IMG/VR virus record: IMGVR_UViG_3300045988_176431
Span: 128,001 to 192,000 of that record
Strand: one strand, 5' to 3'
Length of the DNA: 64,000 nt
From: a virus
Shown here: piece after piece, positions 1-64,000 of the stretch
Layout: each line of letters begins with the position of its first letter
Position numbering within the stretch: the first letter of the stretch is position 1
Notes under the pieces: generated by a model
Seen by the model: the letters and a program-made list of their open reading frames with translations, nothing else
Told to the model about the DNA's origin: nothing
Databases searched by the model: none
Program-made: the position numbers and the translations under genes

Positions 1-1
1 T

Positions 2-343
2 TTCTGTCATTTTGTATCTGATTTTTATTTACAGAGCAAAAGCAATAGTTTGATTAAGAAAAAGGACTGGTGGGAAAATCGGCATAAGAAATCAAATGAT
101 AGGAAGTATAACTATATTTTTGGTTTACTCTTACATTCCTTTGTTTGGGGAATATCTATCTTATTACCGTTTTTCTTTGAAACAGGTAATTTATATTATC
201 CAGTCTTGCTTTTTAATGTTATGATACATGCTTATATTGATAATTTGAAATCAAATAAAAAATCAATTAGTTCTGTTCTCGATCAGGTACTACACTTGAT
301 ACAAATTATTATTACTTGGTTAGTGATAAGTATACTTTATTAG
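2..343 (+). CDS. DUF3307-like membrane protein, 5' end outside window
   Basis: Frame is open from the window edge. 'HFVSDFYLQS' resembles the H-x3-DF-x-Q signature of DUF3307. Hydrophobic segments present; hairpin follows. Confidence 0.45.
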   Translation, partial: FCHFVSDFYLQSKSNSLIKKKDWWENRHKKSNDRKYNYIFGLLLHSFVWGISILLPFFFETGNLYYPVLLFNVMIHAYIDNLKSNKKSISSVLDQVLHLIQIIITWLVISILY

Positions 344-370
344 AAGTATACTTATCACTAACTTTTATTC
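321..370 (+). terminator. intrinsic terminator hairpin
   Basis: Perfect 15-bp stem: tagtgataagtatac (321-335) pairs with gtatacttatcacta (346-360). T-rich tail follows. Confidence 0.6.
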
Positions 371-386
371 AGAAAGGAGAAATGAT

Positions 387-785
387 ATGGATGAATTGAT
401 AATCATCATAGTTTTTGTATCATTAGCATTTCTAATGGTAGTTAGTTTTATAATTGATCGTGAAAAATCGATTTCAGCAGATTTAGTGCATACCTTCGAT
501 CAAACGTCTATATTAATAGACGCTATTGAAGAAGCAATCTCAACAAATCCTGAAGAATTAAATAAATATTATCATGATTTGTATGAGTTACTGAAAGATG
601 ATACTTTAATAAATGGAATAAGACATCTTTCAGACGCACAAAAGATAAAATACTTGTTACATAAACAAGTTGAGTTATATTCTCTGTATAAAAAGATTAT
701 ACGAGAAATACCAATATCTAAAGGAGGTGACTTGGATGATACCAAAAAATACGATGTTGAGGAACAACATCAAGAAAATAATTAA
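387..785 (+). CDS. hypothetical protein with N-terminal TM helix
   Basis: SD aaaggaga lies upstream of the ATG. 132-aa ORF with hydrophobic N-terminus. Confidence 0.6.
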   Translation: MDELIIIIVFVSLAFLMVVSFIIDREKSISADLVHTFDQTSILIDAIEEAISTNPEELNKYYHDLYELLKDDTLINGIRHLSDAQKIKYLLHKQVELYSLYKKIIREIPISKGGDLDDTKKYDVEEQHQENN

Positions 786-1179
786 AGGACGATGTCCTGA
801 ATGTTTAGAAGACATTAAGAAAATGAATGTTGATGATTTTCAAGGACTTTATCATGTTACTAGACGTTTGAACCAAATGATTAAGAAAAGGACAAATTCT
901 ATGTTGGCTGGTTCTAGTATTAACTTAGAAGAAGTCGGTGACCTTTTAGGTTTAATTGAAGAACGATTAATTCTTGAGGGTCATGATTTGAATGATGCTA
1001 TGAATTATCATAAATCTCTTGTTAATCATTATGGTAGTTATTCAAAGCATTACACATCAACTTCTTCTATTGATTTAGATTGTAAGATTTTCTTACCATA
1101 CGTAGACAGAGGTAAAATTGTTACAGATGGTGATTATGTTTCAAGAAAATCACGAATACAAGATGGAAAGGAGTACTAA
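736..1179 (+). CDS. hypothetical protein
   Basis: Start moved from the track's 670 to ATG 736, which sits behind SD aaggaggtga (721-730). This still overlaps the previous gene's end. Confidence 0.6.
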   Translation: MIPKNTMLRNNIKKIIKGRCPECLEDIKKMNVDDFQGLYHVTRRLNQMIKKRTNSMLAGSSINLEEVGDLLGLIEERLILEGHDLNDAMNYHKSLVNHYGSYSKHYTSTSSIDLDCKIFLPYVDRGKIVTDGDYVSRKSRIQDGKEY

Positions 1180-1593
1180 ATGTTAGGAACATTATTACTT
1201 ATATGCGGAATTACATTTGCCGTATATTTTCTTGAAGAAATCTTAAAACTTCTTGCAAAACCAAGAATTGATCAGATTTCTAATATAGATTACGACGATG
1301 AAGACGATTTCAAAAAATCGTTGCGAATAGCTAGATTTTATGCAACTATGATTCCTTTTTTGGCAATCATAATTAATTTAATCATTTTTGAAATGATAAT
1401 TCGATTTAGTAGTGTAAAATTAGTCGTTCCACCATTAGCAGTATTTTTTACATTTTTAGTAATAGGATTTTCTTATCCTGTATTATGTCGTTCCTATGCT
1501 AAAATATCACGTGGTATTAAATACTACTCATTTTTACGAATTATCACATTATTTACATGGAATTTTGTGATAATCAATAATTATATAGTATAA
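1180..1593 (+). CDS. multi-pass membrane protein
   Basis: ATG directly abuts the previous stop (TAAATG). Several hydrophobic stretches. Confidence 0.6.
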   Translation: MLGTLLLICGITFAVYFLEEILKLLAKPRIDQISNIDYDDEDDFKKSLRIARFYATMIPFLAIIINLIIFEMIIRFSSVKLVVPPLAVFFTFLVIGFSYPVLCRSYAKISRGIKYYSFLRIITLFTWNFVIINNYIV

Positions 1594-1684
1594 ATAGTTT
1601 TTTCAATTATATACTATATTTGTGAATCTAAATAAATAATATAGAGATGGTAAACTCTTATAAAACCAGAAAGGTGGTCTTATT

Positions 1685-1867
1685 ATGAAAAAGACAACAT
1701 ATGAAAATTTAACAAAAGTCAGCAAGGGAGCTGGAATTGTTGCTGGCATTGGAACTTGTATTGGAGCAGGTATTGGTGTTATCATGAACATCTTCTCTGA
1801 CAAAGTAGAAGAAGAAGTTCCTGTCGAAGAGACAAAGAAGTCTCGTAAAACAAAGGAGGCAAAATAA
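1685..1867 (+). CDS. small membrane protein (Gly-zipper TM)
   Basis: SD aaaggtgg upstream. 'GAGIVAGIGTCIGAGIGVI' TM segment followed by a charged tail. Confidence 0.55.
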   Translation: MKKTTYENLTKVSKGAGIVAGIGTCIGAGIGVIMNIFSDKVEEEVPVEETKKSRKTKEAK

Positions 1868-2037
1868 TGAAAATTCTGAAAACAGTTGTAGCGGGTGCAT
1901 TGACGCTCGTGTGTGCAGCTTCGATTTATGAGGCATCATATATCGGAGTAAGAGCATTGGATTCAGATATTCAGTGCTTAAAGAAACCAGAAGAACCGCC
2001 AGTGAAAAAACATTGGTGGTCAAGAAAGGAGAAGTAA
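1867..2037 (+). CDS. small membrane protein (56 aa, below ORF-track cutoff)
   Basis: Hand-translated as MKILKTVVAGALTLVCAASIY...HWWSRKEK. TAATG overlap with the previous gene. Confidence 0.45.
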   Translation: MKILKTVVAGALTLVCAASIYEASYIGVRALDSDIQCLKKPEEPPVKKHWWSRKEK

Positions 2038-2038
2038 C

Positions 2039-2206
2039 ATGAAAGGAAAAACTATGTTCCAGCATGTAATTGCTGGAACAATTACGGCAGTTTCGATTCC
2101 TTTGTTATATAAAGGAATCGAAAGTCTCATTGGATTACCGATGAGAAAAAGAGATCTTGACCTTGATGATATTGAGGATGATTTCGAATTTGATGATGAA
2201 GACTAA
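2039..2206 (+). CDS. small membrane protein with acidic tail (55 aa)
   Basis: Hand-translated as MKGKTMFQHVIAGTITAVSIPLLY...DDIEDDFEFDDED. Starts 1 nt after the previous stop. Confidence 0.45.
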   Translation: MKGKTMFQHVIAGTITAVSIPLLYKGIESLIGLPMRKRDLDLDDIEDDFEFDDED

Positions 2207-2226
2207 CTATCTTCATCATCAATTTA

Positions 2227-2268
2227 AAAGAAGAGTCATTTTATCTATATGAACTCTTCTTTTTTTCT
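2227..2268 (+). terminator. intrinsic terminator
   Basis: Stem aaagaagagt / actcttcttt followed by a T-run. Confidence 0.6.
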
Positions 2269-2311
2269 TCACATTATATTAAAACAATTTATAATGAAAG
2301 GAGACATGATT

Positions 2312-2665
2312 ATGAAATATTATGCTTATCTATTATCTAAAGAAGATATAAAAGATGGTAGAAAAAAGGGCTTAGCATATGCTATTAAAAACAAAAATAA
2401 ATGGGTTGATATTTCTGCAGTGAAAGATGAAATAAATACATATGATAAAGGTACCACTGTATTATCTTATAAACAAACAGCCTATAATATTTATAAAGAC
2501 TATGTTTCAATTGATGAACAGTATCGTGTTTATATTTGTGAAGAAAGAGGATATGATTACGATAATAAAGAATTTATTGAAAATACTTTTTATCCAAAAA
2601 AAGAAACTGAAACAACTACACCAGATAAATCCGATTCATCTAAAGATTCTAACACTGGAAAATAA
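2312..2665 (+). CDS. hypothetical protein
   Basis: Start moved to ATG 2312, 8 nt after SD aaaggag. The track start at 2249 lies inside the upstream terminator. Confidence 0.6.
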   Translation: MKYYAYLLSKEDIKDGRKKGLAYAIKNKNKWVDISAVKDEINTYDKGTTVLSYKQTAYNIYKDYVSIDEQYRVYICEERGYDYDNKEFIENTFYPKKETETTTPDKSDSSKDSNTGK

Positions 2666-2667
2666 TT

Positions 2668-2706
2668 TTAAAAGTTGCAGTAGATTTTTTCTACTGCAAC
2701 TTTTAA
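2668..2706 (+). terminator. intrinsic terminator
   Basis: Stem aaaagttgcagtag / ctactgcaactttt. Confidence 0.6.
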
Positions 2707-2772
2707 TTCACTGGTTTTCTTATATATTATATTTATAGTAATTATAGATAATATAAGAAAGGATGATTAATT

Positions 2773-3519
2773 ATGGTAAATGAAATGTTTAATATGTATA
2801 AATACACAATAAAAAATATATTCCCTATATTTGATTTTTGTGTATTAAATAAAGGAATTAAAAAGATTGAGTTAATAACAAGTAAAGAAACTGATAAAGC
2901 GGTTGGATTTGATATAACAACAAATGATGAAAGAAGTCTTTATATTATTAATGATGAGAACTATGATTATACACAACATGATAAATACAGCTCTACATCT
3001 ATACTTATAAAATCTAAACTTTTTACATCTTATTATCAAGTTACAAATGAGATATATCGTGAGAAAAAATATTATGAATACACAAATGAAGATGTTGCAA
3101 ATGGAAAAGACAAGGAATTATTTATATCTAAGATATTAGAAAGACAACCTTGTTTAAAGAATAAAGAAATAACTCTTATTGATGATTGTTTATCATCTGG
3201 TTGTATTGAACGTTATAAATATCATATTAAGATGTTAAATAAAATAAATCAGGCTATATCTGAAGGATTTGTATACAAGTTATTAACTGAAAAAAGGTAT
3301 CTTACAGTCCAATATAAAGAAGGAATTTTAGTTGGTGATTATTTATTACCAATTAATTTTGCATTATTTATTGATAATGATTGTGAAGATGCCAGACTCA
3401 AATTAACAAAGTATGAAAAACAAGCATTAAAGAAAAAATCTTGTAAATTAAAAATAAATATGAAGAAACCTGATTGCATAGGTGCTTATGTATTTGAAAT
3501 TGTAAAGGAAGGTGAATAA
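2773..3519 (+). CDS. hypothetical protein
   Basis: 248-aa ORF with SD aaaggatga upstream. Confidence 0.65.
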   Translation: MVNEMFNMYKYTIKNIFPIFDFCVLNKGIKKIELITSKETDKAVGFDITTNDERSLYIINDENYDYTQHDKYSSTSILIKSKLFTSYYQVTNEIYREKKYYEYTNEDVANGKDKELFISKILERQPCLKNKEITLIDDCLSSGCIERYKYHIKMLNKINQAISEGFVYKLLTEKRYLTVQYKEGILVGDYLLPINFALFIDNDCEDARLKLTKYEKQALKKKSCKLKINMKKPDCIGAYVFEIVKEGE

Positions 3520-3520
3520 T

Positions 3521-5782
3521 ATGTTAGAAGAAGTAAATAACTTAAAAACAATTGGACAAAAATTTGAGTACATGAAATCTCATTTATCTCGTAAAAATAT
3601 GAAAGATATTCGTTTCTTATTAGAAACACCTGAGGTAAAACGATATGTACAGTTTATGGTGAATCGCGGAAGAAGTAATATGAAAGATTTTTCAGAAGAA
3701 GAGTATATTCCTCTTTCTGATTTAGTCTTTATATTACAATCTCTTTATAATTATTCGACTGAAGAATCACCAATTTCAGATGAAGATTATGATGTATTAT
3801 ATGAAATTCTTGAAAATAAAGACATCAATATTATTACAACACCTGTTTTACGAAAAGATGTTGTTCATCATAAATATACTCATTTAAGAGGAACTCTTGA
3901 AAAGATTTATGCCTTAGATGATGAGGAGAATATTTCAAATGAAACAAGAAGAAGACTTAGTGATTGGATTAAAACATCAGAAAAGTCAATTAAGGATTCA
4001 ACAGGTGAAGATGTAAATTTATCAAAAGAAGAAGTGTATATCTTTCCTAAATGGGATGGAGTTTCTATCATTTTTGAGATTGACGAGAATAATAAGATAC
4101 AAAGATCCCTTACTCGAGGGAATACTGAGTTAAATGAAGCAGAAGATGTTACCTTTATTTTTAAACTAATTGAAAGTAAAGTTGTATGCCCTGAAATGAA
4201 AGGAAAAGCATATGGCTTAAAAACAGAGGTAATGATGAAAGAAGATGATTTAGCAAAGTATAACAAAGAACACAATACAGATTATAAATCAACTCGTTCA
4301 ATTGTATCTTCTATTATTAATAGTGATGAGGCAGATGGACGAGAACAACTTTTGGAAATCGTAAAATTAAGAACTAGTATTTTAGATAAGGATGGAAATG
4401 AATCCATTGAAACATTAGTTGATGAAGTATTTGATCGTCCATTTTTAGTATGTTCCTTAGAGGATGTAGAAGCAATTCGTAAGTTTTCATTTCAACATCG
4501 ATATGTTGATGGATTACGATGTGATGGCTCTGTTATCTATCTAAAGAATAAAAAACTTCAAAAAGTGTTAGGTCGTAAAGATGCTAAAAATAAATTTGAA
4601 GTTGCTTACAAATTCAATGAAGAATTTGAATATACAAAACTAAAAGACATCATCTTTCAAGTAGGAACTTTTGGTACAATTAACCCAATTGCAATTATTG
4701 ATCCAGTTGTTATTAAAGGAAACACGATTCAGAGAATCTCACTAGGGTCTATGTATCGATTCTGGGATTTGAAATTATCAAAAGGAGATACTGTAAAAGT
4801 AATCTATGAAATCATTCCTTATCTTGTCTTTGATGAAAATGATGAAAAATGTAAAAAGAGTAAGAATCCTTTAATCGAAGCACCAAAGAGATGCCCTGAA
4901 TGTGGGCATAAATTATCTTATAAAATTGATGAAGAGACTGGAAAACCTGTTTTACCAAAATGTGAGAATCCAGATTGTGATTATATAAAGAAAAAGAAGA
5001 TTGTAAATTATATTCAGAAAATGAATATGAGTGGAATTTCTTATGAGACAATTTCTACTTTATATAATTATAAACTCTTAAAATCAATTAAAGATTTATA
5101 TAAGTTAAAGAAGAAAGACATCAAAAATATTCCAGGATTTGCTGAAATATCGGCAAATCATATCATTGATGAAATTAATAATCATCGAAAAGTTGTAGAT
5201 GCAGATTTACTTGGTTCGATTGGAATTGCACATGCTTCTAAGAAATTATTTCAAAAGATATTCAAAATTTATACAATTGATGAATTAATGGATTTTGCAG
5301 ATGCTGATGAAATTGTTCCTCTCACCTGTATCAATGGAATCAAAGATGCGAAAGCAAAGATTGTATTAAAAGGTGTTCAAAAGAATCGTAGTTTGATATT
5401 ATTCCTTATGGATGAATTAGAGATTATTAGTGCTAGAGATTCTAGAACATTTCAGTGTAGATTCAAAGCATGTTTCACTAAGATACGAAGTGAATCCATT
5501 AAACAGTTGATTGAGAGTTTCAATGGCATTGTTGTAGATAATGTAACAAAAGATACAGATTTTCTTATTGTACCAAGTAAGAATACAGAATCATCTTCTG
5601 TTACAAAAGCAAAGAAATATAAAATTCCAATTATTCCAATTGATAATGTTGAATCATATATAAAAGATAGATTTAACATGAAGAAAACTAAAAAACCTAT
5701 GAGTAATGAAGACATGCTTAAGAAAATTTTTAATAATAAAGATGGAATTCATTTTGAAAACGGGGAACTTTTCTTTGATTAA
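3521..5782 (+). CDS. ligA: NAD-dependent DNA ligase (LigA family)
   Basis: Adenylation motif 'FPKWDGVSI' (KxDG). C4 zinc finger 'CPECGHKL...CENPDC'. HhH-like region and a BRCT-like C-terminus 'FLIVPSKNT...KAKKYKIPIIPID'. ATG 3521 sits behind SD aaggaaggtga. Confidence 0.85.
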   Translation: MLEEVNNLKTIGQKFEYMKSHLSRKNMKDIRFLLETPEVKRYVQFMVNRGRSNMKDFSEEEYIPLSDLVFILQSLYNYSTEESPISDEDYDVLYEILENKDINIITTPVLRKDVVHHKYTHLRGTLEKIYALDDEENISNETRRRLSDWIKTSEKSIKDSTGEDVNLSKEEVYIFPKWDGVSIIFEIDENNKIQRSLTRGNTELNEAEDVTFIFKLIESKVVCPEMKGKAYGLKTEVMMKEDDLAKYNKEHNTDYKSTRSIVSSIINSDEADGREQLLEIVKLRTSILDKDGNESIETLVDEVFDRPFLVCSLEDVEAIRKFSFQHRYVDGLRCDGSVIYLKNKKLQKVLGRKDAKNKFEVAYKFNEEFEYTKLKDIIFQVGTFGTINPIAIIDPVVIKGNTIQRISLGSMYRFWDLKLSKGDTVKVIYEIIPYLVFDENDEKCKKSKNPLIEAPKRCPECGHKLSYKIDEETGKPVLPKCENPDCDYIKKKKIVNYIQKMNMSGISYETISTLYNYKLLKSIKDLYKLKKKDIKNIPGFAEISANHIIDEINNHRKVVDADLLGSIGIAHASKKLFQKIFKIYTIDELMDFADADEIVPLTCINGIKDAKAKIVLKGVQKNRSLILFLMDELEIISARDSRTFQCRFKACFTKIRSESIKQLIESFNGIVVDNVTKDTDFLIVPSKNTESSSVTKAKKYKIPIIPIDNVESYIKDRFNMKKTKKPMSNEDMLKKIFNNKDGIHFENGELFFD

Positions 5783-5803
5783 TCTCATTTCAATATGATA
5801 AAA

Positions 5804-5845
5804 AAGAAGAACAGAGAATTTACTCTCTGTTCTTCTTTTTTTTAT
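5804..5845. terminator. bidirectional terminator between convergent genes
   Basis: Stem aagaagaacagag / ctctgttcttctt flanked by an A-run and a T-run. Confidence 0.7.
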
Positions 5846-5846
5846 T

Positions 5847-6431
5847 TTATAAGTAATATTTTGGATAAGATTCATTAAATAATTTATGACGAATCACATC
5901 ATCAACAACGATTCCTACTAATGATAATAAGAACCATAAATTTGAAAATAATAAACAAATTTGTCCAAGTAGATTATATGCTTGATTAGAATAATCCCAA
6001 ACATCTAAGTGTAACCATAAATTTAGAACACATCCTGATACAAATTCTAATCCTGTAATAATTAAAGATGAAATAACCATTTGTGTTACAATACTCATAG
6101 TTACTAATTCATTGATTAAACCAATAAGAACAAAACATAATCCACCACAAATAAGCATTGATATATGTGTTCGTCCTCGAAAAGCAACTTCGATAGAACC
6201 ATAGATTGCAGATCCAATAATGAATAACATACAACCTTTAAAAAATCGCTTAACTGAAAGAGGAGTTTCTTTTTCACTTCCTACCTGAAATTGCATTACA
6301 AATAAAAATCCCCATAAGATACCCATAAGAAGACATCCTATAAATTTTATATTTATCATATACATAGATATGATTCCAGATAAAAATCCTGCAATAAAGA
6401 AACTAATAAATTCTTTCATATTTTTTTTCAT
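5847..6431 (-). CDS. polytopic membrane protein, PF06541 (DUF1113)-like
   Basis: Multiple TM segments. 'LHLDVWDYSNQAYNLLGQICL' resembles the WDYS motif of that family, as I recall it. Confidence 0.5.
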   Translation of the reverse strand: MKKNMKEFISFFIAGFLSGIISMYMINIKFIGCLLMGILWGFLFVMQFQVGSEKETPLSVKRFFKGCMLFIIGSAIYGSIEVAFRGRTHISMLICGGLCFVLIGLINELVTMSIVTQMVISSLIITGLEFVSGCVLNLWLHLDVWDYSNQAYNLLGQICLLFSNLWFLLSLVGIVVDDVIRHKLFNESYPKYYL

Positions 6432-6440
6432 AAAACCACC

Positions 6441-6701
6441 TCAGACAATCACAATATCACTTACTGCTTGTGTTGCAGCAGATATTAATAATACCTCACG
6501 ACCTGTTACAGATGGCTTCTCTCTTTCTGGAAGTGATGTAGAGACAACAACTTTTGGTCCAATATCATCCTTTAAAGTTGTTCCATCTGTACGTGTTACA
6601 ACACTTTCAATATTTGTTTCAGGATATATAACATCTCTATCTAATGGTTTACTAGCATTAGCTGGAGGTGCATAAATTCTACCTTTTGTAATTACTGCCA
6701 T
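6441..6701 (-). CDS. hypothetical structural-module protein
   Basis: ATG 6701 (MAVITKG) behind SD aaggaaggtg. Promoter motif upstream. Confidence 0.55.
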   Translation of the reverse strand: MAVITKGRIYAPPANASKPLDRDVIYPETNIESVVTRTDGTTLKDDIGPKVVVSTSLPEREKPSVTGREVLLISAATQAVSDIVIV

Positions 6702-6727
6702 AATTGACACCTTCCTTTCCTAATTTT

Positions 6728-6743
6728 TTAATATATTGTCTTT
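6728..6743 (-). promoter_or_regulatory. A-tract/ACA promoter-like motif
   Basis: Coding-strand AAAGACAATATATTAA, 37 nt upstream of ATG 6701. Confidence 0.45.
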
Positions 6744-6984
6744 ACCAATCTTGTTTAAACATTTTAAAAATATCAGCATCAGGTACCTCTTCTTCACCTG
6801 TTGGTACTAACATGAAATCTGAATTATTGGATTCTTTTATAGAAGATGTAATAGTTGGACGATTTAATACATTATCATATCTTGTTGTTGGAAAGATAAT
6901 TCTTTTTTTCTTTTTTGCACCATCTTCTTCAATAATCTCATGAAAAAAACTGTCAGAATATCCAACATTCTTTAATTTACCCAT
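6742..6984 (-). CDS. hypothetical protein
   Basis: 80-aa ORF with SD ggaagtga upstream. Confidence 0.55.
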   Translation of the reverse strand: MGKLKNVGYSDSFFHEIIEEDGAKKKKRIIFPTTRYDNVLNRPTITSSIKESNNSDFMLVPTGEEEVPDADIFKMFKQDW

Positions 6985-7003
6985 ATAGATTCACTTCCTT
7001 TCT

Positions 7004-7180
7004 CTATTCCCCAGTCAAGTAAACATGCTTAATAGAATTATCAAGATTTAATTGATAATTTTCTACTGTACCATCATTTGGCGTGGCAATCATGAAATGA
7101 TCTGTTGGAATATTTTCCATATTAGATTTTTTATCTACAATTGCGTTACTTACATTAAAGTCACGAACATCACTACTCAT
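7004..7180 (-). CDS. small hypothetical protein (58 aa, below track cutoff)
   Basis: Hand-translated as MSSDVRDFNVSNAIVDKK...HVYLTGE. SD aatgaggtga upstream. Fills an otherwise empty gap in the operon. Confidence 0.45.
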   Translation of the reverse strand: MSSDVRDFNVSNAIVDKKSNMENIPTDHFMIATPNDGTVENYQLNLDNSIKHVYLTGE

Positions 7181-7194
7181 ATTATCACCTCATT

Positions 7195-8496
7195 CTACCA
7201 TTTTAATGTACTATTAATTGTGTAATTGGTTAATTCTTCCGTATCTGAGAAGTTTCCAGATGCATTCTTCAAACCAACAAAGAATCCACTCAAATCTGTA
7301 GAATCTTTTGTAAGTCTACCATCAATTGTTTCAACTCTTCCAAATAAATCTTCTAAGTCTTTCATTGAAGTTTCTGCATCTTCAATATCCTCAGTAATAC
7401 CTTTTGCATATACATTACGGAATCTTTCAATCCATAAAGTAATACCGTTAACAATTTCTTCACCTGGTTCTGAAGGATTAACATAAACAGCACCAGAAAA
7501 ACCAACTTTAGCAATTGTTTTTAAAGCAGATTCATAAGCTGGTAATTGAATAAAGTTAATAATACGATTATATGGATTATTATAATCCGTTGGTAAAATT
7601 GTATAATTATCTTTTGTTACAAAGGAACCAATGTAAAGATGAGTAAGAGCAATGATTCTTTCATTCATTTTATCATCATCAATTAATGATTTATAAACTT
7701 TTAAAGCATTTTCATCTTTTACAACATAATCAAGAGCAAGTTTCATTTTATGTAATGAAACATTCATGATTTTAATTGTACAATATTTGGAATTTTCACG
7801 TGTAATATTGAGTTCATCAAATACAGAAAGACTGAATTGATTTAATCTTACATATCCATTCTTTAAAAATGTTGTAACTCCACCATTTTGATCATAACTC
7901 GTGATCAAATATTGTACTTTTGCATTAGATTCTTCGTATCCTTTTTCATCAAAAAGTTTTTTCTCAGAAAGTAAAGTTTCATCTTCACCATCATAATTCT
8001 TTACAATCTGATTATAGATACCTGCACAAAAATCAATTAATGCAAGGTCTCTTGGACGAGCCATAAGATTTAAATAAATACCATTCATTTCTTGTGAGAA
8101 TGTAAATGAACCATTCTTCTCTAATAAGTTATTACTGTAAATTCCACCTGCACCATATTCGATTTTATTTGAATTTTGAATAAAATCCTGTAAATCAATC
8201 ATAGTTGTCATAAAGAACGTGTTTTCAACATCTTTACAATTATAAGAAGCAGGATATTTGAATTTTGGATAATCATTTTTTAAAGCACTTAATTGTGCAA
8301 TATAATCATCTAATTTTAATTTTTCACGATCAAAATAAATAAGAGAACCATCAGATACTCTTTTATAAGCAACTTCACCTGTTCTTTTATCCATTAACGA
8401 TTCACCATTTACTCCACGTTCTCGGTACTTCGTATCTAAGAACGAAGTACCGAAACGCAAGTTTGGTTGAATTGATGATACTGATGTGTTAGCCAC
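7195..8496 (-). CDS. hypothetical virion/tail-module protein
   Basis: 433-aa ORF with GTG start behind SD aaaggagtga. Co-oriented with the giant gene. Confidence 0.65.
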   Translation of the reverse strand: MANTSVSSIQPNLRFGTSFLDTKYRERGVNGESLMDKRTGEVAYKRVSDGSLIYFDREKLKLDDYIAQLSALKNDYPKFKYPASYNCKDVENTFFMTTMIDLQDFIQNSNKIEYGAGGIYSNNLLEKNGSFTFSQEMNGIYLNLMARPRDLALIDFCAGIYNQIVKNYDGEDETLLSEKKLFDEKGYEESNAKVQYLITSYDQNGGVTTFLKNGYVRLNQFSLSVFDELNITRENSKYCTIKIMNVSLHKMKLALDYVVKDENALKVYKSLIDDDKMNERIIALTHLYIGSFVTKDNYTILPTDYNNPYNRIINFIQLPAYESALKTIAKVGFSGAVYVNPSEPGEEIVNGITLWIERFRNVYAKGITEDIEDAETSMKDLEDLFGRVETIDGRLTKDSTDLSGFFVGLKNASGNFSDTEELTNYTINSTLKW

Positions 8497-8509
8497 AATA
8501 TCACTCCTT

Positions 8510-11500
8510 TCAAACTTTTGTTTTTTCAGATTCTATTTCTGTTTCAATAAATTCATCATCATTTCCAGTCATATAAACATTCCATCTATCATGGTCATCT
8601 CCATGATAATAAACATCAGGGTCTAATAAAAGAACATGTGATGGATCTGGATGTTTAACTCCTTCATGAATTTGCTTTACAACATTAATTGCATAAGCAG
8701 TTTTTGTATTTCTAGTTTTCTCATAATCGAAAAGATAGAAATTATTTGTATTTTCATCTTGATATAAATCGAATGTATTATTTGCATTCGTTATTTCTGG
8801 TATATCCGGGTCATATTCTTCAATATGAATACCATCTTTTGAAATATAGTATTCATATCTTGCTACACTTTTTCTTCGAACTTGATAGAAGAATATCCCA
8901 TTAGTGTAACTCATCATAATTTGATTGTAATCTTTTATAGTATCAGTATTCCAATCATAGAAATTTAATCCATTTGTAGAATACATAACTTTATCAGAAA
9001 GTACAATATAAACCATATTTTCAATGGAATGAATCATATCAAATTGAACTTCTTCTGTACAGTTCGGGTAAATATTTAGTTGAGTAATATCATAAGTTTT
9101 ATCTACTAAGTAAATTGAATTTTCTTTCTTCGCATATACTTTATCGATATTATAAAAATATGGAGAATATACCAAGTTTTGATTAATTTCTTCATCTGTT
9201 AATACTTTTGAAATAACCCAATGTTTTCCATCTTGTGTTTCAGCAACTGCCCGATTTACTCGAATTGGATTATCATTTTTATACACATCACCAAAAACAG
9301 CAAGTCTATCTTCAAAAGATAAAACTGCTTCTGGGTATAAGTGATAACGATTTGATAATTTATCTTTTACCGTTATTTTTTTACGATACCAAGATTCTGC
9401 ATCTGTACTCATATAATAATATACTGAATACAATGAGAAGATATACCATTCTCCTTTATTATAAACAACCTTGATATCTTTATTATTTGTTTTTTCTTCA
9501 ATTCCAAAATCAGTAAATGTTAATTTCTTAGAAAGACCATTGAATCCGTTATTGATAAACATCTCAATTCTATCAGGACATCCATAAGAAACAAATCGTT
9601 TACCATTGATTTCTTCATTAAATATAATTGATTCATAATCTTCCGGTTCATCATTAACATTGATTAATTCTTCATAAAGATCTCTCATAATAATATCACA
9701 TTGATCAATCGTTACTTCATGTGAGTCATACCGATAGAAGAGTTTATAAATCAATGAGAAATTGTATCGAATATCATCATGAATGAAAGTTGTTAACTCA
9801 CCAACAGCTAATTTCTTAGGAAGAAGTCTATTATAATAGAATGCTTCAAAGAAATAAGTTTCAATACTTAAATCACGTTCATATTCTTCTGGCTCTTCAC
9901 AAATATGATTATCTGGTGTTTTTCCAGTAATGTCAGTGATTACTCGGTCACGAACTTCATCTTCCATAAAAATTTCATTTAATAAATCAGAAATTGTATA
10001 GTAATTCTTAGCATCACAACCATAATATTCCCAATCCCTATCTTTTTCATAGATTTCTAAGTTGTGAAGAGAATGTACACCAGCAAGTTTAAGTTCAAAA
10101 GGACCAACTGGATAAATGTTATTTCTGCTGATTCTTCGACCGTTTAAATATACTTCAAAATAGCGAATATCAAATGGTTTATCAATGTATCCACGTAAAT
10201 CAATAGTTAGAATATTTGGATTTAAATCATCATCCGTTTTATCATATTTTAATTCTCGTTGATAATAAACTAACTTATTACGATATGGTGTCACATCAAC
10301 TGCAATATCGCTTTCTTTTTTGATAATATCAAGTAACTGAACTCTAGGATATCCGTATCTAAATTGTCCTTCATTCAAAAGTAATTCATAACGATTCTTC
10401 GAAATCAAACGACCATCACGGAATACTCGAATATATTCATTACTTCCACTATCTTTCTTAAATACATAATTTGGATCATCACCAACCTTATCAAGAACTT
10501 CATCTGTTGTATAATATATGTAAGTATCTTGAATTGGATTAGGTTCTGGTTCATCTTTATACCCAAGCGAATTAAAATGATAATAAATAGAATAGTAATC
10601 ATCTCTACCATAATAATCACCAGTTATTTGATTTTCAAATCGGTCTATAAAAAGAGTTTGATTAGATAAAGCAATATCAAAGCATGGATAATTCGTATAC
10701 TCCATTTTTTTATGAATTAAAGAAGATTCTTTTTTCAAAGAAATCTCAATCTCTTTATCTAAGAAATCATCATCAAGGCAAGTAATTCTTACTTTTGAGA
10801 CATTTGCTAATAATACTCCGTTTGTCCGATCAAGTGAACTCTTTCCTTTAGCAACTTTATCATATGAAATATATGATTGATTTCTTTTAATTATCATTGC
10901 ATCATTTGTTTCATAAACCGATATTGGAACATAAAGATTTCCTTTTTCATCTCCATAATGAATCAAACGATATAATTCATCGATTGTAATATCTTTTTCT
11001 CGAATTCTTTGACCATTAAAAGTATAATAACTTCCATCTTCTAAATAATATCCCTGTCCAACATGTAAGAAATAAATCTTTCCATCTTCAATATTATAAT
11101 TACCACCATCTGCAATGATTTGATTTACTTCTTCTACTGTGTACTTTGTTTCTGAAAGTTTTTTACCTTTACTATCGTAATGATAGAAATAATCATAAGA
11201 ATAATCTTTTGCATAGTAATCCAAATCAGTTGGATTCTTATACACAATTGTTGTATATTGTCTTTGAATCAACCCTTCAGGTAAATCAATTTCGATCAAA
11301 GTTTCAATACATTCACCAGCACTATTAAAATGAACATAATATCGATTTACAACCAAGTTATTATTAATATCAAACTCATCTTTCATGACAGGAACATAGA
11401 TATCTTCAGTTGTCGGGTCAATTAATGTAGCATATAAATAAACTTTTTCTTCCCGTTTCACATAGGCTGTAATCATCTTTTCTGTGTCTACATAATAATT

Positions 11501-13990
11501 TTCTTTATCCGATAAGAATTCTACCTGAAAACTATTTTTATCATAATATTCGTTATCATTTAACGGGTTCTTAAAATATAAATCAGATAGACTTGGTTTA
11601 ATTAATTCATTATCCGGAAATTCTAAAATGACACTATCATTTTTTTCTGTAAATGTAATTGAATATTTTTTCGTGTATGTTGGAAACGTTTCTATTTCAA
11701 CAAATGAATCTTCATTAATTAATCTTGTCGGAATATAAATATAATCTTGATAATCATATGCTTTCTGATAGTATTCTGTACATAAGAAACCATCAATAAA
11801 GATTCGACAAGAGAAATAATTTGTATCCTGTAAGTGTTCGAAAATGAATAAGTAACATGATTCTGGTAATGAACCAATATTTTGTCCTTCATATTCTGTT
11901 CGTAAACGTTTTTCCATCTGTTCCTTATCAAAATAGAAATCATATTTAATTGATGTCTTATTTTGACAAAGCACATATTTTCTTAATGCTTCTGGGTCGT
12001 CTTTAATAAATTCTTTTAATTTACGAATACGATATTCAAAAGCAGTCATTGTATTTTCATAATGCTTATCAACTGGAAGAATACCAGTTTCATCAGTAGT
12101 TCCATCTTGATAAGTACCCATCATATAATCAATATCGTCATATACATAATTTACAATATCATGAAACACGATAGCATTAAATACAGTATAAAATTGATAA
12201 GCAATCAAGGTATGTTTTTCTTCATCTGTTAAATCACCACTTAAATATAAATCATTATCTTTTAATTGATTCAAATCACCAAAGAATAATTTATAAATGG
12301 AATTAATAGATTTGATTTCTACATCATCTAACATGATATAAGCATCCCTTGTTGTAATCATTTCTTTTAACTTCTCATCATCAATTGAGAATTGATTGTC
12401 TACATCTAAATCCCCAAAATAAATAGCATTGATAACTTTTTCAATACTTAAATTATTTTCTGGATTACGACACCATTTCTCATAAAGATAATAGTAGAAG
12501 AATTTATACATATTCTCATAATGAAGATCATATTCTGGATAATAGAAGAAATAAACACGGATTTTATCATTCGGTTCAATATTTCTTATTTTATATCTGG
12601 ATTTTATTTTAACTTTTCCATCATCAATTAACTTATCCAATTCTTCTACAGTAATATCTTCTGTAAGCATATACTGATCATCTTCATCATATTTTTTACC
12701 ATCACTTGTATAGTAATAGCCATTACTCAGAATATAAATAGTTTCCTGTTCATTTAATATCTGATAATTATTCGGATAATAACAAGAAACTTTTTCATTC
12801 GAAACAATCTCCCATTCTTTATATCCATCTTCCGTGATGTTATCTTCACTTACTTTAAAGATCATTAAGTCTTCTTTTGGAATTGGCATTCCGTAGTTTG
12901 TAAATTGATTATTTTTAAAAAGCATGAAAATATTAGAAGAAGCTTTCATCTCTTCATCAATCATTTTCTCTCTACAATCAATAAATTTACCAAGAGTACC
13001 ATTATATTTCTTTAAATAACGATAGAAAATAAATCGGATTGTAAAATTACCATTGTGATTTTTAATTTGTTCTTTTGTAGTTTCATCAAGGTCTAAGATT
13101 ATTTCATCTCCGTTTACAGTAACATCAATTAAGTTAGAACCTAATTGGTTATTACCAAAATATACAACTGCAAAATAAGAACCTTTATCTTCTGAATATA
13201 ATCCAAAATTGGAGAAATCACTTCCATAAATATCTCCATAATCCGCAATCAAAGAATTCTTTATATAAGTCATACTTAAACGACCAAATGGCTTTTTTTC
13301 ACCTGCTTGTAAGGTCATCATTCCCTGATTTGTTGACATCTCAAAGAAACCGATTTCTTTTTTTAATTTTATCTTATCAATATAATTTGTATTATTGATT
13401 ACTTGTAATACATAGTTATGACCAGCATAATAGTTTTCTTTATGAGTAATATCGTATTTCTTTTCTCTCATAAAGTATTCACCCAATGGTAGGATTGCTA
13501 CAAAATGGTCATCATATACTCTTACCTTAAAATCCCGTAAAACTTTATTATCAAAGATTAAAATAGGGATACGGTAAAAAAGCTCGTTATGAGAAATCAA
13601 ATCCATATAATCAATTTCTTTCCCATAAAAGTCAACATCGCTTTGTGATACACCATTAATATTATACATTTTTGGTGCACGATATTTTTCTCTCTTATCA
13701 ACAGGTATCAATTCTACATTAAAGTCAATACAAACTCTTCGTTTGTCATCAAAATACATATCACCGTATTCTGGACTATCAGCAATCACATTATTCTCAA
13801 AGAAGTTCTTCACAGTATTTCTTGTTGTATAAGAAAATTCTTCGTATTGAATAAGATTTTTTTGTAATCGATACAGATAGGAAAAAGAATTATCAAGAGT
13901 AGCTCTTAATCCAATATCTGTTGATTTATTATCAAAGGTATTATTAGTTAGAGCTTCTGTTAAAAACTCTTTCGTTGGTTTTAACACCAT
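8510..13990 (-). CDS. giant structural protein (1826 aa), function unknown
   Basis: Uninterrupted 5.5-kb ORF. SD ggaaggtga and promoter motif upstream. Contains internal repeated modules. Confidence 0.8.
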   Translation of the reverse strand: MVLKPTKEFLTEALTNNTFDNKSTDIGLRATLDNSFSYLYRLQKNLIQYEEFSYTTRNTVKNFFENNVIADSPEYGDMYFDDKRRVCIDFNVELIPVDKREKYRAPKMYNINGVSQSDVDFYGKEIDYMDLISHNELFYRIPILIFDNKVLRDFKVRVYDDHFVAILPLGEYFMREKKYDITHKENYYAGHNYVLQVINNTNYIDKIKLKKEIGFFEMSTNQGMMTLQAGEKKPFGRLSMTYIKNSLIADYGDIYGSDFSNFGLYSEDKGSYFAVVYFGNNQLGSNLIDVTVNGDEIILDLDETTKEQIKNHNGNFTIRFIFYRYLKKYNGTLGKFIDCREKMIDEEMKASSNIFMLFKNNQFTNYGMPIPKEDLMIFKVSEDNITEDGYKEWEIVSNEKVSCYYPNNYQILNEQETIYILSNGYYYTSDGKKYDEDDQYMLTEDITVEELDKLIDDGKVKIKSRYKIRNIEPNDKIRVYFFYYPEYDLHYENMYKFFYYYLYEKWCRNPENNLSIEKVINAIYFGDLDVDNQFSIDDEKLKEMITTRDAYIMLDDVEIKSINSIYKLFFGDLNQLKDNDLYLSGDLTDEEKHTLIAYQFYTVFNAIVFHDIVNYVYDDIDYMMGTYQDGTTDETGILPVDKHYENTMTAFEYRIRKLKEFIKDDPEALRKYVLCQNKTSIKYDFYFDKEQMEKRLRTEYEGQNIGSLPESCYLFIFEHLQDTNYFSCRIFIDGFLCTEYYQKAYDYQDYIYIPTRLINEDSFVEIETFPTYTKKYSITFTEKNDSVILEFPDNELIKPSLSDLYFKNPLNDNEYYDKNSFQVEFLSDKENYYVDTEKMITAYVKREEKVYLYATLIDPTTEDIYVPVMKDEFDINNNLVVNRYYVHFNSAGECIETLIEIDLPEGLIQRQYTTIVYKNPTDLDYYAKDYSYDYFYHYDSKGKKLSETKYTVEEVNQIIADGGNYNIEDGKIYFLHVGQGYYLEDGSYYTFNGQRIREKDITIDELYRLIHYGDEKGNLYVPISVYETNDAMIIKRNQSYISYDKVAKGKSSLDRTNGVLLANVSKVRITCLDDDFLDKEIEISLKKESSLIHKKMEYTNYPCFDIALSNQTLFIDRFENQITGDYYGRDDYYSIYYHFNSLGYKDEPEPNPIQDTYIYYTTDEVLDKVGDDPNYVFKKDSGSNEYIRVFRDGRLISKNRYELLLNEGQFRYGYPRVQLLDIIKKESDIAVDVTPYRNKLVYYQRELKYDKTDDDLNPNILTIDLRGYIDKPFDIRYFEVYLNGRRISRNNIYPVGPFELKLAGVHSLHNLEIYEKDRDWEYYGCDAKNYYTISDLLNEIFMEDEVRDRVITDITGKTPDNHICEEPEEYERDLSIETYFFEAFYYNRLLPKKLAVGELTTFIHDDIRYNFSLIYKLFYRYDSHEVTIDQCDIIMRDLYEELINVNDEPEDYESIIFNEEINGKRFVSYGCPDRIEMFINNGFNGLSKKLTFTDFGIEEKTNNKDIKVVYNKGEWYIFSLYSVYYYMSTDAESWYRKKITVKDKLSNRYHLYPEAVLSFEDRLAVFGDVYKNDNPIRVNRAVAETQDGKHWVISKVLTDEEINQNLVYSPYFYNIDKVYAKKENSIYLVDKTYDITQLNIYPNCTEEVQFDMIHSIENMVYIVLSDKVMYSTNGLNFYDWNTDTIKDYNQIMMSYTNGIFFYQVRRKSVARYEYYISKDGIHIEEYDPDIPEITNANNTFDLYQDENTNNFYLFDYEKTRNTKTAYAINVVKQIHEGVKHPDPSHVLLLDPDVYYHGDDHDRWNVYMTGNDDEFIETEIESEKTKV

Positions 13991-14021
13991 CCGAATCTCA
14001 CCTTCCTTTCCTAATTTTTTA

Positions 14022-14039
14022 ATTATACTAATGTTTTTT
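14022..14039 (-). promoter_or_regulatory. A-tract/ACA promoter-like motif
   Basis: AAAAAACATTAGTATAAT, 42 nt upstream of ATG 13990. Confidence 0.6.
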
Positions 14040-14120
14040 GGGATAAAATATATGAAATTTGAAAGAATACAATTGAATCAACTCTTATATAAAAAGACAT
14101 ATATGAAAGGAGTAAACTAC

Positions 14121-14405
14121 ATGTTTGCTGAAAATGAAATACTAATTTATAAATCAATTATTAAAGAAATTAAAGAATTATGGTGGGCTTGTAATTTAAA
14201 AGAACAAGCAAAAGTTCTTAGTAATAAATTACATCCTTGGTTAATAAGAAATCTAAATGCTGAGAATTTAGATAAACAGATAGAACATTTAAATAATTTG
14301 AATTTAGGTATAATATTAAAACCGGAAAATTCATTTATTGTTTTATATATTAAAACTCGAAATATGAGATATTATCAGATTGATGAGTTTTTATTAAATT
14401 TGTAA
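14121..14405 (+). CDS. hypothetical protein
   Basis: ATG 14121 behind SD aaaggagta; the track start at 14031 lacks an SD. Confidence 0.5.
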   Translation: MFAENEILIYKSIIKEIKELWWACNLKEQAKVLSNKLHPWLIRNLNAENLDKQIEHLNNLNLGIILKPENSFIVLYIKTRNMRYYQIDEFLLNL

Positions 14406-14447
14406 GCCAGTTATGTTTTTGCGTAACCTCTTATTTTATTTTTTGGG

Positions 14448-14482
14448 TTGACCTAGTGAAGATTTATACTTCACTAGGTCAA
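14448..14482 (+). terminator. intrinsic terminator
   Basis: Stem ttgacctagtgaa / ttcactaggtcaa. Confidence 0.55.
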
Positions 14483-14503
14483 TTTACCGTTATATTTTAT
14501 TAT

Positions 14504-14521
14504 AAAAAACAGTAATTTAAG
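14504..14521 (+). promoter_or_regulatory. A-tract/ACA promoter-like motif
   Basis: AAAAAACAGTAATTTAAG, 37 nt upstream of ATG 14548. Confidence 0.6.
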
Positions 14522-14547
14522 AATTTTAAAGAAAGTTGGTGAATAAA

Positions 14548-15504
14548 ATGTCAGAATATATGACAGAGGCTAGTTTATCAGATTCTATGATATATAACCA
14601 ATTAAATCGTACGTCAAATGTATCCAGTACAGTAGTACGAGCATTAAGAACTGGTGTAAAATTAGACCGTTCTTATATTGAAGAGCAATATATTCAAGCA
14701 AAGAGAAGTAGAATTTCACCATTAGTAGATGATGTCTTGGAGGCTTTCGATAATGGAGAAATTGTTCTTATTTATAATAAACAAGTAAAAGTATCCATAG
14801 CAATTCCATTTATTGTTATGAATTCAGGAGGAAAGACTTGTTCCTATATCTTCATTTCAGATTTCTCAGGCATTACAAAAGATGGTGAAGCACTTACGGT
14901 TGAAATGAAGAAATTATATGTATTGATGGAATCTGCTTATATTGGAAAGATATTCTATACTTATCCGAATAAGTTTAAAAAGAGTGGTGCTCTCTTAAAA
15001 GTAACTGCTAACATTTATGCGTCGATGGGAATGAGAATCTTTAATAAAGAATTTGCTTTATCATTAGATAAAGACATCTATGATAAAGTTAATTATTCAA
15101 TGGCTCGATTCTTTTTAGAGAATATGATGGAAATTAAAAATACTCAAGTATCTCATGCTTATGCAAGTGCTTGTTGCTTAAATCCATCAAATATGACAAT
15201 TAAGGGAGTAGAAGATGAATATACAGCTGCTAATATCACAAAAGTTGATGAATTGATTAAATTTGTATCATCCATTAGTCCAAAGATGACAAAATTAAAT
15301 TTCCGTTATTTCTTTGAACGATGGATTTCAACTTATGGAACAAGTGCATGTTTATCAGTAGATGCTGTTCCATATTTATATTTAGTCATTATCAATGTAT
15401 TATTAGGAGCATTTCTTGTAAATACAACAACTCTTAATGATATGATTAAGAATACAAAACAAATTAATCTTTTTTATCCAGAGATTAAAAAGACTATTAT
15501 ATAG
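14548..15504 (+). CDS. hypothetical (late, probably virion) protein
   Basis: ATG 14548 behind SD ggtga. Promoter motif 37 nt upstream. Confidence 0.65.
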   Translation: MSEYMTEASLSDSMIYNQLNRTSNVSSTVVRALRTGVKLDRSYIEEQYIQAKRSRISPLVDDVLEAFDNGEIVLIYNKQVKVSIAIPFIVMNSGGKTCSYIFISDFSGITKDGEALTVEMKKLYVLMESAYIGKIFYTYPNKFKKSGALLKVTANIYASMGMRIFNKEFALSLDKDIYDKVNYSMARFFLENMMEIKNTQVSHAYASACCLNPSNMTIKGVEDEYTAANITKVDELIKFVSSISPKMTKLNFRYFFERWISTYGTSACLSVDAVPYLYLVIINVLLGAFLVNTTTLNDMIKNTKQINLFYPEIKKTII

Positions 15505-15520
15505 AAAGGAGTAAATATTT

Positions 15521-16234
15521 ATGAAGTGTAAAAACGGTTTTATTACAATAAAAGATCCTTTAACAAAAAGACAAGTTCCTTTTTTTTTAAAATTCCGCTC
15601 ACAAGATGTTGTAGTAACAGATGCAGTTGATATTGAAGAGTATATGGTTAAAACCAGTGGATTATATGACTTAAAAAATTCAAAGCATGTAAATGAATAT
15701 TCTATGTATCATTATACTGCAGATGTTCATACAGATGGTGGTATGTATAATACAGAAAGTGTTTTTGGTAATCACTTAGTTTCCGATGTAACATATCTTT
15801 TTTATAAAGATGGACGATTAGAAATTTATGGTAATGCAAGAACAAAAGTTGCCAGTATTAAAGATCCGTTGACACATTCTTATCCAAGCATTTCAGGTGT
15901 TCGTATTCCTCTTCCTTATGGATTTACAAATGAATGGGAAAATAAACATGTTTCAAAGAATCTTGGTGTTAAAATGAATTATACAGAACTTTATAATGTG
16001 TTATACCATCCAGTTTATATAGACTCAGGAGATGATGCTAAAATTGAACATTATGATGGTGTATCAGACTCAGTTAACTCAGCTTTCTTAGGAAAGTATA
16101 AAGTAACAAATGCAAACTTGAATCCACCAGATAACAGTACAGTACGTTACATGATAGAATCTATGATGTTAGGTAAACCAACAGGTAATAATTGCGTTGA
16201 TTTATCCTTTAACATACGTACAACTTTCCGATAA
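15521..16234 (+). CDS. hypothetical protein
   Basis: SD aaaggagta upstream; 237-aa ORF. Confidence 0.65.
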   Translation: MKCKNGFITIKDPLTKRQVPFFLKFRSQDVVVTDAVDIEEYMVKTSGLYDLKNSKHVNEYSMYHYTADVHTDGGMYNTESVFGNHLVSDVTYLFYKDGRLEIYGNARTKVASIKDPLTHSYPSISGVRIPLPYGFTNEWENKHVSKNLGVKMNYTELYNVLYHPVYIDSGDDAKIEHYDGVSDSVNSAFLGKYKVTNANLNPPDNSTVRYMIESMMLGKPTGNNCVDLSFNIRTTFR

Positions 16235-16237
16235 AAA

Positions 16238-16275
16238 AAGAAGACAATGTAGAATTTCTACATTGTCTTCTTTAT
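16238..16275. terminator. bidirectional terminator
   Basis: Stem gaagacaatgtag / ctacattgtcttc between convergent genes. Confidence 0.7.
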
Positions 16276-16281
16276 TGTCCT

Positions 16282-17232
16282 TTAAATATACTCAACAGGA
16301 TATTTTCTACTATATTTATCTGTTGCTATATTTGTACTTCGGTTAATGTTAATTCCTTCTACTTTCGGTAATGGGTAATCTGGAATTACTTCATCATTGC
16401 TGTTTCTTGCTTCAAAATATACTTCGCCTGTTGATTGTTCTTCGATTGCATAAACAGTAACATCTTCTTTTTCATACTTAAGGTATTTATCAACCTCTTC
16501 ATTATTTTGAATATCGAGATTTTCTGAAATATCTTCAAAAAGGTCATCACTGTCACCATCTTCTACAATATCATATTCACCACCCATAATATTGGTGCGT
16601 CCCTCATTCAACATCTGTTTTAAGAATTTTGCAGAATATAAGTTCATATCTTCAATGTCACCATCTACAGATTTCATTTCTTTCTTTTCTTTCATAGAAA
16701 GATCTGCAATTGTTTTCTTTGTTGAAATTAAATTATTGATGATTTGCATGGATACACTACGACCGCTATTAATAGAAGCAATTAAATCTGTAGTAAATTT
16801 ACCAACACCTTTTGCTGCTGATTTATTTACTTCCATTAAGTTATATTTTTTCTGCAAGTCTTCTACAAATCGATTCTGATCAATTAAAAGATTTTTAAGA
16901 ATTGCTGTTTCATTTTCAAATTCTTTATTGTAATCTGTTAATTCACCATCTTTTTTCTTTTTCTTTTTTTTCTTCTTTTTACCATCTTCTGAATAATAAT
17001 CAAAGATACTAGTTTTTCGTTTCCCTTTTCTCTTTATTGGTTCTACTTTAAACGAAGAAATGGTAGATAACCACTCGTCTTCAGCTTCTTGTTCCAAGCG
17101 AGCTTTCTCTGCTTCTTTTTCTTTATCTTTTTTCTTTCCCTCTTTTACTGGTCGATTGGAAGATATAATCGAAGCAGGCTCCATATCTAATTCATCTAAT
17201 TCTGCAAGAATTAATTTTTTTTTCTTACCCAT
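16282..17232 (-). CDS. Lys/Glu-rich hypothetical protein
   Basis: 316-aa ORF with SD aaggaaggtga. Contains a KKKKKKKKKKK run. Confidence 0.65.
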   Translation of the reverse strand: MGKKKKLILAELDELDMEPASIISSNRPVKEGKKKDKEKEAEKARLEQEAEDEWLSTISSFKVEPIKRKGKRKTSIFDYYSEDGKKKKKKKKKKDGELTDYNKEFENETAILKNLLIDQNRFVEDLQKKYNLMEVNKSAAKGVGKFTTDLIASINSGRSVSMQIINNLISTKKTIADLSMKEKKEMKSVDGDIEDMNLYSAKFLKQMLNEGRTNIMGGEYDIVEDGDSDDLFEDISENLDIQNNEEVDKYLKYEKEDVTVYAIEEQSTGEVYFEARNSNDEVIPDYPLPKVEGININRSTNIATDKYSRKYPVEYI

Positions 17233-17260
17233 CTAAGTTCACCTTCCTTTTTTACTTTTT

Positions 17261-17277
17261 ATATCTGTGTTTTTTTA
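17261..17277 (-). promoter_or_regulatory. A-tract/ACA promoter-like motif
   Basis: AAAAAAACACAGATAT, 37 nt upstream of ATG 17232. Confidence 0.5.
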
Positions 17278-17360
17278 ATGACTTTCTATGTATTGACAGT
17301 ATCTATATTTCTATAATATTTTTGACAAATCCTTAACGTAAAAATAGTGAGGTGAATAAA

Positions 17361-19247
17361 ATGATTGACTTTAATAATGATCATACATTACTGATTGATG
17401 TTCAGTATGTAAATGGAAATAAAAAAGAAAAACAACCGGATATGTTATATGTCATTTGGAAAGATACAAGAAAAAATGAAAAACATCTGGAAATTATCCC
17501 AGAACCTAAAATGACAATATATTTTGAAAAAGAAGAATTTAGAAATCATGATTATAATTTAAATTATCAAGAAAAAAAGAAAATGGTTCCTCTTACCTGT
17601 AAATATAAAGATATTAAATTTGCAATCGCAAATGAAATGGGTGAACCAGGAAAAAGATTTTTAGAGAATGTATTCTCAACAAAACGATATGGTGATTTAA
17701 GAGAATTAAATCGATATCCATTCGTGTTTGGACATGATTTTGATATTCGTACTTATTATCGATATCATTGGAGTAAATCCTGTCCAGAACCAAAAGAAAA
17801 GAAATTTAGTATTGGATTTTTGGATATCGAGACAGATTCTTTCGATATTGAAGGGTTCACAGATTCTGCAACTTGTCCAGTAGACTTGGTAACAATTATT
17901 GATTCAGAACATATGAAATCATATACATTAGCACTTACTGGACAAATTTATGAAGAGAAAGATTTTTCTCATATTCCAGATAGTGACCCAAATAAAAAAA
18001 GATTAATTGAAGAGGAACATGAAAGAAAAAAATGGCACGATTACAGAAATCAACAAGAAGATGAGTTGATTAATAACTTAGATAAATTAAAAGATGAACT
18101 TCATGAGATGTTTGATGAAACTTATGGAGAATTAGAATATAATTTTTATTTTTATAAGAGTGAAAAGAAGTTATTGATTCATTTATTTCAGTTGATTAAT
18201 CAATTAAAACTTGATTTTATGTTAATTTGGAATATGTCATTCGATATTCCTTATCTTATTGATCGAATGATGATCAATGGATTAGACCCAAAAGAAATTA
18301 TGTGTCATCCAGATTTTCCAGTTAAAGAGTGCCGCTTTAATAAAGATACGAGAAATTTTGAAGTTAAAAATAAATCCGATAACTTCCAATTAAGTTCTTA
18401 TACTATTTTTTATGACCAAATGATTCTATATGCAGCAATTCGTAAAGGACAAGAAGAACTTCGTTCTCATAAATTGAATTATATTGGTGAACGTGAAGTA
18501 GGTGATAAAAAATTAGATTACTCGGAAGAAGGAAATATCAAAAAACTTCCTTATGTGAATTATTGGAAATATGTTATTTACAATATTAAGGACGTTCTTC
18601 TTCAGATGGGAATTGAAAGAGCGACAGATGATATTAGTACTCTTTATGTAACATCTTATGAAAACTTAACTAGTTACAAAGATGTATTTAAACAAACCGT
18701 TGTACTTCGTAATGTACAATATAAATCTTTCTTATCAAAAGGATTGGTGCCAGGTGCAAATATTAACCAATTGGATATATTCTCAAATAAAAATAAGAAT
18801 ACTTTTGATGATGGTGAAAAAGAGGATGATGATGGAGTAAACTTTGAGGGTGCTCTTGTAGGTAATCCTTTATTAATTAACAAATTTGGGTCTGAGATTT
18901 ATGGAAAAAAGACAAATTATTTGTTTGATTTCTCAATTGATATGGATATGTCAGCATTTTATCCAAATACAATTCATGTATTAAATATTGATGCATCTAC
19001 CTTAATATTCAAAGCAATTGTTGACCCGAGACAATATGATGTAAGAGGTGGAAAAATTCCTTTTAAAGGAATTACTGATGTCCAATTAGTAAAAGAAAAT
19101 GATGATAGTTTTAAGGATGATATTGGTGGAGAAATCTTTGATAACTTCCACTCTAAGAATTATCTATCCTTAGGATATAAATTTTTAAATTTACCATCAG
19201 CAGAAGAAATGCAAAAAATATTAGAAAATGAGGTAGATAAAGGATGA
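17361..19247 (+). CDS. family-B DNA polymerase, N-terminal fragment (exonuclease domain plus motif A)
   Basis: ExoI 'FLDIETDS', ExoII 'NMSFDIPYL', ExoIII 'YNIKDVLL', motif A 'DMDMSAFYPNTI'. Motif B (KxxxNSxYG) and motif C (YGDTDS) are absent before the stop. ATG 17361 behind SD gaggtga. Confidence 0.8.
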   Translation: MIDFNNDHTLLIDVQYVNGNKKEKQPDMLYVIWKDTRKNEKHLEIIPEPKMTIYFEKEEFRNHDYNLNYQEKKKMVPLTCKYKDIKFAIANEMGEPGKRFLENVFSTKRYGDLRELNRYPFVFGHDFDIRTYYRYHWSKSCPEPKEKKFSIGFLDIETDSFDIEGFTDSATCPVDLVTIIDSEHMKSYTLALTGQIYEEKDFSHIPDSDPNKKRLIEEEHERKKWHDYRNQQEDELINNLDKLKDELHEMFDETYGELEYNFYFYKSEKKLLIHLFQLINQLKLDFMLIWNMSFDIPYLIDRMMINGLDPKEIMCHPDFPVKECRFNKDTRNFEVKNKSDNFQLSSYTIFYDQMILYAAIRKGQEELRSHKLNYIGEREVGDKKLDYSEEGNIKKLPYVNYWKYVIYNIKDVLLQMGIERATDDISTLYVTSYENLTSYKDVFKQTVVLRNVQYKSFLSKGLVPGANINQLDIFSNKNKNTFDDGEKEDDDGVNFEGALVGNPLLINKFGSEIYGKKTNYLFDFSIDMDMSAFYPNTIHVLNIDASTLIFKAIVDPRQYDVRGGKIPFKGITDVQLVKENDDSFKDDIGGEIFDNFHSKNYLSLGYKFLNLPSAEEMQKILENEVDKG

Positions 19248-19840
19248 AACAAAAAAGTGATAAAGACATTATAAGAGATTTATTTGTAAAACTAAAACCA
19301 ATCTTTTTTTCTGATGTATATATTTATGATTGGAAATATATTATTGAAGGAGAAGATTCTGATAAAAGAATTAGCGGAAGATACTTATGTATATTAAAAG
19401 ATAAATACGTAGATGCATTGAAAGTATTATTTCCAAATGCTAAAGTTTTATATATTGAAGATTTGATAAAGATAAAAGATGATATGGACCAATATTATCA
19501 AGAGAAAAACGATAAAAGTCTTCTATATGAATTAATCGTTAAAAAAAGATTGCAAGAGAGTGAAAAAAATAATTGGAAAAAAATAATTGAAGAGTGTGAA
19601 GGAATTGATCATATCATTTATGATTTAAATCACATTTATACAATTAAAACAAAACGAAATGATGAATGTATTGAAGTTGGGAAACCATTACTACCAACGA
19701 TAACAGCAAAAAGTATTCAAGAACTTCTATTTTGTATTAATTATGATACAGAGAGAGAACTATATGATATTAATTTCAAACATAATCATTCACATTTTGA
19801 ATTATTTATGAAATATTATGCAGTTCCTATGAAGGAATAA
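19244..19840 (+). CDS. hypothetical protein (no polymerase motifs)
   Basis: ATGA overlap with the polymerase fragment; 198 aa. Confidence 0.6.
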   Translation: MKQKSDKDIIRDLFVKLKPIFFSDVYIYDWKYIIEGEDSDKRISGRYLCILKDKYVDALKVLFPNAKVLYIEDLIKIKDDMDQYYQEKNDKSLLYELIVKKRLQESEKNNWKKIIEECEGIDHIIYDLNHIYTIKTKRNDECIEVGKPLLPTITAKSIQELLFCINYDTERELYDINFKHNHSHFELFMKYYAVPMKE

Positions 19841-19886
19841 GTAAATAGAGATAGACAGATTTTCCTGTCTATCTCTATTTACTTTT
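19841..19886. terminator. bidirectional terminator
   Basis: 18-bp stem gtaaatagagatagacag / ctgtctatctctatttac. Confidence 0.75.
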
Positions 19887-19888
19887 AA

Positions 19889-20746
19889 TCATGAGGTAAT
19901 ATTTCTTGAGAGATTTAATGAGTAACATCTAACTGAACGATTAGAACTTGGAGTTATAAAAACACCAGTACCCAAAGGATATCCTGTTTTGGATCCATCT
20001 TCATTACTATCGATAGATATTCCAACTGCTGAATTCCAAGCATTTGATATAAAATTTCTACCAGATTTTGTTAAATATGCTACAGGCATTATACCATATT
20101 CAGCGAATATTGGGTGTGTTAAATCAAGGAAAAAAATATTTTTTTCCGATGTATGATTATCAATTATATGAATACAAAATACTTTTTGTACATCTTGATT
20201 ACTTGAAATATCGTTCCAATGAATTTTACCGTCAGACCAATCTCCTGAATTTGCTAATTGTATAAGATATCCCTTGCTATTATCTCCTGTTACCAATTGA
20301 TCTTCATTTATTTCGCTAAATGAATCGGTTAAAGCTAATATTTTTGCAGTATGTGCTGATATTACAGCAGAATTAGAACCAGAGCTTGAGCTAGAAGATA
20401 AATCTTTTATCTTATTATTAAGAGTTGTTATCTTAGTATTTAAGTCCTGTTGTACTTGATATACCATGTTAGGAGTTACTACAGCGGAATCTCCAGGATA
20501 AGGAGTTGTAGTAGTAACTTTAGGGAGAAATGCTCCATCCTTTAAATCATAAACAGCCTTGTTAATCACCTTTAATGCATTACGTAATGTTAAAGGAGAA
20601 GAGGATTTCACGATATTATGTGAAGTACCTATAAGGTCGTCGTAACCATTTTGAGAATAAACAGCATCCATATCTGTATATGGTAAATATGTGTTTTTTT
20701 CATCATTTTCATTGTATAAGTTTAAAAAAGCACGATAAGTTGCCAT
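19889..20746 (-). CDS. putative receptor-binding/tail-fibre protein, currently expressed variant (C-terminal cassette 1)
   Basis: 285-aa ORF. The start, SD and promoter motif lie in the 256-bp spacer between the inverted repeats. A Ser-rich linker precedes the unique C-terminus. Confidence 0.7.
   Translation of the reverse strand: MATYRAFLNLYNENDEKNTYLPYTDMDAVYSQNGYDDLIGTSHNIVKSSSPLTLRNALKVINKAVYDLKDGAFLPKVTTTTPYPGDSAVVTPNMVYQVQQDLNTKITTLNNKIKDLSSSSSSGSNSAVISAHTAKILALTDSFSEINEDQLVTGDNSKGYLIQLANSGDWSDGKIHWNDISSNQDVQKVFCIHIIDNHTSEKNIFFLDLTHPIFAEYGIMPVAYLTKSGRNFISNAWNSAVGISIDSNEDGSKTGYPLGTGVFITPSSNRSVRCYSLNLSRNITS
20427..20632. repeat. inverted repeat, left arm (206 bp)
   Basis: Exact reverse complement of 20889-21094, checked 10-mer by 10-mer against the printed sequence. 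Confidence 0.95.
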
Positions 20747-20888
20747 TAATAATCATTCCTTTCTTTATAAAAATTTCCTATATTTATTATAGGATTGTTT
20801 TTATACAAAATATGATACATTTTTATTGTATTTTTTGTCCCATACTTTTAAAAAACTGTCTTTTGAAGTCTATTAATATCATAAATAC
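20633..20888. other. putative invertible segment carrying promoter motif, SD, ATG and codons 1-38
   Basis: Bounded by perfect 206-bp inverted repeats. Contains ATG 20746 (minus strand) and motif taaaaacaatcctataa (20787-20803, minus strand). Confidence 0.6.
20787..20803 (-). promoter_or_regulatory. A-tract/ACA promoter-like motif inside the invertible segment
   Basis: TAAAAACAATCCTATAA, 51 nt upstream of ATG 20746. Confidence 0.5.
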
Positions 20889-21094
20889 ATAGGTACTTCA
20901 CATAATATCGTGAAATCCTCTTCTCCTTTAACATTACGTAATGCATTAAAGGTGATTAACAAGGCTGTTTATGATTTAAAGGATGGAGCATTTCTCCCTA
21001 AAGTTACTACTACAACTCCTTATCCTGGAGATTCCGCTGTAGTAACTCCTAACATGGTATATCAAGTACAACAGGACTTAAATACTAAGATAAC
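20889..21094. repeat. inverted repeat, right arm (206 bp)
   Basis: Exact reverse complement of 20427-20632. Confidence 0.95.
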
Positions 21095-21653
21095 TGCTAT
21101 GACCAATCGAATTTCTAAATTAGAAAGTAATGAAATAACAGAAGAAACTATTTATGATATAAATTCTAGAGTAAATTGGATATATAGTTCATTGATTAGT
21201 AAGTTACCTGAACCAATTGATGACTCTGGTGAAATTACTGAAACAGAATCATCATATGATGTTGTTCTTGGAAAAACGTCAAATATAGAAGTTAAGTATA
21301 GTGACTTATATGAACATTATAAAGGAAAAATTATTTTTGTTCATGTACGTGCTGTTCTTCAAGATCATAGTACATCTTTTAATGCGTATTATTCGTTAGA
21401 CCTTACAAATAAATTAAGCAAATTCGGACAACAAAAATTAAGGTTTTTATTTGGTACTGATAATAATTTAAATATTATATTAGATAAGGATTATTTTGAA
21501 TCAGAAACGACGATGAAAAATATCTTTAAGAATTCTACTATTGTGGGTTCTAAAAATGCTGCTACTATAACATTTAATGTAGATAATAGTGGAGAGATTT
21601 GGAAATTTCAAGTTAAAACATATAATGAAAATATTTTCAAATCAAGAATATAA
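20889..21653 (+). CDS. silent alternative C-terminal cassette 2 (no start codon or SD of its own)
   Basis: The frame reads IGTSHNIVKSSSPL...QQDLNTKIT, identical to cassette 1, then a different ~185-aa C-terminus. There is a stop codon 5 codons upstream of the repeat and no SD. It has its own terminator. Confidence 0.65.
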   Translation: MGTSHNIVKSSSPLTLRNALKVINKAVYDLKDGAFLPKVTTTTPYPGDSAVVTPNMVYQVQQDLNTKITAMTNRISKLESNEITEETIYDINSRVNWIYSSLISKLPEPIDDSGEITETESSYDVVLGKTSNIEVKYSDLYEHYKGKIIFVHVRAVLQDHSTSFNAYYSLDLTNKLSKFGQQKLRFLFGTDNNLNIILDKDYFESETTMKNIFKNSTIVGSKNAATITFNVDNSGEIWKFQVKTYNENIFKSRI

Positions 21654-21661
21654 AAATAAAG

Positions 21662-21698
21662 AAAATCAGACGGTGAATTATTTTCACCGTCTGATTTT
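21662..21698. terminator. bidirectional terminator
   Basis: 16-bp stem aaaatcagacggtgaa / ttcaccgtctgatttt. Confidence 0.75.
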
Positions 21699-21704
21699 AT
21701 ATTC

Positions 21705-22433
21705 CTATAAACTGTCAATATATAAATCATCAATAACTGATTCTAATGTAACATCTTTTTCTTTTTCTCCTTGTTTTGGAAGTTTGTCTACCCATGTCCG
21801 TAAACTGTTCATATATTTTGCTTTCCATTTATTAAAAGCATCTACAGGAAGTCCATCTGTAATTTTATAACTTGGTGGTTTTACATAGATTGCTGACTTA
21901 TCTTCATCTAAAACTTTTAATTCCCAATGTTTTGGAGCTGTAGAAAAGTCATAGTCTTTTGCAAACACAACTCTTGCAGTAGAATATAATTTTTTGTGTA
22001 AAACTCCATCACGAAACACATCCTTTTTAACTCTTCCTGATGGATGTCCTGAACAAGAATATTTCGTTACATATCCTTTCTCATTCAGTTTATCAATAAC
22101 ATCTTTAATGTCTTCATCAATATCTTTTTTTGATTCTGTAAAGATATCTTCCTCTTCATCAAAAAAGCAATATCCTTCTAATGTAGGAACTTCTTCTTCA
22201 CAATCTTTACATTCTTCTTTTTTCGTAGATAAATCTAAAGAATCAAATACTTTATTGATAGATTTTGTTAATGTATTATCTCCATCACTTTCTTTATCAA
22301 ATTCTTCATTATTAGAATCAATCATTTCTTCAATGCTTGTATCTGATAAAGAATTTTCTTTTTGGTCAGAATTTATTGGAACAACTGGAAGCATTTGTCC
22401 AACAGAAAATTCTTCCATTGCATTATTAGCCAT
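21705..22433 (-). CDS. hypothetical protein with acidic N-terminal half
   Basis: 242-aa ORF with promoter motif 43 nt upstream. Confidence 0.65.
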   Translation of the reverse strand: MANNAMEEFSVGQMLPVVPINSDQKENSLSDTSIEEMIDSNNEEFDKESDGDNTLTKSINKVFDSLDLSTKKEECKDCEEEVPTLEGYCFFDEEEDIFTESKKDIDEDIKDVIDKLNEKGYVTKYSCSGHPSGRVKKDVFRDGVLHKKLYSTARVVFAKDYDFSTAPKHWELKVLDEDKSAIYVKPPSYKITDGLPVDAFNKWKAKYMNSLRTWVDKLPKQGEKEKDVTLESVIDDLYIDSL

Positions 22434-22464
22434 TTAATTCACGTCCTTTCTTAATTTCTTTTTC

Positions 22465-22481
22465 ATTAAGATAATGTTTTT
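22465..22481 (-). promoter_or_regulatory. A-tract/ACA promoter-like motif
   Basis: AAAAACATTATCTTAAT, 43 nt upstream of ATG 22433. Confidence 0.6.
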
Positions 22482-22542
22482 ATGGATAAAATATACTAGA
22501 ATTTATTTTATTTTTCTTTTTTTATACTTGATACATTCTTAT

Positions 22543-22560
22543 AAAAAACATTAAATTAAT
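22543..22560 (+). promoter_or_regulatory. A-tract/ACA promoter-like motif
   Basis: AAAAAACATTAAATTAAT, 40 nt upstream of ATG 22590. Confidence 0.6.
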
Positions 22561-22589
22561 GAAATTAATTTTAAAAGGAGGTACTATAA

Positions 22590-23735
22590 ATGTCTAGTTT
22601 TGATGATATTTTAGCACAACCTCTTCCATCTCAGAGACACTTATTTGAGAGTGCTGAAGATGAGAAGAAAGAGGAAAAAGATAAGGAAGTAGATCGTCAG
22701 GCAATTGTAGATGCAATTGGAGAAGTTTTAGATGACTTTGAAGATATCGAAGCAGATACTGATGATTTCTTATCTGGTGATGAAGACAAAATCGAAATTG
22801 ATGATGCAGATGATGATTTCATTAAGAAATTAAAATCAGCATTAAAAGATTATAAAGAAATTGAGATTGAAAAAGATGATGATGAGGTTACAATTTCTTT
22901 AAAACAGGAAAGTGTAGAAGATTTCATTAATAGTCTCGATTTCTTTGGTGAAAGTGAAGAAGATAATTCTGATTTATCAGAAGATGGTGAAGAAGACGAT
23001 ATGTCGGAAGACGGAGAAGATGATAACTCTGCTGATGTCGCTGAAGGAACTGATGATATGGAAGAATTCGGTGAAGATGATGAAGCCAAAGAGTGTGGCT
23101 CCCAAGAGGAATGTGGTGATACAGATCTTGACGAAGACTTCGGTGAAGATGATGACGAAGATGAAGATGACGAAGATATCGATAATGCCTTAGATGATTT
23201 AGAAGATCAATCAGAGGATGATATTGAAACTGGTCTTATGAATGCAGATGATAATAGTGAGGAAAATGAAGACCTCACCCCTGCAGAAGACCAGAAAGCA
23301 GATGACATGTTAGCAATGGTAGCAACACCAATGTTAATTAAAGATGAATTAACAGCAGAAGAATCTGTTAACTTCTATGAAAGTGCTGATTCTGATATCG
23401 CTGTCGATGAGGGTCTTATTATGGAATCTGATTTAGATGAAATCTTTACGGAAGGCGTATTCGCTTCACCAAATCGTCCATTCAAGATGACAAAAAAAGC
23501 TCGTTTTAAACAGCTTTATGAACTTTCTGTTCAGATTGAAGCAAGAGCACATCGTGACCCTAAGATGAAACAGTTAGATCGTGCTTATAAGATTGAGCGT
23601 AAGATTAAAGCTGAACTTAGAAATAAGTATGGTACAGCTGCTAAGAAACGTGCTATGATTTACTTGAAGAGATTGATGAAATCGAAATCAGGTGTTCTGA
23701 AAAACTTAGGAAGAAAGATGTTACCTAAGAAATAA
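22590..23735 (+). CDS. extremely acidic protein with basic helical C-terminus
   Basis: 381-aa ORF with SD aaaggaggt and promoter motif 40 nt upstream. About 240 residues are dominated by D/E. Confidence 0.7.
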   Translation: MSSFDDILAQPLPSQRHLFESAEDEKKEEKDKEVDRQAIVDAIGEVLDDFEDIEADTDDFLSGDEDKIEIDDADDDFIKKLKSALKDYKEIEIEKDDDEVTISLKQESVEDFINSLDFFGESEEDNSDLSEDGEEDDMSEDGEDDNSADVAEGTDDMEEFGEDDEAKECGSQEECGDTDLDEDFGEDDDEDEDDEDIDNALDDLEDQSEDDIETGLMNADDNSEENEDLTPAEDQKADDMLAMVATPMLIKDELTAEESVNFYESADSDIAVDEGLIMESDLDEIFTEGVFASPNRPFKMTKKARFKQLYELSVQIEARAHRDPKMKQLDRAYKIERKIKAELRNKYGTAAKKRAMIYLKRLMKSKSGVLKNLGRKMLPKK

Positions 23736-23743
23736 AAAAATAA

Positions 23744-23814
23744 AGAGAGAAGTATGAATCATTCATACTTCTCTCTTATGTGCCGGATGAGAGTTTAGTT
23801 CTCATCCGGCACAT
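23744..23814. terminator. two tandem hairpins between convergent genes
   Basis: Stems agagagaagtatgaat / attcatacttctctct and atgtgccggatgaga / tctcatccggcacat. Confidence 0.65.
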
Positions 23815-23980
23815 ATCTTTTCTTTAATTTTTCGATCTCTTCATCTAAGAGATCATTGGTTTTCTGCATCGAATCAATTGCATCATCAATTGTCCGATTA
23901 CAATCTCTGATATATGCAATAGTTCCTGCTACACCAGTTACCAACATTGTTATTCCTGCTCCAATAATAAGTCCTTTCAT
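23795..23980 (-). CDS. small TM plus coiled-coil protein
   Basis: ATG 23980 (MKGLIIGAG) behind SD aaaggatga. Shared 26-nt upstream element. Confidence 0.55.
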   Translation of the reverse strand: MKGLIIGAGITMLVTGVAGTIAYIRDCNRTIDDAIDSMQKTNDLLDEEIEKLKKRYVPDEN

Positions 23981-24004
23981 ATTTATCATCCTTTCTAGTT
24001 TTAT

Positions 24005-24030
24005 AAGAGTTATTCCTTCTCTTTATTTTT
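24005..24030 (-). promoter_or_regulatory. shared 26-nt upstream element, copy 1
   Basis: aagagttattccttctctttattttt is identical to 38471-38496. Both copies sit just upstream of the SD of small minus-strand genes. Confidence 0.5.
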
Positions 24031-24333
24031 ATTATATTCACGAATATAGTGTATAAATATTATTAATGAAAATACGATAAAAAATATGAGAGAAAAGGGA
24101 GGAAATCCTTTTCTCTCATGAATAAAGAGTATCGCCTGATTTGTTTTCTGTCGAGTACTGTAAACATATTACTTTTATAATAGGAGATAGTCGTCTTGGT
24201 CATTACATCTGTGACAATAGTATAAAACCTTAACGAAGGGACCAAAATTCCAAAAAGGAACCTTATGATAAAGTCATTTCGATACTCTTTATTAATTAAT
24301 AAGTTTATACTATAATTAATAATAATTTTACCT

Positions 24334-24351
24334 AAAAAACAATGAATTAAC
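24334..24351 (+). promoter_or_regulatory. A-tract/ACA promoter-like motif
   Basis: AAAAAACAATGAATTAAC, 39 nt upstream of ATG 24380. Confidence 0.6.
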
Positions 24352-24379
24352 AATTAATCTATAAAGGTGGTGAAAACCA

Positions 24380-25597
24380 ATGAGTGTTGTGATTAATGAA
24401 AAAAAGATGATGGATGATGCCTTATTTAAATATGAAGAACGCGTAAAATCTCCATTAAGTCGATTTATAGATAAATCTTTTACACCTGTAAATTATTTTC
24501 ATATCAATAATCTAGAATCTACAATGGATGCTGGATTTAATAGTCCTGAAAATGTTTTAGGTGATAATTCACCATTTCGTTTTCAAGAGATTAAAGATTT
24601 TCCAATCTATGGATTAGAGCAGATGGTAATTGCTTTACAAGATACAGATCAAGGATTGGATGGTGGATATGAAGGAGAAGCAACCATTTTACCGGGAACT
24701 CTTGTTCCTTTACAAAATGATTACTTTACTATTCCTTCATTAAAAGAACCATATATCTTTCAGATTACATCTGTTGATTATGATAGTATTATGCCAGATA
24801 ATTTTTATAAGATATCCTTTACACTAGAATATATTGACGATGAGAAGAAAGATGCTTTAAATACACAGGCAAATGAAAAATTTACTTGCGTAATGGAAAA
24901 TATTGGAACAACAGACCGTTGTTTAATTGAGGATGAATATTATAATGAACTTCAATCCATTGATTCTATCTATAATGAAATGATAAGGACATATCTTACA
25001 TTTTTCTATAATGAAAGATATAATTGCTTATTAGGGGATTTTTATCATGGACAAAAATTGTATGATCCTTTACAGGTAGAATTTATTAATAAGCATTCTT
25101 TATTTAATAAAAAGACTGATTTAAAAGCCATTATACTAAATGATATGTTTGAAGATAATCGTAGAAAAGTAAAATACGAAAAATCTATTTATCGATTTAT
25201 TGAAAAGAGAGATTGGAAGAAACTTTCTAATTTTAGTTATATTACTTTTCCGGGATCGAATAATAAACAAACATCATTTTATCATTGGGCAGATAGAAAT
25301 GTGCAGATTCTTGATATTACAAATTATATGGGACAAATGCCTCATTATGATATGATATCAGAAGACTTTTTAAATGTAATTAAATTAAATGGTCCAACTG
25401 AATCTGCTTATGCAAAATTAATTAAAAAATATGTACGAAATGAAGAACCAATCAGTTTTTCTGATATTAAGGATGATTTACTAGATGAATTGCTTCAATT
25501 AGATGATGCAAATCTTGAAATTTTCTTCTATACACCAATTATCCTATACATCATCAAAGACACTGTTTCTTCTTTTATGAAACGTAGAAAAGAATAA
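24380..25597 (+). CDS. hypothetical (late) protein
   Basis: 405-aa ORF with SD aaggtggtga and promoter motif 39 nt upstream. Confidence 0.7.
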   Translation: MSVVINEKKMMDDALFKYEERVKSPLSRFIDKSFTPVNYFHINNLESTMDAGFNSPENVLGDNSPFRFQEIKDFPIYGLEQMVIALQDTDQGLDGGYEGEATILPGTLVPLQNDYFTIPSLKEPYIFQITSVDYDSIMPDNFYKISFTLEYIDDEKKDALNTQANEKFTCVMENIGTTDRCLIEDEYYNELQSIDSIYNEMIRTYLTFFYNERYNCLLGDFYHGQKLYDPLQVEFINKHSLFNKKTDLKAIILNDMFEDNRRKVKYEKSIYRFIEKRDWKKLSNFSYITFPGSNNKQTSFYHWADRNVQILDITNYMGQMPHYDMISEDFLNVIKLNGPTESAYAKLIKKYVRNEEPISFSDIKDDLLDELLQLDDANLEIFFYTPIILYIIKDTVSSFMKRRKE

Positions 25598-25630
25598 TAG
25601 AGAGAATAGGAATTTTCCTATTCTCTCTAT
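25597..25630. terminator. bidirectional terminator
   Basis: Stem atagagagaatagg / cctattctctctat. Confidence 0.7.
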
Positions 25631-25634
25631 TATT

Positions 25635-26564
25635 TTATAATCTATTTTCTAAGGAATATAGTAGATTCTCTTTCTCTTGAAGAGTCGTTACATACTCTTT
25701 ATAATAGTTTGCCATATTTCGAGATATAGCATCATCTTCAACAGCCATTTCAATGTATGCAAAACACTTATCCATATCATCATTTAATAATACAGATTCT
25801 TTAATGGCTTTATCTGTTGTTTTTTTATAATTATTCCATTGTTTAATACACCAAGAAATTACTTTCTGGTCAATGAAAGAAGCATATCCTGTTGTAAGTG
25901 CAACTGAAAGAGCATAAAACTCTTTGTTCGTCGAAGATGTGAATTTTGATTTAACTACGTCATCTTCTTTCCAAACAACAGCAATCACTGTATTAGAACC
26001 AGACACATACTTTTTAGCTGAAAGAATTTTACAATTTTCTGATTTACATCCAGAAAATTTATGTGCTTCTTCTTGTGTCATTTTTTCTTTTTTAAATTTT
26101 CCAAGAAGAACTAAATCTGACTGAATCTTTGTTAAGCATTTAATACGTCTTCTTAACCAAGTTTTATCAGAAACATTTAATTTTTCTTTATCTTTCATAT
26201 TCAGAATTCTCTTAACTTCTGAACTATTGTATTCTTTTAATTCTACTCTTGAAAGAGCTACATTAATTGCTTTTGCAGCTTCTGTCATATATGGATAAAC
26301 AATTTTTTCTGTTTCAGATTCTGCTTCTGTTAAATATGAATTTGCTTCTTCATATTCTTCTTCTGTAATAGAGCCAGATTCATAAAGACTCTCTACCTTT
26401 CTCTTTGCATCCTGAATTGCATCATATTTTTCTTCATATAATGCTAATTCTGATTCATAAAAAGAATCTTTTTTATCATCTAACATAGATTCTGTAATCG
26501 ACGTTAATGTATCAATCTTTTGATCAATGTCATTCATACGATCCATTAATCCCATTTTTTTCAC
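25635..26564 (-). CDS. hypothetical protein
   Basis: 309-aa ORF; last gene of the protease operon. Confidence 0.65.
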   Translation of the reverse strand: MKKMGLMDRMNDIDQKIDTLTSITESMLDDKKDSFYESELALYEEKYDAIQDAKRKVESLYESGSITEEEYEEANSYLTEAESETEKIVYPYMTEAAKAINVALSRVELKEYNSSEVKRILNMKDKEKLNVSDKTWLRRRIKCLTKIQSDLVLLGKFKKEKMTQEEAHKFSGCKSENCKILSAKKYVSGSNTVIAVVWKEDDVVKSKFTSSTNKEFYALSVALTTGYASFIDQKVISWCIKQWNNYKKTTDKAIKESVLLNDDMDKCFAYIEMAVEDDAISRNMANYYKEYVTTLQEKENLLYSLENRL

Positions 26565-26573
26565 CTTCCTTTT

Positions 26574-27770
26574 TTAAACTTTATTTGATTTGAATAATCG
26601 ATGGAATATTGCAGGTCTACCTCGAAAGATAATCCCGTTTATTTTTCTCCATATAGTGCAAAGAACCATTCGTTCACTTTCTGAGAAACTTCTAAGTTCT
26701 TTATACTTCTTATTCAGTGATTCAATTTCATTTAATAATTCTTGCTTTAATTCTGGAGGAAAATCATTCTTTTTTAAATCATCCATAAGTTTCTTTTTAC
26801 ACTCTATACAACGTTCCTGATTTGTACCATGAACATCATTAAAAGCATTGAATATTTCTGTTTGTAATTGACCAAAATCTTGAAAGAATTTGGCAATACC
26901 ACTTTTTGGATTATAATATTTTTTTACTTTGCTAAGTTTTTGCAACGCCGTTATTAAATCAGTTCCATAACCATATGCTGTTGCAAAACTATCAGCAAAG
27001 ATTTCACTTTTCTTACCAGCAAGTGTTACTGTTTGAGTTAACGGTGCAAATAAAACATCATAAAGAAGAAATCCTAATGCAGCACAAGGAAACATAATAA
27101 AATGAAAAATACCTTTCACTTTTTCATTATTCTTAATACTTTCCAAGTATCTTTTACTTTCTTTTTTTCTTCTTTCCGTATTATCATAATACTTATTATT
27201 TTCTTTTTTAATTTGTTTATCATATTTCTCTTTTTGCTTGTTTATATAATCCATATTCTTATATTTTTCTCTTATTGTACAAAGTCCCAAGTTAAGAATA
27301 TTTGTTATATGATAATTTAACATATGATATCCAGATTCATCAAAATTGTGTCCAATTTCATGAAGAATACAAGCAAGTAATTCCCTAGCAGTTACATTGG
27401 ATAATGTAACTAAACCAATTCCTAAATATACTGTAAGAATTGATGTATGAGAAGTATCATAAAATCCATGATCTGTTTTTTGAATCCAATCTTTTCCTTT
27501 ATGAGCAAAAATAACTAATGTATTCATAGGGATTGTATAAGCATTTTCAACCTCTAATGCTTCCCAATAAATAATGCTCTTTTTAAACCCAAATACCTTA
27601 GAAAAGATATTCTGAATTTTTCTCATTTCTGGGAATTTATTTGGATTGGAATTTTTTTGTTTCTTTATCTTCTTTATCACAGAATCTAATAATTCTTCTA
27701 ATTGATTAAATTCTGGAAGTTTTCCATAATAGGCTTCTTGTATTAATAATTCATTTTCCATATAATTCAC
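26574..27770 (-). CDS. HExxH zinc-metallopeptidase-like protein
   Basis: 'LLACILHEIGHNFDE' motif. Paralogous in layout to 53820-55040. Confidence 0.55.
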   Translation of the reverse strand: MNYMENELLIQEAYYGKLPEFNQLEELLDSVIKKIKKQKNSNPNKFPEMRKIQNIFSKVFGFKKSIIYWEALEVENAYTIPMNTLVIFAHKGKDWIQKTDHGFYDTSHTSILTVYLGIGLVTLSNVTARELLACILHEIGHNFDESGYHMLNYHITNILNLGLCTIREKYKNMDYINKQKEKYDKQIKKENNKYYDNTERRKKESKRYLESIKNNEKVKGIFHFIMFPCAALGFLLYDVLFAPLTQTVTLAGKKSEIFADSFATAYGYGTDLITALQKLSKVKKYYNPKSGIAKFFQDFGQLQTEIFNAFNDVHGTNQERCIECKKKLMDDLKKNDFPPELKQELLNEIESLNKKYKELRSFSESERMVLCTIWRKINGIIFRGRPAIFHRLFKSNKV

Positions 27771-27776
27771 CTACTT

Positions 27777-28655
27777 TCAATTATTAAAAGAAGAATAAAA
27801 ATCTTTTACTTCATTTACAGAATTTGGATCTAATTTACAATAAATCATATTATTTCCATCTTTTATAATACCATATTCTTTGGAAACATCGAATCCTACA
27901 AATTCGTCTTTTGATAATTCAAAGGATTCCATAATAAGATTCATATTAATGTCTTTATGACCAACATTTTCAAGAATCTCTTTCAATGGTAATAATACAT
28001 CTTTCGAGTATTCTCTTACTTTATCAACTGCAGATTCTGTTACTGTTTGAATTGCTTTCATAACACCCTTTGCTTCAGATGTAGCATGTGCTTCTTTATG
28101 AGATGGATATAATACCCAATCATAAGTAATTACTTTTCTTGCAATAACAGTTGGTTTATTTTTAATCAACTGAAGACCAGCAAGAGCACGACAACTGAAA
28201 GCAGGATTTAATCCTTGAATAATCTCAGATGCAAATCCACGACCTGCTTTTGTTCCAGAAGCTGTTTCAATATGTGCATATAACATATTATCTTTAAAAA
28301 CAGGTCTCATAATTTTATGAGACCGACGACTCATTTCAATCGTATTAATACGTTCTGGTGTTAATGGTTGATTTTTGTATTTTTGTAACGGATGATCCAT
28401 CTCTCCATACCAAGCATTATCTGCTAATAATGATTGAAGTCTCTCTGTTTTAAAACATTCTTCAATATTAGAAGAAATATATTGTCGAGAATTACGGTTA
28501 ATTACTTCAAAAGATTGTAAGCATGTATCAAAACTTACAAAGAATACACCATGTTTATCAACTGCATCAACATTTTGGATTTTGTAATCTTCAGGACTTG
28601 TTTGTTCTGCGATATACATAAATCCTAAATCATTTATATCTTGCATTGATGTCAC
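27777..28655 (-). CDS. prohead core protease (T4 gp21-like, S77 family)
   Basis: 'EVINRNSRQY', 'GEMDHP' and 'AFSCRALAGL' line up with T4 gp21 'EVVNRNKRLY', 'GELNHP' and 'VSSRGLGSL' (catalytic His and Ser), as recalled from memory. Confidence 0.75.
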   Translation of the reverse strand: MTSMQDINDLGFMYIAEQTSPEDYKIQNVDAVDKHGVFFVSFDTCLQSFEVINRNSRQYISSNIEECFKTERLQSLLADNAWYGEMDHPLQKYKNQPLTPERINTIEMSRRSHKIMRPVFKDNMLYAHIETASGTKAGRGFASEIIQGLNPAFSCRALAGLQLIKNKPTVIARKVITYDWVLYPSHKEAHATSEAKGVMKAIQTVTESAVDKVREYSKDVLLPLKEILENVGHKDINMNLIMESFELSKDEFVGFDVSKEYGIIKDGNNMIYCKLDPNSVNEVKDFYSSFNN

Positions 28656-28680
28656 CTCAATTCTTTTTTCTTAATTTCTA

Positions 28681-28697
28681 TTAAACTAATGTTTTTT
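28681..28697 (-). promoter_or_regulatory. A-tract/ACA promoter-like motif
   Basis: AAAAAACATTAGTTTAA, 35 nt upstream of ATG 28655. Confidence 0.6.
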
Positions 28698-28789
28698 CAA
28701 TAAATCATACAACTCTGGTAATTTTCATCAGATAGATTTTAGATACTCATAAGACATTTAGATAATTATTTTGATAAAGGAGAATCAAA

Positions 28790-30027
28790 ATGGTAAATAA
28801 TATTAAAAAAGAACAAAGAGCAAATATCTTAAAGAATCTAAAAGATATTAAAATGTCCAAATTAAAGATCAAAATGGATATTACGACATTAGATATGATT
28901 ATATCGTTCTTATATAAAGATAGCGTATTAAGAACAAGAAAAACCATGAATAACATTATGAAATTAATGAATTCATTGGATTATCGAATTTATGAAAATG
29001 ATGATAATGAACCATATATCATGTCACGTATTTGGATTATACAAAAAACGTTAGAAGCAAGATTAATTGAGGGTTTTGCAAACGATGACATGATTAAACA
29101 ATATTGTTTTGACCATCCAGATTGTGATGAGTATAAAAAAGAAATATTAGAAGATGTTCTAAAACATGGAGCAAAGATTACTCATGATGAGAGTAAATAC
29201 TTAATTAAGCAAATTGATGACCGTTTAAATTTTGGTTATACGATTACCTTAAAAGAAATTTTTATGGAACTTCTAAATCGTTTGGATGAAGGAGATTTTA
29301 GAAGTTATAAAGCAATATCAGAAGATTTATATCAAATTGCATCTTCTGTAATAAATATCAGACGTTCCACAAGCAGTCTTGGTGCAGACCAAACATTTTC
29401 ATTACAAGATGAGATATTCCAAACAGTAATTCCAGATGCATTGAATCGATTAAAAGATAGGAATCGAATTTTTATTACTGGAATACGTCGTTGGAATACT
29501 ATTTTATCCCCTGGATATATGAGTAAACGTCTCTATACATATTTAGCATTTCCGGGTGGTGGTAAAAGTCAAATCTTATTAAAAACAGCACTTGATGTTA
29601 GAAAATATAATACAAGGATTCAAACAAAGAATCCAGATAAAAGACCTGCTGTTTTATTTATTACAATGGAAAATAGTATTGAAGAAACAGTAGAGCGAAT
29701 TTTTAATATGACAGCTTCGAATGATGACATTCGAAATTATACAGAAAAACAAGTAATAAAGAAATTAAAAACAGAGGGTGGACTTACTTTAACAGAGAAA
29801 AATAATATTGATATTATCATTCAATATTATGATAATAGAAGTATTGATACAAATGATTTATATGGTATCATACAGGATTTAGAGGATGAAGGAATTGAAA
29901 CAGTAATGCTTATCCTCGATTATGTAAAACGTATTCGTCCAGCAGAAAAAGGAGAAAGCGAAAAAATAGAATTAAAAAATATTACAAATGAATTAAAATC
30001 ACTTGCAAATTATTTCGACATACCCGT
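28790..30027 (+). CDS. DnaB-type replicative helicase, exon 1
   Basis: Walker A 'AFPGGGKSQ' and Walker B/H2 'LILDYVKRIRP', then 'LKSLANYFDIPV'. The frame runs into a stop where the H3 motif is expected. Confidence 0.8.
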
Positions 30028-30398
30028 TGACAACACAGCGGCATAAATTTTATATTTATGAAAACCTATCTAATTGCGGGGAACTATCTATAATTAATAA
30101 CTACTAACTTATGATGGTGACATACATAAGGGCAAGGGTTAACTCCTAAGGTATAGTAAAAAGGTTATTGATTGATACAATCGACGCAGCGAAGTATCTT
30201 ATATAATAATATATTAAGATATGAGTTCAACGACTATCGAAAGTATAGGTTAAGAGAAATACTTAACTGAATAAACGAGTAGAGTAGACCAGAATATCTG
30301 GGTGCATGAAATTGATGCTTTACGAAACGGTAGGGATATTATATTTGGTGGCAGAATATAATATCATGATATAGTCTATTTAATTAAAAAATTAAATG
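30028..30398 (+). ncRNA. predicted group I self-splicing intron (no internal ORF)
   Basis: The conserved helicase frame resumes 371 nt downstream. The 5' exon ends in U (30027). CCCGU (30023-30027) can pair with GCGGG (30076-30080), giving the U-G wobble of P1. The last intron base is G (30398). The splice restores the frame as DIPV-VTAQQLNR. Confidence 0.6.
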
Positions 30399-30885
30399 TG
30401 TAACAGCACAACAGTTAAATCGTGTAGCGGCTAGTGTAGTAGATGCTGCTATCCAAGCAAAAAAAGAAGATGTAACACGATTAGTTGGTCGAGATGGTAT
30501 TGCAGGTGCATGGGAAATTATTGAGAATTCAGATTTTGTTTGTATTTTGAATCAAGAAGTAAAGATGGATACTGGTGATTTATATATGACATTTAAATTA
30601 CTAAAACGCCGTTATCGTTCAGCAGAAGAAAGCGAGAAATTAAGGAAACTTGAATATTTCAACCATCCTTACTCAAAAGAAAATGAAATTCAACTTATTG
30701 ATGATGTATATTTAGAAAAATCCGTATCATTAACAAGTCTTGCTACTCAATTTATGGGTGCTGAAGAAATTAGTAAGCGTGGAAAGAAAAATGCTGTAGA
30801 AAGAAAGAATACAAAAGATAAGAAAAATGATACATTATATGATTTGGAATTTGAACCTTTTGATTTTAATAAATCACTCAATTAA
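30399..30885 (+). CDS. DnaB-type replicative helicase, exon 2
   Basis: 'TAQQLNR' (H3), 'GAWEIIENSDFVCILNQE' (H4-like) and 'FKLLKRRYR'. There is no start codon or SD at the beginning of this frame. Confidence 0.8.
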
Positions 30886-30898
30886 AAGGAAAATATAT

Positions 30899-30945
30899 AA
30901 AAGAGATAAAAAATAAATACTTATCTCTTTTATATATTATTTTTA
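30899..30945 (+). terminator. intrinsic terminator
   Basis: Stem aaaagagataa / ttatctctttt with a T-rich tail. Confidence 0.55.
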
Positions 30946-30976
30946 TGAATTTAATAAAGAAAGGATGAATAAAAAA

Positions 30977-31810
30977 ATGGAAAGAAAATATGAATTATTA
31001 ACAGATCAAACTAAAGAATTTCACAATGGTACGGTATATCGTATTCAAGCATTAAAAGATATAAATGATTATATTAAGAAAGGTGATATTGGAGGATGGG
31101 TATCATCTGAGAATAATCTTTCTCATGATGGAACATGTTGGATTGATAATAATGCAGTTGTTTGTGAAAAGGCACGTGTAAAAGATAACGCATATGTTTA
31201 TGATAATGCTATGATTTATGGTCATGCAATTATCTCTGGTAATGCAAAAGTATCAGGTAATGCTGATGTTCATAATTTTGCATTAGTATCTGAAAATGCA
31301 AATGTATCAGATAATGCTTTTTTAGAGGATGAATGTCATGTACACGGGAATGCACGTGTTTTTGGTACACCTATAATATGTGATAGTGCAAATATCTATG
31401 GAAATAGTGCGATTTTTGATGTAGCTACAATTTATGAAAATGCCATTGTAGAAGAATTCGGTAGTGTAAAAGAAAATGCAAGAGTTCATGGTAATTGTAG
31501 GATTACGGGCATCGCTTCAATATCTGGAGATGCAGATGTGAAGGGTGGAATTATAGATGTTGGTGATATATCAACATATGCAGTCATTCGGTCTAATAAT
31601 GATTATTTATCATTATTATCTGTTGATTATGATTTAACAGCTTATCGATCATCTGGTGATCATATTTATATCAATTATATACAATATGATGATATGCGTG
31701 CAATTTTTAAATTAGAAGAATTTGAGAAAAGGATAAAAAAATATAAACGTAAAATTAGAAAAGAATATATGTGCATCATTAAAATAATTAAGAATAATCT
31801 TAAAAAATAA
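30977..31810 (+). CDS. YdcK-like left-handed beta-helix repeat protein, paralog 1
   Basis: 'YRIQALKDI..KKGDIGGWVSSENNLSHDGTCWIDNNA' followed by many 'NAxV/I' hexapeptide-like repeats. The pattern matches E. coli YdcK as I recall it. Confidence 0.65.
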   Translation: MERKYELLTDQTKEFHNGTVYRIQALKDINDYIKKGDIGGWVSSENNLSHDGTCWIDNNAVVCEKARVKDNAYVYDNAMIYGHAIISGNAKVSGNADVHNFALVSENANVSDNAFLEDECHVHGNARVFGTPIICDSANIYGNSAIFDVATIYENAIVEEFGSVKENARVHGNCRITGIASISGDADVKGGIIDVGDISTYAVIRSNNDYLSLLSVDYDLTAYRSSGDHIYINYIQYDDMRAIFKLEEFEKRIKKYKRKIRKEYMCIIKIIKNNLKK

Positions 31811-31823
31811 GGAGGATAAGAAA

Positions 31824-32609
31824 ATGGATAAGAAATATAAAATTTTACCAGAAACAAAACGTAAACTTGCAAATGGAAGAACTGTTTTCAGGATTCAAGC
31901 ATTACGGAATTTTAGTGATGTGAAAGAGGGTGATATTGGTGGTTGGATAGAATCTGAAAAGAATCTTTCACAGAAAGGAAATTGCTGGATTTATGATAAC
32001 GCAATCGTTACTCATTCTGCTAGAGTAATGGATGATGCCAAAATTCAAAATGATGTAATGATTGCAGATAGTGCTTTAATTCTTGAGAATGCTCTTATAC
32101 GAAATAATGCGGCAGTACATAATTCAGCATCTGTTTGTGGGAATGCAGTAGTTGAAGATGATGTAACAATAGTCGATAATGCTCATATATGTGATTATTC
32201 TCATATACAAGATTATGCTTTTATTCATGATAATGCGATAATAACGGGATATGCAAAAGTAATGGATAATGCTGAAGTTTTTAATAATTCTAGGATTTCT
32301 GGATTCACCACCATATTCGAAAATGCTCGTATTTATCATAATGGTAATGATATAATATGTGGTAATATTGGTGATGACGCATTCATAACATCAGTATATG
32401 AAGATATATTTTATACAGAAATAGGAAAATTTAATTTAACAGCATATCGTACAAATTATGGATTTATGATTTGTTATTATAATGAATTCGGTAAGTATAT
32501 ATGTATAGATCCAAAATATTTTAAAAGAGTAATTCGCACATTATATAAGGGTAAAAGAAGGAAATTACTATTAAAAACTTATAGAGTAATAAAAGAATAT
32601 TTTAAATAA
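31824..32609 (+). CDS. YdcK-like left-handed beta-helix repeat protein, paralog 2
   Basis: 'FRIQALRNFSDVKEGDIGGWIESEKNLSQKGNCWIYDNA' plus repeats. SD aaggagga. Confidence 0.65.
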   Translation: MDKKYKILPETKRKLANGRTVFRIQALRNFSDVKEGDIGGWIESEKNLSQKGNCWIYDNAIVTHSARVMDDAKIQNDVMIADSALILENALIRNNAAVHNSASVCGNAVVEDDVTIVDNAHICDYSHIQDYAFIHDNAIITGYAKVMDNAEVFNNSRISGFTTIFENARIYHNGNDIICGNIGDDAFITSVYEDIFYTEIGKFNLTAYRTNYGFMICYYNEFGKYICIDPKYFKRVIRTLYKGKRRKLLLKTYRVIKEYFK

Positions 32610-32622
32610 GGAGGAAATAAAT

Positions 32623-33141
32623 ATGTTAAAAAGAATAGAATCTGTATCAATAGATTTTGAATCAAGGAAACCGTTAGATATTACTAAACCAAAGGATTTT
32701 ATGCTTAATTATAATGAGGTTACAAATTCACATACCTTAAAAATATTATCTCGTATTAAAGATGTTAATCATATTAGTGAAAATATGGCAATGATTATCA
32801 GTCATTATATTTTAGCACGATTGTACCAGACTGGTCAACTTAAATCTATGCGTATTATGAAATTTCATAACGATGAAGATTTTCAAAAAGATATTCTAAC
32901 ATCAATTTATGATATAGATAGAGGAAATAAAGAGGTAAGTTTGAAATATAATTTTAGTTATATAAAAGCTTATGCTGAAATATATTCAGACTTATTGGAT
33001 GGATATAAATCAGAGTCATGTTGTAAAGAAATACTTGATGACACTATTTCCATATTAAAAGAAAATGGAATTAATGCCAGTGTTAAAGATACATGGTATA
33101 GTGTTATAGTATTGATTAATTTTAAAAAGAAAGTGAGGTGA
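32623..33141 (+). CDS. paralog family member 1 (unknown function)
   Basis: C-terminal 'CCKEILDDTISILKENGINASVKD' is shared in pattern with the next three genes. Confidence 0.6.
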   Translation: MLKRIESVSIDFESRKPLDITKPKDFMLNYNEVTNSHTLKILSRIKDVNHISENMAMIISHYILARLYQTGQLKSMRIMKFHNDEDFQKDILTSIYDIDRGNKEVSLKYNFSYIKAYAEIYSDLLDGYKSESCCKEILDDTISILKENGINASVKDTWYSVIVLINFKKKVR

Positions 33142-33146
33142 ATGTG

Positions 33147-33611
33147 ATGAAATTAAGATATCTAAGTAGGATATTATCATATGATGATATCACAAACCCA
33201 GAGACAAACGAAATAAAAAAGATAGTAAGAAGTAAGAGAAGAATAAGTAGAAATATTGCTAAACTCATTACTTGTGAATTATATTATAAGAACGTGAAGT
33301 TCAACAAGTTACCTGATGATATTCCAGATAAAGATGGTATTGCTTTATCGAATTTTCATATGATCAACCAAATGATAGAAATTGCTTGTGAGGATGTAGT
33401 TGTACATGGTAAAAAATATAAACCCAAATTTATAAAAAAATACGAGTTAATATTTAAGCATATATTACGTGGATCTGATAATAATGAACTTTTTTGTGAA
33501 GAAGTATTAGATGATGTTATTTTTAAATTACGTAATAGAGGGATTGATGCAAGATACAATGATAATCCTAGAGCACATCTCATTATTAATTTATCACAAA
33601 AAGCAGATTAA
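33147..33611 (+). CDS. paralog family member 2
   Basis: 'FCEEVLDDVIFKLRNRGIDARYND'. ATG 33147 behind SD gaggtga. Confidence 0.6.
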   Translation: MKLRYLSRILSYDDITNPETNEIKKIVRSKRRISRNIAKLITCELYYKNVKFNKLPDDIPDKDGIALSNFHMINQMIEIACEDVVVHGKKYKPKFIKKYELIFKHILRGSDNNELFCEEVLDDVIFKLRNRGIDARYNDNPRAHLIINLSQKAD

Positions 33612-33625
33612 GGAGGATAATAAAA

Positions 33626-34201
33626 ATGAAAAATTGGAAAAAATTTGATCCATCAAAATTAATTGTAAAACGGGAAGAAGCTATGTATCCTAATACATAT
33701 TATATTAAAAAGAAATATGCTAAGAATTCTAATGAAGATGCTGAATTTATTGCTGCAACTGATACAATTACAATGCTTCTCACACACTGGATTTTGATAG
33801 GTAAACTTGAAAGTCCTGCTACGATGGTTATTGATATTGGAATGAGTAAAAATATTGGTCGTAGCCCAATGAATAATAAGAAACAAAATATTTTAAATTC
33901 TATTGAGGAATCAATTAATGAAGATGATTTATATATTACATCGGATTTTATTGAAAAATACTTCAATATTTTAGGTCATATAATAAGTGGATTTGGTACA
34001 GGTGAACCATATTGTATAAAATTATATAATAACATTTGCAGAAAGTTGCAAACTAATGGATATGATGTTGAATATGATTTTAACAAAAATAGTATGTTAA
34101 TTCATGCAGTTTTTAAAGATATTGAAGAAGAATCAGATGTTAAAGAATCGGCTGCTCAATATGATACTGATATGAGCTTAAGTTCTAGTATGAATTATTA
34201 A
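33626..34201 (+). CDS. paralog family member 3
   Basis: 'YCIKLYNNICRKLQTNGYDVEYDF'. SD aaggagga. Confidence 0.6.
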   Translation: MKNWKKFDPSKLIVKREEAMYPNTYYIKKKYAKNSNEDAEFIAATDTITMLLTHWILIGKLESPATMVIDIGMSKNIGRSPMNNKKQNILNSIEESINEDDLYITSDFIEKYFNILGHIISGFGTGEPYCIKLYNNICRKLQTNGYDVEYDFNKNSMLIHAVFKDIEEESDVKESAAQYDTDMSLSSSMNY

Positions 34202-34227
34202 AGAGATTATATTTAAGAAGGTAAAAA

Positions 34228-34707
34228 ATGAGTAAATTTAACTTAGAGGATTTAATTTTAAATGAAAAAGATGCTACAAATCCAAAGACTTATACTATTA
34301 AGATAGACAGAAAATTTAATGATGAAACTTTGGTAAATTTTAGTGCTGCAATTATTACACACTATATCAAAAATAAAATAAATGATTCTCCTGAAATAGA
34401 AGAAATTATTATTAATGAGAATCTAATTTCGTATGATGATCGAAAAGCCATATTTTATTCTTTATTAAATCTCCTTCATTATAAAAATAATGAGAATGAT
34501 AGTTTGTTTCATATAACAAAAGAAAATATTAGTGATTGTTTATGTTTACTTTATACAGCAATAAAGGGTTTTTATTATGAAGATCATTGTAAACACTTGG
34601 TTTATAGATTATTTGAAATATTAAAAGTAAAAGGTTATAAGCAATGTGATATTACTTTAGATAGTATTAAAATACAAATTACAGAATCAACAAATGATAA
34701 AGAATAA
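34228..34707 (+). CDS. paralog family member 4
   Basis: 'HCKHLVYRLFEILKVKGYKQCDITL'. Confidence 0.6.
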   Translation: MSKFNLEDLILNEKDATNPKTYTIKIDRKFNDETLVNFSAAIITHYIKNKINDSPEIEEIIINENLISYDDRKAIFYSLLNLLHYKNNENDSLFHITKENISDCLCLLYTAIKGFYYEDHCKHLVYRLFEILKVKGYKQCDITLDSIKIQITESTNDKE

Positions 34708-34739
34708 ATATAAAAAAAGAAAGAAATGATTCATTTCAT
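34701..34739 (+). repeat. 'gene end plus terminator' repeat, degenerate copy R1
   Basis: agaataaatataaaaaaagaaagaaatgatt matches R2 and R3 over 31 nt, then diverges. It includes the TAA stop of the upstream gene. Confidence 0.8.
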
Positions 34740-34761
34740 GCGGAATTTTGGAGGTGAAAAT

Positions 34762-34995
34762 ATGAAATATGTTGTTATTTTAATTGCAATAGTTTTAGTT
34801 TTACTAATTTTTCTATTTGTGTCATACATGTTAGCAGATTATATTAAACCATTAAAAAAGTTCTTTTGCAAAATAGGGTGGCATTGTCACCAAAAGGATT
34901 ATATTACTGAGGGTTTCGATGGTGTTTCCATGCATTGTAAATGTAAATGGTGTGGTTACAAAGGTATGGTAGATAGTCAAGGAAATTTATTTTAG
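34762..34995 (+). CDS. small TM protein with Cys-rich C-terminus
   Basis: ATG 34762 behind SD ggaggtga. TM helix followed by 'CKIGWHCH...CKCKWCGYKG'. Confidence 0.55.
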   Translation: MKYVVILIAIVLVLLIFLFVSYMLADYIKPLKKFFCKIGWHCHQKDYITEGFDGVSMHCKCKWCGYKGMVDSQGNLF

Positions 34996-35007
34996 GAGAA
35001 TAATACA

Positions 35008-35550
35008 ATGTCAAATTTATATGTATATTTAATTTGTTCTCGAAACAAGGATAATAAGGACATTCCAAACTTTAAGGAACGTGCTAAAACAATTCTTGAA
35101 TACAAAGAAAACGAAGATAAAGTGATTGAAGTTTTTAATGATTTTGCAACTAAAGGACTTCCTGGCGAACAGACAAGATTATATAGGTCAGTTAATTCAA
35201 GGAATGAAGAGAAAATCAGAGAAGAGTTGATTATTCGTCTGCTGAGAGATAAGCCAAGTATGACACAACTTAATCGTACATTAGCATCCGTTGCACAACA
35301 GGTACAAAATCGTGATGAGAGCAAATGGCTGTTTGATTTTGATATAGATGATGAAAAATTAGCAGATAAGTTTATACATGCGATTCATAGTTATTCAGTT
35401 ATTATTCCAATTAAACTTATTGAAAAGTATAAAACCCCAAATGGTTATGCAATTATTATTCCGCATGGTTTTGATACAAGAGAGCTTATGGAAAATTGGA
35501 AAGATTATGATATCACATTGAAGAAAGATGAGCTGTTTTTTTGGATATGA
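35008..35550 (+). CDS. hypothetical protein
   Basis: 180-aa ORF with SD taggaga. Motifs 'WLFDFDIDD' and 'TPNGYAIIIPHGFD' are of uncertain meaning. Confidence 0.6.
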   Translation: MSNLYVYLICSRNKDNKDIPNFKERAKTILEYKENEDKVIEVFNDFATKGLPGEQTRLYRSVNSRNEEKIREELIIRLLRDKPSMTQLNRTLASVAQQVQNRDESKWLFDFDIDDEKLADKFIHAIHSYSVIIPIKLIEKYKTPNGYAIIIPHGFDTRELMENWKDYDITLKKDELFFWI

Positions 35551-35580
35551 TAACGAATGGAGGGTGAGTATGTACGAAAA

Positions 35581-35630
35581 ATTAAGAGAATAAATATAAA
35601 AAAAGAAAGAAATGATTAATTTCATTTCTT
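35581..35630 (+). repeat. 'gene end plus terminator' repeat, copy R2 (50 nt identical to R3)
   Basis: attaagagaataaatataaaaaaagaaagaaatgattaatttcatttctt is identical to 38004-38053. Confidence 0.95.
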
Positions 35631-35684
35631 GCAAAGTTAGAAAGATTAGTTAAAAAAATATAAAGGCAAAGGAGATTTTAAAAA

Positions 35685-35951
35685 ATGATGAATTTTGGAC
35701 AGGCAATTGAAGCATTAAAGAATGGTAAGAAAGTAGCAAGAGTTGGATGGAATGGTAAGGGTATGTTTTTGTATTATGTCCCAGTTGGTGCATATGCTCC
35801 TTGTACAGAAATTGCAGAAAGTCTTGTTAATGAGAATGGATTAGTGGAATATGGAGCATATATTGCTATGAAAACTGCACAGGGCAATGTAGTTCCTTGG
35901 TTGGCAAGTCAGACAGATATGCTTGCAGAAGATTGGAACGTAGTAGAGTAA
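35685..35951 (+). CDS. DUF2829 (MW1434/Tad2-like) protein
   Basis: 'FGQAIEALKNGKKVARVGWNGKGMF' and 'VPWLASQTDMLAEDWNVVE' are hallmark stretches of DUF2829. Confidence 0.75.
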   Translation: MMNFGQAIEALKNGKKVARVGWNGKGMFLYYVPVGAYAPCTEIAESLVNENGLVEYGAYIAMKTAQGNVVPWLASQTDMLAEDWNVVE

Positions 35952-35959
35952 AATGAGAT

Positions 35960-35998
35960 GCTATATAGTGCGTATTCATTTAACACGCACTATATAGC
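35960..35998 (+). other. 14-bp stem-loop (processing or termination signal?)
   Basis: gctatatagtgcgt / acgcactatatagc with no T-run after it. Confidence 0.4.
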
Positions 35999-36053
35999 AA
36001 TAAAAGTACCAAGAAATATTGAATTCATGCGAAGTTTAGAAAGAGAGGTAAAT

Positions 36054-36722
36054 ATGAAATTAAAAGTACATTCATTAAGAATAGAACATATTCGTACATA
36101 CAATGATAGAGACGGTGATTTTGAAGACAATTCTAAATATATCTTAAATTGTATTTCGGAGTATGATTTAAAATATGAAGTATCACTTTGGACTGAATAT
36201 GGTGATTGTCCTAGTGGATGGTGTAGTGCATCATATGGACATTGTGAAGTCAGACGTGTCGATTCATTTATCGGCTCAACACATAAACCAATCAAAGATT
36301 TATCGTTTGAAATCGAGACAAAAGAAGGAAACTTTAAAGATATTATTTATGATGCTAAGAATGATATTTACCATGTAGATTACAATGGTGGTAATCCTTG
36401 GTATCCAGATGGTGATGTTGGAATTACGAAAGAATTATTTACAGAAACAAATCGTGCAATGGATAAAAGACCTGTTTGGATTTTCAAAGGTGATAGTGGA
36501 TTAGGTAAGAGTTATATTGCAGGAATTATTGCTAATTCAGATCGAGCGAAAACAGTATATGAGATAGACGCTCATGAAAAATTAGACACCATTGAAGCTG
36601 ACATTATTGTTGTTGGTAATAAATATGAACATTCATTTGAAGAAATTGAGTCAAAAATCAAAGGAGAGCATGAAATCATTTATGTTGACTTTTCAAAAAA
36701 AGCCTATAAAATTACAAAATAA
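36054..36722 (+). CDS. P-loop NTPase-like protein
   Basis: Walker A 'GDSGLGKS' and Walker-B-like 'ADIIVVGN'. ATG 36054 behind SD agagaggta; the track start lies inside the stem-loop. Confidence 0.55.
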   Translation: MKLKVHSLRIEHIRTYNDRDGDFEDNSKYILNCISEYDLKYEVSLWTEYGDCPSGWCSASYGHCEVRRVDSFIGSTHKPIKDLSFEIETKEGNFKDIIYDAKNDIYHVDYNGGNPWYPDGDVGITKELFTETNRAMDKRPVWIFKGDSGLGKSYIAGIIANSDRAKTVYEIDAHEKLDTIEADIIVVGNKYEHSFEEIESKIKGEHEIIYVDFSKKAYKITK

Positions 36723-36794
36723 GGCTTTCTGGAAGCGAAAAGTACCAAGAATTTTCGATTTCTTTTGGAGAATATTAAAGTGGAGGTAATTATA

Positions 36795-37055
36795 ATGACA
36801 AGTTATGAATTTGAAAAAGCTGCAAAGAATGCAGTAATTCAAACATTAAGTGATGATATCAGTATTGACCAGTTGGATCTTGTGTGGTTTGCACATGAGT
36901 TAGGTTATAAGAAATGTACTATTTGGGGAAAGCCAATGGGTAACAGATATGCAGAAGTTACTTATAACAGAGATAAAGATGAGATGTATGTAGACATTTA
37001 TCAGAAGATTATTAACAACAAGATTTCGTCTGATGAGTTCAATTTTGAAGCGTAA
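36795..37055 (+). CDS. hypothetical protein
   Basis: ATG 36795 behind SD gtggaggta. Confidence 0.55.
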   Translation: MTSYEFEKAAKNAVIQTLSDDISIDQLDLVWFAHELGYKKCTIWGKPMGNRYAEVTYNRDKDEMYVDIYQKIINNKISSDEFNFEA

Positions 37056-37069
37056 AGGAGAATATAATT

Positions 37070-37315
37070 ATGACATTAAAAGATACAGTGGAAATGATGA
37101 ACAGTGATGATTATAAGGAAAGGTTTAAAGCTGAGTATTATCAGTTGGTTATAAGATATAGAAGTCTTAGATCAATGATTACAAAATGGGATGAGGGGAC
37201 ATTAAATTTTGAACCAACTTGCCCAAGAAACATATATAATACGCAAATTAAGGCTATGGTTGATTATATTGCGGTTCTGAAAGCAAGAGCAGTAATGGAA
37301 GGCATTGATTTATAA
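37070..37315 (+). CDS. hypothetical protein
   Basis: SD aaaggaga; 81 aa. Confidence 0.6.
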   Translation: MTLKDTVEMMNSDDYKERFKAEYYQLVIRYRSLRSMITKWDEGTLNFEPTCPRNIYNTQIKAMVDYIAVLKARAVMEGIDL

Positions 37316-37364
37316 TCGAAGGAATCTGACATTTTTTGGTATAATTTTAAAGGAGAATTATAGA

Positions 37365-37535
37365 ATGAATGTTATTTGTAAAGATAGAGAATCTTTAAGA
37401 CTAAAATACGAACAGTTTATTCAGACTGAGAGAGGTAAAGAGTGGAAACACTTTTGGTAGAGTCAAACAGGTTCAGAAAGAAGTGGGGATTTTGGAGATT
37501 ACCTTTATGACTTTTATCCAGAAATGTTGCAGTAA
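37365..37535 (+). pseudogene. small ORF with an in-frame TAG (codon 32): pseudogene or readthrough candidate
   Basis: SD aaaggagaa precedes ATG 37365. MNVICKDRESLRLKYEQFIQTERGKEWKHFW-TAG(37458-37460)-SQTGSERSGDFGDYLYDFYPEMLQ-TAA. Confidence 0.4.
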
Positions 37536-37569
37536 ACAGAGAATATATAATTATGGAAGGTGAAAAAAA

Positions 37570-37893
37570 ATGCTAAAGAATATTGAAGACATCATTATTT
37601 CAAGAGCAAGAAATAGTGAAAAATTAGAGGTTTTAAAGCAATATGAAGATGATATAAAAACAGCGAAAGACATCATCAATGGCAAACTTACATATTGTGA
37701 GGAGTGCAAAGACTATTATCTTACAAAATCTTTCTTTTCAGAAAAAGAAACTATTCCTACAAAAATTTGTGTGTATGAAGATCCGATTAATTCAGGTGGT
37801 AACGATTATGTAGATGGATATGTTGATATTTTATATAGTGTTTGTCCTAAAGGTCATAAGCATGTAATTAATAGAAAAGAGAGAAGAAAATAA
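37570..37893 (+). CDS. zinc-ribbon-like hypothetical protein
   Basis: 'CEECKDYY ... CPKGHKH' Cys/His pairs. SD ggaaggtga. Confidence 0.6.
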   Translation: MLKNIEDIIISRARNSEKLEVLKQYEDDIKTAKDIINGKLTYCEECKDYYLTKSFFSEKETIPTKICVYEDPINSGGNDYVDGYVDILYSVCPKGHKHVINRKERRK

Positions 37894-38003
37894 AATACTT
37901 GGAATTACTTCTACACTACTTAGGATGTGATGGAGATAATATTTTGAGAATCTAGTAGTCAAAATTAGAATTAGTAATTAAAATCTCACTAAAAGTAGAT
38001 GAT

Positions 38004-38053
38004 ATTAAGAGAATAAATATAAAAAAAGAAAGAAATGATTAATTTCATTTCTT
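38004..38053 (+). repeat. 'gene end plus terminator' repeat, copy R3
   Basis: 50 nt identical to 35581-35630. Confidence 0.95.
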
Positions 38054-38063
38054 TCTTTTTTTT
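38021..38063. terminator. bidirectional intrinsic terminator inside R3
   Basis: 12-bp stem agaaagaaatga / tcatttctttct with an A7 run before it and a T-run after it. Confidence 0.75.
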
Positions 38064-38068
38064 ATCCA

Positions 38069-38281
38069 TTATAATGATATCCCATGTAATCCAGAAAACT
38101 GCATAGGTTTTCTCACAAACTCTTTGTTATCGGTATAAATACCACCACCGATAACAGCTTTAGATTCAAAGAGACTAGCATTTGCTGCTCTTCTCTTTTT
38201 AATGAGTGAATCACGAATTTTATGATAAAATTTCCGAGTGATATAAATTGACTCAGAGAGATTATCAAGTTTTATGTACAC
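38069..38281 (-). CDS. small hypothetical protein
   Basis: 70-aa ORF that overlaps the upstream small gene by 10 nt. Confidence 0.4.
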   Translation of the reverse strand: MYIKLDNLSESIYITRKFYHKIRDSLIKKRRAANASLFESKAVIGGGIYTDNKEFVRKPMQFSGLHGISL

Positions 38282-38448
38282 ACTTTTTCAATACACGGTG
38301 TACCATAAAGGATATCATTTGCATTCTTTATTGCAAGATCAACTTTCTTACAGAACTTGCTTAAAGATTCCAAATCTTCTGGAACTTCTGTGAATCTCAA
38401 CTCACATAACTCCTTAATCACCCTATCGATTTCTTCGAAATTACTCAT
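38272..38448 (-). CDS. small hypothetical protein (58 aa, below track cutoff)
   Basis: Hand-translated as MSNFEEIDRVIKELCELRFTEVPEDLESLSKFCKK...IEKVCT. SD gaaaggaga. Shared 26-nt upstream element. Confidence 0.5.
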   Translation of the reverse strand: MSNFEEIDRVIKELCELRFTEVPEDLESLSKFCKKVDLAIKNANDILYGTPCIEKVCT

Positions 38449-38470
38449 AGTAATTCTCCTTTCTGGTTTA

Positions 38471-38496
38471 AAGAGTTATTCCTTCTCTTTATTTTT
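38471..38496 (-). promoter_or_regulatory. shared 26-nt upstream element, copy 2
   Basis: Identical to 24005-24030. Confidence 0.5.
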
Positions 38497-38563
38497 TTAT
38501 CATATTACAAATATAATATATATATGATATTATGAAAAATACTCTTTTGTATATAAAGACATT

Positions 38564-38582
38564 AAAAAAACATTCATTTAAT
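38564..38582 (+). promoter_or_regulatory. A-tract/ACA promoter-like motif
   Basis: AAAAAAACATTCATTTAAT, 43 nt upstream of ATG 38615. Confidence 0.6.
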
Positions 38583-38614
38583 ACCGTTAAGGAAGGAATG
38601 AGGTGAATTAAAAA

Positions 38615-41038
38615 ATGGCAAATAAACCAGAAAAAAAACCGAATCGATCATTTAAAAAAACGATGAATAATCTTTCCTCTATGATCAACGATTTAAGTAG
38701 TTCTATTTATGGAACTACAAATGATGAATTAATTGATAGTATTGATAAAAACTTTCATGATATATTGAATAATGAAATGAAAGAATTAAAAGGTAGTTCA
38801 GAACGTTCCGGAGAGGATACTACATCTTTTATTGCTAAACTTTATACAAGTGATAAAAAGACAAGTCGTATGGCAGATATTTTTAATAACCAGATTTCAA
38901 ATATGTCATTTGGTTCTGATGATACCACGATTGGTACTTTTTTATCTGAAGTTTATAAAAACAAATTAATTCGTCAATGTGATATTTTTGATGTAGCTAA
39001 TCAATTGATTGAATTAAGGGAAGCCGTTAATACGATGCGTGATGCTATTACAACAGCAGATATTGTAGATGGTAGAATTAATCGTGAAATCAAGATTAAT
39101 GGTGTATCAGATAATGATAAAAAAACAATTACATCTGTAATTGAAAAAATTGAAAAGAAGTTTGAATTGCAGAAAAAGATTAAAGATTATATTGTGAAAA
39201 AATCCTTAATCTATGGTGAATATTATGTTTATGTAATTCCTTATTCTGTTATCTTTTCTGAATTTATGAAAAATAAGAATAAGTATAATGTATCACATAT
39301 GTATTCTTATGAATCCGCTGGTGATTATAAAAAATTAGAAGAAGCAGCAAAAAAAGGTTATACTGATTATATTAATCTAGGACACGATAAGGATGTAGAT
39401 ACCTTTATTGAAAGTTGTTACAATGATTATCGACCAGATATTCCAGATCTTGTTGTAACAGATGAAACTTTATCAAAATTAAATAAACAAAAGAATGAAC
39501 AAAATATGAAAGAAGAATTTAAGAAAGATATGAAAAATATCTTGTCAAGAATTACAGTTGTAAATTCAGATGTTCCTTTACCTATTTTAGAAGAAGGACT
39601 TGAATCAATTGAACACTTCCGAGAAAGTTTTGTTAATGAATCAGGAGATACTTTCGTAGAAAAGAAAGAAGATATTGAGAAACCTGATAATACATTCTTA
39701 CAATTTATGAAGAAAAAGAATTTCAAAAGTAGTACACCAAATGCTACATCACAAGCATCTGAGGGTATTACAATTGAAAATGATGATAAAGAATCAAAAT
39801 TATTTGAAGATGTAACAGATTGTTATGTTAAGATGATTGACCCTACAAGAGTTATTGAAATCAAAATTATGGGAGAAGTAATTGGATACTTCTATATCAA
39901 AACTGATAATATGACTCCTATTTCTGGAATCTTATCGTCTACTTTATATCAACAAAAGTTCAATCAGAAACGAAGTGAACAAGATATTGTAGGAGATATT
40001 GCAGCACGTATTATTGAGAAATTTGACCATAAATTCTTAAAAGATAATCCAAAATTTAAAAGTATTATTGTGGAAGCTCTTAATTATTATGATTTAAATG
40101 AACAAGCTGTAAAATTTCAGTTTATTCCAAAAGAATATATGGTTCCATTTAAAATCGATGTAGATGAAGATGGTGATGGAACTTCTATGTTGGATGGTTC
40201 ACTTTTCTATGCGAAATTATACTTAATGATTTTATTATTCAAAATTATGAGTATTATTTTAAATAGTAATGATACAAAGGTAAATTATATCAAACAATCA
40301 GGTCTTGATAAAAACCTGATTAATAAGGTACAAGAAATTTGTATTCAAAAACAAGCAAGAACAATAAATATTTATGACTTGTTTAATTATACCTCTCTCA
40401 TTAACAAGATAGGTAATGGTAGTGAACAATTTATTCCTGTTGGCAAATCTGGTGACAGACCTGTTGAAACTGAAATTTTATCTGGTCAAGATGTTCAGAT
40501 TAATAACGAGTTAATGGAACTTTTAAGAAATTCTTATATACTTGGCACAGGTGTTCCTGCGGCAATCATGAATTATTTAAATGAAGCAGATTTTGCAAAA
40601 TCAATCGAGGTTGCTAACACGAAAATGAATGGACGAACAGTCAATTATCAAATTGACTTGAATCCTAGTATCACTAAATTATATCAGTTATTGTTAAAAT
40701 ATTCAACAAATTTAGAAGATAATGTAATTGAAAAAATTACAGTAGGTTTAGTTCCACCAAAAGGTTCTCAAAATATAATTAAAGCAGAATCCATTGATAA
40801 TTTTACAAGAACAGCTGATTTCTTAGTAAATCTTTATTATGGTGAAACTTCAGATGACCCATTAGATGAAATTAAAATCCGCAAGTTTAAACAAAAATTA
40901 GCAAAGGATATGATACCATTGTTAGATTTTGAAGCAATTGAAAAGATGGTTCAAGAAGCATCAATAGATGCAACTGGTGAAAGTATAAAACCAAAAGATG
41001 AACCAACAGAAGATGATATTTTAAATGCTGAGATATAA
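38615..41038 (+). CDS. large late protein, possibly portal
   Basis: 807-aa ORF with promoter motif 43 nt upstream. The portal guess rests only on size and placement in the structural region. Confidence 0.7.
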   Translation: MANKPEKKPNRSFKKTMNNLSSMINDLSSSIYGTTNDELIDSIDKNFHDILNNEMKELKGSSERSGEDTTSFIAKLYTSDKKTSRMADIFNNQISNMSFGSDDTTIGTFLSEVYKNKLIRQCDIFDVANQLIELREAVNTMRDAITTADIVDGRINREIKINGVSDNDKKTITSVIEKIEKKFELQKKIKDYIVKKSLIYGEYYVYVIPYSVIFSEFMKNKNKYNVSHMYSYESAGDYKKLEEAAKKGYTDYINLGHDKDVDTFIESCYNDYRPDIPDLVVTDETLSKLNKQKNEQNMKEEFKKDMKNILSRITVVNSDVPLPILEEGLESIEHFRESFVNESGDTFVEKKEDIEKPDNTFLQFMKKKNFKSSTPNATSQASEGITIENDDKESKLFEDVTDCYVKMIDPTRVIEIKIMGEVIGYFYIKTDNMTPISGILSSTLYQQKFNQKRSEQDIVGDIAARIIEKFDHKFLKDNPKFKSIIVEALNYYDLNEQAVKFQFIPKEYMVPFKIDVDEDGDGTSMLDGSLFYAKLYLMILLFKIMSIILNSNDTKVNYIKQSGLDKNLINKVQEICIQKQARTINIYDLFNYTSLINKIGNGSEQFIPVGKSGDRPVETEILSGQDVQINNELMELLRNSYILGTGVPAAIMNYLNEADFAKSIEVANTKMNGRTVNYQIDLNPSITKLYQLLLKYSTNLEDNVIEKITVGLVPPKGSQNIIKAESIDNFTRTADFLVNLYYGETSDDPLDEIKIRKFKQKLAKDMIPLLDFEAIEKMVQEASIDATGESIKPKDEPTEDDILNAEI

Positions 41039-41046
41039 AGCAATAA

Positions 41047-41092
41047 AAATTGACATGTCTAGAAATTTCTAGACATGTCAATTTATTTTTTA
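41047..41092. terminator. bidirectional terminator
   Basis: Palindrome ttgacatgtctagaaatttctagacatgtcaa. Confidence 0.75.
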
Positions 41093-41097
41093 TTTCA

Positions 41098-42060
41098 TCA
41101 ATTACCAGTTGAGTTATTTTTATCATTACCAACGATAGTATACGATGGAGTGATTTTCTCACCATCAGAATTAAACTTATTTGATGATGTTGGCTTCTTT
41201 GTACCAGGCTGAACAAAGAAGTTACTACCTGCTTTTTCCTGACTAACAAGTTTACCAGATTTACTATCATACATAGTAGCATTATCCTCGAAACCTTTTA
41301 CAATATCCTTATCAAGTCCACTGTAGAATTCAAGAGAGTTAACCATAATCTGGTAATTCTTAAGAAGAATTTTAGCTTTTTCATTGATATCGATTGATTC
41401 ATATTTTGTACATGTGAAATCAATCTGAGTTTCAACAAAGTTATGCTCGCCAGACTGATAGTTAAACTGGTCATTTTTATATCCTTTCGGGAAGCAGTTT
41501 GCTAACAAGCAAGCATACTCTACTTTCATACCAGTTCTATCTGTTACAACATAAATAAACTCAGCTGTATGAGCAGCCTGACTATATTCCAGATTACCAG
41601 AAGCAATCAAACCACCATAATGAGTTAAACCTGATTGTAAGTCAGTTGTTGTATTAATCCAACTATGAAGTACTTCACGAATTGGAGAACCAGAAAATTC
41701 ATAACATGTAACCTGAAATGAGGTTGTTTCATCCTTAGCAACAGACGGAATTTCAAAACTTCTTCCAGCATAACCACCTGTAATCTGTTGGAAATCAACA
41801 GATACATCACCTAAACCTTGAACTTGGGTATTACCATACTCAAGAATATGTTTAAAGTTTTTAAATTTATCAGACAATAATTGTGTCATTGTCTGAGGGC
41901 TTCGTACCATGAATAAACGACCATAACCCGTGATTAATGGATCATATTGAGCTAATACTTCGTGTGTTACATTTAAACCACCAAGCATCAATGAATAATT
42001 TCTAAGTTTTTTATTATTCGCTTGATGAGCTCCGGTCTGAATTGTTTTCATTTCAGCCAT
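41098..42060 (-). CDS. putative tail tube protein
   Basis: Lies immediately downstream of the putative sheath gene. 320 aa. More C-ending codons than neighbours, which suggests high expression. Confidence 0.45.
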   Translation of the reverse strand: MAEMKTIQTGAHQANNKKLRNYSLMLGGLNVTHEVLAQYDPLITGYGRLFMVRSPQTMTQLLSDKFKNFKHILEYGNTQVQGLGDVSVDFQQITGGYAGRSFEIPSVAKDETTSFQVTCYEFSGSPIREVLHSWINTTTDLQSGLTHYGGLIASGNLEYSQAAHTAEFIYVVTDRTGMKVEYACLLANCFPKGYKNDQFNYQSGEHNFVETQIDFTCTKYESIDINEKAKILLKNYQIMVNSLEFYSGLDKDIVKGFEDNATMYDSKSGKLVSQEKAGSNFFVQPGTKKPTSSNKFNSDGEKITPSYTIVGNDKNNSTGN

Positions 42061-42081
42061 ATAGTATCATCTCCTTTCATT

Positions 42082-44289
42082 TTATTGACCATTTGCATCA
42101 TCATATGTTGTTCTGTTTACATCAATTTCTACGATAGAAGTCTTAGACATAGGTCTAAACTGAACAGCAAGATACAAATGGGTAATTTGACGATTGAACT
42201 CAAATTCAGACTGTTCATACTGAACACTAAGAGAGTGTAACTGAGTACCAACCATATATTTATATTTTGCTTTGATATAATCTCTAAACTCAGATCTTTC
42301 TGTAGGAGATGTAAAGTTATATTGAGTTGCTCGAACATCATCCTCAATAAGTCTCTTAAGAATCATAAGAGTGATTACATTATTTTCCTCCGTTAAATCA
42401 GAATCTTCTGCGGAAGAAGTAGACTGAGTGGATCTTTCGAATACATTCTCACCTGTTGCTTCAAAGTAATTGAAACGACTATTGAAAAGAATTTCTTTTA
42501 ACTCATTTTCATGAGTATCAATCGATGGAAGAAGAGAATTCTTTACATGTCCAAATAATGTAGCATAAGAATTTACAAATGGTACATGATATCCGACTGT
42601 TCTAAAGTGAGTTGGAAGAGCAGAAGCAAGGAAATATGTGATTGTTACTGGAACTCTCTTTCCTGTTGACTCTTCTTTAATACGATAATAATGAAGATTG
42701 AAACTGATAAGATAATTTGCAAATACATCGAAATCATTTTCCAAACTATCAATTACAGAGAAATCACTCTCCAATGTAGTAATATCTGCTTCACTAATTG
42801 TATCCAGTAAATTTGTATCCAGATACAATAAAGCATCATTACGATATAATGCTAAACGAGCAAGTGCCATTTTTACAGGCATATTGAAGTTTGCATCAAA
42901 CAAGGATTCAGAAGGAATTCTACGTGGAGATAAAATAAGTTTATCATATTTACCACCAAATGCATTAATATAACATTTATCAATAGCATTCTGAACTGGA
43001 AGATTTCCTTTTGTTATAGAAGCATTTCCAAGTTTTGTTGTAATTTCTTCAACATTAATATCTTGAGTTTTATCTCTATTACCAGATTTATCATAATACT
43101 CACCATTCTTATTATAGTAAGCACCATTACCAGAAGCAACAAGATAAATCTCTTCACCTGTTCTAAATACACCATCAGAACCATTCTCAAGACTATTACC
43201 TACTACATTTCCAGGAACTACTACATTCTTTGTAGAAGTCCATTCTGCAGCAACATATCCTTCATCTCCTTCATTAACTTCAGCAGTCTTTTCTTTTACA
43301 TAGAAGATGAATGGTAAAGTCTTTGTAACACGTTCACGAGATTTTGCAACTGCTTTTCCATAGAATGGGTCGAAGCAATCCATATCAGGAATCTCATCAA
43401 CATAAACTTTATCATCAATTTCATAGGAAGGATCTTTTTCAAGAACATCATTCCAGAATTTTACATATGCTTCATAAAGTGTTTCCATGTTTTCTTCAAA
43501 TACATGAATATCCATAGGAACATTTTTTTCTTCAGAATCTTCAATAACATCGTTAATGAATGCAGCACCTTGTACTTTTGTAGACGTTACAATACCACCT
43601 GCATAGTTGGCAGCAACTTCTGTTCCATTCTCAACGTCAAGACACTGATAAGAATAAATCTTAATACCATAACCTTTTTCATAGTCAGTATTGAGATTAA
43701 TTCTCCAACGATAATTATTTCCATATACACCACGACCTGCAGCAATAAATACCATAGCAGGAATCTGAGTATATCCTTCTGCATCAACATACACACCGTT
43801 TACAGCTACTCCATCAAGTTCAGAAGCACGAGCAATAAGGTCTGTTTTAATCTCATTGAAATTTGTGATTTTATCATTTCTTTTAAGAGATTTCTGTGTA
43901 AATTTAATATAGAATTTTTTGTTTTCCACATCTGCTTTATACCAAACAGATAATACGGAATTTGCATAATAGGCATCATCTGGCATAATACGCATTGCAT
44001 TTAATGTAGTATTTGCTTGTTTTAATATAGCATCTGCCATCATAAATGGTTGACCGTACTTTTTATAGTTTGGTTTACCAAAGATTTTATATAATTCCGT
44101 TGTTCCATTTACCGGAACAATTTTGTTATCAATACCTTTACCTGCAGTAAATACACACAAGTATGGATAGGTATTATCAACAGTGGAGCTGTCGGCATCA
44201 CTTGTATTGTCCCGTACTGTGTTATTGTTAATCACAGTTTCAATATACGGAAAAGAATACTTCGGCACAATTTGTTGTGTACTAGGCAT
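42082..44289 (-). CDS. putative tail sheath protein
   Basis: 735 aa, in sheath-then-tube order as in contractile-tail phages. SD aaggaggta and promoter motif 38 nt upstream. Confidence 0.5.
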   Translation of the reverse strand: MPSTQQIVPKYSFPYIETVINNNTVRDNTSDADSSTVDNTYPYLCVFTAGKGIDNKIVPVNGTTELYKIFGKPNYKKYGQPFMMADAILKQANTTLNAMRIMPDDAYYANSVLSVWYKADVENKKFYIKFTQKSLKRNDKITNFNEIKTDLIARASELDGVAVNGVYVDAEGYTQIPAMVFIAAGRGVYGNNYRWRINLNTDYEKGYGIKIYSYQCLDVENGTEVAANYAGGIVTSTKVQGAAFINDVIEDSEEKNVPMDIHVFEENMETLYEAYVKFWNDVLEKDPSYEIDDKVYVDEIPDMDCFDPFYGKAVAKSRERVTKTLPFIFYVKEKTAEVNEGDEGYVAAEWTSTKNVVVPGNVVGNSLENGSDGVFRTGEEIYLVASGNGAYYNKNGEYYDKSGNRDKTQDINVEEITTKLGNASITKGNLPVQNAIDKCYINAFGGKYDKLILSPRRIPSESLFDANFNMPVKMALARLALYRNDALLYLDTNLLDTISEADITTLESDFSVIDSLENDFDVFANYLISFNLHYYRIKEESTGKRVPVTITYFLASALPTHFRTVGYHVPFVNSYATLFGHVKNSLLPSIDTHENELKEILFNSRFNYFEATGENVFERSTQSTSSAEDSDLTEENNVITLMILKRLIEDDVRATQYNFTSPTERSEFRDYIKAKYKYMVGTQLHSLSVQYEQSEFEFNRQITHLYLAVQFRPMSKTSIVEIDVNRTTYDDANGQ

Positions 44290-44316
44290 AACATTACCTC
44301 CTTAAAAAATTATTCT

Positions 44317-44334
44317 TAATATATTTGTTTTTTA
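44317..44334 (-). promoter_or_regulatory. A-tract/ACA promoter-like motif
   Basis: AAAAAACAAATATATTAA, 38 nt upstream of ATG 44289. Confidence 0.6.
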
Positions 44335-44463
44335 ATTTAAATTAGTAAGAGTATAATAAAATTGATGTAAATATTTAAATATTTGTTTTCTTATTACGTT
44401 ATTAAAGGGACTAATAATTATATATTATTTCTTTGTAATTACTATAGAAAGGACGTGATTTTT

Positions 44464-44910
44464 ATGGAAAAAGATTGTATAGATGCAATACTTAAATATC
44501 TTGAATCAACTGATTGGAAACGTGTGGGTGAAATACCTAGATTTACTCTTGGGCATAGAGTATGTAATGATCCTGAAAATCCTTACATGATACCACGTAT
44601 GATTTTAGGTAATGTTGATAAAGCATTATTTGATATCACTGATAATATTTACATCATCGGTTCTTTATCACAACAAGACAAAATTGAAAAAATAGGGAAA
44701 TGTTTAATGAATAACATTTATGGAAGTGTCAGATATGTGAAAAAAGAATCTGATTTATCATTTAATGAATGTATTTCCCAATGTTTCGATAACGTTGAAT
44801 GGACTGATGTTGTTATTGTCGTAAAAAAAGAAGATGGAACAATAGGTGATGGTGTTTGTTATGAAATGGAATATGCAAGAAGATTAAATAAAGAAATACT
44901 TGTAATATAA
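44464..44910 (+). CDS. hypothetical protein, possibly nucleoside 2-deoxyribosyltransferase-like (DUF4406-like)
   Basis: ATG 44464 behind SD aaaggacgtga. C-terminal 'VVIVVKKEDGTIGDGVCYEMEYARRLNKEI' resembles the G..E...A..l.K.I end of that fold. Confidence 0.5.
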   Translation: MEKDCIDAILKYLESTDWKRVGEIPRFTLGHRVCNDPENPYMIPRMILGNVDKALFDITDNIYIIGSLSQQDKIEKIGKCLMNNIYGSVRYVKKESDLSFNECISQCFDNVEWTDVVIVVKKEDGTIGDGVCYEMEYARRLNKEILVI

Positions 44911-44926
44911 AAAAGGAGTGTGTAAT

Positions 44927-45349
44927 ATGAAAAAATTATTAATGACAAAGGAAAAATACGAGGAACTAAAATCAATTGTAGAGTCTAAGGTAAAGACATA
45001 CAATTCTTATTTATCTGGTAATTATGAACCGAATAAAGTTAAAAATCTCATTCGATTTTCTTATGCAATGGAATTTAGAGACAATCCATCAGAAAAGGAA
45101 GTTCGTTGTATATTAAATGAGATTTGTGCAATTTACGATGTTCCAATGATTTTATTCATGAATAATTCCATTGTTACATTTTCTGATGATGAAATCTATA
45201 TCACAACAAAACCATTAGAAAACTTTAAAAAGAATTCTTGTGTTGTGATTAAGCAATGTGATAAGGAATCATTAAGGGATGATCCAGTTCATCTTCTTTC
45301 GGAAGGAATTAGTGTTCGAAAGTTAAGAAAAATGATGAAGAAAATGTAA
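44927..45349 (+). CDS. hypothetical protein
   Basis: ATG 44927 behind SD aaaaggagtg. Confidence 0.6.
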   Translation: MKKLLMTKEKYEELKSIVESKVKTYNSYLSGNYEPNKVKNLIRFSYAMEFRDNPSEKEVRCILNEICAIYDVPMILFMNNSIVTFSDDEIYITTKPLENFKKNSCVVIKQCDKESLRDDPVHLLSEGISVRKLRKMMKKM

Positions 45350-45356
45350 AAAAGAT

Positions 45357-45393
45357 AAAAGACTAGAAGGAATAAAAATCCTTCTAGTCTTTT
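45357..45393. terminator. bidirectional terminator
   Basis: 15-bp stem aaaagactagaagga / tccttctagtctttt. Confidence 0.75.
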
Positions 45394-45395
45394 AT

Positions 45396-48300
45396 TTATA
45401 ATTTAAATAACTTTTCTACTGGGCTATCTGATTCTGTTTTTTTCTCTCTTTCACGATTTACGGATGCTGTAATCATGGAATCCATATCTTCAAAAGTAAT
45501 TGCTGAGAATGTAGAAGCATATTGACATACTTGTCGAATACTTGCCATACTATAATCATATTCAGATACTTGACTATTTGGTTTACCAATGATTTTAGCA
45601 AACTTATAAGAAGTATCTTTCTTATAACGATAAGAAACAGAAAGTATCACTTCTTCAATAATAGATGGAACACCAAAATCTACATCACTAAGCTCTTGAT
45701 TTTCTTTCCATACTTGTAATGTCTTTGAATATGGAATTGAAGTTGGAACTTTACCAAATGTAATAAATCGTAAATAAGTCTGAGCATTTTCAGAATCTAC
45801 AATAAGAGAGCGATTACATACTTTATTTCCTTTAAAGAATTTAATCACTCGACAAGGGATTTCTCCTTCACCAGGAATATCAATAACCCTTGATTCTACA
45901 TTAGGTGCCTGAATATCAATCCATAATGGAATATTCATCGTATCAATGTATTGAAGTTTTCCATTTGTAAAAATACCCACATTTACAATACCAAAAGATG
46001 AGATATAACTTCCCATACTTTCTGCAAATTTGTAATTTTTATCAAAATAGAAGAATGGAATATAAATTTCACAATAAGCATCCTTTAAAATAATATCAGT
46101 TGCTGTTGCATCAAAAATTCCTTGCTTCTTATTTAATAAAAGAATTTCATCTGGGTTTAATTGATTTGTTTTAATTACATTATTATGGAATTTCTTCATA
46201 TTTAAGTTTGTAAGGGTTGTTGCCACTTTAGAGGCATCCAAACCAATAAACTTATTATTGTATCGTCCTGTACATTTTGAACAGAGTCTATCTCCTGTAC
46301 AAAACATTGGGCTATATACATGAATTTTCTTTCCAATATAATTCTTGATATTATTTTCATCTAATAAATAAGGTTTACCATTCACTTTAATATTACGATT
46401 GATAAAATCTGATTTATTTGATTCTGTTAATGTAACTTCTAATGTCTTATCAGTACCACAATCAGTTCCATCATCATCGATGATTTCTGTTTGCATTCCA
46501 GCAATTAACTGTTTTGCTAAATAACCAGAATCTGCTGTACCAACTGCTTTTGGATAAGCACCTGTGACAACTGAGTTTGCAAAAGCAGGAATATCAGACT
46601 TTTCAATTCCATCCATAAGGGAGGAACGTACAATATCATATTTTTTTGTAAGTGGATTGTAAATTGCACCTTTCATCAAAATGATATTTTTTAAGTTATT
46701 TCCGATACTACCTCTAGCACCAGAATAATATAAATCAAGTCCAGGGTCTCCTTCTAATACTTCCTCTGTCTTTTTAATTAATTCTTTTTCAACCTTTTCT
46801 GCGGTAACGACATCACCAGCATCAAGTTCTTTCTTATATTTTTTTAATAATTGGTCTTTTAATGTTTTTACTTCCTTTGGAATCTCAATCGTTGGAGCAG
46901 TAAAGGATGTAGTAATCACTGCATGAAGTTGTAATCCCAACCAGTCCCTTGAATCGATATAACTAGCCATTTGTTCAGCAGTTATTGTATCTGAAGTAAG
47001 TAAAATAGCTAAGATTTTTTCTAATTCAGAAAGACCTTTTGCATTTATCTTATGATTAACAAATCCAACTTTTTCTTCTAATTGGTTATCTTCTAAAATA
47101 ATCTTGTTAAAGATAATTCGTCCAACTGTTGTTCGAATTGCTTGTTTATTCTTATGATATTTCATTGGTCGAATAACAGCAATATCAGTTGGATGGTATG
47201 GTGGAACAATCGTTGTATTACCCTCTTTCTTTCTACCAAATAATTCAACTAAATAATCAAATGTAATATCTGATGATTTCATAGAAAGAAGTTCTTCTAC
47301 AAATTGTTGTGAAACGGTCTTTGAATCTTTTAATGGATCTTTTGTTAAAGCATATAATGTCTGAATTGCTTCATTACCAACAACACGGATATTCTTTCCA
47401 GTAGGAGTAATGAAATAAGATTTACTATTGATAACTCTTTCAATTTCAGCATTTGCTTCTTGTGTCCACAAGATTTTAGCAGTAATCTGGTCACCATCAT
47501 AATCACCACCAATTCCTTTTAAGTAAGCATTTGAGAATTGGATGGATTCTTTAAAGTATATAGCGATATTCTGTTTCGGAATTGACATATCAATATTTGG
47601 ATAAAACTTATAAATAGTATTATTAACTTTCACTGGAATTGTCGTAAGAGTTGACGTAACTCTTACTCTTCCTAAAAATACACCATAAGAATCCGTAACT
47701 GGATAACGAGTAATTAAAGCATGTTTATCCTTTGTAACATCATATGCCGCCATATATAATAAATCAGTAACTGTAAAAGGTCTGTCACTAATTGTACTAT
47801 ATTCTTTTTCATTATTGTAATCTACGATTTTACCAGAAAATCTTGCTTTACCAAATTTACCACCCTCTAAAGGAATTAAAATAGGATTAAATCTAGATTC
47901 TGGATTACGAATATATTGATCCATCATCTTTTTGATGTAATCATCTGTATAATATAATTCTGGTTTATAAATATTAATTCCTTCATAACTTCCAGCAATT
48001 AACATCGAGTTTTGCTGTTGAATAATGTTATTCTCAAAAAAGTCTTTAATCCATTTCATCATGAATGGATAACAAAGAGAACACACCTGAGAAATTGGTA
48101 TACCAATATGTCTGAAATCAATTTCCATATCTTTTGCTTTTTCTGCATGAAAGTTTGGTGTTGAAATAACAGAACGAACACAATAATCTACATTCTTACC
48201 CATTAAGAATCTTCTTATCATACCATTCTTATTTGCTAATTTTGTTTTAAAGAAATCATATACATCAACAAGCAAACTTTGAATATTATAATAGGTGCTA

Positions 48301-48890
48301 TGAAGAGTAAAATCAAACATATCACGTTCTTTTAATAAAGATGCTAAACGAATAATTTTAGAATACATATTATTGATTGGCTCTGTCTCTCCACCACCTG
48401 CTTGGTCTGCTTTAATGTCACGATAAAAAGCAGGTATTACAATTTCATATTCTGTAAAAATTTCAGTTTTTTTCGATTTCGTTAATAAATCAATTCTTTC
48501 ATTTCTCATTCCAGAAGAAGCGATTGTTTTTTCCCATTTAATTTTCTCCCAATCATCATAAATACTTTCTAGTCCTGTTTTACCATTATCATCTTGAATA
48601 ATATGACCATCTTTATCAAGTGAATAATAGAAATCACCATTAATAATTTTTTCAATATTACGATATAATCGTTTCAGAACTTTATAAGCATGAGGAGCAA
48701 AAAAATGTCCATTTAATTTAATATAAGCAAATGTACTTTTTCTACTTCGTACATCTACACCGAATATTTCATTTGATATTAAACCATCTGGGTCTGGTAC
48801 ATTTCCTCTCTGGAAAAGTATTGGACTCTTAATTTCTTTTAAATGGTTTAAATCAATAAACTCTTTCACATCGAAAAGTTCTATTTTCAT
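45396..48890 (-). CDS. multisubunit RNA polymerase beta-prime-like subunit (full length)
   Basis: 'RRFLMGKNVDYCVRSVISTPN' matches bacterial 'GKRVDYSGRSVI'. 'GGDYDGDQI' matches the catalytic NADFDGD. 'YSGARGSIGNNLKNIILMKGAI' matches 'SGARGS..Q..Q..GMRG'. 'GTADSGYLAKQLI' matches the bridge-helix 'NSGYLTRRLV'. ATG 48890 behind SD aggtga. Confidence 0.85.
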   Translation of the reverse strand: MKIELFDVKEFIDLNHLKEIKSPILFQRGNVPDPDGLISNEIFGVDVRSRKSTFAYIKLNGHFFAPHAYKVLKRLYRNIEKIINGDFYYSLDKDGHIIQDDNGKTGLESIYDDWEKIKWEKTIASSGMRNERIDLLTKSKKTEIFTEYEIVIPAFYRDIKADQAGGGETEPINNMYSKIIRLASLLKERDMFDFTLHSTYYNIQSLLVDVYDFFKTKLANKNGMIRRFLMGKNVDYCVRSVISTPNFHAEKAKDMEIDFRHIGIPISQVCSLCYPFMMKWIKDFFENNIIQQQNSMLIAGSYEGINIYKPELYYTDDYIKKMMDQYIRNPESRFNPILIPLEGGKFGKARFSGKIVDYNNEKEYSTISDRPFTVTDLLYMAAYDVTKDKHALITRYPVTDSYGVFLGRVRVTSTLTTIPVKVNNTIYKFYPNIDMSIPKQNIAIYFKESIQFSNAYLKGIGGDYDGDQITAKILWTQEANAEIERVINSKSYFITPTGKNIRVVGNEAIQTLYALTKDPLKDSKTVSQQFVEELLSMKSSDITFDYLVELFGRKKEGNTTIVPPYHPTDIAVIRPMKYHKNKQAIRTTVGRIIFNKIILEDNQLEEKVGFVNHKINAKGLSELEKILAILLTSDTITAEQMASYIDSRDWLGLQLHAVITTSFTAPTIEIPKEVKTLKDQLLKKYKKELDAGDVVTAEKVEKELIKKTEEVLEGDPGLDLYYSGARGSIGNNLKNIILMKGAIYNPLTKKYDIVRSSLMDGIEKSDIPAFANSVVTGAYPKAVGTADSGYLAKQLIAGMQTEIIDDDGTDCGTDKTLEVTLTESNKSDFINRNIKVNGKPYLLDENNIKNYIGKKIHVYSPMFCTGDRLCSKCTGRYNNKFIGLDASKVATTLTNLNMKKFHNNVIKTNQLNPDEILLLNKKQGIFDATATDIILKDAYCEIYIPFFYFDKNYKFAESMGSYISSFGIVNVGIFTNGKLQYIDTMNIPLWIDIQAPNVESRVIDIPGEGEIPCRVIKFFKGNKVCNRSLIVDSENAQTYLRFITFGKVPTSIPYSKTLQVWKENQELSDVDFGVPSIIEEVILSVSYRYKKDTSYKFAKIIGKPNSQVSEYDYSMASIRQVCQYASTFSAITFEDMDSMITASVNREREKKTESDSPVEKLFKL

Positions 48891-48913
48891 TTTTATTCTC
48901 ACCTACTTTCCTT

Positions 48914-48928
48914 AAGTTAATGTTTTTT
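48914..48928 (-). promoter_or_regulatory. A-tract/ACA promoter-like motif
   Basis: AAAAAACATTAACTT, 32 nt upstream of ATG 48890. Confidence 0.6.
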
Positions 48929-48931
48929 AGG

Positions 48932-48979
48932 GATAAAATTAGTAGGTGTAAGAATAAAAAATCTTACACCTACTAATTT
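48932..48979 (-). terminator. intrinsic terminator upstream of the RNAP promoter motif
   Basis: 18-bp stem aaattagtaggtgtaaga / tcttacacctactaattt. Confidence 0.7.
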
Positions 48980-48981
48980 AT

Positions 48982-49311
48982 TTAAAACATCTTGCTTTCA
49001 TCATAAATGATAACAAGTTTCATCTTTTTATTTTTCTTATTTTTTCGAGTCTCTACTTTATAACCTGAGGCGATCATTTCTTCCTTAATTTCCTCTTTAA
49101 TTTCAGAATCTGTATTTTTTAAAGTAAGTTCAATATCCAGAGTATTTTCATCTGCGAAATTATACTTTAAAGAAACGATATTATCACTGAAATCTTTTAC
49201 AAGAGAAAAGAAATTCATAAATTTACGATATTTTTTACATATCACCTCTTCTAAAATAGAAAGCTCTTTCCCTGATAAGGATTTCATATATTCAGACAAA
49301 CTGGCTTTCAT
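48982..49311 (-). CDS. hypothetical protein
   Basis: 109-aa ORF with SD aatgaggtga. Confidence 0.6.
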   Translation of the reverse strand: MKASLSEYMKSLSGKELSILEEVICKKYRKFMNFFSLVKDFSDNIVSLKYNFADENTLDIELTLKNTDSEIKEEIKEEMIASGYKVETRKNKKNKKMKLVIIYDESKMF

Positions 49312-49360
49312 TCTTTCACCTCATTTTATATTATTAAGTTCGGGGTTAAAATAATATAAA

Positions 49361-49540
49361 TTAAGGAAGTAAAATGGAATTTCGAGCATCTTCTCTTTCT
49401 TGATTTGCTCTCGCTTCATCAAGCATTTTTTCTTCTTCCATTAATCTTTCTTGCCTTGAGTTAATTAATTCTTGCATTTGCTTATATGGTAATTTCCATA
49501 AAATATCATCAATTGTTAATTCACCTTTAAATAGTGCCAA
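49361..49540 (-). CDS. possible 59-aa coiled-coil ORF (TTG start) or frameshift extension
   Basis: Hand-translated as LALFKGELTIDDILWKLPYKQMQELINSRQERLMEEEKMLDEARANQEREDARNSILLP. Fills a 237-nt gap, but there is no good SD. Confidence 0.3.
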   Translation of the reverse strand: MALFKGELTIDDILWKLPYKQMQELINSRQERLMEEEKMLDEARANQEREDARNSILLP

Positions 49541-49548
49541 CGCCTCAT

Positions 49549-51264
49549 CTAAGCTTCTGGAAAATTGTCTACGACTACTGACGTATTTATCAAGCGTTGA
49601 CGGGCATAAAAAACCAGTTCATCAGGTGTTACTGGAACACTTCCTGTAACATATCCACAGTCTGGACACACAACATTCTTAACACTAAATTCTACACCGT
49701 ACTGAGCAATACATTTCTGATAGATAGCAGAAATAATTTCAATATCAGTAGATGGCGTAAACTCAGCCAAAATATTAAGCATCTTCATACCGTTTGTAAT
49801 TCTACGATATTTTCCTGATTTTGTTGGAATATTGATCGCACGAACAACCTGAAGTAAGAAACTAAGTTCAACACGAACATCATCAAATTCTTTTCCTTCT
49901 TCTTCAGCTTCTTCTTCCTCTTCTTTCAATCGATTAATAACTGAAAGTACATTCTCTAAATAATCATACATAGAGATTGGACCAACCTCTAATACATATT
50001 TAGAAGCAGGCAATTTCATTCTTGTTACTTTACGAACATCAGATGTTTCTGCAATCTTAACATATTCTTCATAAGAACTTGCTTCTGCAATCTTTCTGAT
50101 TTCTTCCAAATACTTATCACCAGCAGTATCAAAATCAATCAAAGATCTTGTTAAGAAAGTATGGTTAAACTGTTTACCACACTCTTTCTTCTGACATCTA
50201 AATCCAATAGAATCTTTCTCTGGATTTGTTGCAATCACAAGACCATATGTAGCCAAGTTAAGATCTACGAACGCAAATTTCTTCAAGAAATCATCAAAAC
50301 TTTCAAATGCTCCACAAGAAATATTTGTCATACGTTTGTAAACAACTGTTGCTTTCTTACGCATCTTATCATAGTTCAGATAATCTTCATTATCATTGTC
50401 ATCATAAGCAATTGTAATATCAGCAAGTTCACCCCAACTAAGTCCAAGCATATCTGCTTTGAATCCGGATGCAGGGAACACCATATTCTGTTTAGAAACA
50501 GAAAGCTGATGTTTTTCAATATCATCCATGAAACTCATATCATCGTCATCGTTATTTGCATAATCAACTTCCATAGTTTCCAATTCAAGATTTTCTACCT
50601 CAGTAACATGAATTTCATTAGATTCCGTAATTAATTTATTTTCTTTATCAGTAAACGCAACATCACGACCAAGACCCGTCTTATCAATGATAATATTAAT
50701 CTTAGTCTTACGTTTTTCTGTTTTTTCTAAATCCTCATCTGTCACATCTTCTGCTTTCATTGTGACAGGTTCTTTGGATTCTTCTTCTTTAATTTCTTCC
50801 TCTTTAAGCTCTTCTTTCTTTAATTCATGAGCAACTTCACGAGGAATAATATATTTTGCATCCTCTGGTACAATAACATTACCATTTTCATCAACTGTAA
50901 CAGAATCAATTTCAGACATCATTTCTGCATCTTCACCTTGATTTCTCGGTTTACGAACAATAGTAACAAGTTTTGCTTTTTCAGTAGTTTCATTTAATTC
51001 ATTAACTTTTTCTTTTACATCTTCATCACGTTCTGGTGTTTCGAAGACATTTTTAAGAGGAGCACCCTCTTCTTGAGATGCTTTCATCTCTTCATCCGTT
51101 GCAACAATGCCTGGTTGTTTATTTTTAATTGCTTCATCAATTGGAAGTACCTCTTTTTCTTCATTAACAGGTGTTTCCTCTGTATTACTCATCAAACTCT
51201 GAAGATTTAAGGTACTATCTTTTTCTACTTTAATTTCTTCATTTTTTGTTTCTACTTCTGACAT
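49549..51264 (-). CDS. hypothetical protein with acidic N-half and Cys-pair zinc-ribbon-like C-half
   Basis: 571-aa ORF with 'CQKKECGKQF' and 'CPDCGYV'. Confidence 0.65.
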   Translation of the reverse strand: MSEVETKNEEIKVEKDSTLNLQSLMSNTEETPVNEEKEVLPIDEAIKNKQPGIVATDEEMKASQEEGAPLKNVFETPERDEDVKEKVNELNETTEKAKLVTIVRKPRNQGEDAEMMSEIDSVTVDENGNVIVPEDAKYIIPREVAHELKKEELKEEEIKEEESKEPVTMKAEDVTDEDLEKTEKRKTKINIIIDKTGLGRDVAFTDKENKLITESNEIHVTEVENLELETMEVDYANNDDDDMSFMDDIEKHQLSVSKQNMVFPASGFKADMLGLSWGELADITIAYDDNDNEDYLNYDKMRKKATVVYKRMTNISCGAFESFDDFLKKFAFVDLNLATYGLVIATNPEKDSIGFRCQKKECGKQFNHTFLTRSLIDFDTAGDKYLEEIRKIAEASSYEEYVKIAETSDVRKVTRMKLPASKYVLEVGPISMYDYLENVLSVINRLKEEEEEAEEEGKEFDDVRVELSFLLQVVRAINIPTKSGKYRRITNGMKMLNILAEFTPSTDIEIISAIYQKCIAQYGVEFSVKNVVCPDCGYVTGSVPVTPDELVFYARQRLINTSVVVDNFPEA

Positions 51265-51290
51265 AATATAAATCCTACCTTTCTATATTT

Positions 51291-51710
51291 TTATGCAAAT
51301 GATGATTGCATAATTTCGTAATTATAAATTACATTATTTTTTGCACCACTTGTAATACCAATCACCAATATATTATTAGCGACTTCTTCTGCTGTTGGAG
51401 CAACGATTAATAATGTAGTTTTACCATCTTCATTTTTTACTACCTTTACATCAATATCACCAGATTCAATATCACTAGTTAATAATGAACATTGTAAAGC
51501 AATTGCTGATTTTATTGCTTTTTCATCAATTGAATCTTCAAATTGATAAAAATATCGTTGAAGATTCAATCCTATTTCAGGCATTGATGGAAAACATCCC
51601 GGCTTACCAAAACATATCATAAGTAATGTATTAATAAGCACATCATTTCCTTTTAGCATTTTTGGTGCATTGAAATCATTTAAACCAAAGACTGGTTCAT
51701 TATAAGTCAT
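51291..51710 (-). CDS. possible gp25/GPW-like baseplate wedge protein
   Basis: 139 aa. 'ICFGKPGCFPSMPEIGLNLQRYFYQ' resembles the 'T..GER...P.FG..l..l.F' core of GPW_gp25. Confidence 0.4.
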   Translation of the reverse strand: MTYNEPVFGLNDFNAPKMLKGNDVLINTLLMICFGKPGCFPSMPEIGLNLQRYFYQFEDSIDEKAIKSAIALQCSLLTSDIESGDIDVKVVKNEDGKTTLLIVAPTAEEVANNILVIGITSGAKNNVIYNYEIMQSSFA

Positions 51711-51820
51711 GTCCTAACACCAACTTTCTTATTTACTTTAATAATATGTAACCATTATTAAAAATAATTAATTATGTGGACATTTCTTTAATATTTAATA
51801 GAAAGTGAAGGTGAATATAA

Positions 51821-52606
51821 ATGTCTAGTAAAAGAAAGATAAAATGCAAATTTTGTGATGCATTTTTTTATAATTTAGACGATTACGCCTCCCATGTAGA
51901 AAAATATCATAAAGATATGATGCGAAATGATATGACTCCCAGACAATTTGTCTATTTTCTAGTAACCGGAAAAGAACATGGAAGTTGTATCGTATGTCAT
52001 TCGAATACTTCTTGGGATGAAAAGACAAATAAATATAAAAGATTATGTGGTTCGAAAATTTGTCATGATAAATATGTAGAAACTTTTCGTAACCGAATGG
52101 TGAATAAATATGGAAAAACAACATTATTAAATGATCCAGAACAACAAAAGAAAATGTTAGCGAATCGAAAAATAAGTGGTGAATATCGATGGAGTACAGA
52201 CCCTCGTATAAAAATCCAATACACAGGAAGTTATGAACACAATTTCTTAGTATTCTTAGATCATATTATAGGAATGGACCCAAGTAATATTATGGCACCA
52301 TCTCCTCATAATTATTTCTATATATATGAAGGTAAAAAACATTTTTATATCCCTGACATTTTTATTCCTTCTCTTAATTTAGAGATTGAAATTAAAGATG
52401 GTGGTGATAATCCAAATACTCATCCAAAAATTGTTGCTGTTGATAAAGAAAAAGAACGATTAAAGGATGAAGTTATGAAATCAAAAGATATCCCATTTGA
52501 TTACATAAAAATTGTGAATAAAAAACATATTCGGTTCTTAGAGTATTTAGATTTATCAAAACAAAGAGATTTAAAGAATGAAAAGAATAAGATTGTGTTA
52601 ATATAG
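51821..52606 (+). CDS. zinc-finger plus PD-(D/E)xK-like nuclease
   Basis: 'CKFCDAFFYNLDDYASHVEKYH' (C2H2-like), a second Cys/His cluster, then 'YIPDIFIPSLNLEIEIKDGG' (D...ExK). Confidence 0.5.
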   Translation: MSSKRKIKCKFCDAFFYNLDDYASHVEKYHKDMMRNDMTPRQFVYFLVTGKEHGSCIVCHSNTSWDEKTNKYKRLCGSKICHDKYVETFRNRMVNKYGKTTLLNDPEQQKKMLANRKISGEYRWSTDPRIKIQYTGSYEHNFLVFLDHIIGMDPSNIMAPSPHNYFYIYEGKKHFYIPDIFIPSLNLEIEIKDGGDNPNTHPKIVAVDKEKERLKDEVMKSKDIPFDYIKIVNKKHIRFLEYLDLSKQRDLKNEKNKIVLI

Positions 52607-52625
52607 AAAGGTGGATAATAAAGAA

Positions 52626-53774
52626 ATGGAATTAAAAAATAAAATGATAATTGATATTTCAACAGAAGAATATAATTTACCAAAATTAAAAGAAATGCTT
52701 GTGAATGGTGATATATCAATCTATGATTTAACGACTCTTTACCCGATGTTTAAAGAGACGACACGATCCTCTTTAAATTTAGGAATAGCAAATTTCCTTA
52801 AAACTGAATCAAATAATAAAGAGGGAAGACTTCATATCATGCCAAATCACATCATAACAAAGAAACTTATGAAATATCTTAAACCTAATGTAGAAGAAAT
52901 TAAGGTACAAGACCATGTAACTTATGGTAAAATTATATTAGAGACATTCTCTAAAATTATAGAAGAAATTAAAAATTTTTCAAAACCTTGTCAGATATTA
53001 TTTAACGAGGCAATCACTCATTCATGTACATCCATTGAAAAGTTATCAAAAGTAGTCAATACATTACTAGAATCTTATGAAAAAATGGATGATGTTGAAC
53101 TTAGTTTTACAATGACAGAGATGATTCCATATAAATTACACCAATATTATACATGGTTTAAATTAATCAATTGCATACCAGGAAGTATTATAGAAACATC
53201 TGGAATTAATGTAGTTTGGGATCAAATAATTAACTTAGATTCAAATAAAAAAAATGAAATTAATTATGGTTTAAATACAATTGATTACTTCATTAAATTT
53301 TCTGAAAAATCAAAGAAAGCTCTTTCTAGATTTTTTAAATTTGAATACACAGGAGATTATTCAGATAAAGATGAGAATGAAGAAAAAATAATATCAAATT
53401 TATTTGGAAAAAAACCTAAAGATATTGATGAATCTGGTATTCGAAAAACCAATATAACAAAACCTTTGATTGAAGATATATTGGAAGAAAAAACAGGAAA
53501 AGAATACTCTATTACATTTGATATTGATGAAAATCAGTTATATCATATCAAAAAAGATTTAAATATTGATATTCATGGAGATTACTTTAAAGCAGATAAT
53601 GGTTTTTGTTATCGTCATTATATTATGGATAACTCTGAACTTGTAACATTATTTAAAATAATTGATGATGATAAAGTTTATGGTATTAGATTCATTAAAG
53701 ATGGAATTAGACTTTACCAATTTAGATTGAATAAAGATAAAAAATATTATTTTGATGAATGGGGATTGGAATAA
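52626..53774 (+). CDS. hypothetical protein
   Basis: ATG 52626 behind SD aaaggtgga. Confidence 0.6.
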   Translation: MELKNKMIIDISTEEYNLPKLKEMLVNGDISIYDLTTLYPMFKETTRSSLNLGIANFLKTESNNKEGRLHIMPNHIITKKLMKYLKPNVEEIKVQDHVTYGKIILETFSKIIEEIKNFSKPCQILFNEAITHSCTSIEKLSKVVNTLLESYEKMDDVELSFTMTEMIPYKLHQYYTWFKLINCIPGSIIETSGINVVWDQIINLDSNKKNEINYGLNTIDYFIKFSEKSKKALSRFFKFEYTGDYSDKDENEEKIISNLFGKKPKDIDESGIRKTNITKPLIEDILEEKTGKEYSITFDIDENQLYHIKKDLNIDIHGDYFKADNGFCYRHYIMDNSELVTLFKIIDDDKVYGIRFIKDGIRLYQFRLNKDKKYYFDEWGLE

Positions 53775-53779
53775 AAAAG

Positions 53780-53816
53780 AATTTGAGAAGTATAGATTTT
53801 CTATACTTCTCAAATT
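53780..53816. terminator. bidirectional terminator
   Basis: 16-bp stem aatttgagaagtatag / ctatacttctcaaatt. Confidence 0.75.
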
Positions 53817-53819
53817 TAT

Positions 53820-55040
53820 TTATCCTTCATATCCTTTCGGATACCAACTTACAATTAATTGTGAGTTATCTGGTATTTTATAATTTGTAATATACTTCTT
53901 AATTTGGAGTAATTGAACTCGATATCGATTCAATTGATTCTCCGAATTTGGGATAATATATTTTTTTGCTATTTTTGGATTATCCATAATAGAAAGATAA
54001 TATTCAATCATATCAAGTTTACTATTAATATATGACATAAGCATAATCTTATCATCAATGGATTGGATATCCTGTGATTTCATAGCTACATAGTCAATTT
54101 CATTTTGATTAACTGGTTTCAATTTTTTCTTTCTAATGTCAAGGAATTCTGTCATATAAGAATCCTCAATAATAGAATCTATTTCATTATTTACAGACTC
54201 GTATAACCACTCGTCAGTATAAGTAGTTTTCTGAAATGGGTTACAAATATCATTAATAAGTCCATTTACAGTTTCTGTCATATACATATCTTCTGGTAAA
54301 CGACCTGTAATTTCTTCATAACTTTCTTTCACCAATTTTGCTTTTCGTTTTTGAAGCATTTCAATTGATTTTTTCATATAATCAGTTGAGGTGGATAAAT
54401 TCTCACGAGATAATCCTCTTTGCTCAATCTTTGTCATTGCCGAAATCAATTCATTCAAATATCCATTTTTAACAGAGAATTGATCAGCTTTCAATTCTTT
54501 TTTTAAATCTGTTCTTGTATTACCATAAACACAAGCATTGATAAGTGGAATTTGAATCATCTTTTTAAACATTTTTTGTTTTAAGATAGATTTTGACTGG
54601 AACGGCATTGATACAAATGAGTATTGAATAACCATTTTGATTCTGGTTGGAACAGAATCTGTACAAACAACATGACCAATCTCATGTAATAATAAAGCAG
54701 ATAATTCTCTATCTGTAAATGAATTATCTAATACTCGTTCATCAATTTCAATCGTCCATTTATTACATTTTTCCCATAAATCTGTAATTGTTTCTTTTTT
54801 ACTCTTTTCATTTAAAAGATTAGATGTAATCTTATCTAATGCAGATTGTTCTGGAATAACAGACATAACAAAAGAATATTTTCGTTCTTTTGTTTTGATA
54901 ATTTTCACAGTAAAATCTTTTTTATATATCTTTTTTAAAGTGACCTCAAGTTTTTTAATGGCGTCTTCTTTTTTCATTCCATTTTTTAATTCACTAAAGA
55001 TTGCTTCAAATTCTTTTTTGTCTTCTGGAGATAATTTCAT
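53820..55040 (-). CDS. HExxH zinc-metallopeptidase-like protein
   Basis: 'SALLLHEIGHVVC'. SD ggtggtg and promoter motif upstream. Confidence 0.55.
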   Translation of the reverse strand: MKLSPEDKKEFEAIFSELKNGMKKEDAIKKLEVTLKKIYKKDFTVKIIKTKERKYSFVMSVIPEQSALDKITSNLLNEKSKKETITDLWEKCNKWTIEIDERVLDNSFTDRELSALLLHEIGHVVCTDSVPTRIKMVIQYSFVSMPFQSKSILKQKMFKKMIQIPLINACVYGNTRTDLKKELKADQFSVKNGYLNELISAMTKIEQRGLSRENLSTSTDYMKKSIEMLQKRKAKLVKESYEEITGRLPEDMYMTETVNGLINDICNPFQKTTYTDEWLYESVNNEIDSIIEDSYMTEFLDIRKKKLKPVNQNEIDYVAMKSQDIQSIDDKIMLMSYINSKLDMIEYYLSIMDNPKIAKKYIIPNSENQLNRYRVQLLQIKKYITNYKIPDNSQLIVSWYPKGYEG

Positions 55041-55080
55041 TTTTACACCACCATTTCTTTTTAATTATTTTCGAATCTAT

Positions 55081-55097
55081 ATTAAACTAATGTTTTT
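55081..55097 (-). promoter_or_regulatory. A-tract/ACA promoter-like motif
   Basis: AAAAACATTAGTTTAAT, 51 nt upstream of ATG 55040. Nearly identical over about 27 nt to the copy at 28681. Confidence 0.6.
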
Positions 55098-55109
55098 CAA
55101 TAAACAATG

Positions 55110-55362
55110 AATAGAAAAGAGAACTGAGTAATGTCAGCTCTCTTATGTTCTTAATTCATTCATCCTGCCTTTTTTGTTATCCTCCAGGATGAAGTACCGG
55201 ACAACTTCATCCTAGAAAATAACCACGATCAAATTACAAATAAATAAGGGAGGATAAAGTAAGAAAAAGTATTGTGTCAACAGAGGGACACACAATCCAT
55301 CTTACACAAGTGATTAAATCAACATATTCTACCAGGCTTTATAGAATACGAGACTTTCACAC
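55110..55362 (-). ncRNA. candidate ~250-nt non-coding RNA
   Basis: No ORF over 16 codons with an SD. Promoter motif at 55362-55380 (minus strand). The terminator stem at 55117-55144 is perfect, with one G-U pair, only when read on the minus strand, and is followed by a U-rich tail. Internal hairpin at 55187-55212. Confidence 0.4.
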
Positions 55363-55380
55363 TTTAAGTATATGTTTTTA
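55362..55380 (-). promoter_or_regulatory. A-tract/ACA promoter-like motif with no ORF downstream
   Basis: TAAAAACATATACTTAAAG reads into the 250-nt non-coding unit. Confidence 0.45.
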
Positions 55381-55392
55381 TATTTTAAGGTC

Positions 55393-55430
55393 AAAAAAGA
55401 GATACTAGGAAATTCCTAGTATCTCTTTTT
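55393..55430. terminator. strong terminator after the capsid-candidate gene
   Basis: 17-bp stem aaaaagagatactagga / tcctagtatctcttttt. Confidence 0.8.
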
Positions 55431-55466
55431 AATAGTATTATTTATAAGGTATTCAATCTCATTGGA

Positions 55467-57194
55467 TTAAACAAAATCTGCATTATCAAATGCAATATCA
55501 CCCTGAATACCCTGAACATGTGCATTCGTATATCTGGATGTTCCCATCAGATATGTAGCCGAACCACCTGGAAGATCAGGAGAACGATATGCAGAGTTTG
55601 CAGCTGTCATAATATGAGAAGAATATTTCCAATGCTTGAAGGTAATTGTATCCTTCGTTGTTGGGAATGGAATAATTCTCAACGTATTCATAGAAGAAGC
55701 GTTGATCTTCATAGCAGATACAACCTTAACTTTGATGTTTCCGCTTGTCATAACACCATAACTGTAATTCAGTTTAACACCTCCAACAGTATCGCCCTGA
55801 CGAACAACCCAGTTTACATTAGGGTCAAGCAGAGAGATATAACGAGGGTTACCATAAATTACGAATGTTAAATCTTCCAACTTAGCTGTATCAGCTAACT
55901 GGATTAAGAAACGATCAATCGTAAACTTCAACTGAGTTGCAATGAACTCACTTGGAAGTGCAGTTGTAGCGATTGTAGAATCACAATCGAAACGATGCTT
56001 AGCAACAAATGGATTGAAGTCAAGCGGATCTAAAACTGCTCCATCATATTTCTTAAACATCTCATCAAGATAATCAAGTGTCTGACTATCTTCCATCTGA
56101 ACAAGGATGTCGTTCAGATTTACATATGTCTTCTTATACAGATCTTCATTCAGAAGAGCTTTTGCATCTTCCAACTGCTCAAGAGAATATGGAATATCTG
56201 TACGGAATCCATCTTCAATCTTCCACTCCATGTCTTCACGAGTGTAATCCCAAGTTACAGCTCTTTCATTCTTTTCGTTTGAAAGATATCCTGTGAAGCT
56301 TACACCTTTAATCTGACCAGATGCAGAAGATAATGTAATTTTATTTGTTACAAAGTCACAGAAACCTGTTACGATATCGTTAACAGTAACATCCTCTTTA
56401 GTTTTGTTCTGAACTTTAACATCACGGATTACTCCGCCTACCCACTGACCATCTGCAAGATTTACAGTCATAGGTCTCTTAAGAACAACTTCTGTTCCAT
56501 CTTCAAGATAAACTTTATCAATCTGAATATTGATTGTAATGTTTTCACGTGTTGGGATAGAAGCATCTGTAAGTTCATCAATGATATCATAATCAAAGAG
56601 AGGAAGATTTACCTGCTTAGTATTAATCGGAAGACCTTTACCAGCTTTGAAAATCTCTTTATATTCATCATTGAAGAAGCACTGTGGGTACTGCCATCTC
56701 TTCTGTGTCTTAGGGTCAACTACCCATGTACGCTCAATCTGTTTCTTGATTACTGGAGATTTTGTAATCTCAGTATCAACAATGGCTTTCGAAATACATT
56801 TTGCATGAGAACGAACAACCAACGGCAAATCTACAGACTTAACAGGTAACAAGTTACCAACACGTGTAGACTCCATTACAAGGTCATTTACTGTATTATC
56901 ATACAACTGAGAAACTTCTTCGTATAAGTTTCCAGGTGTCAATTCACCATCTTCTCCTACAGACTCATTATAGAATCCAGACAGAAGAGCATCTTTAAAA
57001 GTATCAATCAGTTCCTTGCTTTTGATAAACGTGTTTACTTCTGTTTTGTAATCACAAGCACCGGATACTGCGTTTGCAGCTTCAGTAAACAAAGAATCGA
57101 AATCATTTGCAGATTGATTCATACTGAATCCGCCTACTGTGGCAGTTTCTTCGAAATTACTACCACTCTCGGTTAAAAATGGTAATCCATTCAT
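55467..57194 (-). CDS. putative major capsid protein
   Basis: 575 aa. ATG 57194 behind SD aaaggagtga, promoter motif 36 nt upstream, strong terminator. Codon usage is shifted to C-ending codons. Preceded by an acidic scaffold-like gene. Confidence 0.5.
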   Translation of the reverse strand: MNGLPFLTESGSNFEETATVGGFSMNQSANDFDSLFTEAANAVSGACDYKTEVNTFIKSKELIDTFKDALLSGFYNESVGEDGELTPGNLYEEVSQLYDNTVNDLVMESTRVGNLLPVKSVDLPLVVRSHAKCISKAIVDTEITKSPVIKKQIERTWVVDPKTQKRWQYPQCFFNDEYKEIFKAGKGLPINTKQVNLPLFDYDIIDELTDASIPTRENITINIQIDKVYLEDGTEVVLKRPMTVNLADGQWVGGVIRDVKVQNKTKEDVTVNDIVTGFCDFVTNKITLSSASGQIKGVSFTGYLSNEKNERAVTWDYTREDMEWKIEDGFRTDIPYSLEQLEDAKALLNEDLYKKTYVNLNDILVQMEDSQTLDYLDEMFKKYDGAVLDPLDFNPFVAKHRFDCDSTIATTALPSEFIATQLKFTIDRFLIQLADTAKLEDLTFVIYGNPRYISLLDPNVNWVVRQGDTVGGVKLNYSYGVMTSGNIKVKVVSAMKINASSMNTLRIIPFPTTKDTITFKHWKYSSHIMTAANSAYRSPDLPGGSATYLMGTSRYTNAHVQGIQGDIAFDNADFV

Positions 57195-57220
57195 TTTTTT
57201 CACTCCTTTAATTTTCATTT

Positions 57221-57237
57221 TATTATTTCTGTTTTTT
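57221..57237 (-). promoter_or_regulatory. A-tract/ACA promoter-like motif
   Basis: AAAAAACAGAAATAATA, 36 nt upstream of ATG 57194. Confidence 0.55.
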
Positions 57238-57320
57238 CACATCTTTTTGAACCCTCAGATTCAAATAATAAAATAGACATTACTTTGGATTTCTTTTATT
57301 TATATGTTTTATCATAAGAA

Positions 57321-58196
57321 TTAAGTTTTAGATTTAATTTCATTTAATCTTATCTTTTTTAATATCTGTAAAATAAGATTAATACTAGTCATAATTCTCT
57401 GATAGAAAAACATAGATTTTGTGAAACTTGATTTTGCAAATTTCATAATCATGTAATCCTTCATAAGTTCTTTTATTTTTATCAATTTGATACTGAGTTC
57501 TTTGTATTCTCTGTTTAATTCTCCATCATCAGATGTAATAGTATTGATTTCATCAATATATTCATCTAAACTTGTATAAACGTTTTTAAACTTCTGATAA
57601 AGATTGTATTTATACATTTGCTCTACTTTATCATCTTCTCCTTCTCCGGATTGATCTTCTCCTTGATCTGGTGTTTCAGAATCTGTTGTTTGAGCTTCTC
57701 CTTCCTCTCCACCATCTTCAGGAGGATTATCAGCATCTGCTGTGTAATCTTCATCATCCGTTATTGGTTCATCCGGAGTTCCTTCCTCTCCACCATCTTC
57801 TGGTGTTTCAGAATCTGTTGTTTGAGCTTCTCCTTCCTCTCCACCATCTTCAGGAGGATTATCAGCATCTGCTGTGTAATCTTCATCATCCGTTATTGGT
57901 TCATCCGGAGTTTCTTCCTCTCCACCATCTTCTGGTGTTTCAGAATCTTCCGGAATATCTGTATCTGAATAATCCTCTTCATCAGTTATTGGTTCTTCTG
58001 GAGTATCAACTTCTTCGTCATCATCCATTGTTATCTCAGAATCCTTTGTATAATCTCGTCTTCTTTTATCTGATAACTTTAAATCAATAACTTTCATATT
58101 TGATGGTTTTGAATCATCTGCTTCTTGAAATAAATTATATTCAAAAAAAGGAGATAACTTTTTACGTGTATCAACTTCAACAACCATATCAATCAA
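57321..58196 (-). CDS. highly acidic repeat protein (scaffold-like?)
   Basis: 291 aa. The D/E/T/P-rich centre contains a 44-aa tandem repeat; the C-terminus is helical. Confidence 0.65.
   Translation of the reverse strand: MIDMVVEVDTRKKLSPFFEYNLFQEADDSKPSNMKVIDLKLSDKRRRDYTKDSEITMDDDEEVDTPEEPITDEEDYSDTDIPEDSETPEDGGEEETPDEPITDDEDYTADADNPPEDGGEEGEAQTTDSETPEDGGEEGTPDEPITDDEDYTADADNPPEDGGEEGEAQTTDSETPDQGEDQSGEGEDDKVEQMYKYNLYQKFKNVYTSLDEYIDEINTITSDDGELNREYKELSIKLIKIKELMKDYMIMKFAKSSFTKSMFFYQRIMTSINLILQILKKIRLNEIKSKT
57670..57955. repeat. 132-bp tandem repeat, about 2.2 copies, in frame
   Basis: 'ggtgtttcagaatc' recurs at 57670, 57802 and 57934. The protein reads PEDGGEEG.PDEPITDDEDYTADADNPPEDGGEEGEAQTTDSET twice. 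Confidence 0.9.
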
Positions 58197-58202
58197 CCCC
58201 TT

Positions 58203-60446
58203 TTAAATGAAATTACTATTCAATTGTACACGATGCTTCTCAGCCGTTAATTTATCTTTGATTCTCATCAATTTATATTTTTCCTGCTGATCACCGTTTG
58301 CGTTTGCATCATTAATCTTTTCTTCACAAATGCGAATTTCAGTCTCTAATTCACGTGTTAATTCATTACGGATTCTTCTATCTTTATCTTTTGAAAAATG
58401 ACGAATTAACATAGCAAATGGAAGAGAGGATAATTTATATCTAGCAGCTCCACCATATAAAAGAGCCCACTTCGCATTTCTAAAGATTTTATGACGATAT
58501 CCAGGTTTTAAGAAAAATTCTTTTCGTCTTTTTACATCCATCTTATTAAAAGAATCTGTAAACTTTTTAACAGAATTTAACCAACCTTTTGGACCAGCCA
58601 TAATAGCTTTACCAGCATTTTTTAATTTTGTATTTTTTTCTTGACGAATTCCACGTTTCTGTTGACGTGCAGCTTCAGCATCAATTGCTTTGTTTTGAAT
58701 TTTGGTAGGGAGGTCTTCTTTTGGTTTTTGTGGTTTTACATTGGTTTTCTCTTTATCACCATGAATCTCTCTTCTAAATTCTTCAACTTCTTCATCTTTA
58801 TCTTTCGATGCTTCCACATATGCACTATCTATATAATATTTACTTGTTTTACGTACCTGAACATATATCTCAAATACAGGAATTCTATCAATAGTTTCGT
58901 CATTATATGTAACTTTGAAATCATTATCATATTTTTGGAATTTTTCTTTAATTTCTTTTTTTATATCTGCTATTTTTGTATCGGTTAGTGATTCTTTTTT
59001 AAAAGTACCAACCCATAAGCCTATACATTTTCCTTTGTAAAAATCTTCATTTATTTTTTCAGGATTATAACCATTTTCACATTTTAAGTTAAAACTTTTC
59101 ACAATATTCATTATAGTATGAAATGCATTTTTTCTGGCATCATAATTTTCTTTATTTGCTTCTTTCCAGTCTTTTCTTATTTTATTACCATCTTCATCAT
59201 AATCAAATAATTCATCTTCTTCTGATTCAGATTTCTTAACTGCATCTTCTTTTGCTTTTTTCTTTTCTTCTTCTTTCTCATTCTTTTCTTTTTCAATCTG
59301 TTTTTGTGTCATAATATGTTTTTTAATAACCGAATCTGGTTCTCCATTATCAGTCCATTCCATCATCGCAATGTCAGATGAAATATCATCAATATAATCC
59401 TCATACTTTTCTACAATTTCAGATACTTCATCTTCATCATCATGAGAAAGAATTTCAAAATCACGACAAGACTCATAGTAATTCTTTAATGATTTCAAAT
59501 AATCATATTTTTTGCATTTATTGATATCATTTACAATAGAATCTCCTGTTGTACATTCATAGATATCTTCTAAAGCAGCAGTCAATCCCATAAAATGATT
59601 CGTTGATTCTGTATAGGTTAATTCAGGTTTTTTAAGTCCAATGCTTATTAATCCTTTAATATAAATCTTTGTATTAAATGGCATTGTATCAATACGTGAC
59701 ATAACTAATTCATCTTTTCCAATAATGGATACTGCTCTTGCAGTATCCATTTTATATCTTTCAATATCAATAGAACTAGAATCGCTTACTATACCTGGTT
59801 GATTATCTTGATTATCATAAACGGCAGATCTAGCAACATGCCTTACAAGGTCTTCTAATAAATATGCACGAGTATATCCATTGACTAGAAAATATGCGAA
59901 TAAAGTAATTCTTGTATTTGGTTCAATACAATAAATAACGACTGAATTTATTATATCAGTTAATTCTTTTTCACATCCTGTTTCAGATATTTCATAAATA
60001 TAATCAAATACAGTATTTAGCATCTCTTCTCCACCACTTTTACAAGCAATCATTGAAAGATTTATTGTATTCTTTAATACTTTAAGTTCATCATCCAGAA
60101 TTTCTTTTATCTCATAATATAATCCAGTACCATTATCATAATCCATATTAAGTCCGTTACATTTATTAATTTTCTCCTCCACAATTGTTTGCACTGATGC
60201 TATTTTATGAAAAGGAATAAAATTATTGTTTACAATATCAAGAATGAATCTTGCTCCAAAATAACACCCTTCCGAAAGAATTAATGAAAGATTCTTAAGG
60301 ATAAATGACAAAGATTCATCTTTATACGTATTATAAAATTCTTGAGCGGTCTCTTCTGTATAATTCTTCTTCAATTCTTCATATTTTTTATCGAATCTTT
60401 TTTGAGGAGTCCCATTAAGAATTTCATCTTTATTTAAGATACTCAT
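58203..60446 (-). CDS. large hypothetical head-module protein
   Basis: 747-aa ORF with promoter-like motif 43 nt upstream. The C-terminus is basic and helical. Confidence 0.7.
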   Translation of the reverse strand: MSILNKDEILNGTPQKRFDKKYEELKKNYTEETAQEFYNTYKDESLSFILKNLSLILSEGCYFGARFILDIVNNNFIPFHKIASVQTIVEEKINKCNGLNMDYDNGTGLYYEIKEILDDELKVLKNTINLSMIACKSGGEEMLNTVFDYIYEISETGCEKELTDIINSVVIYCIEPNTRITLFAYFLVNGYTRAYLLEDLVRHVARSAVYDNQDNQPGIVSDSSSIDIERYKMDTARAVSIIGKDELVMSRIDTMPFNTKIYIKGLISIGLKKPELTYTESTNHFMGLTAALEDIYECTTGDSIVNDINKCKKYDYLKSLKNYYESCRDFEILSHDDEDEVSEIVEKYEDYIDDISSDIAMMEWTDNGEPDSVIKKHIMTQKQIEKEKNEKEEEKKKAKEDAVKKSESEEDELFDYDEDGNKIRKDWKEANKENYDARKNAFHTIMNIVKSFNLKCENGYNPEKINEDFYKGKCIGLWVGTFKKESLTDTKIADIKKEIKEKFQKYDNDFKVTYNDETIDRIPVFEIYVQVRKTSKYYIDSAYVEASKDKDEEVEEFRREIHGDKEKTNVKPQKPKEDLPTKIQNKAIDAEAARQQKRGIRQEKNTKLKNAGKAIMAGPKGWLNSVKKFTDSFNKMDVKRRKEFFLKPGYRHKIFRNAKWALLYGGAARYKLSSLPFAMLIRHFSKDKDRRIRNELTRELETEIRICEEKINDANANGDQQEKYKLMRIKDKLTAEKHRVQLNSNFI

Positions 60447-60477
60447 TTATAATTACCTCACTTTCTTCTTAAAAATT

Positions 60478-60494
60478 CTTATGTATTTGTTTTC
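60478..60494 (-). promoter_or_regulatory. A-tract/ACA promoter-like motif (weaker A-tract)
   Basis: GAAAACAAATACATAAG, 43 nt upstream of ATG 60446. Confidence 0.45.
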
Positions 60495-60519
60495 TTACCA
60501 TTTTTGCATAATTCTAATC

Positions 60520-60538
60520 AAAAAACAATACTCTAATG
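60520..60538 (+). promoter_or_regulatory. A-tract/ACA promoter-like motif
   Basis: AAAAAACAATACTCTAATG, 43 nt upstream of ATG 60570. Confidence 0.55.
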
Positions 60539-60569
60539 AAAATATATTATTTTTAAAGGTGGTGAAAGC

Positions 60570-62852
60570 ATGGCAACTGAAAGAGATTTAAATGTTTCTT
60601 TACATAAAAGAGAAACAAATGAAGTCTTAAATCTTTATCCAGAAACAAAGACAGAAAATGTTCATGTTACAGATGAACAAACTCTTGATAAATATTTATC
60701 ATTACAAAATAAAATAAATGAATCTTATTTAAAAGATTCAAAAAAATTAAGTCAAATAGAAGATGGAGCTCAGAAAAACCAGAATGCTTTTTCTGCAGTA
60801 AAATCAGGAAATTTTTTAGTAGAAGCATCTAAAGCAAAAGATACTCTGGAACTTATTGCTGGTAGCAATATTTCTATTGATATTATTGATGATAAGATTA
60901 CTTTTAATGCAGGTAAAACAGATGTTACAAAAGCAGATGCTACAACAGATGGTCTGATGAGCAGTAAGGATTATAAAAAACTTCAAAATATTGAAGAAAA
61001 TGCTAATAATTATGTTCATCCATCATCTGGTGTAGTTCCTAATACTTATATTCGTGTAACTGTAGATAAGAATGGTCATGTAACAAAAGGAAATAATGAT
61101 GTATTAAAAATTTCTGAGGGTGGTACTGGTGTAAGTACATTATTAGAACTTAAAAATTTAATTGGTTCAGGTAATATTGATATGGAGTATTCTGTTAAAG
61201 AAAACTCGTCAAATCCTGTTACATCATCAGGTATTTATAAAGCGTTACAGGAAAAAGCGAATACGAATCATGGAAATCATGTTCCAGATAGTTCAGATTC
61301 ACCTGATTCTTTTTCTTTCTTAAAAGAAGGAAATGTATGGGAATCAATTCCAAGTGGAAATACTTCACAAAAAGGTGTTATTCAATTAACAAATGAAATT
61401 GGTGATAGTGAATCTTTAGGAGTAAGTCAAAAAGGGTTAAAATCACTATCAGACTCCATAACAACAAAGATTGATAGTTTAAAAGGAAGCCCTGAATCAG
61501 GATTAGATACATTAGAAAAAATCGCAACTCGAGTTAATACAAATAGTACAGAATTAAGTAATCATACAAGTAATAGTACAATTCATATTACTGCTGATGA
61601 AAGAAAGAAATGGAATGCTAAGTCAGATGTTAAATTAGATACTGAATTATCTAATACATCTACAAATGCTATTAGTAATAAAGCAATAACAGATGCCTTA
61701 ACAACTCATACAAGTAATAGTACAATTCATATTACTGCTGATGAGAGGACTAAGTGGAATGGTATTTTAGAAAAAGCAAAAGCATATACTGATGAGAAGT
61801 ATGGTTCTATTGACAAAATAGATTTTTATGTGATTGAATCTGGTACTCATGAATCAATCACATCTCCATCTAATTCATTAATTTATTTAGAGAAAGCATC
61901 TTCAGGAACACAATATGAATCATGGATTTACAGAGATAAATGGATGAATATCGGCTCTGATGATTTAAATCTTGATAATTATTATAATAAAACTGAAGTT
62001 GTCAATTTAATCAATAATTCAAAACTTACAGTAGACACTGCTTTATCTTCTACTTCTGAAAATCCTGTTCAGAATAAAGTAATTAATTCTGCATTAGGAA
62101 ATAAAGCAAATAGTAGTGAATTAAGTACTCATACAAGTAATACTACAATTCATATTACTGCTGAAGATAGAAAGAGATGGAATGATGCTGCATCTAGTAC
62201 TGTTACAGTAGATACTACTTTATCTAATACATCTACAAATGCTATTAGTAATAAAGCAGTAAAAGATGCCTTAGATAATAAAGCAAACAATACTAACTTA
62301 ACAAATAAAGTAGATAAAGTAAATGGAAAAGGATTATCTACAAATGATTTTACAAACGCATTAAAATCTAATTATGATAATGCATATGCACATTCAACAA
62401 GTGCTCATGCACCATCAAATGCTGAAAGAAATGTAATATTAGGTATTCAAAAGAATGGGATTGATATAACTCCGAATACAAGTACGCGAAAGGTAAATAT
62501 TACAGTTCCCAAAAAAATAAGTGAATTATCAAATGATTCTGGTTATATAAGCAAGCACCCATCTGTAGAAACAGAGCCAGATACATCATCAAGCAAATCA
62601 ATCAATATAAAAACTGGAGATTCATTTGATGTAGTTGATTCAGTAACAAGAGATTCAAATGGTCATGTAACAAAGATAAATGTAAAAACAGTTACTGTAC
62701 CAAAACATGATAACTCAGGTGGAGGTGTTGTTAGAAGTAAAACAGCTCCAAAGGATACAACAGTATTATGGATTGATATTAGCAGTACAAACGAAATTCC
62801 TAAATATTATAATGGAACAGTTTGGATTACATTACCAGCAGTATGGGGGTGA
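60570..62852 (+). CDS. tail fibre protein with repeat modules
   Basis: 'TDGLMSSKDYKKLQNIE' is typical of tail-fibre repeats. 'HTSNSTIHITADERKKWN' occurs three times and 'LSNTSTNAISNKA' twice. SD aaaggtggtga and promoter motif upstream. Confidence 0.75.
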   Translation: MATERDLNVSLHKRETNEVLNLYPETKTENVHVTDEQTLDKYLSLQNKINESYLKDSKKLSQIEDGAQKNQNAFSAVKSGNFLVEASKAKDTLELIAGSNISIDIIDDKITFNAGKTDVTKADATTDGLMSSKDYKKLQNIEENANNYVHPSSGVVPNTYIRVTVDKNGHVTKGNNDVLKISEGGTGVSTLLELKNLIGSGNIDMEYSVKENSSNPVTSSGIYKALQEKANTNHGNHVPDSSDSPDSFSFLKEGNVWESIPSGNTSQKGVIQLTNEIGDSESLGVSQKGLKSLSDSITTKIDSLKGSPESGLDTLEKIATRVNTNSTELSNHTSNSTIHITADERKKWNAKSDVKLDTELSNTSTNAISNKAITDALTTHTSNSTIHITADERTKWNGILEKAKAYTDEKYGSIDKIDFYVIESGTHESITSPSNSLIYLEKASSGTQYESWIYRDKWMNIGSDDLNLDNYYNKTEVVNLINNSKLTVDTALSSTSENPVQNKVINSALGNKANSSELSTHTSNTTIHITAEDRKRWNDAASSTVTVDTTLSNTSTNAISNKAVKDALDNKANNTNLTNKVDKVNGKGLSTNDFTNALKSNYDNAYAHSTSAHAPSNAERNVILGIQKNGIDITPNTSTRKVNITVPKKISELSNDSGYISKHPSVETEPDTSSSKSINIKTGDSFDVVDSVTRDSNGHVTKINVKTVTVPKHDNSGGGVVRSKTAPKDTTVLWIDISSTNEIPKYYNGTVWITLPAVWG

Positions 62853-62858
62853 TAAAAA

Positions 62859-64000
62859 ATGTTGACAGCAAATGAATTAATTGAATTAAAAAAACTGATT
62901 GATGCACAGATAAAGAGACGATGTGGATATGGACCAATGCAAGAAGTTGGTGATTTCGAAGAAACACCAAAAGCAGGTGGAATTATAAAAGCAGAACAAG
63001 GAGAAAAAATTATTTCTCCCATTCTTGAAGTAGAAGATGTATCGGGATTAACTTTAACAATAGATTCGTATCATACCTCTACAACAAATTTAAAAGCTCA
63101 TATCGAAGTGGGAACTCCAATTCCTAAAAATTTTAATAAAAATTTATTTGATATTGTACATAAGCTATCAGAAGAAACGATGCAAAATCAAGCATCATGT
63201 TGTCGTGGTGCGTGTACAGGACTTTGCTATGGTACATGCTCATCGTTTTGTAGTGGGTGTTCTGGTAGTTGCGGTACAGGTTGTGGGTCAAATTGTACAA
63301 AAACGTGTGGAAATAGTTGTGGAAACTGTACAAGATCATGTACGGCAACTTGTGGAGGAAGTTGTTTTGCTTCATGTGGTGCTGATTGTACTGGAGGATG
63401 TACTGGATCATGTTCTGCAGGTTGTGATGGATGTTCTGGTAGTTGTGGTACTGCATGTACATCCGGATGTACAGGATGCTCTGGATGTTCTAATGGTTGT
63501 ACTGGTAGTTGTGAAAATGGCTGTGAGTTTGGTTGTATACATGGATGTAAAGGCTGTACTGGCACTTGTGGAAATAGTTGTAGTGGTTGTCAAGGATGTA
63601 CTACTGGTTGTTCTGGAGGATGTTCAGGATGTAAGGCATCATGTGGTTCTGAATGTGCAGCATCATGTGGAAATAAATGTACTGGATGTGGTGACAGTTG
63701 TCACAGTGATTGTGGTGGATCATGTTCAAATTCCTGCTCAAATTTCTGTGCTAACGGATGTAATACTTGTTCATCTGGTTGCACAGGTGGATGTACTGGG
63801 CATTGTTATGGATGTACAGGTACTTGTGGTAATACTTGTGGTGGAGGATGCGGCTCTACATGTTCAAGCAGTTGCATTGGTTGTTCTGGATGCGGTGGAA
63901 CATGTTCTTCTAGTTGTGGTGGATGTACTACGACGTGTGACCATAGTTGTTCGGGATGTTCTGCAAGTTGTGGTGGATGTGACGGTGATTGTGCGAATTC
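62859..64000 (+). CDS. Cys-ladder repeat protein (3' end outside window; absent from ORF track)
   Basis: ATG 62859 lies 7 nt after the tail-fibre stop. Hand translation gives a normal ~112-aa N-terminal domain. About 270 residues then carry about 70 Cys, mostly at C-x3-C spacing (e.g. CTGSCSAGCDGCSGSCGTACTSGCTGCSGC), and the frame is open to the window end. Confidence 0.8.
   Translation, partial: MLTANELIELKKLIDAQIKRRCGYGPMQEVGDFEETPKAGGIIKAEQGEKIISPILEVEDVSGLTLTIDSYHTSTTNLKAHIEVGTPIPKNFNKNLFDIVHKLSEETMQNQASCCRGACTGLCYGTCSSFCSGCSGSCGTGCGSNCTKTCGNSCGNCTRSCTATCGGSCFASCGADCTGGCTGSCSAGCDGCSGSCGTACTSGCTGCSGCSNGCTGSCENGCEFGCIHGCKGCTGTCGNSCSGCQGCTTGCSGGCSGCKASCGSECAASCGNKCTGCGDSCHSDCGGSCSNSCSNFCANGCNTCSSGCTGGCTGHCYGCTGTCGNTCGGGCGSTCSSSCIGCSGCGGTCSSSCGGCTTTCDHSCSGCSASCGGCDGDCAN

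Follow-up and report, generated by a model that had tools for sequence, protein, structure and literature searches.

A probable AR9-like late-promoter motif in an uncultivated jumbo phage of the human gut

Motif sites and the genes behind them

The window, that is, the whole 64,000-nt stretch analyzed here, comes from the genome (~254 kb) of a human gut jumbo phage that has not been cultivated and is distantly related to Bacillus phage AR9. The sites of a short A-tract/ACA motif, read as candidate late promoters, are given below with the features that they head. Predicted transcription start sites (TSS) are extrapolated from AR9 start positions.

6728..6743, minus: weak variant AAAGACA-N6-TAA with G at -11, ahead of 6441-6701, within a long late operon
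14023..14037, minus: candidate promoter AAAACATTAGTATAA, predicted TSS 14024, heading the operon 13990 to 5847 (1826-aa protein and five more genes)
14506..14520, plus: candidate promoter, predicted TSS 14519, gene 14548-15504 (AR9 g281-like virion protein)
17259..17273, minus: candidate promoter, predicted TSS 17260, gene 16282-17232
20787..20801, minus: candidate promoter, predicted TSS 20788, gene 19889-20746
22466..22480, minus: candidate promoter, predicted TSS 22467, gene 21705-22433
22545..22559, plus: candidate promoter, predicted TSS 22558, gene 22590-23735 (weak virion-protein PHROG match)
24336..24350, plus: candidate promoter, predicted TSS 24349, gene 24380-25597 (AR9 g165-like virion protein)
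28681..28695, minus: candidate promoter, predicted TSS 28682, prohead protease 27777-28646 (AR9 g114-like) and two downstream genes
38567..38581, plus: candidate promoter, predicted TSS 38580, portal gene 38615-41038 (AR9 g128-like)
44375..44389, minus: canonical candidate promoter, distal, predicted TSS 44376, tail sheath gene 42082-44289
44316..44331, minus: N7 variant AAAACAAATATATTAA, whose end lies 26 nt ahead of the start codon of the sheath gene (27 nt from 5' end to ATG)
48912..48926, minus: candidate promoter, predicted TSS 48913, gene 45396-48890
45396..48890, minus: virion RNAP beta-prime, fused (AR9 g145 N-part, g264 C-part and g125-like virion protein)
55082..55096, minus: candidate promoter, predicted TSS 55083, gene 53820-55040 (AR9 g118-like)
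55108..55365, minus: structured non-coding transcription unit, flanked by the capsid gene and the g118-like gene
55364..55378, minus: candidate promoter, predicted TSS 55365, non-coding unit (~250 nt)
57296..57310, minus: canonical candidate promoter, distal, predicted TSS 57297, major capsid gene 55467-57194
57220..57235, minus: N7 variant AAAACAGAAATAATAA, whose end lies 25 nt ahead of the start codon of the capsid gene (26 nt from 5' end to ATG)
60479..60493, minus: candidate promoter, predicted TSS 60480, genes 58203-60446 and 57321-58196
60522..60536, plus: candidate promoter, predicted TSS 60535, gene 60570-62852 (tail protein, AR9 g278-like)

The element is present at all 17 places named in the original prediction, 16 genes and the non-coding unit. 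The strict form fits 13 gene-proximal sites and the site of the non-coding unit, and fails at the two N7 variants and the weak G(-11) variant. Upstream of the N7 variants lie the two canonical minus-strand copies at 44375-44389 and 57296-57310, which the original prediction had missed. The N7 variant of the sheath gene is also kept in relatives L147, L148, and L152, and the 5' UTR behind the 6728..6743 variant duplicates that of the 13990 gene. The 6728 site and both N7 sites depart from the consensus and were counted against the promoter reading.

As had been proposed, the genes behind the motif are mostly structural or late: they include orthologues of AR9 late and virion genes (g281, g165, g114, g128, g126, g145/g264/g125, g118, and g278) and the beta-prime-like gene itself. 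Mapped late promoters are listed in AR9 Table S3 for g281, g114, g128, g126, g145, g264, g125, and g278. The motif is likewise absent, as claimed, from the polymerase and helicase genes of the window and from its accessory block at 30-38 kb; the genes lacking it include DNA polymerase, DnaB, ligase, and endonuclease (orthologues of AR9 g132, g007, g095, and g233). An AR9-like early motif, TATATATTAT, lies ahead of genes without the late motif.

The non-coding unit is structured (MFE -88.3 kcal/mol, z = -8.55) and is closed by a terminator hairpin. We found neither a tRNA nor a significant Rfam match (E 0.03-0.2 only) in it, and none of its ORFs reaches 45 aa; the longest, of 44 aa, is encoded on the opposite strand.

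Spacing, position, and frequency of the motif

In the core, six bases that are free to vary separate A(-11)A(-10)C(-9)A(-8) from T(-1)A(+1)A(+2), and further A residues stand at -12 to -15; across the 16 window sites, positions -1 to +3 read TAA(T/G/A/C). The strict pattern AAAACA-N6-TAA occurs 16 times in the window, compared with 4.28 +/- 1.94 in dinucleotide shuffles, and none of 100 shuffles reached that count. The original prediction had named a similar frequency inside genes as the point to watch; instead, all 16 strict copies are intergenic, although intergenic bases make up 10.6% of the window (binomial p = 2.7e-16). In an unbiased enumeration of ~115,000 gapped patterns (4-mer, gap of 3-9, 3-mer), AACA-N6-TAA and its overlapping reverse-strand form took ranks 1 and 2 for intergenic enrichment.

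This enrichment is confined to the N6 spacing. Spacing variants N3-N5 and N7-N9 gave 3-8 matches each, mostly coding. The C of the motif is needed as well: replacing it gave 37 matches, again mostly coding. Inside genes of the window AACA-N6-TAA occurs twice, versus 19-40 times for other spacings, and over the window plus six relatives 7 times versus 36-78. The N6 form is depleted ~10-fold inside genes, and the depletion affects both strands, antisense included.

The distance to the gene is as originally stated, with the C of ACA 32-52 nt from the co-oriented start codon at 13 strict sites; the two distal canonical copies lie 96 and 112 nt away. Strict sites sit just upstream of strong Shine-Dalgarno sequences. 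Many copies lie between divergent genes or immediately behind a terminator, places that require a promoter.

The motif extends to relatives of the phage. Of 54 distinct relatives (portal identity of 33-100%), 48 carry AACA-N6-TAA ahead of their portal gene, versus 2 of 590 control windows, and the footprint is kept in all six relatives examined at 44-81% portal identity. Over 117 kb of sequence from relatives, 34 of 39 occurrences are intergenic (p = 1.6e-31).

RNA polymerase genes and the reading of the motif

What the original prediction stated of AR9 is correct: the mapped AR9 late consensus is A(-11)ACA(-8)-N6-T A/G(+1), read by the non-virion RNAP (PMC5312081, PMC7598289). Core and spacing here are identical to those of the 94 mapped AR9 late promoters, and under a weight matrix built from AR9 only, the best 13 of 16 window sites score 8.8-14.1 bits, compared with a median of 11.8 for AR9 promoters. 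We consider it probable, at roughly 0.8, that the motif is a late-promoter class read by the phage's own non-virion multisubunit RNAP of the AR9 type.

An AR9-like recognition is supported by the core, the spacing, the gene classes, and the relatives. The part of the original argument that leaned on the RNAP gene of the window needs correcting. In AR9, the virion RNAP (with g145 and g264) reads early promoters and not the late motif; judged by its AR9 counterparts, the beta-prime gene of the window is a late gene for the virion RNAP and not the reader of the motif. The gene for the N-terminal subunit of the non-virion beta-prime (beta'N, AR9 g270-like) belongs to this genome too and is found outside the window, ~7-9 kb upstream of it. 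It was located in L313, within IMGVR_UViG_3300045988_176405, and in L329 at 1-165 plus 1302-1418; L329 overlaps window positions 1-11593 with 0 mismatches, which places beta'N in the window genome. In relative L150, beta'N shows 28% identity to AR9 g270 (E 1e-32) and no match to g145. One subunit of an AR9-type split non-virion RNAP, beta'N, is present.

Independence from sigma factors, as originally suggested, holds in part. Host sigma is not needed in AR9, but recognition is not factor-free: the holoenzyme, gp270/gp154/gp105/gp089 plus gp226, requires the sigma-like gp226, and this protein and the beta-N subunit jointly read the template-strand complement, 3'-UUGU-5' (PMC9209446). Word- and pattern-dependent searches, covering a small part of the 254-kb genome, found no gp226/gp68-family specificity subunit for this clade; that family is large, with 505 representatives at 50% identity, none of which could be linked to the clade.

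By analogy with AR9, a non-virion multisubunit RNAP made from early genes would bind the motif, presumably reading the template strand here as well, and would begin transcription at the A 9 nt past the C, which would leave 5' UTRs of 23-43 nt. Virion and morphogenesis genes would be turned on in this way, as would the gene for the virion RNAP and a single structured non-coding RNA.

DNA chemistry, alternative readings, and known systems

A full-length ThyX, absent from AR9, is encoded by this genome, 0.7-1.4 kb ahead of the first base of the window (TIGR02170, 150 bits versus an equivalog cutoff of 87.9, with the RHR motif). With this gene, the phage DNA probably carries thymine, unlike AR9's uracil DNA, in which case its polymerase would need to tolerate T at positions where that of AR9 takes only U: the AR9 enzyme needs U at -11/-10 and is inactive on thymine there (PMC9209446). 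Either recognition differs in detail between the two phages or the conclusion drawn from ThyX is wrong. Tentatively, and at slightly less than even odds, we suggest that this gut jumbo clade uses an AR9-type, template-strand-read promoter in thymine DNA, with a sigma-like subunit and beta-N pocket that naturally accept T(-11/-10). An engineered gp226 mutant is so far the one known case of such acceptance; compensating additional contacts might come from the invariant A(+2) and from the A-tract at -12 to -15. If true, dependence on uracil would be a specialization derived within the AR9/PBS1 group rather than a trait of the promoter class as such.

The same promoter class and enzyme could also work on deoxyuridine DNA with recognition identical to AR9, ThyX then serving another purpose, being inactive, or acting only early in infection. 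The core motif identical to AR9's, a GC content of ~28-30%, close to AR9's, the two-promoter scheme common to both phages, and Val as the commonest residue at the position of AR9 gp226 V206 (150 family representatives) all agree with this. We nevertheless regard it as rather unlikely: besides the full-length ThyX, according to comparative genomics a phage can have U-DNA only if it lacks thymidylate synthase/Thy1 (PMC7824862, PMC8150378), a lack by which U-DNA phages are defined, and the clade is routinely assembled from ordinary gut metagenomes, whereas U-DNA is reported to resist standard library preparation (MarsHill preprint).

It is very improbable that a phage factor, be it an alternative sigma or a late factor like gp55 of T4, redirects host RNAP to the motif, with TAAT/TTAAT serving as a -10-like element. 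T-2 T-1 A+1 A+2 T+3 does resemble an AT-rich -10 hexamer, and T(+5), found in 18 of 29 portal promoters of relatives, would allow a reading as TAAnnT; in the window, however, +5 is mostly A (11 of 16 sites). As first noted, no -35/-10 pair accompanies the motif: sigma-70-type pairs with 16-18 nt spacing number 105 in the window, not enriched over the 115.9 +/- 10.5 of shuffles, and the consensus pairs do not coincide with motif sites. The invariant AACA at a fixed 6-nt distance matches the AR9 non-virion RNAP and is used by no sigma family, no sigma-domain match was found among the window proteins scanned, and AR9-group phages transcribe without host RNAP.

That the motif is instead an RNA-level element of 5' leaders, such as a processing or translational-regulator site, is scarcely credible, as its fairly narrow distance to start codons just upstream of Shine-Dalgarno sequences is outweighed by the copies in divergent regions or after terminators, the copy heading a non-coding unit, the two distal copies, the purging from both gene strands, which an mRNA-leader element would not explain, and the same sequence adjoining and including mapped AR9 transcription starts.

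Read as an AR9-type late promoter, the motif is one sharp consensus, conserved in dozens of gut jumbo phages that are uncultivated and 220-285 kb in size. With it, late transcription units and start sites become annotatable from sequence alone, and the AACA-N6-TA logic reaches far beyond the Bacillus U-DNA phages. ThyX makes it testable whether template-strand reading of a -10-like element is tied to uracil or whether natural enzymes can also read thymine. A short, portable, host-independent promoter could be of use in engineering once the polymerase is identified.

Several known systems invite comparison. In phiKZ, late promoters of the form T(-3)ATG(+1) are read by the phage's non-virion RNAP with gp68; the likeness lies in late promoters independent of host sigma and read by a jumbo phage's own non-virion multisubunit RNAP. 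A phiKZ-type promoter is ruled out, since the proposed comparison found TATG in register at the predicted start in none of the sites, which carry a conserved -11 to -8 element absent from phiKZ. T4 late promoters carry TATAAATA at -10, without a -35 element, and are read by gp55/gp33 with the host core. They share with the present motif a short AT-rich late-gene signal lacking a -35 element (mentioned in PMC5312081); the sequence differs, AACA at fixed spacing is invariant here, and T4 requires the host core enzyme. Sigma-A/sigma-70 promoters (TTGACA-17-TATAAT) have a similar AT-rich, hexamer-like stretch near the start site, but the motif has no -35 partner and a conserved C where their spacer is unconstrained. 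That class is ruled out as well, with positions -26 to -21 reading TAWTTT and no enrichment of pairs.

With AR9 the phage shares the core tetranucleotide, the 6-nt spacer, TA at the predicted start site with short leaders behind it, a co-existing AT-rich TATATTAT early-promoter class, and phage-encoded virion and non-virion multisubunit RNAPs, whose proteins are ~28-36% identical to those of AR9. The virion beta-prime, split in AR9, is a single fused polypeptide here, and, again unlike in AR9, G(+1) is never seen. A(+2) is present in 16/16 window sites and 29/29 in relatives, compared with 36/94 in AR9, and A(-12/-13), fixed in the window and kept in 24/29 and 21/29 in relatives, compares with 45/94 at -12 in AR9. 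Promoters of AR9-like phages have been reported as unpredictable from sequence (PMC7598289; MarsHill preprint); the motif described here is so specific that it could be detected without RNA data, something that was not possible in the AR9-like Staphylococcus phages.

A spaced motif confined to the gaps between genes

The A-tract and CA reported in the original prediction are present ahead of every gene that it listed. Most of these sites fit the consensus AAAACA-N6-TAA, numbered A(-11)A(-10)C(-9)A(-8) and T(-1)A(+1)A(+2), while those of 44289 (sheath; genes are named by their start codons) and 57194 (major capsid) have a 7-nt spacer and that of 6701 has G at -11. The full consensus occurs 16 times in the window, against 4.28 ± 1.94 in dinucleotide shuffles, with none of 100 shuffles reaching 16. 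All 16 copies are intergenic, in a window where a simple gene model assigns 10.6% of bases to intergenic sequence (binomial p = 2.7e-16). Thirteen have their C 32-52 nt before a start codon, in line with the 32-51 nt claimed for the motif. The remaining copies comprise two distal second copies (sheath and capsid genes) and one that heads a non-coding unit:

55108-55365, (-) strand: ~250-nt non-coding unit lying between the g118-like gene and the capsid gene; it has a late promoter and a terminator of its own

We ranked every pattern in which a 4-mer is followed, after a gap of 3-9, by a 3-mer (~115,000 patterns) by intergenic enrichment. Ranks 1 and 2 went to AACA-N6-TAA, for which 16 of 18 copies are intergenic (p = 3e-14), and to the form that overlaps it on the opposite strand. 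The spacer variants N3-N5 and N7-N9 gave 3-8 matches each and replacement of the C gave 37, in both cases mainly coding. AAAACA and TAA are both present in 16 of 16 intergenic AACA-N6-TA sites versus 0 of 36 intragenic ones, so the extension beyond the core known from the Bacillus jumbo phage AR9 does not result from the choice of search pattern.

Rather than being equally frequent inside genes, the motif is concentrated between them and depleted within them. Intragenic AACA-Nk-TAA occurs twice in the window at k = 6, compared with 19-40 times at each other spacing; when 117 kb from six relatives is included, the figures are 7 and 36-78. AACA-N6-TA was found 52 times in the whole window against 81.7 expected, and the deficit is strongest antisense to genes. 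Enriched between genes and purged inside them on both strands, the motif behaves like a self-sufficient signal wherever it is located.

A role of the motif at the RNA level is unlikely, because copies follow terminators or occupy divergent intergenic regions, one heads the non-coding unit, and the purging extends to the antisense strand of genes. That the sites are sigma-70-type promoters is not supported either: such pairs show no enrichment (105 versus 115.9 ± 10.5 expected) and lie apart from the late-motif sites, as had been claimed for -35/-10 pairs, and no sigma domain was found among the scanned window proteins.

Several features of individual sites were also recorded. Genes 6701 and 13990 have an identical 24-nt stretch, TTAAAAAATTAGGAAAGGAAGGTG, in their leaders (6702-6727(-) and 13991-14020(-)); this suggests duplication of a cassette of promoter and leader, after which the 6701 copy may have lost the consensus A at -11. 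An upstream block, TATTTTATCC, lies at about -28 to -17 of the sites with C at 14033(-), 22476(-) and 48922(-), and more weakly at 14510(+) and 20797(-). As part of the core motif it was ruled out because it is not conserved in relatives; it may have been copied with a cassette or may serve as an auxiliary element. TAAnnT as a sigma-70 element was likewise rejected, as it is unsupported in the 16 window sites. When viral contigs were scanned with AAAAACATTANNTTAA, the matches listed were dominated by chance occurrences.

The phage, its relatives and other signals

A 254,052-bp scaffold from a human-gut metagenome (BENG15-1_SAMEA2784487_METAG-scaffold_59, ENA ERZ28573464) contains the window sequence unchanged, and the same portal gene, at 99-100% identity, is present on a 249-kb IMG/VR contig. 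A further contig, L329, belongs to the same genome and overlaps window positions 1-11593 with 0 mismatches. The G+C content of the 64 kb is ~28-30% and the ribosome-binding sites are of Firmicute type. Judged from its large proteins, the phage is a jumbo myovirus; we identified major capsid protein, portal, tail sheath, tail tube and prohead protease, together with a family-B DNA polymerase, DnaB helicase, NAD ligase and a 1164-aa RNAP beta-prime-like protein. Neither megablast with 10 kb of the window nor tblastn with one late protein gave a match in the phage collection; its relation to cultured phages is only distant. Portal homologues delimit a large clade of uncultivated phages with contigs of 220-285 kb.

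The motif is conserved across this clade. In six relatives with 44-81% portal identity, AAACA-N6-TAA precedes the portal gene in 6 of 6, within diverged flanks, and also precedes the virion RNAP, sheath and other genes. Across their 117 kb, 34 of 39 copies of AACA-N6-TAA are intergenic (intergenic bases 8.5%; p = 1.6e-31), and 28 of them have a co-oriented start no more than 70 nt away. When the base after AACA-N6-TA is not A, just 3 of 60 copies are intergenic. More broadly, 48 of 54 distinct IMG/VR portal-upstream regions (33-100% portal identity) contain AACA-N6-TAA, as opposed to 2 of 590 equal-length control windows inside portal genes. Among 29 non-redundant representatives, AACA, T(-1), A(+1) and A(+2) are invariant, and A is found at -12 in 24 and at -13 in 21.

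Other candidate transcription signals were also recorded. Intrinsic-terminator-like hairpins number 14 versus 4.6 in shuffles (~3x; window 13000-30000); they lie mainly between convergent genes, and several are bidirectional (16237-16273, 19840-19883, 21662-21698 and 25593-25634). A second promoter-like class, the exact sequence TATATATTAT followed by N6 and then G or A, occurs four times, always intergenic and 36-65 nt before co-oriented genes that lack the late motif. It agrees with the consensus of AR9 early (virion RNAP) promoters, AAATATATATTAT-N6-G. The sites are:

2721-2730, (+) strand: TATATATTAT
30931-30940, (+) strand: TATATATTAT
38513-38522, (-) strand: TATATATTAT
44419-44428, (+) strand: TATATATTAT
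49351-49358, (-) strand: also recorded with this class

Of 24 occurrences of the 8-mer TATATTAT, 11 are intergenic, and relatives have similar sites. Ahead of the DNA polymerase gene, TATAATATTTTTGACAA (17293-17340(+)) resembles TATATTCTTTTTGACAA ahead of the orthologue in the relative L149 (~7350-7400), and the two could represent a third, middle or host-type, promoter class.

The non-coding unit folds at -88.3 kcal/mol, versus -52.9 ± 4.1 kcal/mol in shuffles (z = -8.55). It contains no ORF of at least 45 aa, the longest being 44 aa on the opposite strand; a tRNA search of it was empty, and its Rfam matches were insignificant (E 0.03-0.2). AR9 has a gap of just 66 nt at this place.

Elsewhere, the DnaB-like helicase gene is split into exons 28790-30046 and 30586-30885, each matching AR9 g007, and is interrupted by a group I intron (RF00028 match 30018-30398(+), gap 30047-30585) that scores 43.8 bits (E 7.8e-10), slightly below the gathering score of 50. 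Early regions hold paralogues of a hexapeptide-repeat protein (YdcK-like, left-handed beta-helix) at window 31824-32609(+) and at L329 1721-2458, 2833-3510 and 4047-4685, and the accessory block includes a crAss001_48-related protein (37070-37315) and a DUF6275 protein (36795-37055).

RNA polymerase genes and the bases of the DNA

The beta-prime-like protein of the window has its best match (~36%) in the beta-prime of the virion RNAP from AR9-group phages, which infect Bacillus, Staphylococcus and Listeria:

45396-48890, (-) strand: fused virion RNAP beta-prime, 1164 aa, corresponding to AR9 g145 (N-terminal part), g264 (C-terminal part) and g125 (virion protein)

These are three separate genes in AR9 and a single polypeptide here; the same fusion, of 1163 aa, is found in the relatives L147 and L152. 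The RNAP gene inside the window encodes the virion enzyme and is itself a late gene under this promoter.

A separate gene for the N-terminal beta-prime subunit of the non-virion enzyme (beta'N) exists in the clade. A 448-aa protein with NADFDGD in the relative L150 matches AR9 g270 (E 1e-32) and gives no match to g145. A first beta'N pattern matched AR9 alone; with an alignment trimmed to the conserved part of the L150 protein, the gene was detected in many contigs of the clade, one of them from the window species (L313, IMGVR_UViG_3300045988_176405). The window genome carries the following:

L329 1-165 and 1302-1418, (+) strand: beta'N 3' exons (AR9 g270-like), ~7.4-8.8 kb upstream of window base 1

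Between these exons lies a ~1.1-kb insertion, which carries a group-I-like GATATAGTC signature as well as an ORF of 231 aa.

We also searched for a relative of gp226, the sigma-like specificity subunit of the AR9 non-virion RNAP. AR9 gp226 and two profiles, run against a 5.8-billion protein set, retrieved only AR9-like phages and one lineage of phages with 23% GC; in IMG/VR, the matches of three pattern scans belonged to other clades (AR9, phiR1-37-like) and to no portal-clade contig; and an HMM search of loci from the window genome and relatives was negative. A full HMMER search returned 505 representatives of the gp226 family; the best 150 of the 505 are listed, as proteins apart from their genomes. 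We infer a gp226-like subunit for the clade because all phages of this kind are stated to possess one (PMC7598289).

The AR9 enzyme reads template-strand 3'-UUGU-5' and is inactive if positions -11 and -10 carry T instead of U; the methyl group would collide with valine 206 of gp226, and a single substitution makes the pocket T-accepting (PMC9209446). The window genome encodes a flavin-dependent thymidylate synthase, which AR9 lacks:

L329 7446-8087, (+) strand: full-length ThyX, 0.7-1.4 kb upstream of window base 1

It scores 150 bits with TIGR02170 (cutoff 87.9), has the RHR-x7-S motif, and has its nearest relatives in the ThyX of other gut phages. The gene lies in an early-type operon and adjoins a guanylate-kinase-like gene. 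Its presence argues for thymine rather than uracil DNA: according to comparative genomics, a U-DNA phage must lack thymidylate synthase/Thy1 (PMC7824862), and a review on U-DNA viruses reasons likewise from metabolism (PMC8150378). This indirect evidence suggests that the clade may read an AR9-type promoter in thymine DNA, to which we give slightly less than even odds.

Comparison with the late promoters of AR9

The original prediction pointed to a likeness to AR9, and its account of the AR9 motif agrees with the published work: 94 of 118 mapped late transcription starts of AR9 follow AACA-(6N)-TA/G, whose final base is the start itself, and it is the non-virion RNAP that recognises this motif (PMC5312081, PMC7598289). 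We rebuilt a matrix from these 94 starts (AR9 Table S3), and its information is confined to A-11, A-10, C-9, A-8, T-1 and A/G+1, the same core in the same register as at the window sites. With this AR9-only matrix, 13 of the 16 window sites are among the 40 best matches, at 8.8-14.1 bits; AR9 promoters score a median of 11.8 bits with their own matrix (10th percentile 8.2).

The genes behind the motif are orthologues of AR9 g281, g165, g114 (prohead protease), g128 (portal), g126 (sheath), g118 and g278, and of g145/g264/g125 (virion RNAP and virion protein). For most of these, AR9 Table S3 gives late promoters with 22-74-nt leaders (g165 and g118 are absent from the table); predicted leaders in the window are 23-43 nt. 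Polymerase and helicase genes had been said to lack the motif, and the orthologues of g132 (DNA polymerase), g007 (DnaB), g095 (ligase) and g233 (endonuclease) are indeed without it.

The observation as a whole is confirmed, and its interpretation as an AR9-type promoter is supported, with corrections such as the assignment of the window RNAP gene to the virion enzyme. We put at about 0.8 the probability that the window sites are late promoters for the non-virion RNAP that the phage itself encodes. By analogy, they would work like the AR9 late promoter and are very probably the same in evolutionary terms.

We found no published description of the motif in these gut phages in open-access text. 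Reviews state that promoters of such phages escape prediction (PMC7598289), and in AR9-like Staphylococcus phages the late motif was not findable from sequence (MarsHill preprint); in the window clade, by contrast, it is conspicuous and conserved. From the AR9 late promoter, that of the window clade differs in three ways: the invariant A(+2), the upstream A-tract and, probably, the base chemistry of the DNA.

Follow-up and report, generated by a model that had tools for sequence, protein, structure and literature searches.

A 64-kb stretch of DNA (IMG/VR record IMGVR_UViG_3300045988_176431, positions 128,001 to 192,000; hereafter the window) from a ~254-kb human-gut jumbo myophage carries a locus that is very probably a real, reversible genetic switch. 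A single putative late promoter, a Shine–Dalgarno (SD) sequence and codons 1–38 lie on a 256-bp segment between perfect 206-bp inverted repeats, and in the mechanism we propose this segment flips. Two cassettes, each with its own terminator and neither with a promoter or start codon, flank the repeats on the outside and point outward, so that the window orientation would yield the N-terminus joined to cassette A (285 aa) and the inverted orientation the N-terminus joined to cassette B (292 aa). Homologous recombination or gene conversion across the arms would bring about the inversion, using general functions of the phage or host and no dedicated invertase. The product would be made late and belong to the virion as a fibre or a peripheral protein of the baseplate, its C-terminal domain determining adsorption specificity, and the switch would consequently give progeny of two host specificities. 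This full account of a two-state, gene-altering inversion switch in a gut jumbo phage, mechanism and role included, is in our estimate moderately probable.

Programmed tail-fibre inversion is textbook material for temperate phages with an invertase, not for large gut phages without signs of lysogeny. If the account is true, such a phage alternates a late, probably virion-surface protein through a minimal module with no adjacent recombinase, and host-range bet-hedging is achieved without a dedicated invertase. Bet-hedging in the gut virome may then exceed what annotation searches that look for invertases can detect. Short-read assemblies break or pick arbitrarily at loci of this design, and gene callers label the silent cassette a truncated ‘gene’ of 240–247 aa, which hides the switch. 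The control DNA is compact (~670 bp) and, if flipping is enzyme-free, could serve as a blueprint for building phages of dual receptor specificity.

A spacer with a putative promoter between perfect inverted repeats

Positions 20427-20632 are the exact reverse complement of positions 20889-21094, over 206 nt and with 0 mismatches. A repeat search of the window reports the pair as 219 nt at 97% identity with 256 nt separating the arms; beyond the 206-nt arms identity falls at once to chance, both inward and outward. No other inverted repeat in the 64-kb window is longer than 47 nt, and this length and uniqueness in sequence of 29% GC place the match far beyond chance. The left arm (20427-20632, minus strand) codes for residues 39–106 (IGTSHNIV...NTKI) and 2 bases of codon 107, and the right arm (20889-21094, plus strand) repeats it on the opposite strand.

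The 256-nt spacer (20633-20888, minus strand) holds codons 1–38, the SD, a late promoter motif and ~86 nt of conserved non-coding DNA. Codons 1–38 (MATYRAF...NGYDDL; 20633-20746, minus strand) provide the sole start codon for both cassettes. The SD, GAAAGGA as read off the sequence (20757-20763, minus strand), lies 10 nt 5′ of the ATG, and SD words of AAGGAAGGTGA type are enriched 5′ of the genes in the window. From this ATG, a complete ORF (19889-20746, minus strand; 285 aa, beginning MATYRAF) runs through the left arm into cassette A (19889-20426, minus strand), a variable C-terminal part of ~179 codons and a stop that is ON in the window and has homologues P0001-P0003. On the other side, the frame at 20889-21653 (plus strand) continues for 254 codons from the arm onward without an ATG and includes cassette B (21095-21653, plus strand), an alternative C-terminal part of ~186 codons and a stop that is silent in the window. 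An in-frame TAA (20874-20876, plus strand), 5 codons upstream of the right arm, shuts the frame of the silent cassette in this orientation. The two C-termini have no detectable similarity by BLASTP (E = 20). A hairpin terminator with a 20-bp perfect stem (19840-19883) is common to cassette A and a convergent 198-aa gene, and a second hairpin (21662-21698) separates cassette B from a convergent 242-aa late gene; Rfam matches at the locus are terminator hairpins only, below threshold. Further cassettes or copies of the arm, as in a shufflon, are absent from the ~84 kb examined.

An earlier note, made from the letters of the window, had described the exact 206-bp repeat, the 256-bp spacer with the sole ATG, SD and codons 1–38, a right cassette silenced by the lack of a start and SD and by a stop 5 codons 5′ of the repeat, one terminator for each cassette, and unrelated C-termini. 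The sequence and its ORFs agree with all of these, the repeat to the base. Its promoter-like motif at 20787-20803 fared less uniformly: the motif is real and enriched, and its 17-mer is not repeated as such, the recurring unit being the shorter AAAAACA-N6-TAA.

This unit occurs in the spacer as AAAAACA-ATCCTA-TAA (20787-20802, minus strand, with AACA at 20796-20799), 41 nt 5′ of the ATG. It matches the late consensus of Bacillus phage AR9, AACA-(6N)-TA/G, in which the last base is the start site (PMC5312081), and we regard it as a putative promoter of the AR9-type late class read by a non-virion RNA polymerase; by that consensus, transcription is predicted to start at the A at 20788 (minus strand). 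AAAAACA-N6-TAA is present in 13 copies in the window against 1.8 expected (7-fold), a count reached in 0 of 100 shuffles, and the copies precede head-tail joining, prohead protease, virion structural and tail-fibre-like genes. The late promoters of this phage match those of AR9, and the window encodes an RNA polymerase beta′-like protein. By capsid protein, the nearest isolates are Staphylococcus jumbo phages, at very great distance. A low-GC Firmicute is the probable host. The spacer holds a single copy of the motif, and none is aimed at the silent cassette.

Spacer orientation in related genomes

In six related loci (L002-L006 and L017) the flanking genes have the same order and orientation as in the window and the spacer is reverse-complemented. 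The B-type cassette is there a full gene of 290–292 aa (ON), and the A-type cassette is the truncated, silent one. The spacer is also reversed relative to conserved flanks in L009 and L010. Apart from that reversal their DNA matches the window at 100% identity, in a comparison that takes in 2420 nt of right flank and 515 nt of arm and spacer for L009, and 1198 nt and 482 nt for L010. L009 comes from the same cohort as the window (study label BENG15-1), and its BioSample number adjoins that of the window; the cohort of SAMEA2784486/SAMEA2784487 had a before/after-travel design (PMC5725903). Flipping the window spacer in silico gives a 292-aa product that is exactly P0014, a protein present in public assemblies, where cassette B is carried by full 292-aa proteins (P0004-P0007 and P0014). 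The same operation on L006 gives a product identical to P0001. Natural sequences, namely P0014 and the loci L002-L006, L009, L010 and L017, support the earlier note's claim that inversion would place cassette B in frame behind the one promoter and N-terminus.

Loci of this architecture whose cassette sequences differ turn up in >10 assemblies made independently by several studies and pipelines (ENA, JGI/IMG, IMG/VR, Logan); scans of IMG/VR and of JGI for the locus returned one contig each. Positive samples include those of PRJEB7369 (SAMEA2784486, SAMEA2784487, ERR636388) and ERZ808244, ERZ28617540 and ERZ27250536. A scan of GTDB genomes for a host or prophage copy gave 0 matches, and none of 50,697 GenBank phages matched the locus at the nucleotide level. 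The earlier note had allowed that the right-hand copy might be an assembly duplication. Some amplified libraries do contain inverted chimeras, and a spurious inverted duplication or chimeric join could in principle supply a right arm and cassette. The recurrence across independent assemblies speaks against such an artefact, as does the fact that the frame of each arm carries on into a cassette and terminator that are conserved and unique to that side; this reading is extremely improbable and is effectively refuted.

A more substantial objection is that nothing flips: the locus could be a static pair of divergent paralogues with a gene-converted segment, the start-less copy using GTG 20910 or being a young pseudogene, and the orientations being choices of the assembler. 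Short-read de Bruijn assemblers are unable to order sequence over a 206-nt inverted repeat. The repeat exceeds short-read length and k-mer size, so contig orientation could be arbitrary in some assemblies, and since orientation across it rests on read pairs the contigs are supportive, not decisive. By coordinate arithmetic, an independent MEGAHIT k127 contig of the window's strain ends 127 nt into the left arm, and several short contigs terminate in or close to the arm. Gene callers, moreover, place a 247-aa ORF on the right frame from the internal GTG 20910. We rejected independent expression from that codon: it has no SD, no late-promoter motif is directed toward it and the in-frame stop lies just 5′ of the arm.

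Several observations weigh against the static pair. All 4 assemblies of the L002 strain have one and the same orientation. The exact 285-aa window product is also encoded on a 254,365-bp JGI/IMG contig, and the same cluster contains the 247-aa silent B copy on an equally long contig, unlike the outcome of an assembler coin-flip. Both cassettes are intact whichever is silent: silent cassettes are free of stops and frameshifts at pS 0.25-0.33, and cassette dN/dS against the divergent strain L002 is 0.53-0.67, hence below 1 at pS ~0.3 for both. Variants that miss one arm have the unused cassette lost or degraded. L014 has lost the right arm and cassette B, and L016 has lost the left arm and cassette A and retains decayed B remnants with stops in all frames; under the switch model, such natural locked derivatives would arise through deletion of one arm. 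We therefore consider a static pair very unlikely and continue with a switch that inverts.

Proposed recombination between the arms

The arms are identical within every genome examined and different between genomes, with the caveat that bulge collapsing by assemblers could overstate perfect identity. Differences between genomes number up to 11, are spread across arm positions 27-197 and are always common to both arms. Arms that are perfect within and divergent between genomes indicate concerted evolution. A crossover confined to one fixed site could not by itself make the arms uniform; conversion or homologous recombination is therefore at work on them, and a process that homogenises positions 27-197 would be enough by itself to invert the spacer.

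The earlier note saw no recombinase gene in the 64 kb, and this holds over a longer distance. Window ORFs of at least 120 aa contain no resolvase, integrase or transposase domain, and no recombinase appears among precomputed Pfam matches of called genes in the 10 kb past each window end. The search thus reaches ~20 kb on one side of the locus, 43 kb on the other and 10 kb beyond the window ends, a total of ~84 kb or about one third of the 254-kb genome, and no lysogeny gene was found in the 84 kb. Within the arm, the best dyads do not stand out from chance (their scores are reached in 177-299 of 300 shuffles), a test that a divergent crossover site could escape. With no recombinase in ~84 kb and no significant dyad, homologous recombination is the favoured route, followed by an invertase encoded elsewhere. 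We put inversion by homologous recombination at about even odds; one point against the inversion model is that arms of 206 bp would have to synapse within one molecule around a loop of 256 bp, which is short for this. A stronger version, in which a programmed switch dispenses with any recombinase of its own, the general recombination or replication machinery of the phage flips the 256-bp module and every burst mixes virions bearing one or the other of two unrelated adsorption domains, is put forward tentatively.

The competing mechanism keeps the switch and assigns it to a site-specific serine or tyrosine invertase encoded by the host or in the remaining ~170 kb of the phage genome. Its target would be a short site within the arms or at their edge, and the long repeat would be common coding sequence kept identical by occasional gene conversion. 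To our knowledge, the classical tail-fibre switches of phages (Mu Gin, P1 Cin, e14 Pin, p15B Min) are all driven by an invertase. The P1 C segment combines 0.6-kb inverted repeats with short cix sites at the ends of those repeats, which makes long repeats compatible with site-specific recombination. Invertible regions without a nearby recombinase gene are noted by Milman et al. (PMC9881135), and our own screen took in about one third of the genome. Known invertases are usually adjacent to their targets, however, and neither the recombinase screen on both sides of the locus nor the dyad search of the arm supports one here; the homogenisation of the arms would in addition require homologous recombination or conversion, which could do the work unaided. 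On balance, an invertase seems to us rather unlikely, and we retain homologous recombination between the arms as the working mechanism.

The layout of the locus differs from that of the phage switches named above. Mu/P1-type switches keep the constant part and promoter outside and place the variable ends, with cassette-specific assembly chaperones, on a segment of 3–4 kb; they belong to temperate phages and have an adjacent invertase gene and ~26-bp dyad crossover sites. As in Mu G, P1 C, e14 and p15B, inversion in a phage would pair one constant 5′ portion of a gene with different, unrelated 3′ portions, probably for alternative specificity of a virion protein, and as in P1 the long inverted repeats are coding sequence. 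Unlike those systems, and as the earlier note had rightly pointed out for Mu G and P1 C, the inverting unit would be only 256 bp long, with the promoter, SD and 38 codons on it and the cassettes fixed outside. No chaperone genes, adjacent invertase or dyad site were found, and the phage is a jumbo myophage with RNA polymerase genes.

The closest match in logic and likely mechanism is bacterial. In Campylobacter fetus sapA, work attributed to Dworkin and Blaser (1996-97) reportedly describes an invertible promoter segment between opposed cassettes that is RecA-dependent and has no dedicated invertase; the segment is said to span 6.2 kb with other genes, the repeats ~600 bp, and each sap cassette to have its own start codon. 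Both loci have a single promoter segment and opposed cassettes with a long conserved 5′ coding region (the 206-bp arms here), whereas the phage segment measures 256 bp and would take the start codon and 38 codons along with the promoter. Mycoplasma pulmonis vsa and the Bacteroides fragilis SusC/SusD shufflons use dedicated site-specific recombinases (HvsR; Tsr-type), short sites and many cassettes. They share with this locus one expression site, comprising a promoter and 5′ coding end, that inverts onto silent 5′-truncated genes, and differ from it in being bacterial and in those recombinases and cassette numbers. Promoter invertons of the fimS/hin type (Jiang 2019) and intragenic invertons (Chanin et al.) reportedly have repeats of tens of bp, are enzyme-mediated and act as ON/OFF or recoding devices. 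A short segment with a putative promoter, flanked by inverted repeats, is common to fimS-type invertons and this locus; unlike their repeats of about 9–30 bp, those here are 206-bp coding sequence, no recombinase was found, and the states would be ON-A or ON-B.

Two recent reports come near parts of this design. Cyanophage isomers of the A-1(L)/Elbi type carry segments between inverted repeats of several hundred bp, with two isomers per population, and their authors suggest that inversion may need no dedicated recombinase (bioRxiv 10.64898/2026.02.14.705889). That region is ~30 kb, unlike the spacer here, and we met no report there of a fused gene or of an alternative product arising at the repeat. 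Milman et al. 2023 describe a single upstream CDS part with several alternative downstream parts swapped by inversion, with tail-fibre genes enriched (PMC9881135). This survey covers bacterial genomes and prophages, usually finds a recombinase nearby, and we met no description in it of an inside-out minimal topology in a jumbo phage. A layout in which promoter and 5′ end flip without an adjacent invertase is known from bacteria, and we found no description of it in a phage.

The putative switched protein

Searches of Pfam, PHROGs and PDB sequences and PDB profiles assign no family to product A or B, nor, in the Pfam, PHROGs and PDB searches, to the flanking 198-aa and 242-aa genes. A HMMER search of 1.8 billion representative proteins recovers only this lineage, in 2 representative clusters, and the family is an orphan. 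The window also encodes a 760-aa tail-fibre-like protein with a repeat motif; the N-terminus was compared with that motif and does not resemble it.

Conservation is uneven along the gene. From just 5′ of the promoter motif into the N-terminal codons, the spacer is invariant across 13 loci, and residues 48–101 are nearly invariant in all homologues. The cassettes fall into 3 types (A, B and C) and are replaced between strains. In close strain pairs dN/dS is 1 or more on few substitutions, which fits diversifying selection and is compatible also with relaxed constraint. Judged by these comparisons, the protein appears to have a conserved N-terminal anchor and a modular, fast-evolving, exchangeable C-terminus.

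Structure prediction of both C-termini, suggested in the earlier note, gave a usable model for one of them. The AlphaFold model of the cassette A product was discarded (pLDDT 32). The AF2 model of fused product B has pLDDT 70-88 over a beta-rich domain at ~residues 150–288, preceded by a pair of predicted helices, at and past the point where the repeat ends. Its top Foldseek matches are a phage KP1 baseplate component, T4 gp9 (1qex), and tailspike, tail-fibre and baseplate wedge proteins, all of them weak (E ~1e-3 to 6e-5; full-length TM ~0.2-0.3). The label of receptor-binding protein given in the earlier note was a guess, with no counterpart in Pfam, PHROG or PDB sequence matches. The late promoter motif, the succession of conserved N-terminus, helices and variable beta-rich C-terminus, and the Foldseek matches are nevertheless consistent with it, and we lean slightly towards a receptor-binding or adhesin role for the switched protein.

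A probably invertible promoter and N-terminus

The locus is a well-supported DNA inversion switch. As the earlier note reported, 20427-20632 is the exact reverse complement of 20889-21094, with 0 mismatches over 206 nt. A repeat search extends the inverted repeat to 219 nt at 97%, with 256 nt separating the arms, and outside the 206-nt arms identity drops to chance at once at both ends. No other inverted repeat in the 64-kb window (29% GC) exceeds 47 nt, and about 84 kb holds no additional copies of an arm or cassette. The left open reading frame (19889-20746, minus strand) is complete, starts MATYRAF and encodes 285 aa, ending in cassette A. The right frame, on the plus strand, runs from the right arm through cassette B to a stop at 21653; we confirmed that it lacks an ATG and a Shine-Dalgarno (SD) sequence and has an in-frame TAA upstream (20874-20876). 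Each cassette is followed by its own strong hairpin terminator (19840-19883 for A, 21662-21698 for B), and the two C-termini have no detectable similarity (E = 20), both as first described. All 13 loci share an invariant stretch, which begins a little 5' of the promoter motif and extends into the N-terminal codons.

Protein searches returned two full-length kinds, MATYRAF proteins with A-type C-termini (P0001, P0002) and proteins with an identical N-terminus and B-type C-termini (P0004-P0007, P0011). Gene order and orientation are common to the window and the contigs of the homologues: a 1826-aa gene, DNA polymerase, a 198-aa gene, the two cassettes and a 242-aa gene. In the related loci L002-L006 and L017, the 256-nt spacer is reverse-complemented relative to the window, the full gene is B-type (290-292 aa) and the truncated one A-type (240-241 aa). 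The expectation that inversion would fuse the N-terminus in frame to the other cassette was borne out, since an in silico flip of the window spacer yields a protein of 292 aa that matches the public protein P0014 exactly. P0014 occurs on two contigs with a reversed spacer, L009 (BENG15-1_SAMEA2784486; 100% identical to the window in 2420 nt of the right flank and in 515 nt of arm and spacer) and L010 (ERZ27250536; 100% over 1198 nt and 482 nt, respectively). Conversely, flipping L006 gives a predicted product identical to P0001.

The four junctions of this structure are identical in both orientations and the repeat exceeds the usual length of short reads and k-mers; orientation can be determined by read pairs or long reads only. 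An independent MEGAHIT k127 contig of the window's strain (L018; ERR636388, PRJEB7369; 138,075 bp, 100% identical to window 1-10785) ends, by coordinate arithmetic, at about window 20553, 127 nt (= k) into the left arm, a concrete case of assembly breaking at the 206-nt repeat. Several further short contigs likewise stop within or beside an arm. For long contigs to span the locus, read pairs must have been used to resolve them. Repeated assemblies of one strain give one orientation (n = 4 for the L002 strain; an ENA scaffold and a 254,365-bp JGI/IMG contig for the window strain), which argues against arbitrary assembler choice but is not proof. The BioSample number of L009 adjoins that of the window, and both carry the study label BENG15-1, which we take to be PRJEB7369, a study in which 35 students were sampled both before they travelled and afterwards (PMC5725903). 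Their identical sequence suggests that L009 and the window may be one person's phage in two states.

Arm homogenisation and the mechanism of inversion

Evidence from the evolution of the arms and cassettes is independent of assembled orientation. Within every genome examined the arms are perfect over 206 or 210 nt, an identity that assembler bulge collapsing could exaggerate. Between genomes they differ at up to 11 positions, over positions 27-197, and each difference is common to both arms of a genome. The arms thus appear to undergo concerted evolution. Because they are fully homogenised, and a crossover at a fixed site would shift polymorphisms between arms without erasing them, the comparison shows homologous recombination or gene conversion acting on the arms. 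Either process would suffice to invert the spacer, within one molecule or through a double exchange between genomes undergoing replication. We favour such recombinase-independent homologous recombination over an invertase, while giving it about an even chance; a recent preprint makes a similar suggestion for cyanophage isomers flanked by 400-700-nt repeats (bioRxiv 10.64898/2026.02.14.705889). An invertase encoded by the host or in the other ~170 kb of the phage genome is a rather unlikely driver. The arm holds no dyad sub-site above chance, and the earlier remark that no recombinase is visible held for window ORFs of at least 120 aa, which contain no recombinase domain, and for the precomputed Pfam matches of genes in the 10 kb past each window end, which include none.

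The silent cassette, whether A or B, is an intact in-frame ORF throughout, and both cassettes give pS of 0.25-0.33 and dN/dS of 0.53-0.67 against the divergent strain L002; an unselected 180-codon frame in 29% GC DNA would not remain open. Between the window and the related locus L001, cassette B (21095-21653) has 0.7 synonymous against 17.3 non-synonymous changes. Among close strains, compared with L001 and L006, changes in this cassette are almost solely non-synonymous, albeit in small counts, an excess that would fit diversifying selection. The slot on the DNA polymerase side holds A or C, the latter a distant paralogue of B present in L001, L013 and L015. Two loci are natural 'locked' derivatives showing the fate of the switch without its repeat. 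L016 (2780-4150, Logan ERR14001267) has lost the left arm (19 nt left) and cassette A (~55 nt left); it has a cassette of type C and, after that, decayed pieces of cassette B with stops in every frame. In L014 (UMIH01043846.1) the right arm is gone, as is cassette B apart from its final 24 nt, with microhomology at the junction.

A predicted late promoter and a candidate adhesin

The motif AAAAACA-N6-TAA is present in 13 copies in the window, where 1.8 would be expected, and 0 of 100 shuffles reached 13. Besides the spacer copy, it lies on the plus strand at 14505-14520, 22544-22559, 24335-24350, 38566-38581 and 60521-60536, and on the minus strand at 14023-14038, 17259-17274, 22466-22481, 28681-28696, 48912-48927, 55082-55097 and 55364-55379, mostly a few tens of nt 5' of gene starts. 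Genes downstream include those for a head-tail joining protein, prohead protease, a virion structural protein, an RNA polymerase beta'-like protein (45396-48902, minus strand) and a 760-aa tail-fibre-like protein. The motif agrees with the experimentally defined late promoters of Bacillus phage AR9, AACA-(6N)-TA/G, in which transcription starts at the last base (PMC5312081), suggesting that this uncultured gut phage may use a promoter code like that of AR9's non-virion RNA polymerase. The spacer contains exactly one copy (AACA at 20796-20799, minus strand), with a predicted transcription start at A 20788, a 42-nt leader, the SD GAAAGGA and the ATG at 20746; no copy is aimed at the silent cassette. 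From this motif, the switch gene appears to belong to a late regulon with several structural genes.

The switch protein family is an orphan, with two representative clusters among 1.8 billion proteins and no match in Pfam, PHROG or PDB. An AF2 model of the N-terminus joined to B is confident for the C-terminal beta-rich domain only (pLDDT 70-88), with predicted helices at 92-118 and 123-138 ahead of it. The best Foldseek matches of the modelled domain, to a phage KP1 baseplate component, T4 gp9, and tailspike, tail-fibre and baseplate wedge proteins, are weak though thematically consistent. On balance, we lean towards a short fibre or baseplate-peripheral adhesin, which would fit the late promoter, the invariant N-terminus and helices with an exchangeable C-terminal domain, and the non-synonymous excess between close strains.

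Functionally, the locus corresponds to the G segment of Mu and the C segment of P1, but it is inside-out, its small flipped unit being the promoter and 5' end, with no invertase adjacent. The closest known logic is that of the Campylobacter fetus sapA switch, where a single promoter lies on an invertible segment flanked by opposed cassettes and the conserved 5' coding region is the RecA-dependent substrate; the expression-site inversions of Mycoplasma pulmonis vsa and Bacteroides SusC/D are also close. Our literature searches turned up no account of such a design in phages. A general rule of 'one upstream part, several downstream parts' is described for bacteria and prophages by Milman et al. 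(PMC9881135).

Genome and neighbourhood

The window lies within a 254,052-bp human-gut metagenomic scaffold (ENA ERZ28573464, BENG15-1_SAMEA2784487 scaffold_59). The phage encodes virion proteins (major head protein, tail sheath, tail tube, S80 prohead protease, head-tail joining protein) and replication proteins (split-type family B DNA polymerase, DnaB-like helicase, NAD ligase). Its nearest isolates, very distant, are the ~265-kb Staphylococcus jumbo phages S6, Madawaska, MarsHill and PALS_2 (capsid protein, 24% identity), and its genes are preceded by strong AAGGAAGGTGA-type SD words, which would fit a low-GC Gram-positive host. A gene for the thymidylate synthase ThyX (Thy1), located close to but outside the window (L018 8239-8880), may bear on thymine use by this relative of uracil-DNA phages.

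The 760-aa protein (60570-62852, plus strand) has PHROG tail-protein family matches and a faint XkdV_N match, with internal 83- and 95-nt repeats in three copies each at 61535-62295 (...LSNTSTNAISNKA...HTSNSTIHITADERKKWN); this protein, ~40 kb away from the switch, probably forms the main tail fibre. An exact intergenic 50-nt direct repeat (35581-35630 and 38004-38053; ATTAAGAGAATAAATATAAAAAAAGAAAGAAATGATTAATTTCATTTCTT), with a third copy at 78% (34695-34744), may represent a terminator or a regulatory cassette that these sites share. A 132-nt unit is tandemly duplicated (95% identical) at 57655-57918, inside a 291-aa ORF (57321-58196, minus strand) that adjoins the major head protein gene. 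The DnaB-like helicase has 519 aa in the L002 strain against 418 aa in the window (L002 18235-20873 versus window 28790-30965), and in L002 it is followed by a TnpB-like ORF (Cas12f1-like_TNB, 433 aa), absent from the window strain, that looks like a strain-specific mobile-element insertion.

Follow-up and report, generated by a model that had tools for sequence, protein, structure and literature searches.

A phage cysteine-ladder protein encoded after a tail-fibre-like gene is a probable substrate of a CXXX-repeat-family radical SAM maturase

Radical SAM/SPASM maturases have been studied as makers of small-peptide natural products. Among them, the CXXX-repeat system pairs enzymes of the TIGR04115 family ("radical SAM peptide maturase, CXXX-repeat target family"; curated cut-off 350 bits) with targets described by TIGR04117, a model of short paralogous peptides (~98 positions), and PF27846 (tSAM_targ_Cxxx_rpt). 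This system is defined in databases only, and a search of the literature on it, or on radical SAM enzymes in prophage tails, returned nothing relevant. The SPASM radical SAM enzyme QhpD installs several Cys thioethers in QhpC, the gamma subunit of quinohemoprotein amine dehydrogenase, which stays in the assembly. Phages stabilise or diversify thin virion parts by other means, including the isopeptide chainmail of the HK97 capsid, the axial metal ions of the T4 fibres gp37 and gp12, and the glycine-rich motifs that follow the N-terminal fibre-binding domain of the T-even adhesin gp38. Very Cys-rich short periodic motifs are found in metallothioneins, keratin-associated proteins and the Tenebrio antifreeze beta-helix. 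In the ranthipeptide systems PapB/freyrasin and CteB/SCIFF, repeated C-x3 motifs are converted to thioether rings by a SPASM radical SAM enzyme, and PapB forms thioethers between Cys and Asp or Glu (PMC9413430).

Here we analyse a gene at the end of a 64,000-nucleotide stretch (the window) of the IMG/VR virus record IMGVR_UViG_3300045988_176431, which encodes a long ladder of cysteines at short regular spacing. The source contig, a phage scaffold of 254,052 bp (ENA ERZ28573464 scaffold_59, here locus L004), matches the window with 0 mismatches over 13,431 nt and extends beyond it. The relevant features are as follows.

60570..62852, plus strand: upstream tail-fibre-like gene, 760 aa, the first gene of a co-directional block with the ladder gene and the maturase gene
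62845..62851, plus strand: putative Shine-Dalgarno-like GGGGGTG, read from the sequence, 7 nt 5' of the ATG and overlapping the end of the upstream gene
62859..63197, plus strand: N-terminal domain of the ladder protein, residues 1-113, conserved across the family
63198..64000, plus strand: Cys ladder, residues 114-380 in the window; it reaches residue 493 of 500, equivalent to window position 64361, outside the window
L004 12290-13792: the ladder ORF in the source contig, complete with its stop, 500 aa, 105 Cys
L004 16287-17621: radical SAM/SPASM maturase gene with a TIGR04115 match, beyond the window, ~2.5 kb downstream of the ladder gene

The ladder gene is real and complete. Its ATG at 62859 lies 6 nt after the end of the upstream ORF (stop ending at 62852), and the frame stays open for 380 codons to the window end at 64000. 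The window part encodes 73 Cys, 72 of them in the 268 residues 113-380; this recount bears out the preliminary description of the DNA, which had chosen the same ATG and estimated about 72 Cys in about 268 residues. Stops just past the window had been named there as grounds for discarding the gene; in the source contig the frame instead continues for 120 more codons, giving the full 500-aa protein with its 105 Cys and the C-terminus ...CFGNCTGSCYGSLTSI*. The GC content is 0.44 in the ladder versus 0.29 in the whole window, a rise that had also been remarked on; the codons used are TGT, GGN, AGY and ACN. Codon composition accounts for the difference, and a foreign origin of the ladder was rejected as its cause. 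Tandem Repeats Finder detected short weak arrays only (scores 33-66), in line with the earlier view of the repeat as degenerate at the DNA level.

The ladder opens with the most conserved motif of the family, SCCRGACTGLCYGTC. Within the window its cysteines are spaced by either 4 residues (53 times) or 3 residues (17 times), corresponding to C-x3-C and C-x2-C, with no other spacing; the full protein has 104 Cys-to-Cys spacings, 72 of 4 and 30 of 3, and the 77 family proteins together have 2967 and 1625, respectively. Among the 16,909 residues counted across the 77 there is not a single proline, and Gly, Ser and Thr dominate. Asp and Glu, the usual thioether acceptors, are rare in the ladder, and none of its non-Cys positions is conserved in identity. 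Ladder length in the family varies from ~70 to 495 residues. The nearest relative (L005, 94% identical) differs at 0 of 105 Cys versus 69 of 282 other ladder residues (24%; Fisher p = 3e-11) and at 6 of 113 N-domain residues; 113 codons differ between the two genes while the Cys codons are all kept. Across the group of 59-kb phages, the N-domain is 96% identical and the mid-ladder 72%, with many indels.

The N-terminal domain has the consensus MLTAxxxxxLK..RR..GS..YDF..P..GG.I.AE.G.K..PLL..IP..F (alignment A1). Structure modelling and fold searches had been suggested in the preliminary description, where residues 1-112 were taken for an ordinary globular or coiled domain, and the AF2 model agrees: over residues 1-110 most block means of pLDDT fall at 79-96, a single dip reaching 60, and helices are predicted at residues 4-24, 45-58 and 95-105. 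The ladder itself is modelled at pLDDT 31-49. The N-domain gave no significant PDB match by sequence, profile or fold and no detectable similarity to a known tail-fibre anchor, and it is encoded by none of the isolated phage records in INPHARED. IMG/VR yielded 123 confirmed relatives of the domain, and a single-sequence scan of 1.84 billion representatives gave only 33 matches, mostly fragments; two long repetitive proteins among these (P0137 and P0157) look spurious. The domain is either a virion or fibre attachment domain or an element recognised by the maturase system.

The window end has no nucleotide match among GenBank phages, and the protein has none in Pfam, NCBIfam or PDB sequences; its sole PHROG match is phrog_6085, of function not known. 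Foldseek with the 380-residue window model gave 0 matches in PDB and a single one in BFVD, a homologue auto-named "TNFR-Cys domain-containing protein". Neither similarity to known fibres nor a receptor-binding domain was found by sequence or fold, and no metallothionein-like or disulfide-ladder family or structure was matched. Long tandem stretches of the protein have a Cys in every fourth position, as described by TIGR04117 and PF27846. TIGR04117 was matched by neither the 380-aa nor the 500-aa protein (NCBIfam, E <= 0.1); PF27846 is absent from our local Pfam copy, the precomputed Pfam field of the L004 ladder gene holds none ("-"), and the homologues P0002 and P0076 have a "weak" PF27846 match only. 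The preliminary description knew of no characterised phage tail component with this composition; the repeat type is not wholly new, TIGR04117 and PF27846 having already defined it.

No other ORF of the window contains the CxxxCxxC motif, hence the window holds no maturase gene; one is found further along the source contig. Its product scores 496 bits against TIGR04115 (E = 8e-149, model positions 2-359 of 359), above the curated cut-off, and "radical SAM peptide maturase (CXXX-repeat target family)" is the name that JGI/IMG gives to precisely this protein. The SAM-cluster motif lies at C45/C49/C52 and is accompanied by seven SPASM cysteines (C291-x12-G-x4-C309, C359-x2-C362-x5-C368-x2-C371, C390); all ten are invariant across 13 relatives. 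Among NCBIfam matches PapB ranks second (168 bits, cut-off 340) and QhpD third (97 bits, cut-off 453), with CcpM and the SCIFF maturase also matched. The closest PDB entry is CteB (5WGG), from which the phage enzyme differs in lacking the ~90 N-terminal residues before the aligned region (the alignment starts at CteB residue 93), a separate ~110-aa protein being encoded instead. The six active-site positions of CteB given in PMC10288494 were mapped by hand and read Y-I-C-T-I-R in the maturase versus F-F-T-S-H-Q in CteB. The maturase genes of relatives carry inteins at no fewer than three different sites. Inteins tend to persist in genes that an element cannot lose.

The separate protein, here called the accessory protein, has ~110 aa across the family and 111 aa in the window phage. 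Its profile gave nothing significant against PDB, and a database search with it returned 89 proteins, none functionally named and one with a single Pfam entry.

Enzyme, accessory protein and ladder travel together. The ladder protein has 197 protein relatives; the apparent substrates of the family span 181-968 aa, with up to 145 Cys. Of 80 IMG/VR loci found via the N-domain, 73 encode a homologue of the maturase, with E-values of 1e-92 to 1e-222. In nearly every case this gene shares the strand of the ladder gene and follows it closely; in one locus (L064) it lies upstream. In the remaining seven loci the sequence continues little or not at all past the ladder gene. The accessory gene is present in 74 of the 80; it usually ends within ~30 nt of the point where the maturase gene begins, or overlaps that gene. 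The reverse search, from the maturase into 80 bacterial genome loci, recovered a ladder ORF in 73, the N-domain in 62 and the accessory protein in 68. One ladder homologue, P0002 (locus L001), has no maturase gene within 10 kb. Jumbo, sipho-type and PBSX-like myo-type representatives all carry the gene trio, in phages as well as prophages of anaerobic Bacillota, and the spread takes in no fewer than 123 viral contigs and 212 species-representative genome loci.

The genomic setting is a tail module. The window gene is bracketed by two ORFs whose PHROG matches are to tail and tail-fibre proteins, in a block ordered tail-fibre-like gene (760 aa), ladder, 95-aa ORF, 101-aa ORF, tail-fibre-like gene (497 aa), accessory gene, maturase gene and terminator, with intergenic gaps of 6, 34, 15, 3, 15 and 3 nt; four ORFs, including the accessory gene, thus separate ladder and maturase, and the terminator is a 17-bp hairpin directly 3' of the maturase gene. 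The 760-aa protein matches phrog_27373 ("tail protein", 2.6e-12) and phrog_3285 ("minor tail protein"); it has a faint precomputed XkdV_N match and no match in the local Pfam copy. Siphovirus L085 has the order tape measure, Dit, Tal, 793-aa virion protein, ladder, accessory, maturase, with a holin further on. The PBSX-like Desnuesiella prophage L122 has YqbQ, sheath initiator, Baseplate_J, Mu Gp48 and a 368-aa ORF before the ladder, and a 185-aa ORF, accessory, maturase, holin and amidase after it. The ladder gene therefore follows distal tail or fibre genes in all three annotated contexts, as expected of a tail-associated virion protein, and lysis genes follow in two of the three, both smaller phages. 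The tail-fibre setting proposed in the preliminary description is upheld by these orders and by the flanking PHROG matches. The zone between tail-fibre and lysis genes can, in phages, also hold cargo genes unrelated to the virion.

We consider it probable, at roughly 60%, that the ladder ORF is the tail-associated substrate of a phage-borne three-gene modification module (ladder protein, accessory protein and maturase) and that its cysteines are covalently modified, probably to thioethers. The ladder is probably cross-linked chemically rather than held by disulfides or metal, because an enzyme of the CXXX-repeat family is encoded in the same operon and recurs beside the ladder family. The likeness to the database-defined system lies in the long runs of Cys at every fourth residue and in the TIGR04115-family enzyme; the differences from the short TIGR04117 peptides are the 500-aa length, the 113-aa N-domain, the mixed x3/x2 spacing and the phage tail operon. 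In the host cytoplasm and before lysis, the maturase would modify the ladder cysteines by means of its SAM cluster and two putative auxiliary Fe-S clusters. The most likely product would be a series of sulfur-to-carbon (thioether) bridges, as with the nearest characterised relatives PapB, QhpD and CteB, and the result would be a thin, non-reducible chain of small covalent rings. The ladder has few Asp and Glu residues, and therefore the chemistry of PapB and QhpD cannot simply be copied. For the acceptor, a backbone alpha carbon or a neighbouring Cys would be likelier than any particular side chain (in PapB, Asp/Glu), because no non-Cys position is conserved in identity. The comparison with PapB has its limits: its model score lies far under the cut-off, and its acceptor residues are no part of the repeat of the window protein; QhpD, likewise far under its cut-off, acts on another protein in another context and makes only a few cross-links, to Asp/Glu. 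Ranthipeptides differ further in that the substrate here is a large protein and no protease or exporter was found nearby.

A more specific form of this proposal is offered tentatively: the ladder may form the shaft of a tail appendage on the virion, or some other exposed portion of it, with about 100 radical-SAM-made sulfur-to-carbon bridges stitching the backbone and with length and non-Cys positions tuning host recognition in anaerobic gut Bacillota. Already in the main proposal, the ladder protein would be carried on the tail with the N-domain as attachment, leaving the ladder's length and its fast-changing surface residues available for interaction with the host. A role on the virion surface, as suggested in the preliminary description, is plausible. 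Some relatives carry an extra beta-rich C-terminal domain of 136 or 190 aa, which would give them a fibre-like anchor-shaft-tip layout; the window protein has no such tip domain and ends 7 residues after the ladder. AF2 models the C-terminal domain of the relatives at pLDDT 35, and a homologue search with it returned stand-alone copies from the same phage group only and no link to conventional fibres. The proposed ladder resembles the HK97 and T4 parts in that extra bonds would stiffen a thin virion part, and gp38 in the position of its gene after the fibre gene and in having a conserved N-terminal domain followed by a Gly-rich variable region; no sequence or fold similarity to any of them was detected, and to our knowledge none has a Cys repeat or depends on a radical SAM enzyme of its own.

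The best-surviving alternative, which we regard as unlikely, is a RiPP-like cargo, with the N-domain as a long leader and the ladder as the core of a lysis-released toxin, signal or metal-binding factor of benefit to the phage or lysogen. The maturase does come from a family of peptide (RiPP) maturases, and it was from short peptides that the repeat type was originally defined; some loci carry two to five tandem ladder paralogues (L027, L042), as RiPP clusters often do, and ladder-only ORFs without the N-domain exist (L001, L042). However, no leader peptidase or exporter was found among the neighbours scanned with Pfam, PHROG and NCBIfam, the proteins are well above usual RiPP sizes, and the variable ladder positions show no conserved cleavage motif. 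The recurrence of the same slot after distal tail genes in three unrelated tail types, and the folded-looking C-terminal domains of some members, also speak against cargo and for the tail-associated substrate.

An unmodified fibre, laddered by Zn or Fe binding or by disulfide pairing after release while the radical SAM enzyme acts elsewhere, is distinctly unlikely. The composition does recall metallothionein-like and disulfide-rich repeat proteins, an apo chain needing a cofactor or cross-link would be expected to give no confident fold, as is the case for the ladder in AF2, and the enzyme is four genes away in the window phage. Against this, the enzyme belongs, above the curated cut-off, to a family named for exactly such repeats, and the two genes co-travel in nearly every locus searched from either partner. 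The mixed spacing of 3 and 4 and the free indels are at odds with a strictly periodic, registered solenoid, and metallothioneins, keratin-associated proteins and the Tenebrio protein differ in their spacings and partners, share no Pfam or PDB homology with the ladder and have no associated maturase. Bacterial cytoplasm is not known to allow disulfide formation. The named hosts are anaerobic gut Bacillota, in whose surroundings external disulfides would probably be unstable. The disulfide- or metal-laddered solenoid, the redox sensor and the cross-linkable adhesin of the preliminary description, conceived without knowledge of the CXXX-family maturase in the operon, are unsupported as stated.

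It is very unlikely that the protein is an assembly or accessory factor of the tail fibre that the mature virion lacks. Chaperones are encoded directly behind the fibre gene in P2 and Mu, as XkdW/XkdX are in PBSX, and the order of fibre and ladder genes fits the chaperone slot of PBSX-like and Mu-like tail modules, but a hypervariable Cys ladder of 380 residues, a dedicated maturase and fused C-terminal domains would be left unexplained. The chance that there is no gene, or that the real one is a second, Val-rich frame of 400 aa which is also open across the ladder DNA, is negligible: only the Cys frame is continuous with the conserved N-terminal domain and kept in the 197 relatives, its Cys codons survive intact among the 113 differing codons of the nearest relative, and the Val-rich frame is a by-product of composition, so that this reading is already refuted.

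If the tail-associated substrate is indeed cross-linked and on the virion, phages would have the means to assemble, within an anaerobic cytoplasm, appendages that are covalently reinforced and cannot be reduced, and a biological function could be assigned to the uncharacterised CXXX-repeat system. The bridged appendage would then represent a fibrous architecture of a new kind and the first example of a phage structural protein cross-linked by RiPP-type enzymology; the chemistry would be new for the enzyme class, the acceptor not being the Asp/Glu side chain of PapB and QhpD; and peptide engineers may take an interest in such a naturally occurring scaffold, with its dozens of small thioether rings. 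A radical SAM/SPASM maturase is here a conserved part of the tail module in many phages and prophages of gut Bacillota. Cultured carriers of the system include Desnuesiella massiliensis mt10 (L122), Neglectibacter timonensis SN17 (L107), Anaerolentibacter hominis CSJ-1 (L094) and Eubacterium pyruvativorans.

The ladder gene, which starts at ATG 62859 and encodes an N-terminal domain of about 113 aa followed by a cysteine ladder, occupies window positions 62859-64000. Translation of this part gives 380 stop-free codons and 73 Cys, exactly 72 of them within the last 268 residues, in agreement with the preliminary description, which had counted about 72 in about 268. Successive Cys lie 4 residues apart in 53 cases and 3 apart in 17, with no other distance, and the remaining ladder residues are chiefly Gly, Ser and Thr. 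The raised GC content claimed for the repeat was also recovered (0.44 against 0.29 for the window) and is explained by its codons, TGT and TGC (64 and 9 of the Cys codons in the window), GGN, AGY and ACN. The repeat is old and, as had been stated, degenerate in DNA; Tandem Repeats Finder detected weak, short arrays only. The rest of the gene was found, through the 760-aa protein encoded upstream of it, on a metagenomic scaffold of 254,052 bp (ENA ERZ28573464 scaffold_59, hereafter L004), the first 13,431 nt of which are identical to window 50570-64000. There the ORF stays open for 120 further codons before its stop, so the frame is not broken soon past the window, as the preliminary description had allowed it might be. 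The complete gene encodes 500 aa with 105 Cys, only 7 residues following the last one, and we regard it as real with near certainty.

The window phage is a jumbo, contractile-tailed phage with a GC content of 29%. In addition to a replicative helicase gene, its window contains:
3512-5782, + strand: NAD-dependent DNA ligase
17352-19247, + strand: DNA polymerase
42082-44289, - strand: tail sheath
45396-48902, - strand: multisubunit RNA polymerase beta-like protein, fused; the C-terminal part matches a virion structural protein family
55467-57218, - strand: major head protein
With ARAGORN, the 64-kb window yielded no tRNA genes. The largest ORF in the window (1826 aa, 8510-13990, - strand) had no PHROG match at E <= 1e-5, and a 406-aa ORF (53820-55040, - strand) that lies downstream of the major head gene, some 430 nt away, matches Peptidase_M48 at 2e-06, above the Pfam cut-off.

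The ladder gene belongs to a run of co-directional genes that are separated by 6, 34, 15, 3, 15 and 3 nt:
Gene 1: 760-aa ORF with PHROG tail matches
Gene 2: ladder gene
Genes 3 and 4: ORFs of 95 aa and 101 aa
Gene 5: 497-aa ORF matching phrog_7121 'tail fiber protein' (6e-10)
Gene 6: 111-aa ORF, the small protein
Gene 7: 444-aa ORF, the maturase (L004 16287-17621)
A 17-bp hairpin with a T-run stands directly 3' of the maturase gene. Immediately beyond the operon are genes for an SH3_3-domain protein of 297 aa, encoded on the other strand (L004 17667-18560, -), and for a protein with a PARG_cat_microb (microbial poly(ADP-ribose) glycohydrolase-like) domain (L004 21606-22283, +).

The maturase covers the whole NCBIfam model TIGR04115 ('radical SAM peptide maturase, CXXX-repeat target family') at 496 bits (E = 8e-149; curated cut-off 350), and an identical sequence bears the same name in JGI/IMG. 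It has the CxxxCxxC motif and seven SPASM cysteines, every one invariant in relatives; with every tested feature present, the enzyme belongs to TIGR04115. The same maturase cluster is found on contigs of 249-258 kb from several samples. The next-best NCBIfam families, all far under their cut-offs, are the thioether-forming maturases PapB, QhpD, CcpM and SCIFF maturase. Among solved structures, CteB (5WGG) is the nearest. The approximately 90 N-terminal residues of CteB that stand before its aligned region are missing from the phage enzyme. Substrate recognition may be supplied by the separate 110-aa small protein, which matched no known family or structure in family, PHROG, profile and database searches. 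In several relatives the maturase genes are extended to 570-820 aa by inteins (a Hint domain, often with a LAGLIDADG homing endonuclease), namely L005 14001-16358, L025 11865-14330, L083 4825-7212, L042 17105-19066 and L154 8019-9728. These occupy at least three different sites, near residue 50 (CxxxCxxC), 295 (near the first SPASM Cys) and 360-370 (SPASM Cys cluster); the nearest relative, L005, has one and the window phage has none.

In a database search the 380 window residues matched 197 proteins, which share the N-terminal domain of about 113 aa, the motif SSCRGACTGLCxGxC and a ladder whose length varies. The shortest ladder protein has 181 aa and the longest 968 aa, and one of 650 aa (genome locus L127 5177-7129) has 145 Cys. 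Many relatives match PF27846, named 'tSAM_targ_Cxxx_rpt' in one locus table, and the repeat that defines PF27846 and TIGR04117 is also present in the ladder protein. The ladder protein itself does not match the TIGR04117 model and has no PF27846 match on record, and it is therefore described here as a target of the CXXX-repeat system, not as a member of either family.

The N-domain search of IMG/VR confirmed 123 loci, 80 of which were kept. A close maturase homologue (E = 1e-92 to 1e-222) was present in 73/80; in nearly all of these it comes directly after the ladder gene and shares its strand, and in L064 it lies upstream; the other seven have little or no sequence remaining past the ladder gene. 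The small protein has a homologue in 74 of 86 loci, its gene usually stopping no more than about 30 nt short of the maturase start or overlapping it, and the ladder gene directly precedes the small gene, with none between, in 95 of the 132 loci with a ladder ORF upstream of the maturase. From these co-occurrence and adjacency counts, the core comprises three genes, of which the window phage carries an expanded version. The ladder gene has a dedicated, conserved partner enzyme of a family named for this repeat, with the small protein as a third conserved partner. A maturase search with one genome per bacterial species confirmed 212 loci. The best 80 of these belong nearly all to anaerobic Bacillota (e.g. 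Lachnospiraceae, Oscillospiraceae, Eubacteriales), cultured strains among them, with a ladder ORF beside the enzyme in 73, the N-domain in 62 and the small protein in 68. Isolated phage records contain no N-domain and only two maturase homologues, both from unannotated gut 'Bacteriophage sp.' entries.

Some loci carry several ladder genes: five in a row, including the 968-aa protein, precede a single maturase in L042 (9956-19066), and L027 (9047-19227) has three paralogues of N-domain plus ladder. Relative P0002 (L001 10001-13267, on a 106-kb contig) has the N-domain and a ladder that is broken by an insert of about 100 aa without Cys; its gene is followed by two small ORFs, of 111 and 141 aa, that encode ladder only. 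No CXXX-type maturase occurs within 10 kb on either side; the sole radical SAM gene nearby, a 161-aa ORF adjoining a gene with NRDD and ATP-cone domains, is presumably the NrdG-type activase of that neighbour.

Compared with L005 (249-kb contig), none of the 105 Cys differ, whereas 69 of the 282 non-Cys ladder residues and 6 of the 113 N-domain residues do (Fisher tests, p = 3e-11 and p = 3e-6); constraint on the cysteines is absolute, and the other ladder residues vary. In a set of 77 ladder proteins, successive Cys are 4 residues apart in 2967 cases and 3 apart in 1625, and hardly ever at another distance. There is no proline among 16,909 ladder residues, and no non-Cys position is dominated by a single residue except for Gly before Cys in x2 units. 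AF2, run on a 75-sequence alignment, modelled the N-domain confidently, with block-mean pLDDT mostly of 79-96 (helices 4-24, 45-58 and 95-105) and the ladder at 31-49; Foldseek with this model returned no PDB match and, in BFVD, only a homologue. That the unmodified ladder has no confidently predicted fold fits, without proving, a chain that needs cross-links or a cofactor.

In a group of 59-kb siphoviruses, identity is about 96% in the N-domain and both ladder ends, 72% in the indel-rich ladder middle, and 75% in an extra C-terminal domain. This domain of about 190 aa is sometimes fused to the ladder and in other genomes cut off, by in-frame stops at different codons in L030 and L067 or by a frameshift in L031, with the downstream domain still intact (around 11050-11110 in L029, L030, L031 and L067; proteins P0121-P0127). 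Read-through, frameshifting or two alternative products could be involved. Stand-alone copies of the domain are common, one cluster having 363 members.

The ladder gene lies within the tail module. Siphovirus L085 (59 kb) has, in this order, genes for tape measure, Dit, Tal, a virion protein of 793 aa, the ladder, the small protein and the maturase; its holin gene comes later. The PBSX-like tail module of cultured Desnuesiella massiliensis (L122) has LysM, YqbQ, sheath initiator, Baseplate_J, Mu Gp48, a 368-aa ORF, the ladder, a 185-aa ORF, small protein, maturase, holin and amidase. Together with the window phage, these gene orders show three different tail types with the ladder gene at the same place, behind the distal tail or fibre genes. 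In L086, amidase and holin follow the module.

We propose, with a probability of about 0.6, that the ladder protein is a cross-linked, tail-associated substrate of the co-encoded maturase. Its role as the substrate is very probable. The enzyme would modify the ladder cysteines in the cytoplasm, ahead of lysis. By analogy with its closest characterised relatives, the bonds would be thioethers, a chemistry to which we give even odds; PapB links Cys to Asp/Glu by thioethers (PMC9413430), and CteB serves as the structural prototype for a ranthisynthase (PMC10288494). As no side chain is conserved in the ladder, the acceptor would be no particular side chain but a backbone carbon or the neighbouring Cys. 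The product would be an appendage of the virion tail, attached through its N-domain; that it is a tail component of the virion is slightly more likely than not. CXXX-repeat radical SAM targets as a general kind are already catalogued, and our literature search found no paper on the target/maturase system; what is new is the combination of a large putative protein substrate, a conserved N-domain and a place in the tail module, in jumbo, sipho-type and PBSX-like elements.

A RiPP-like cargo product would suit the enzyme class and the tandem ladder paralogues, but this reading is weakened by the size of the ladder proteins, the C-terminal domains fused to some of them, the position in a structural operon and the failure to find a protease or exporter among the neighbouring ORFs scanned. 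A fibre chaperone would suit the gene order but not the ladder. The preliminary description rightly stressed the tail context and the unusual protein; the unmodified disulfide or metal ladder that it suggested is probably wrong, since it leaves a near-obligate maturase unexplained and fits poorly with the irregular 3/4 spacing and with anaerobic hosts. That the ladder ORF is an artefact is excluded. A Val-rich 400-aa ORF is open across the whole ladder in a second frame of the + strand (L004 12579-13781; window 63148 onward), which we take to be a side effect of composition; with this frame open, a frameshift within the ladder would hit no early stop.
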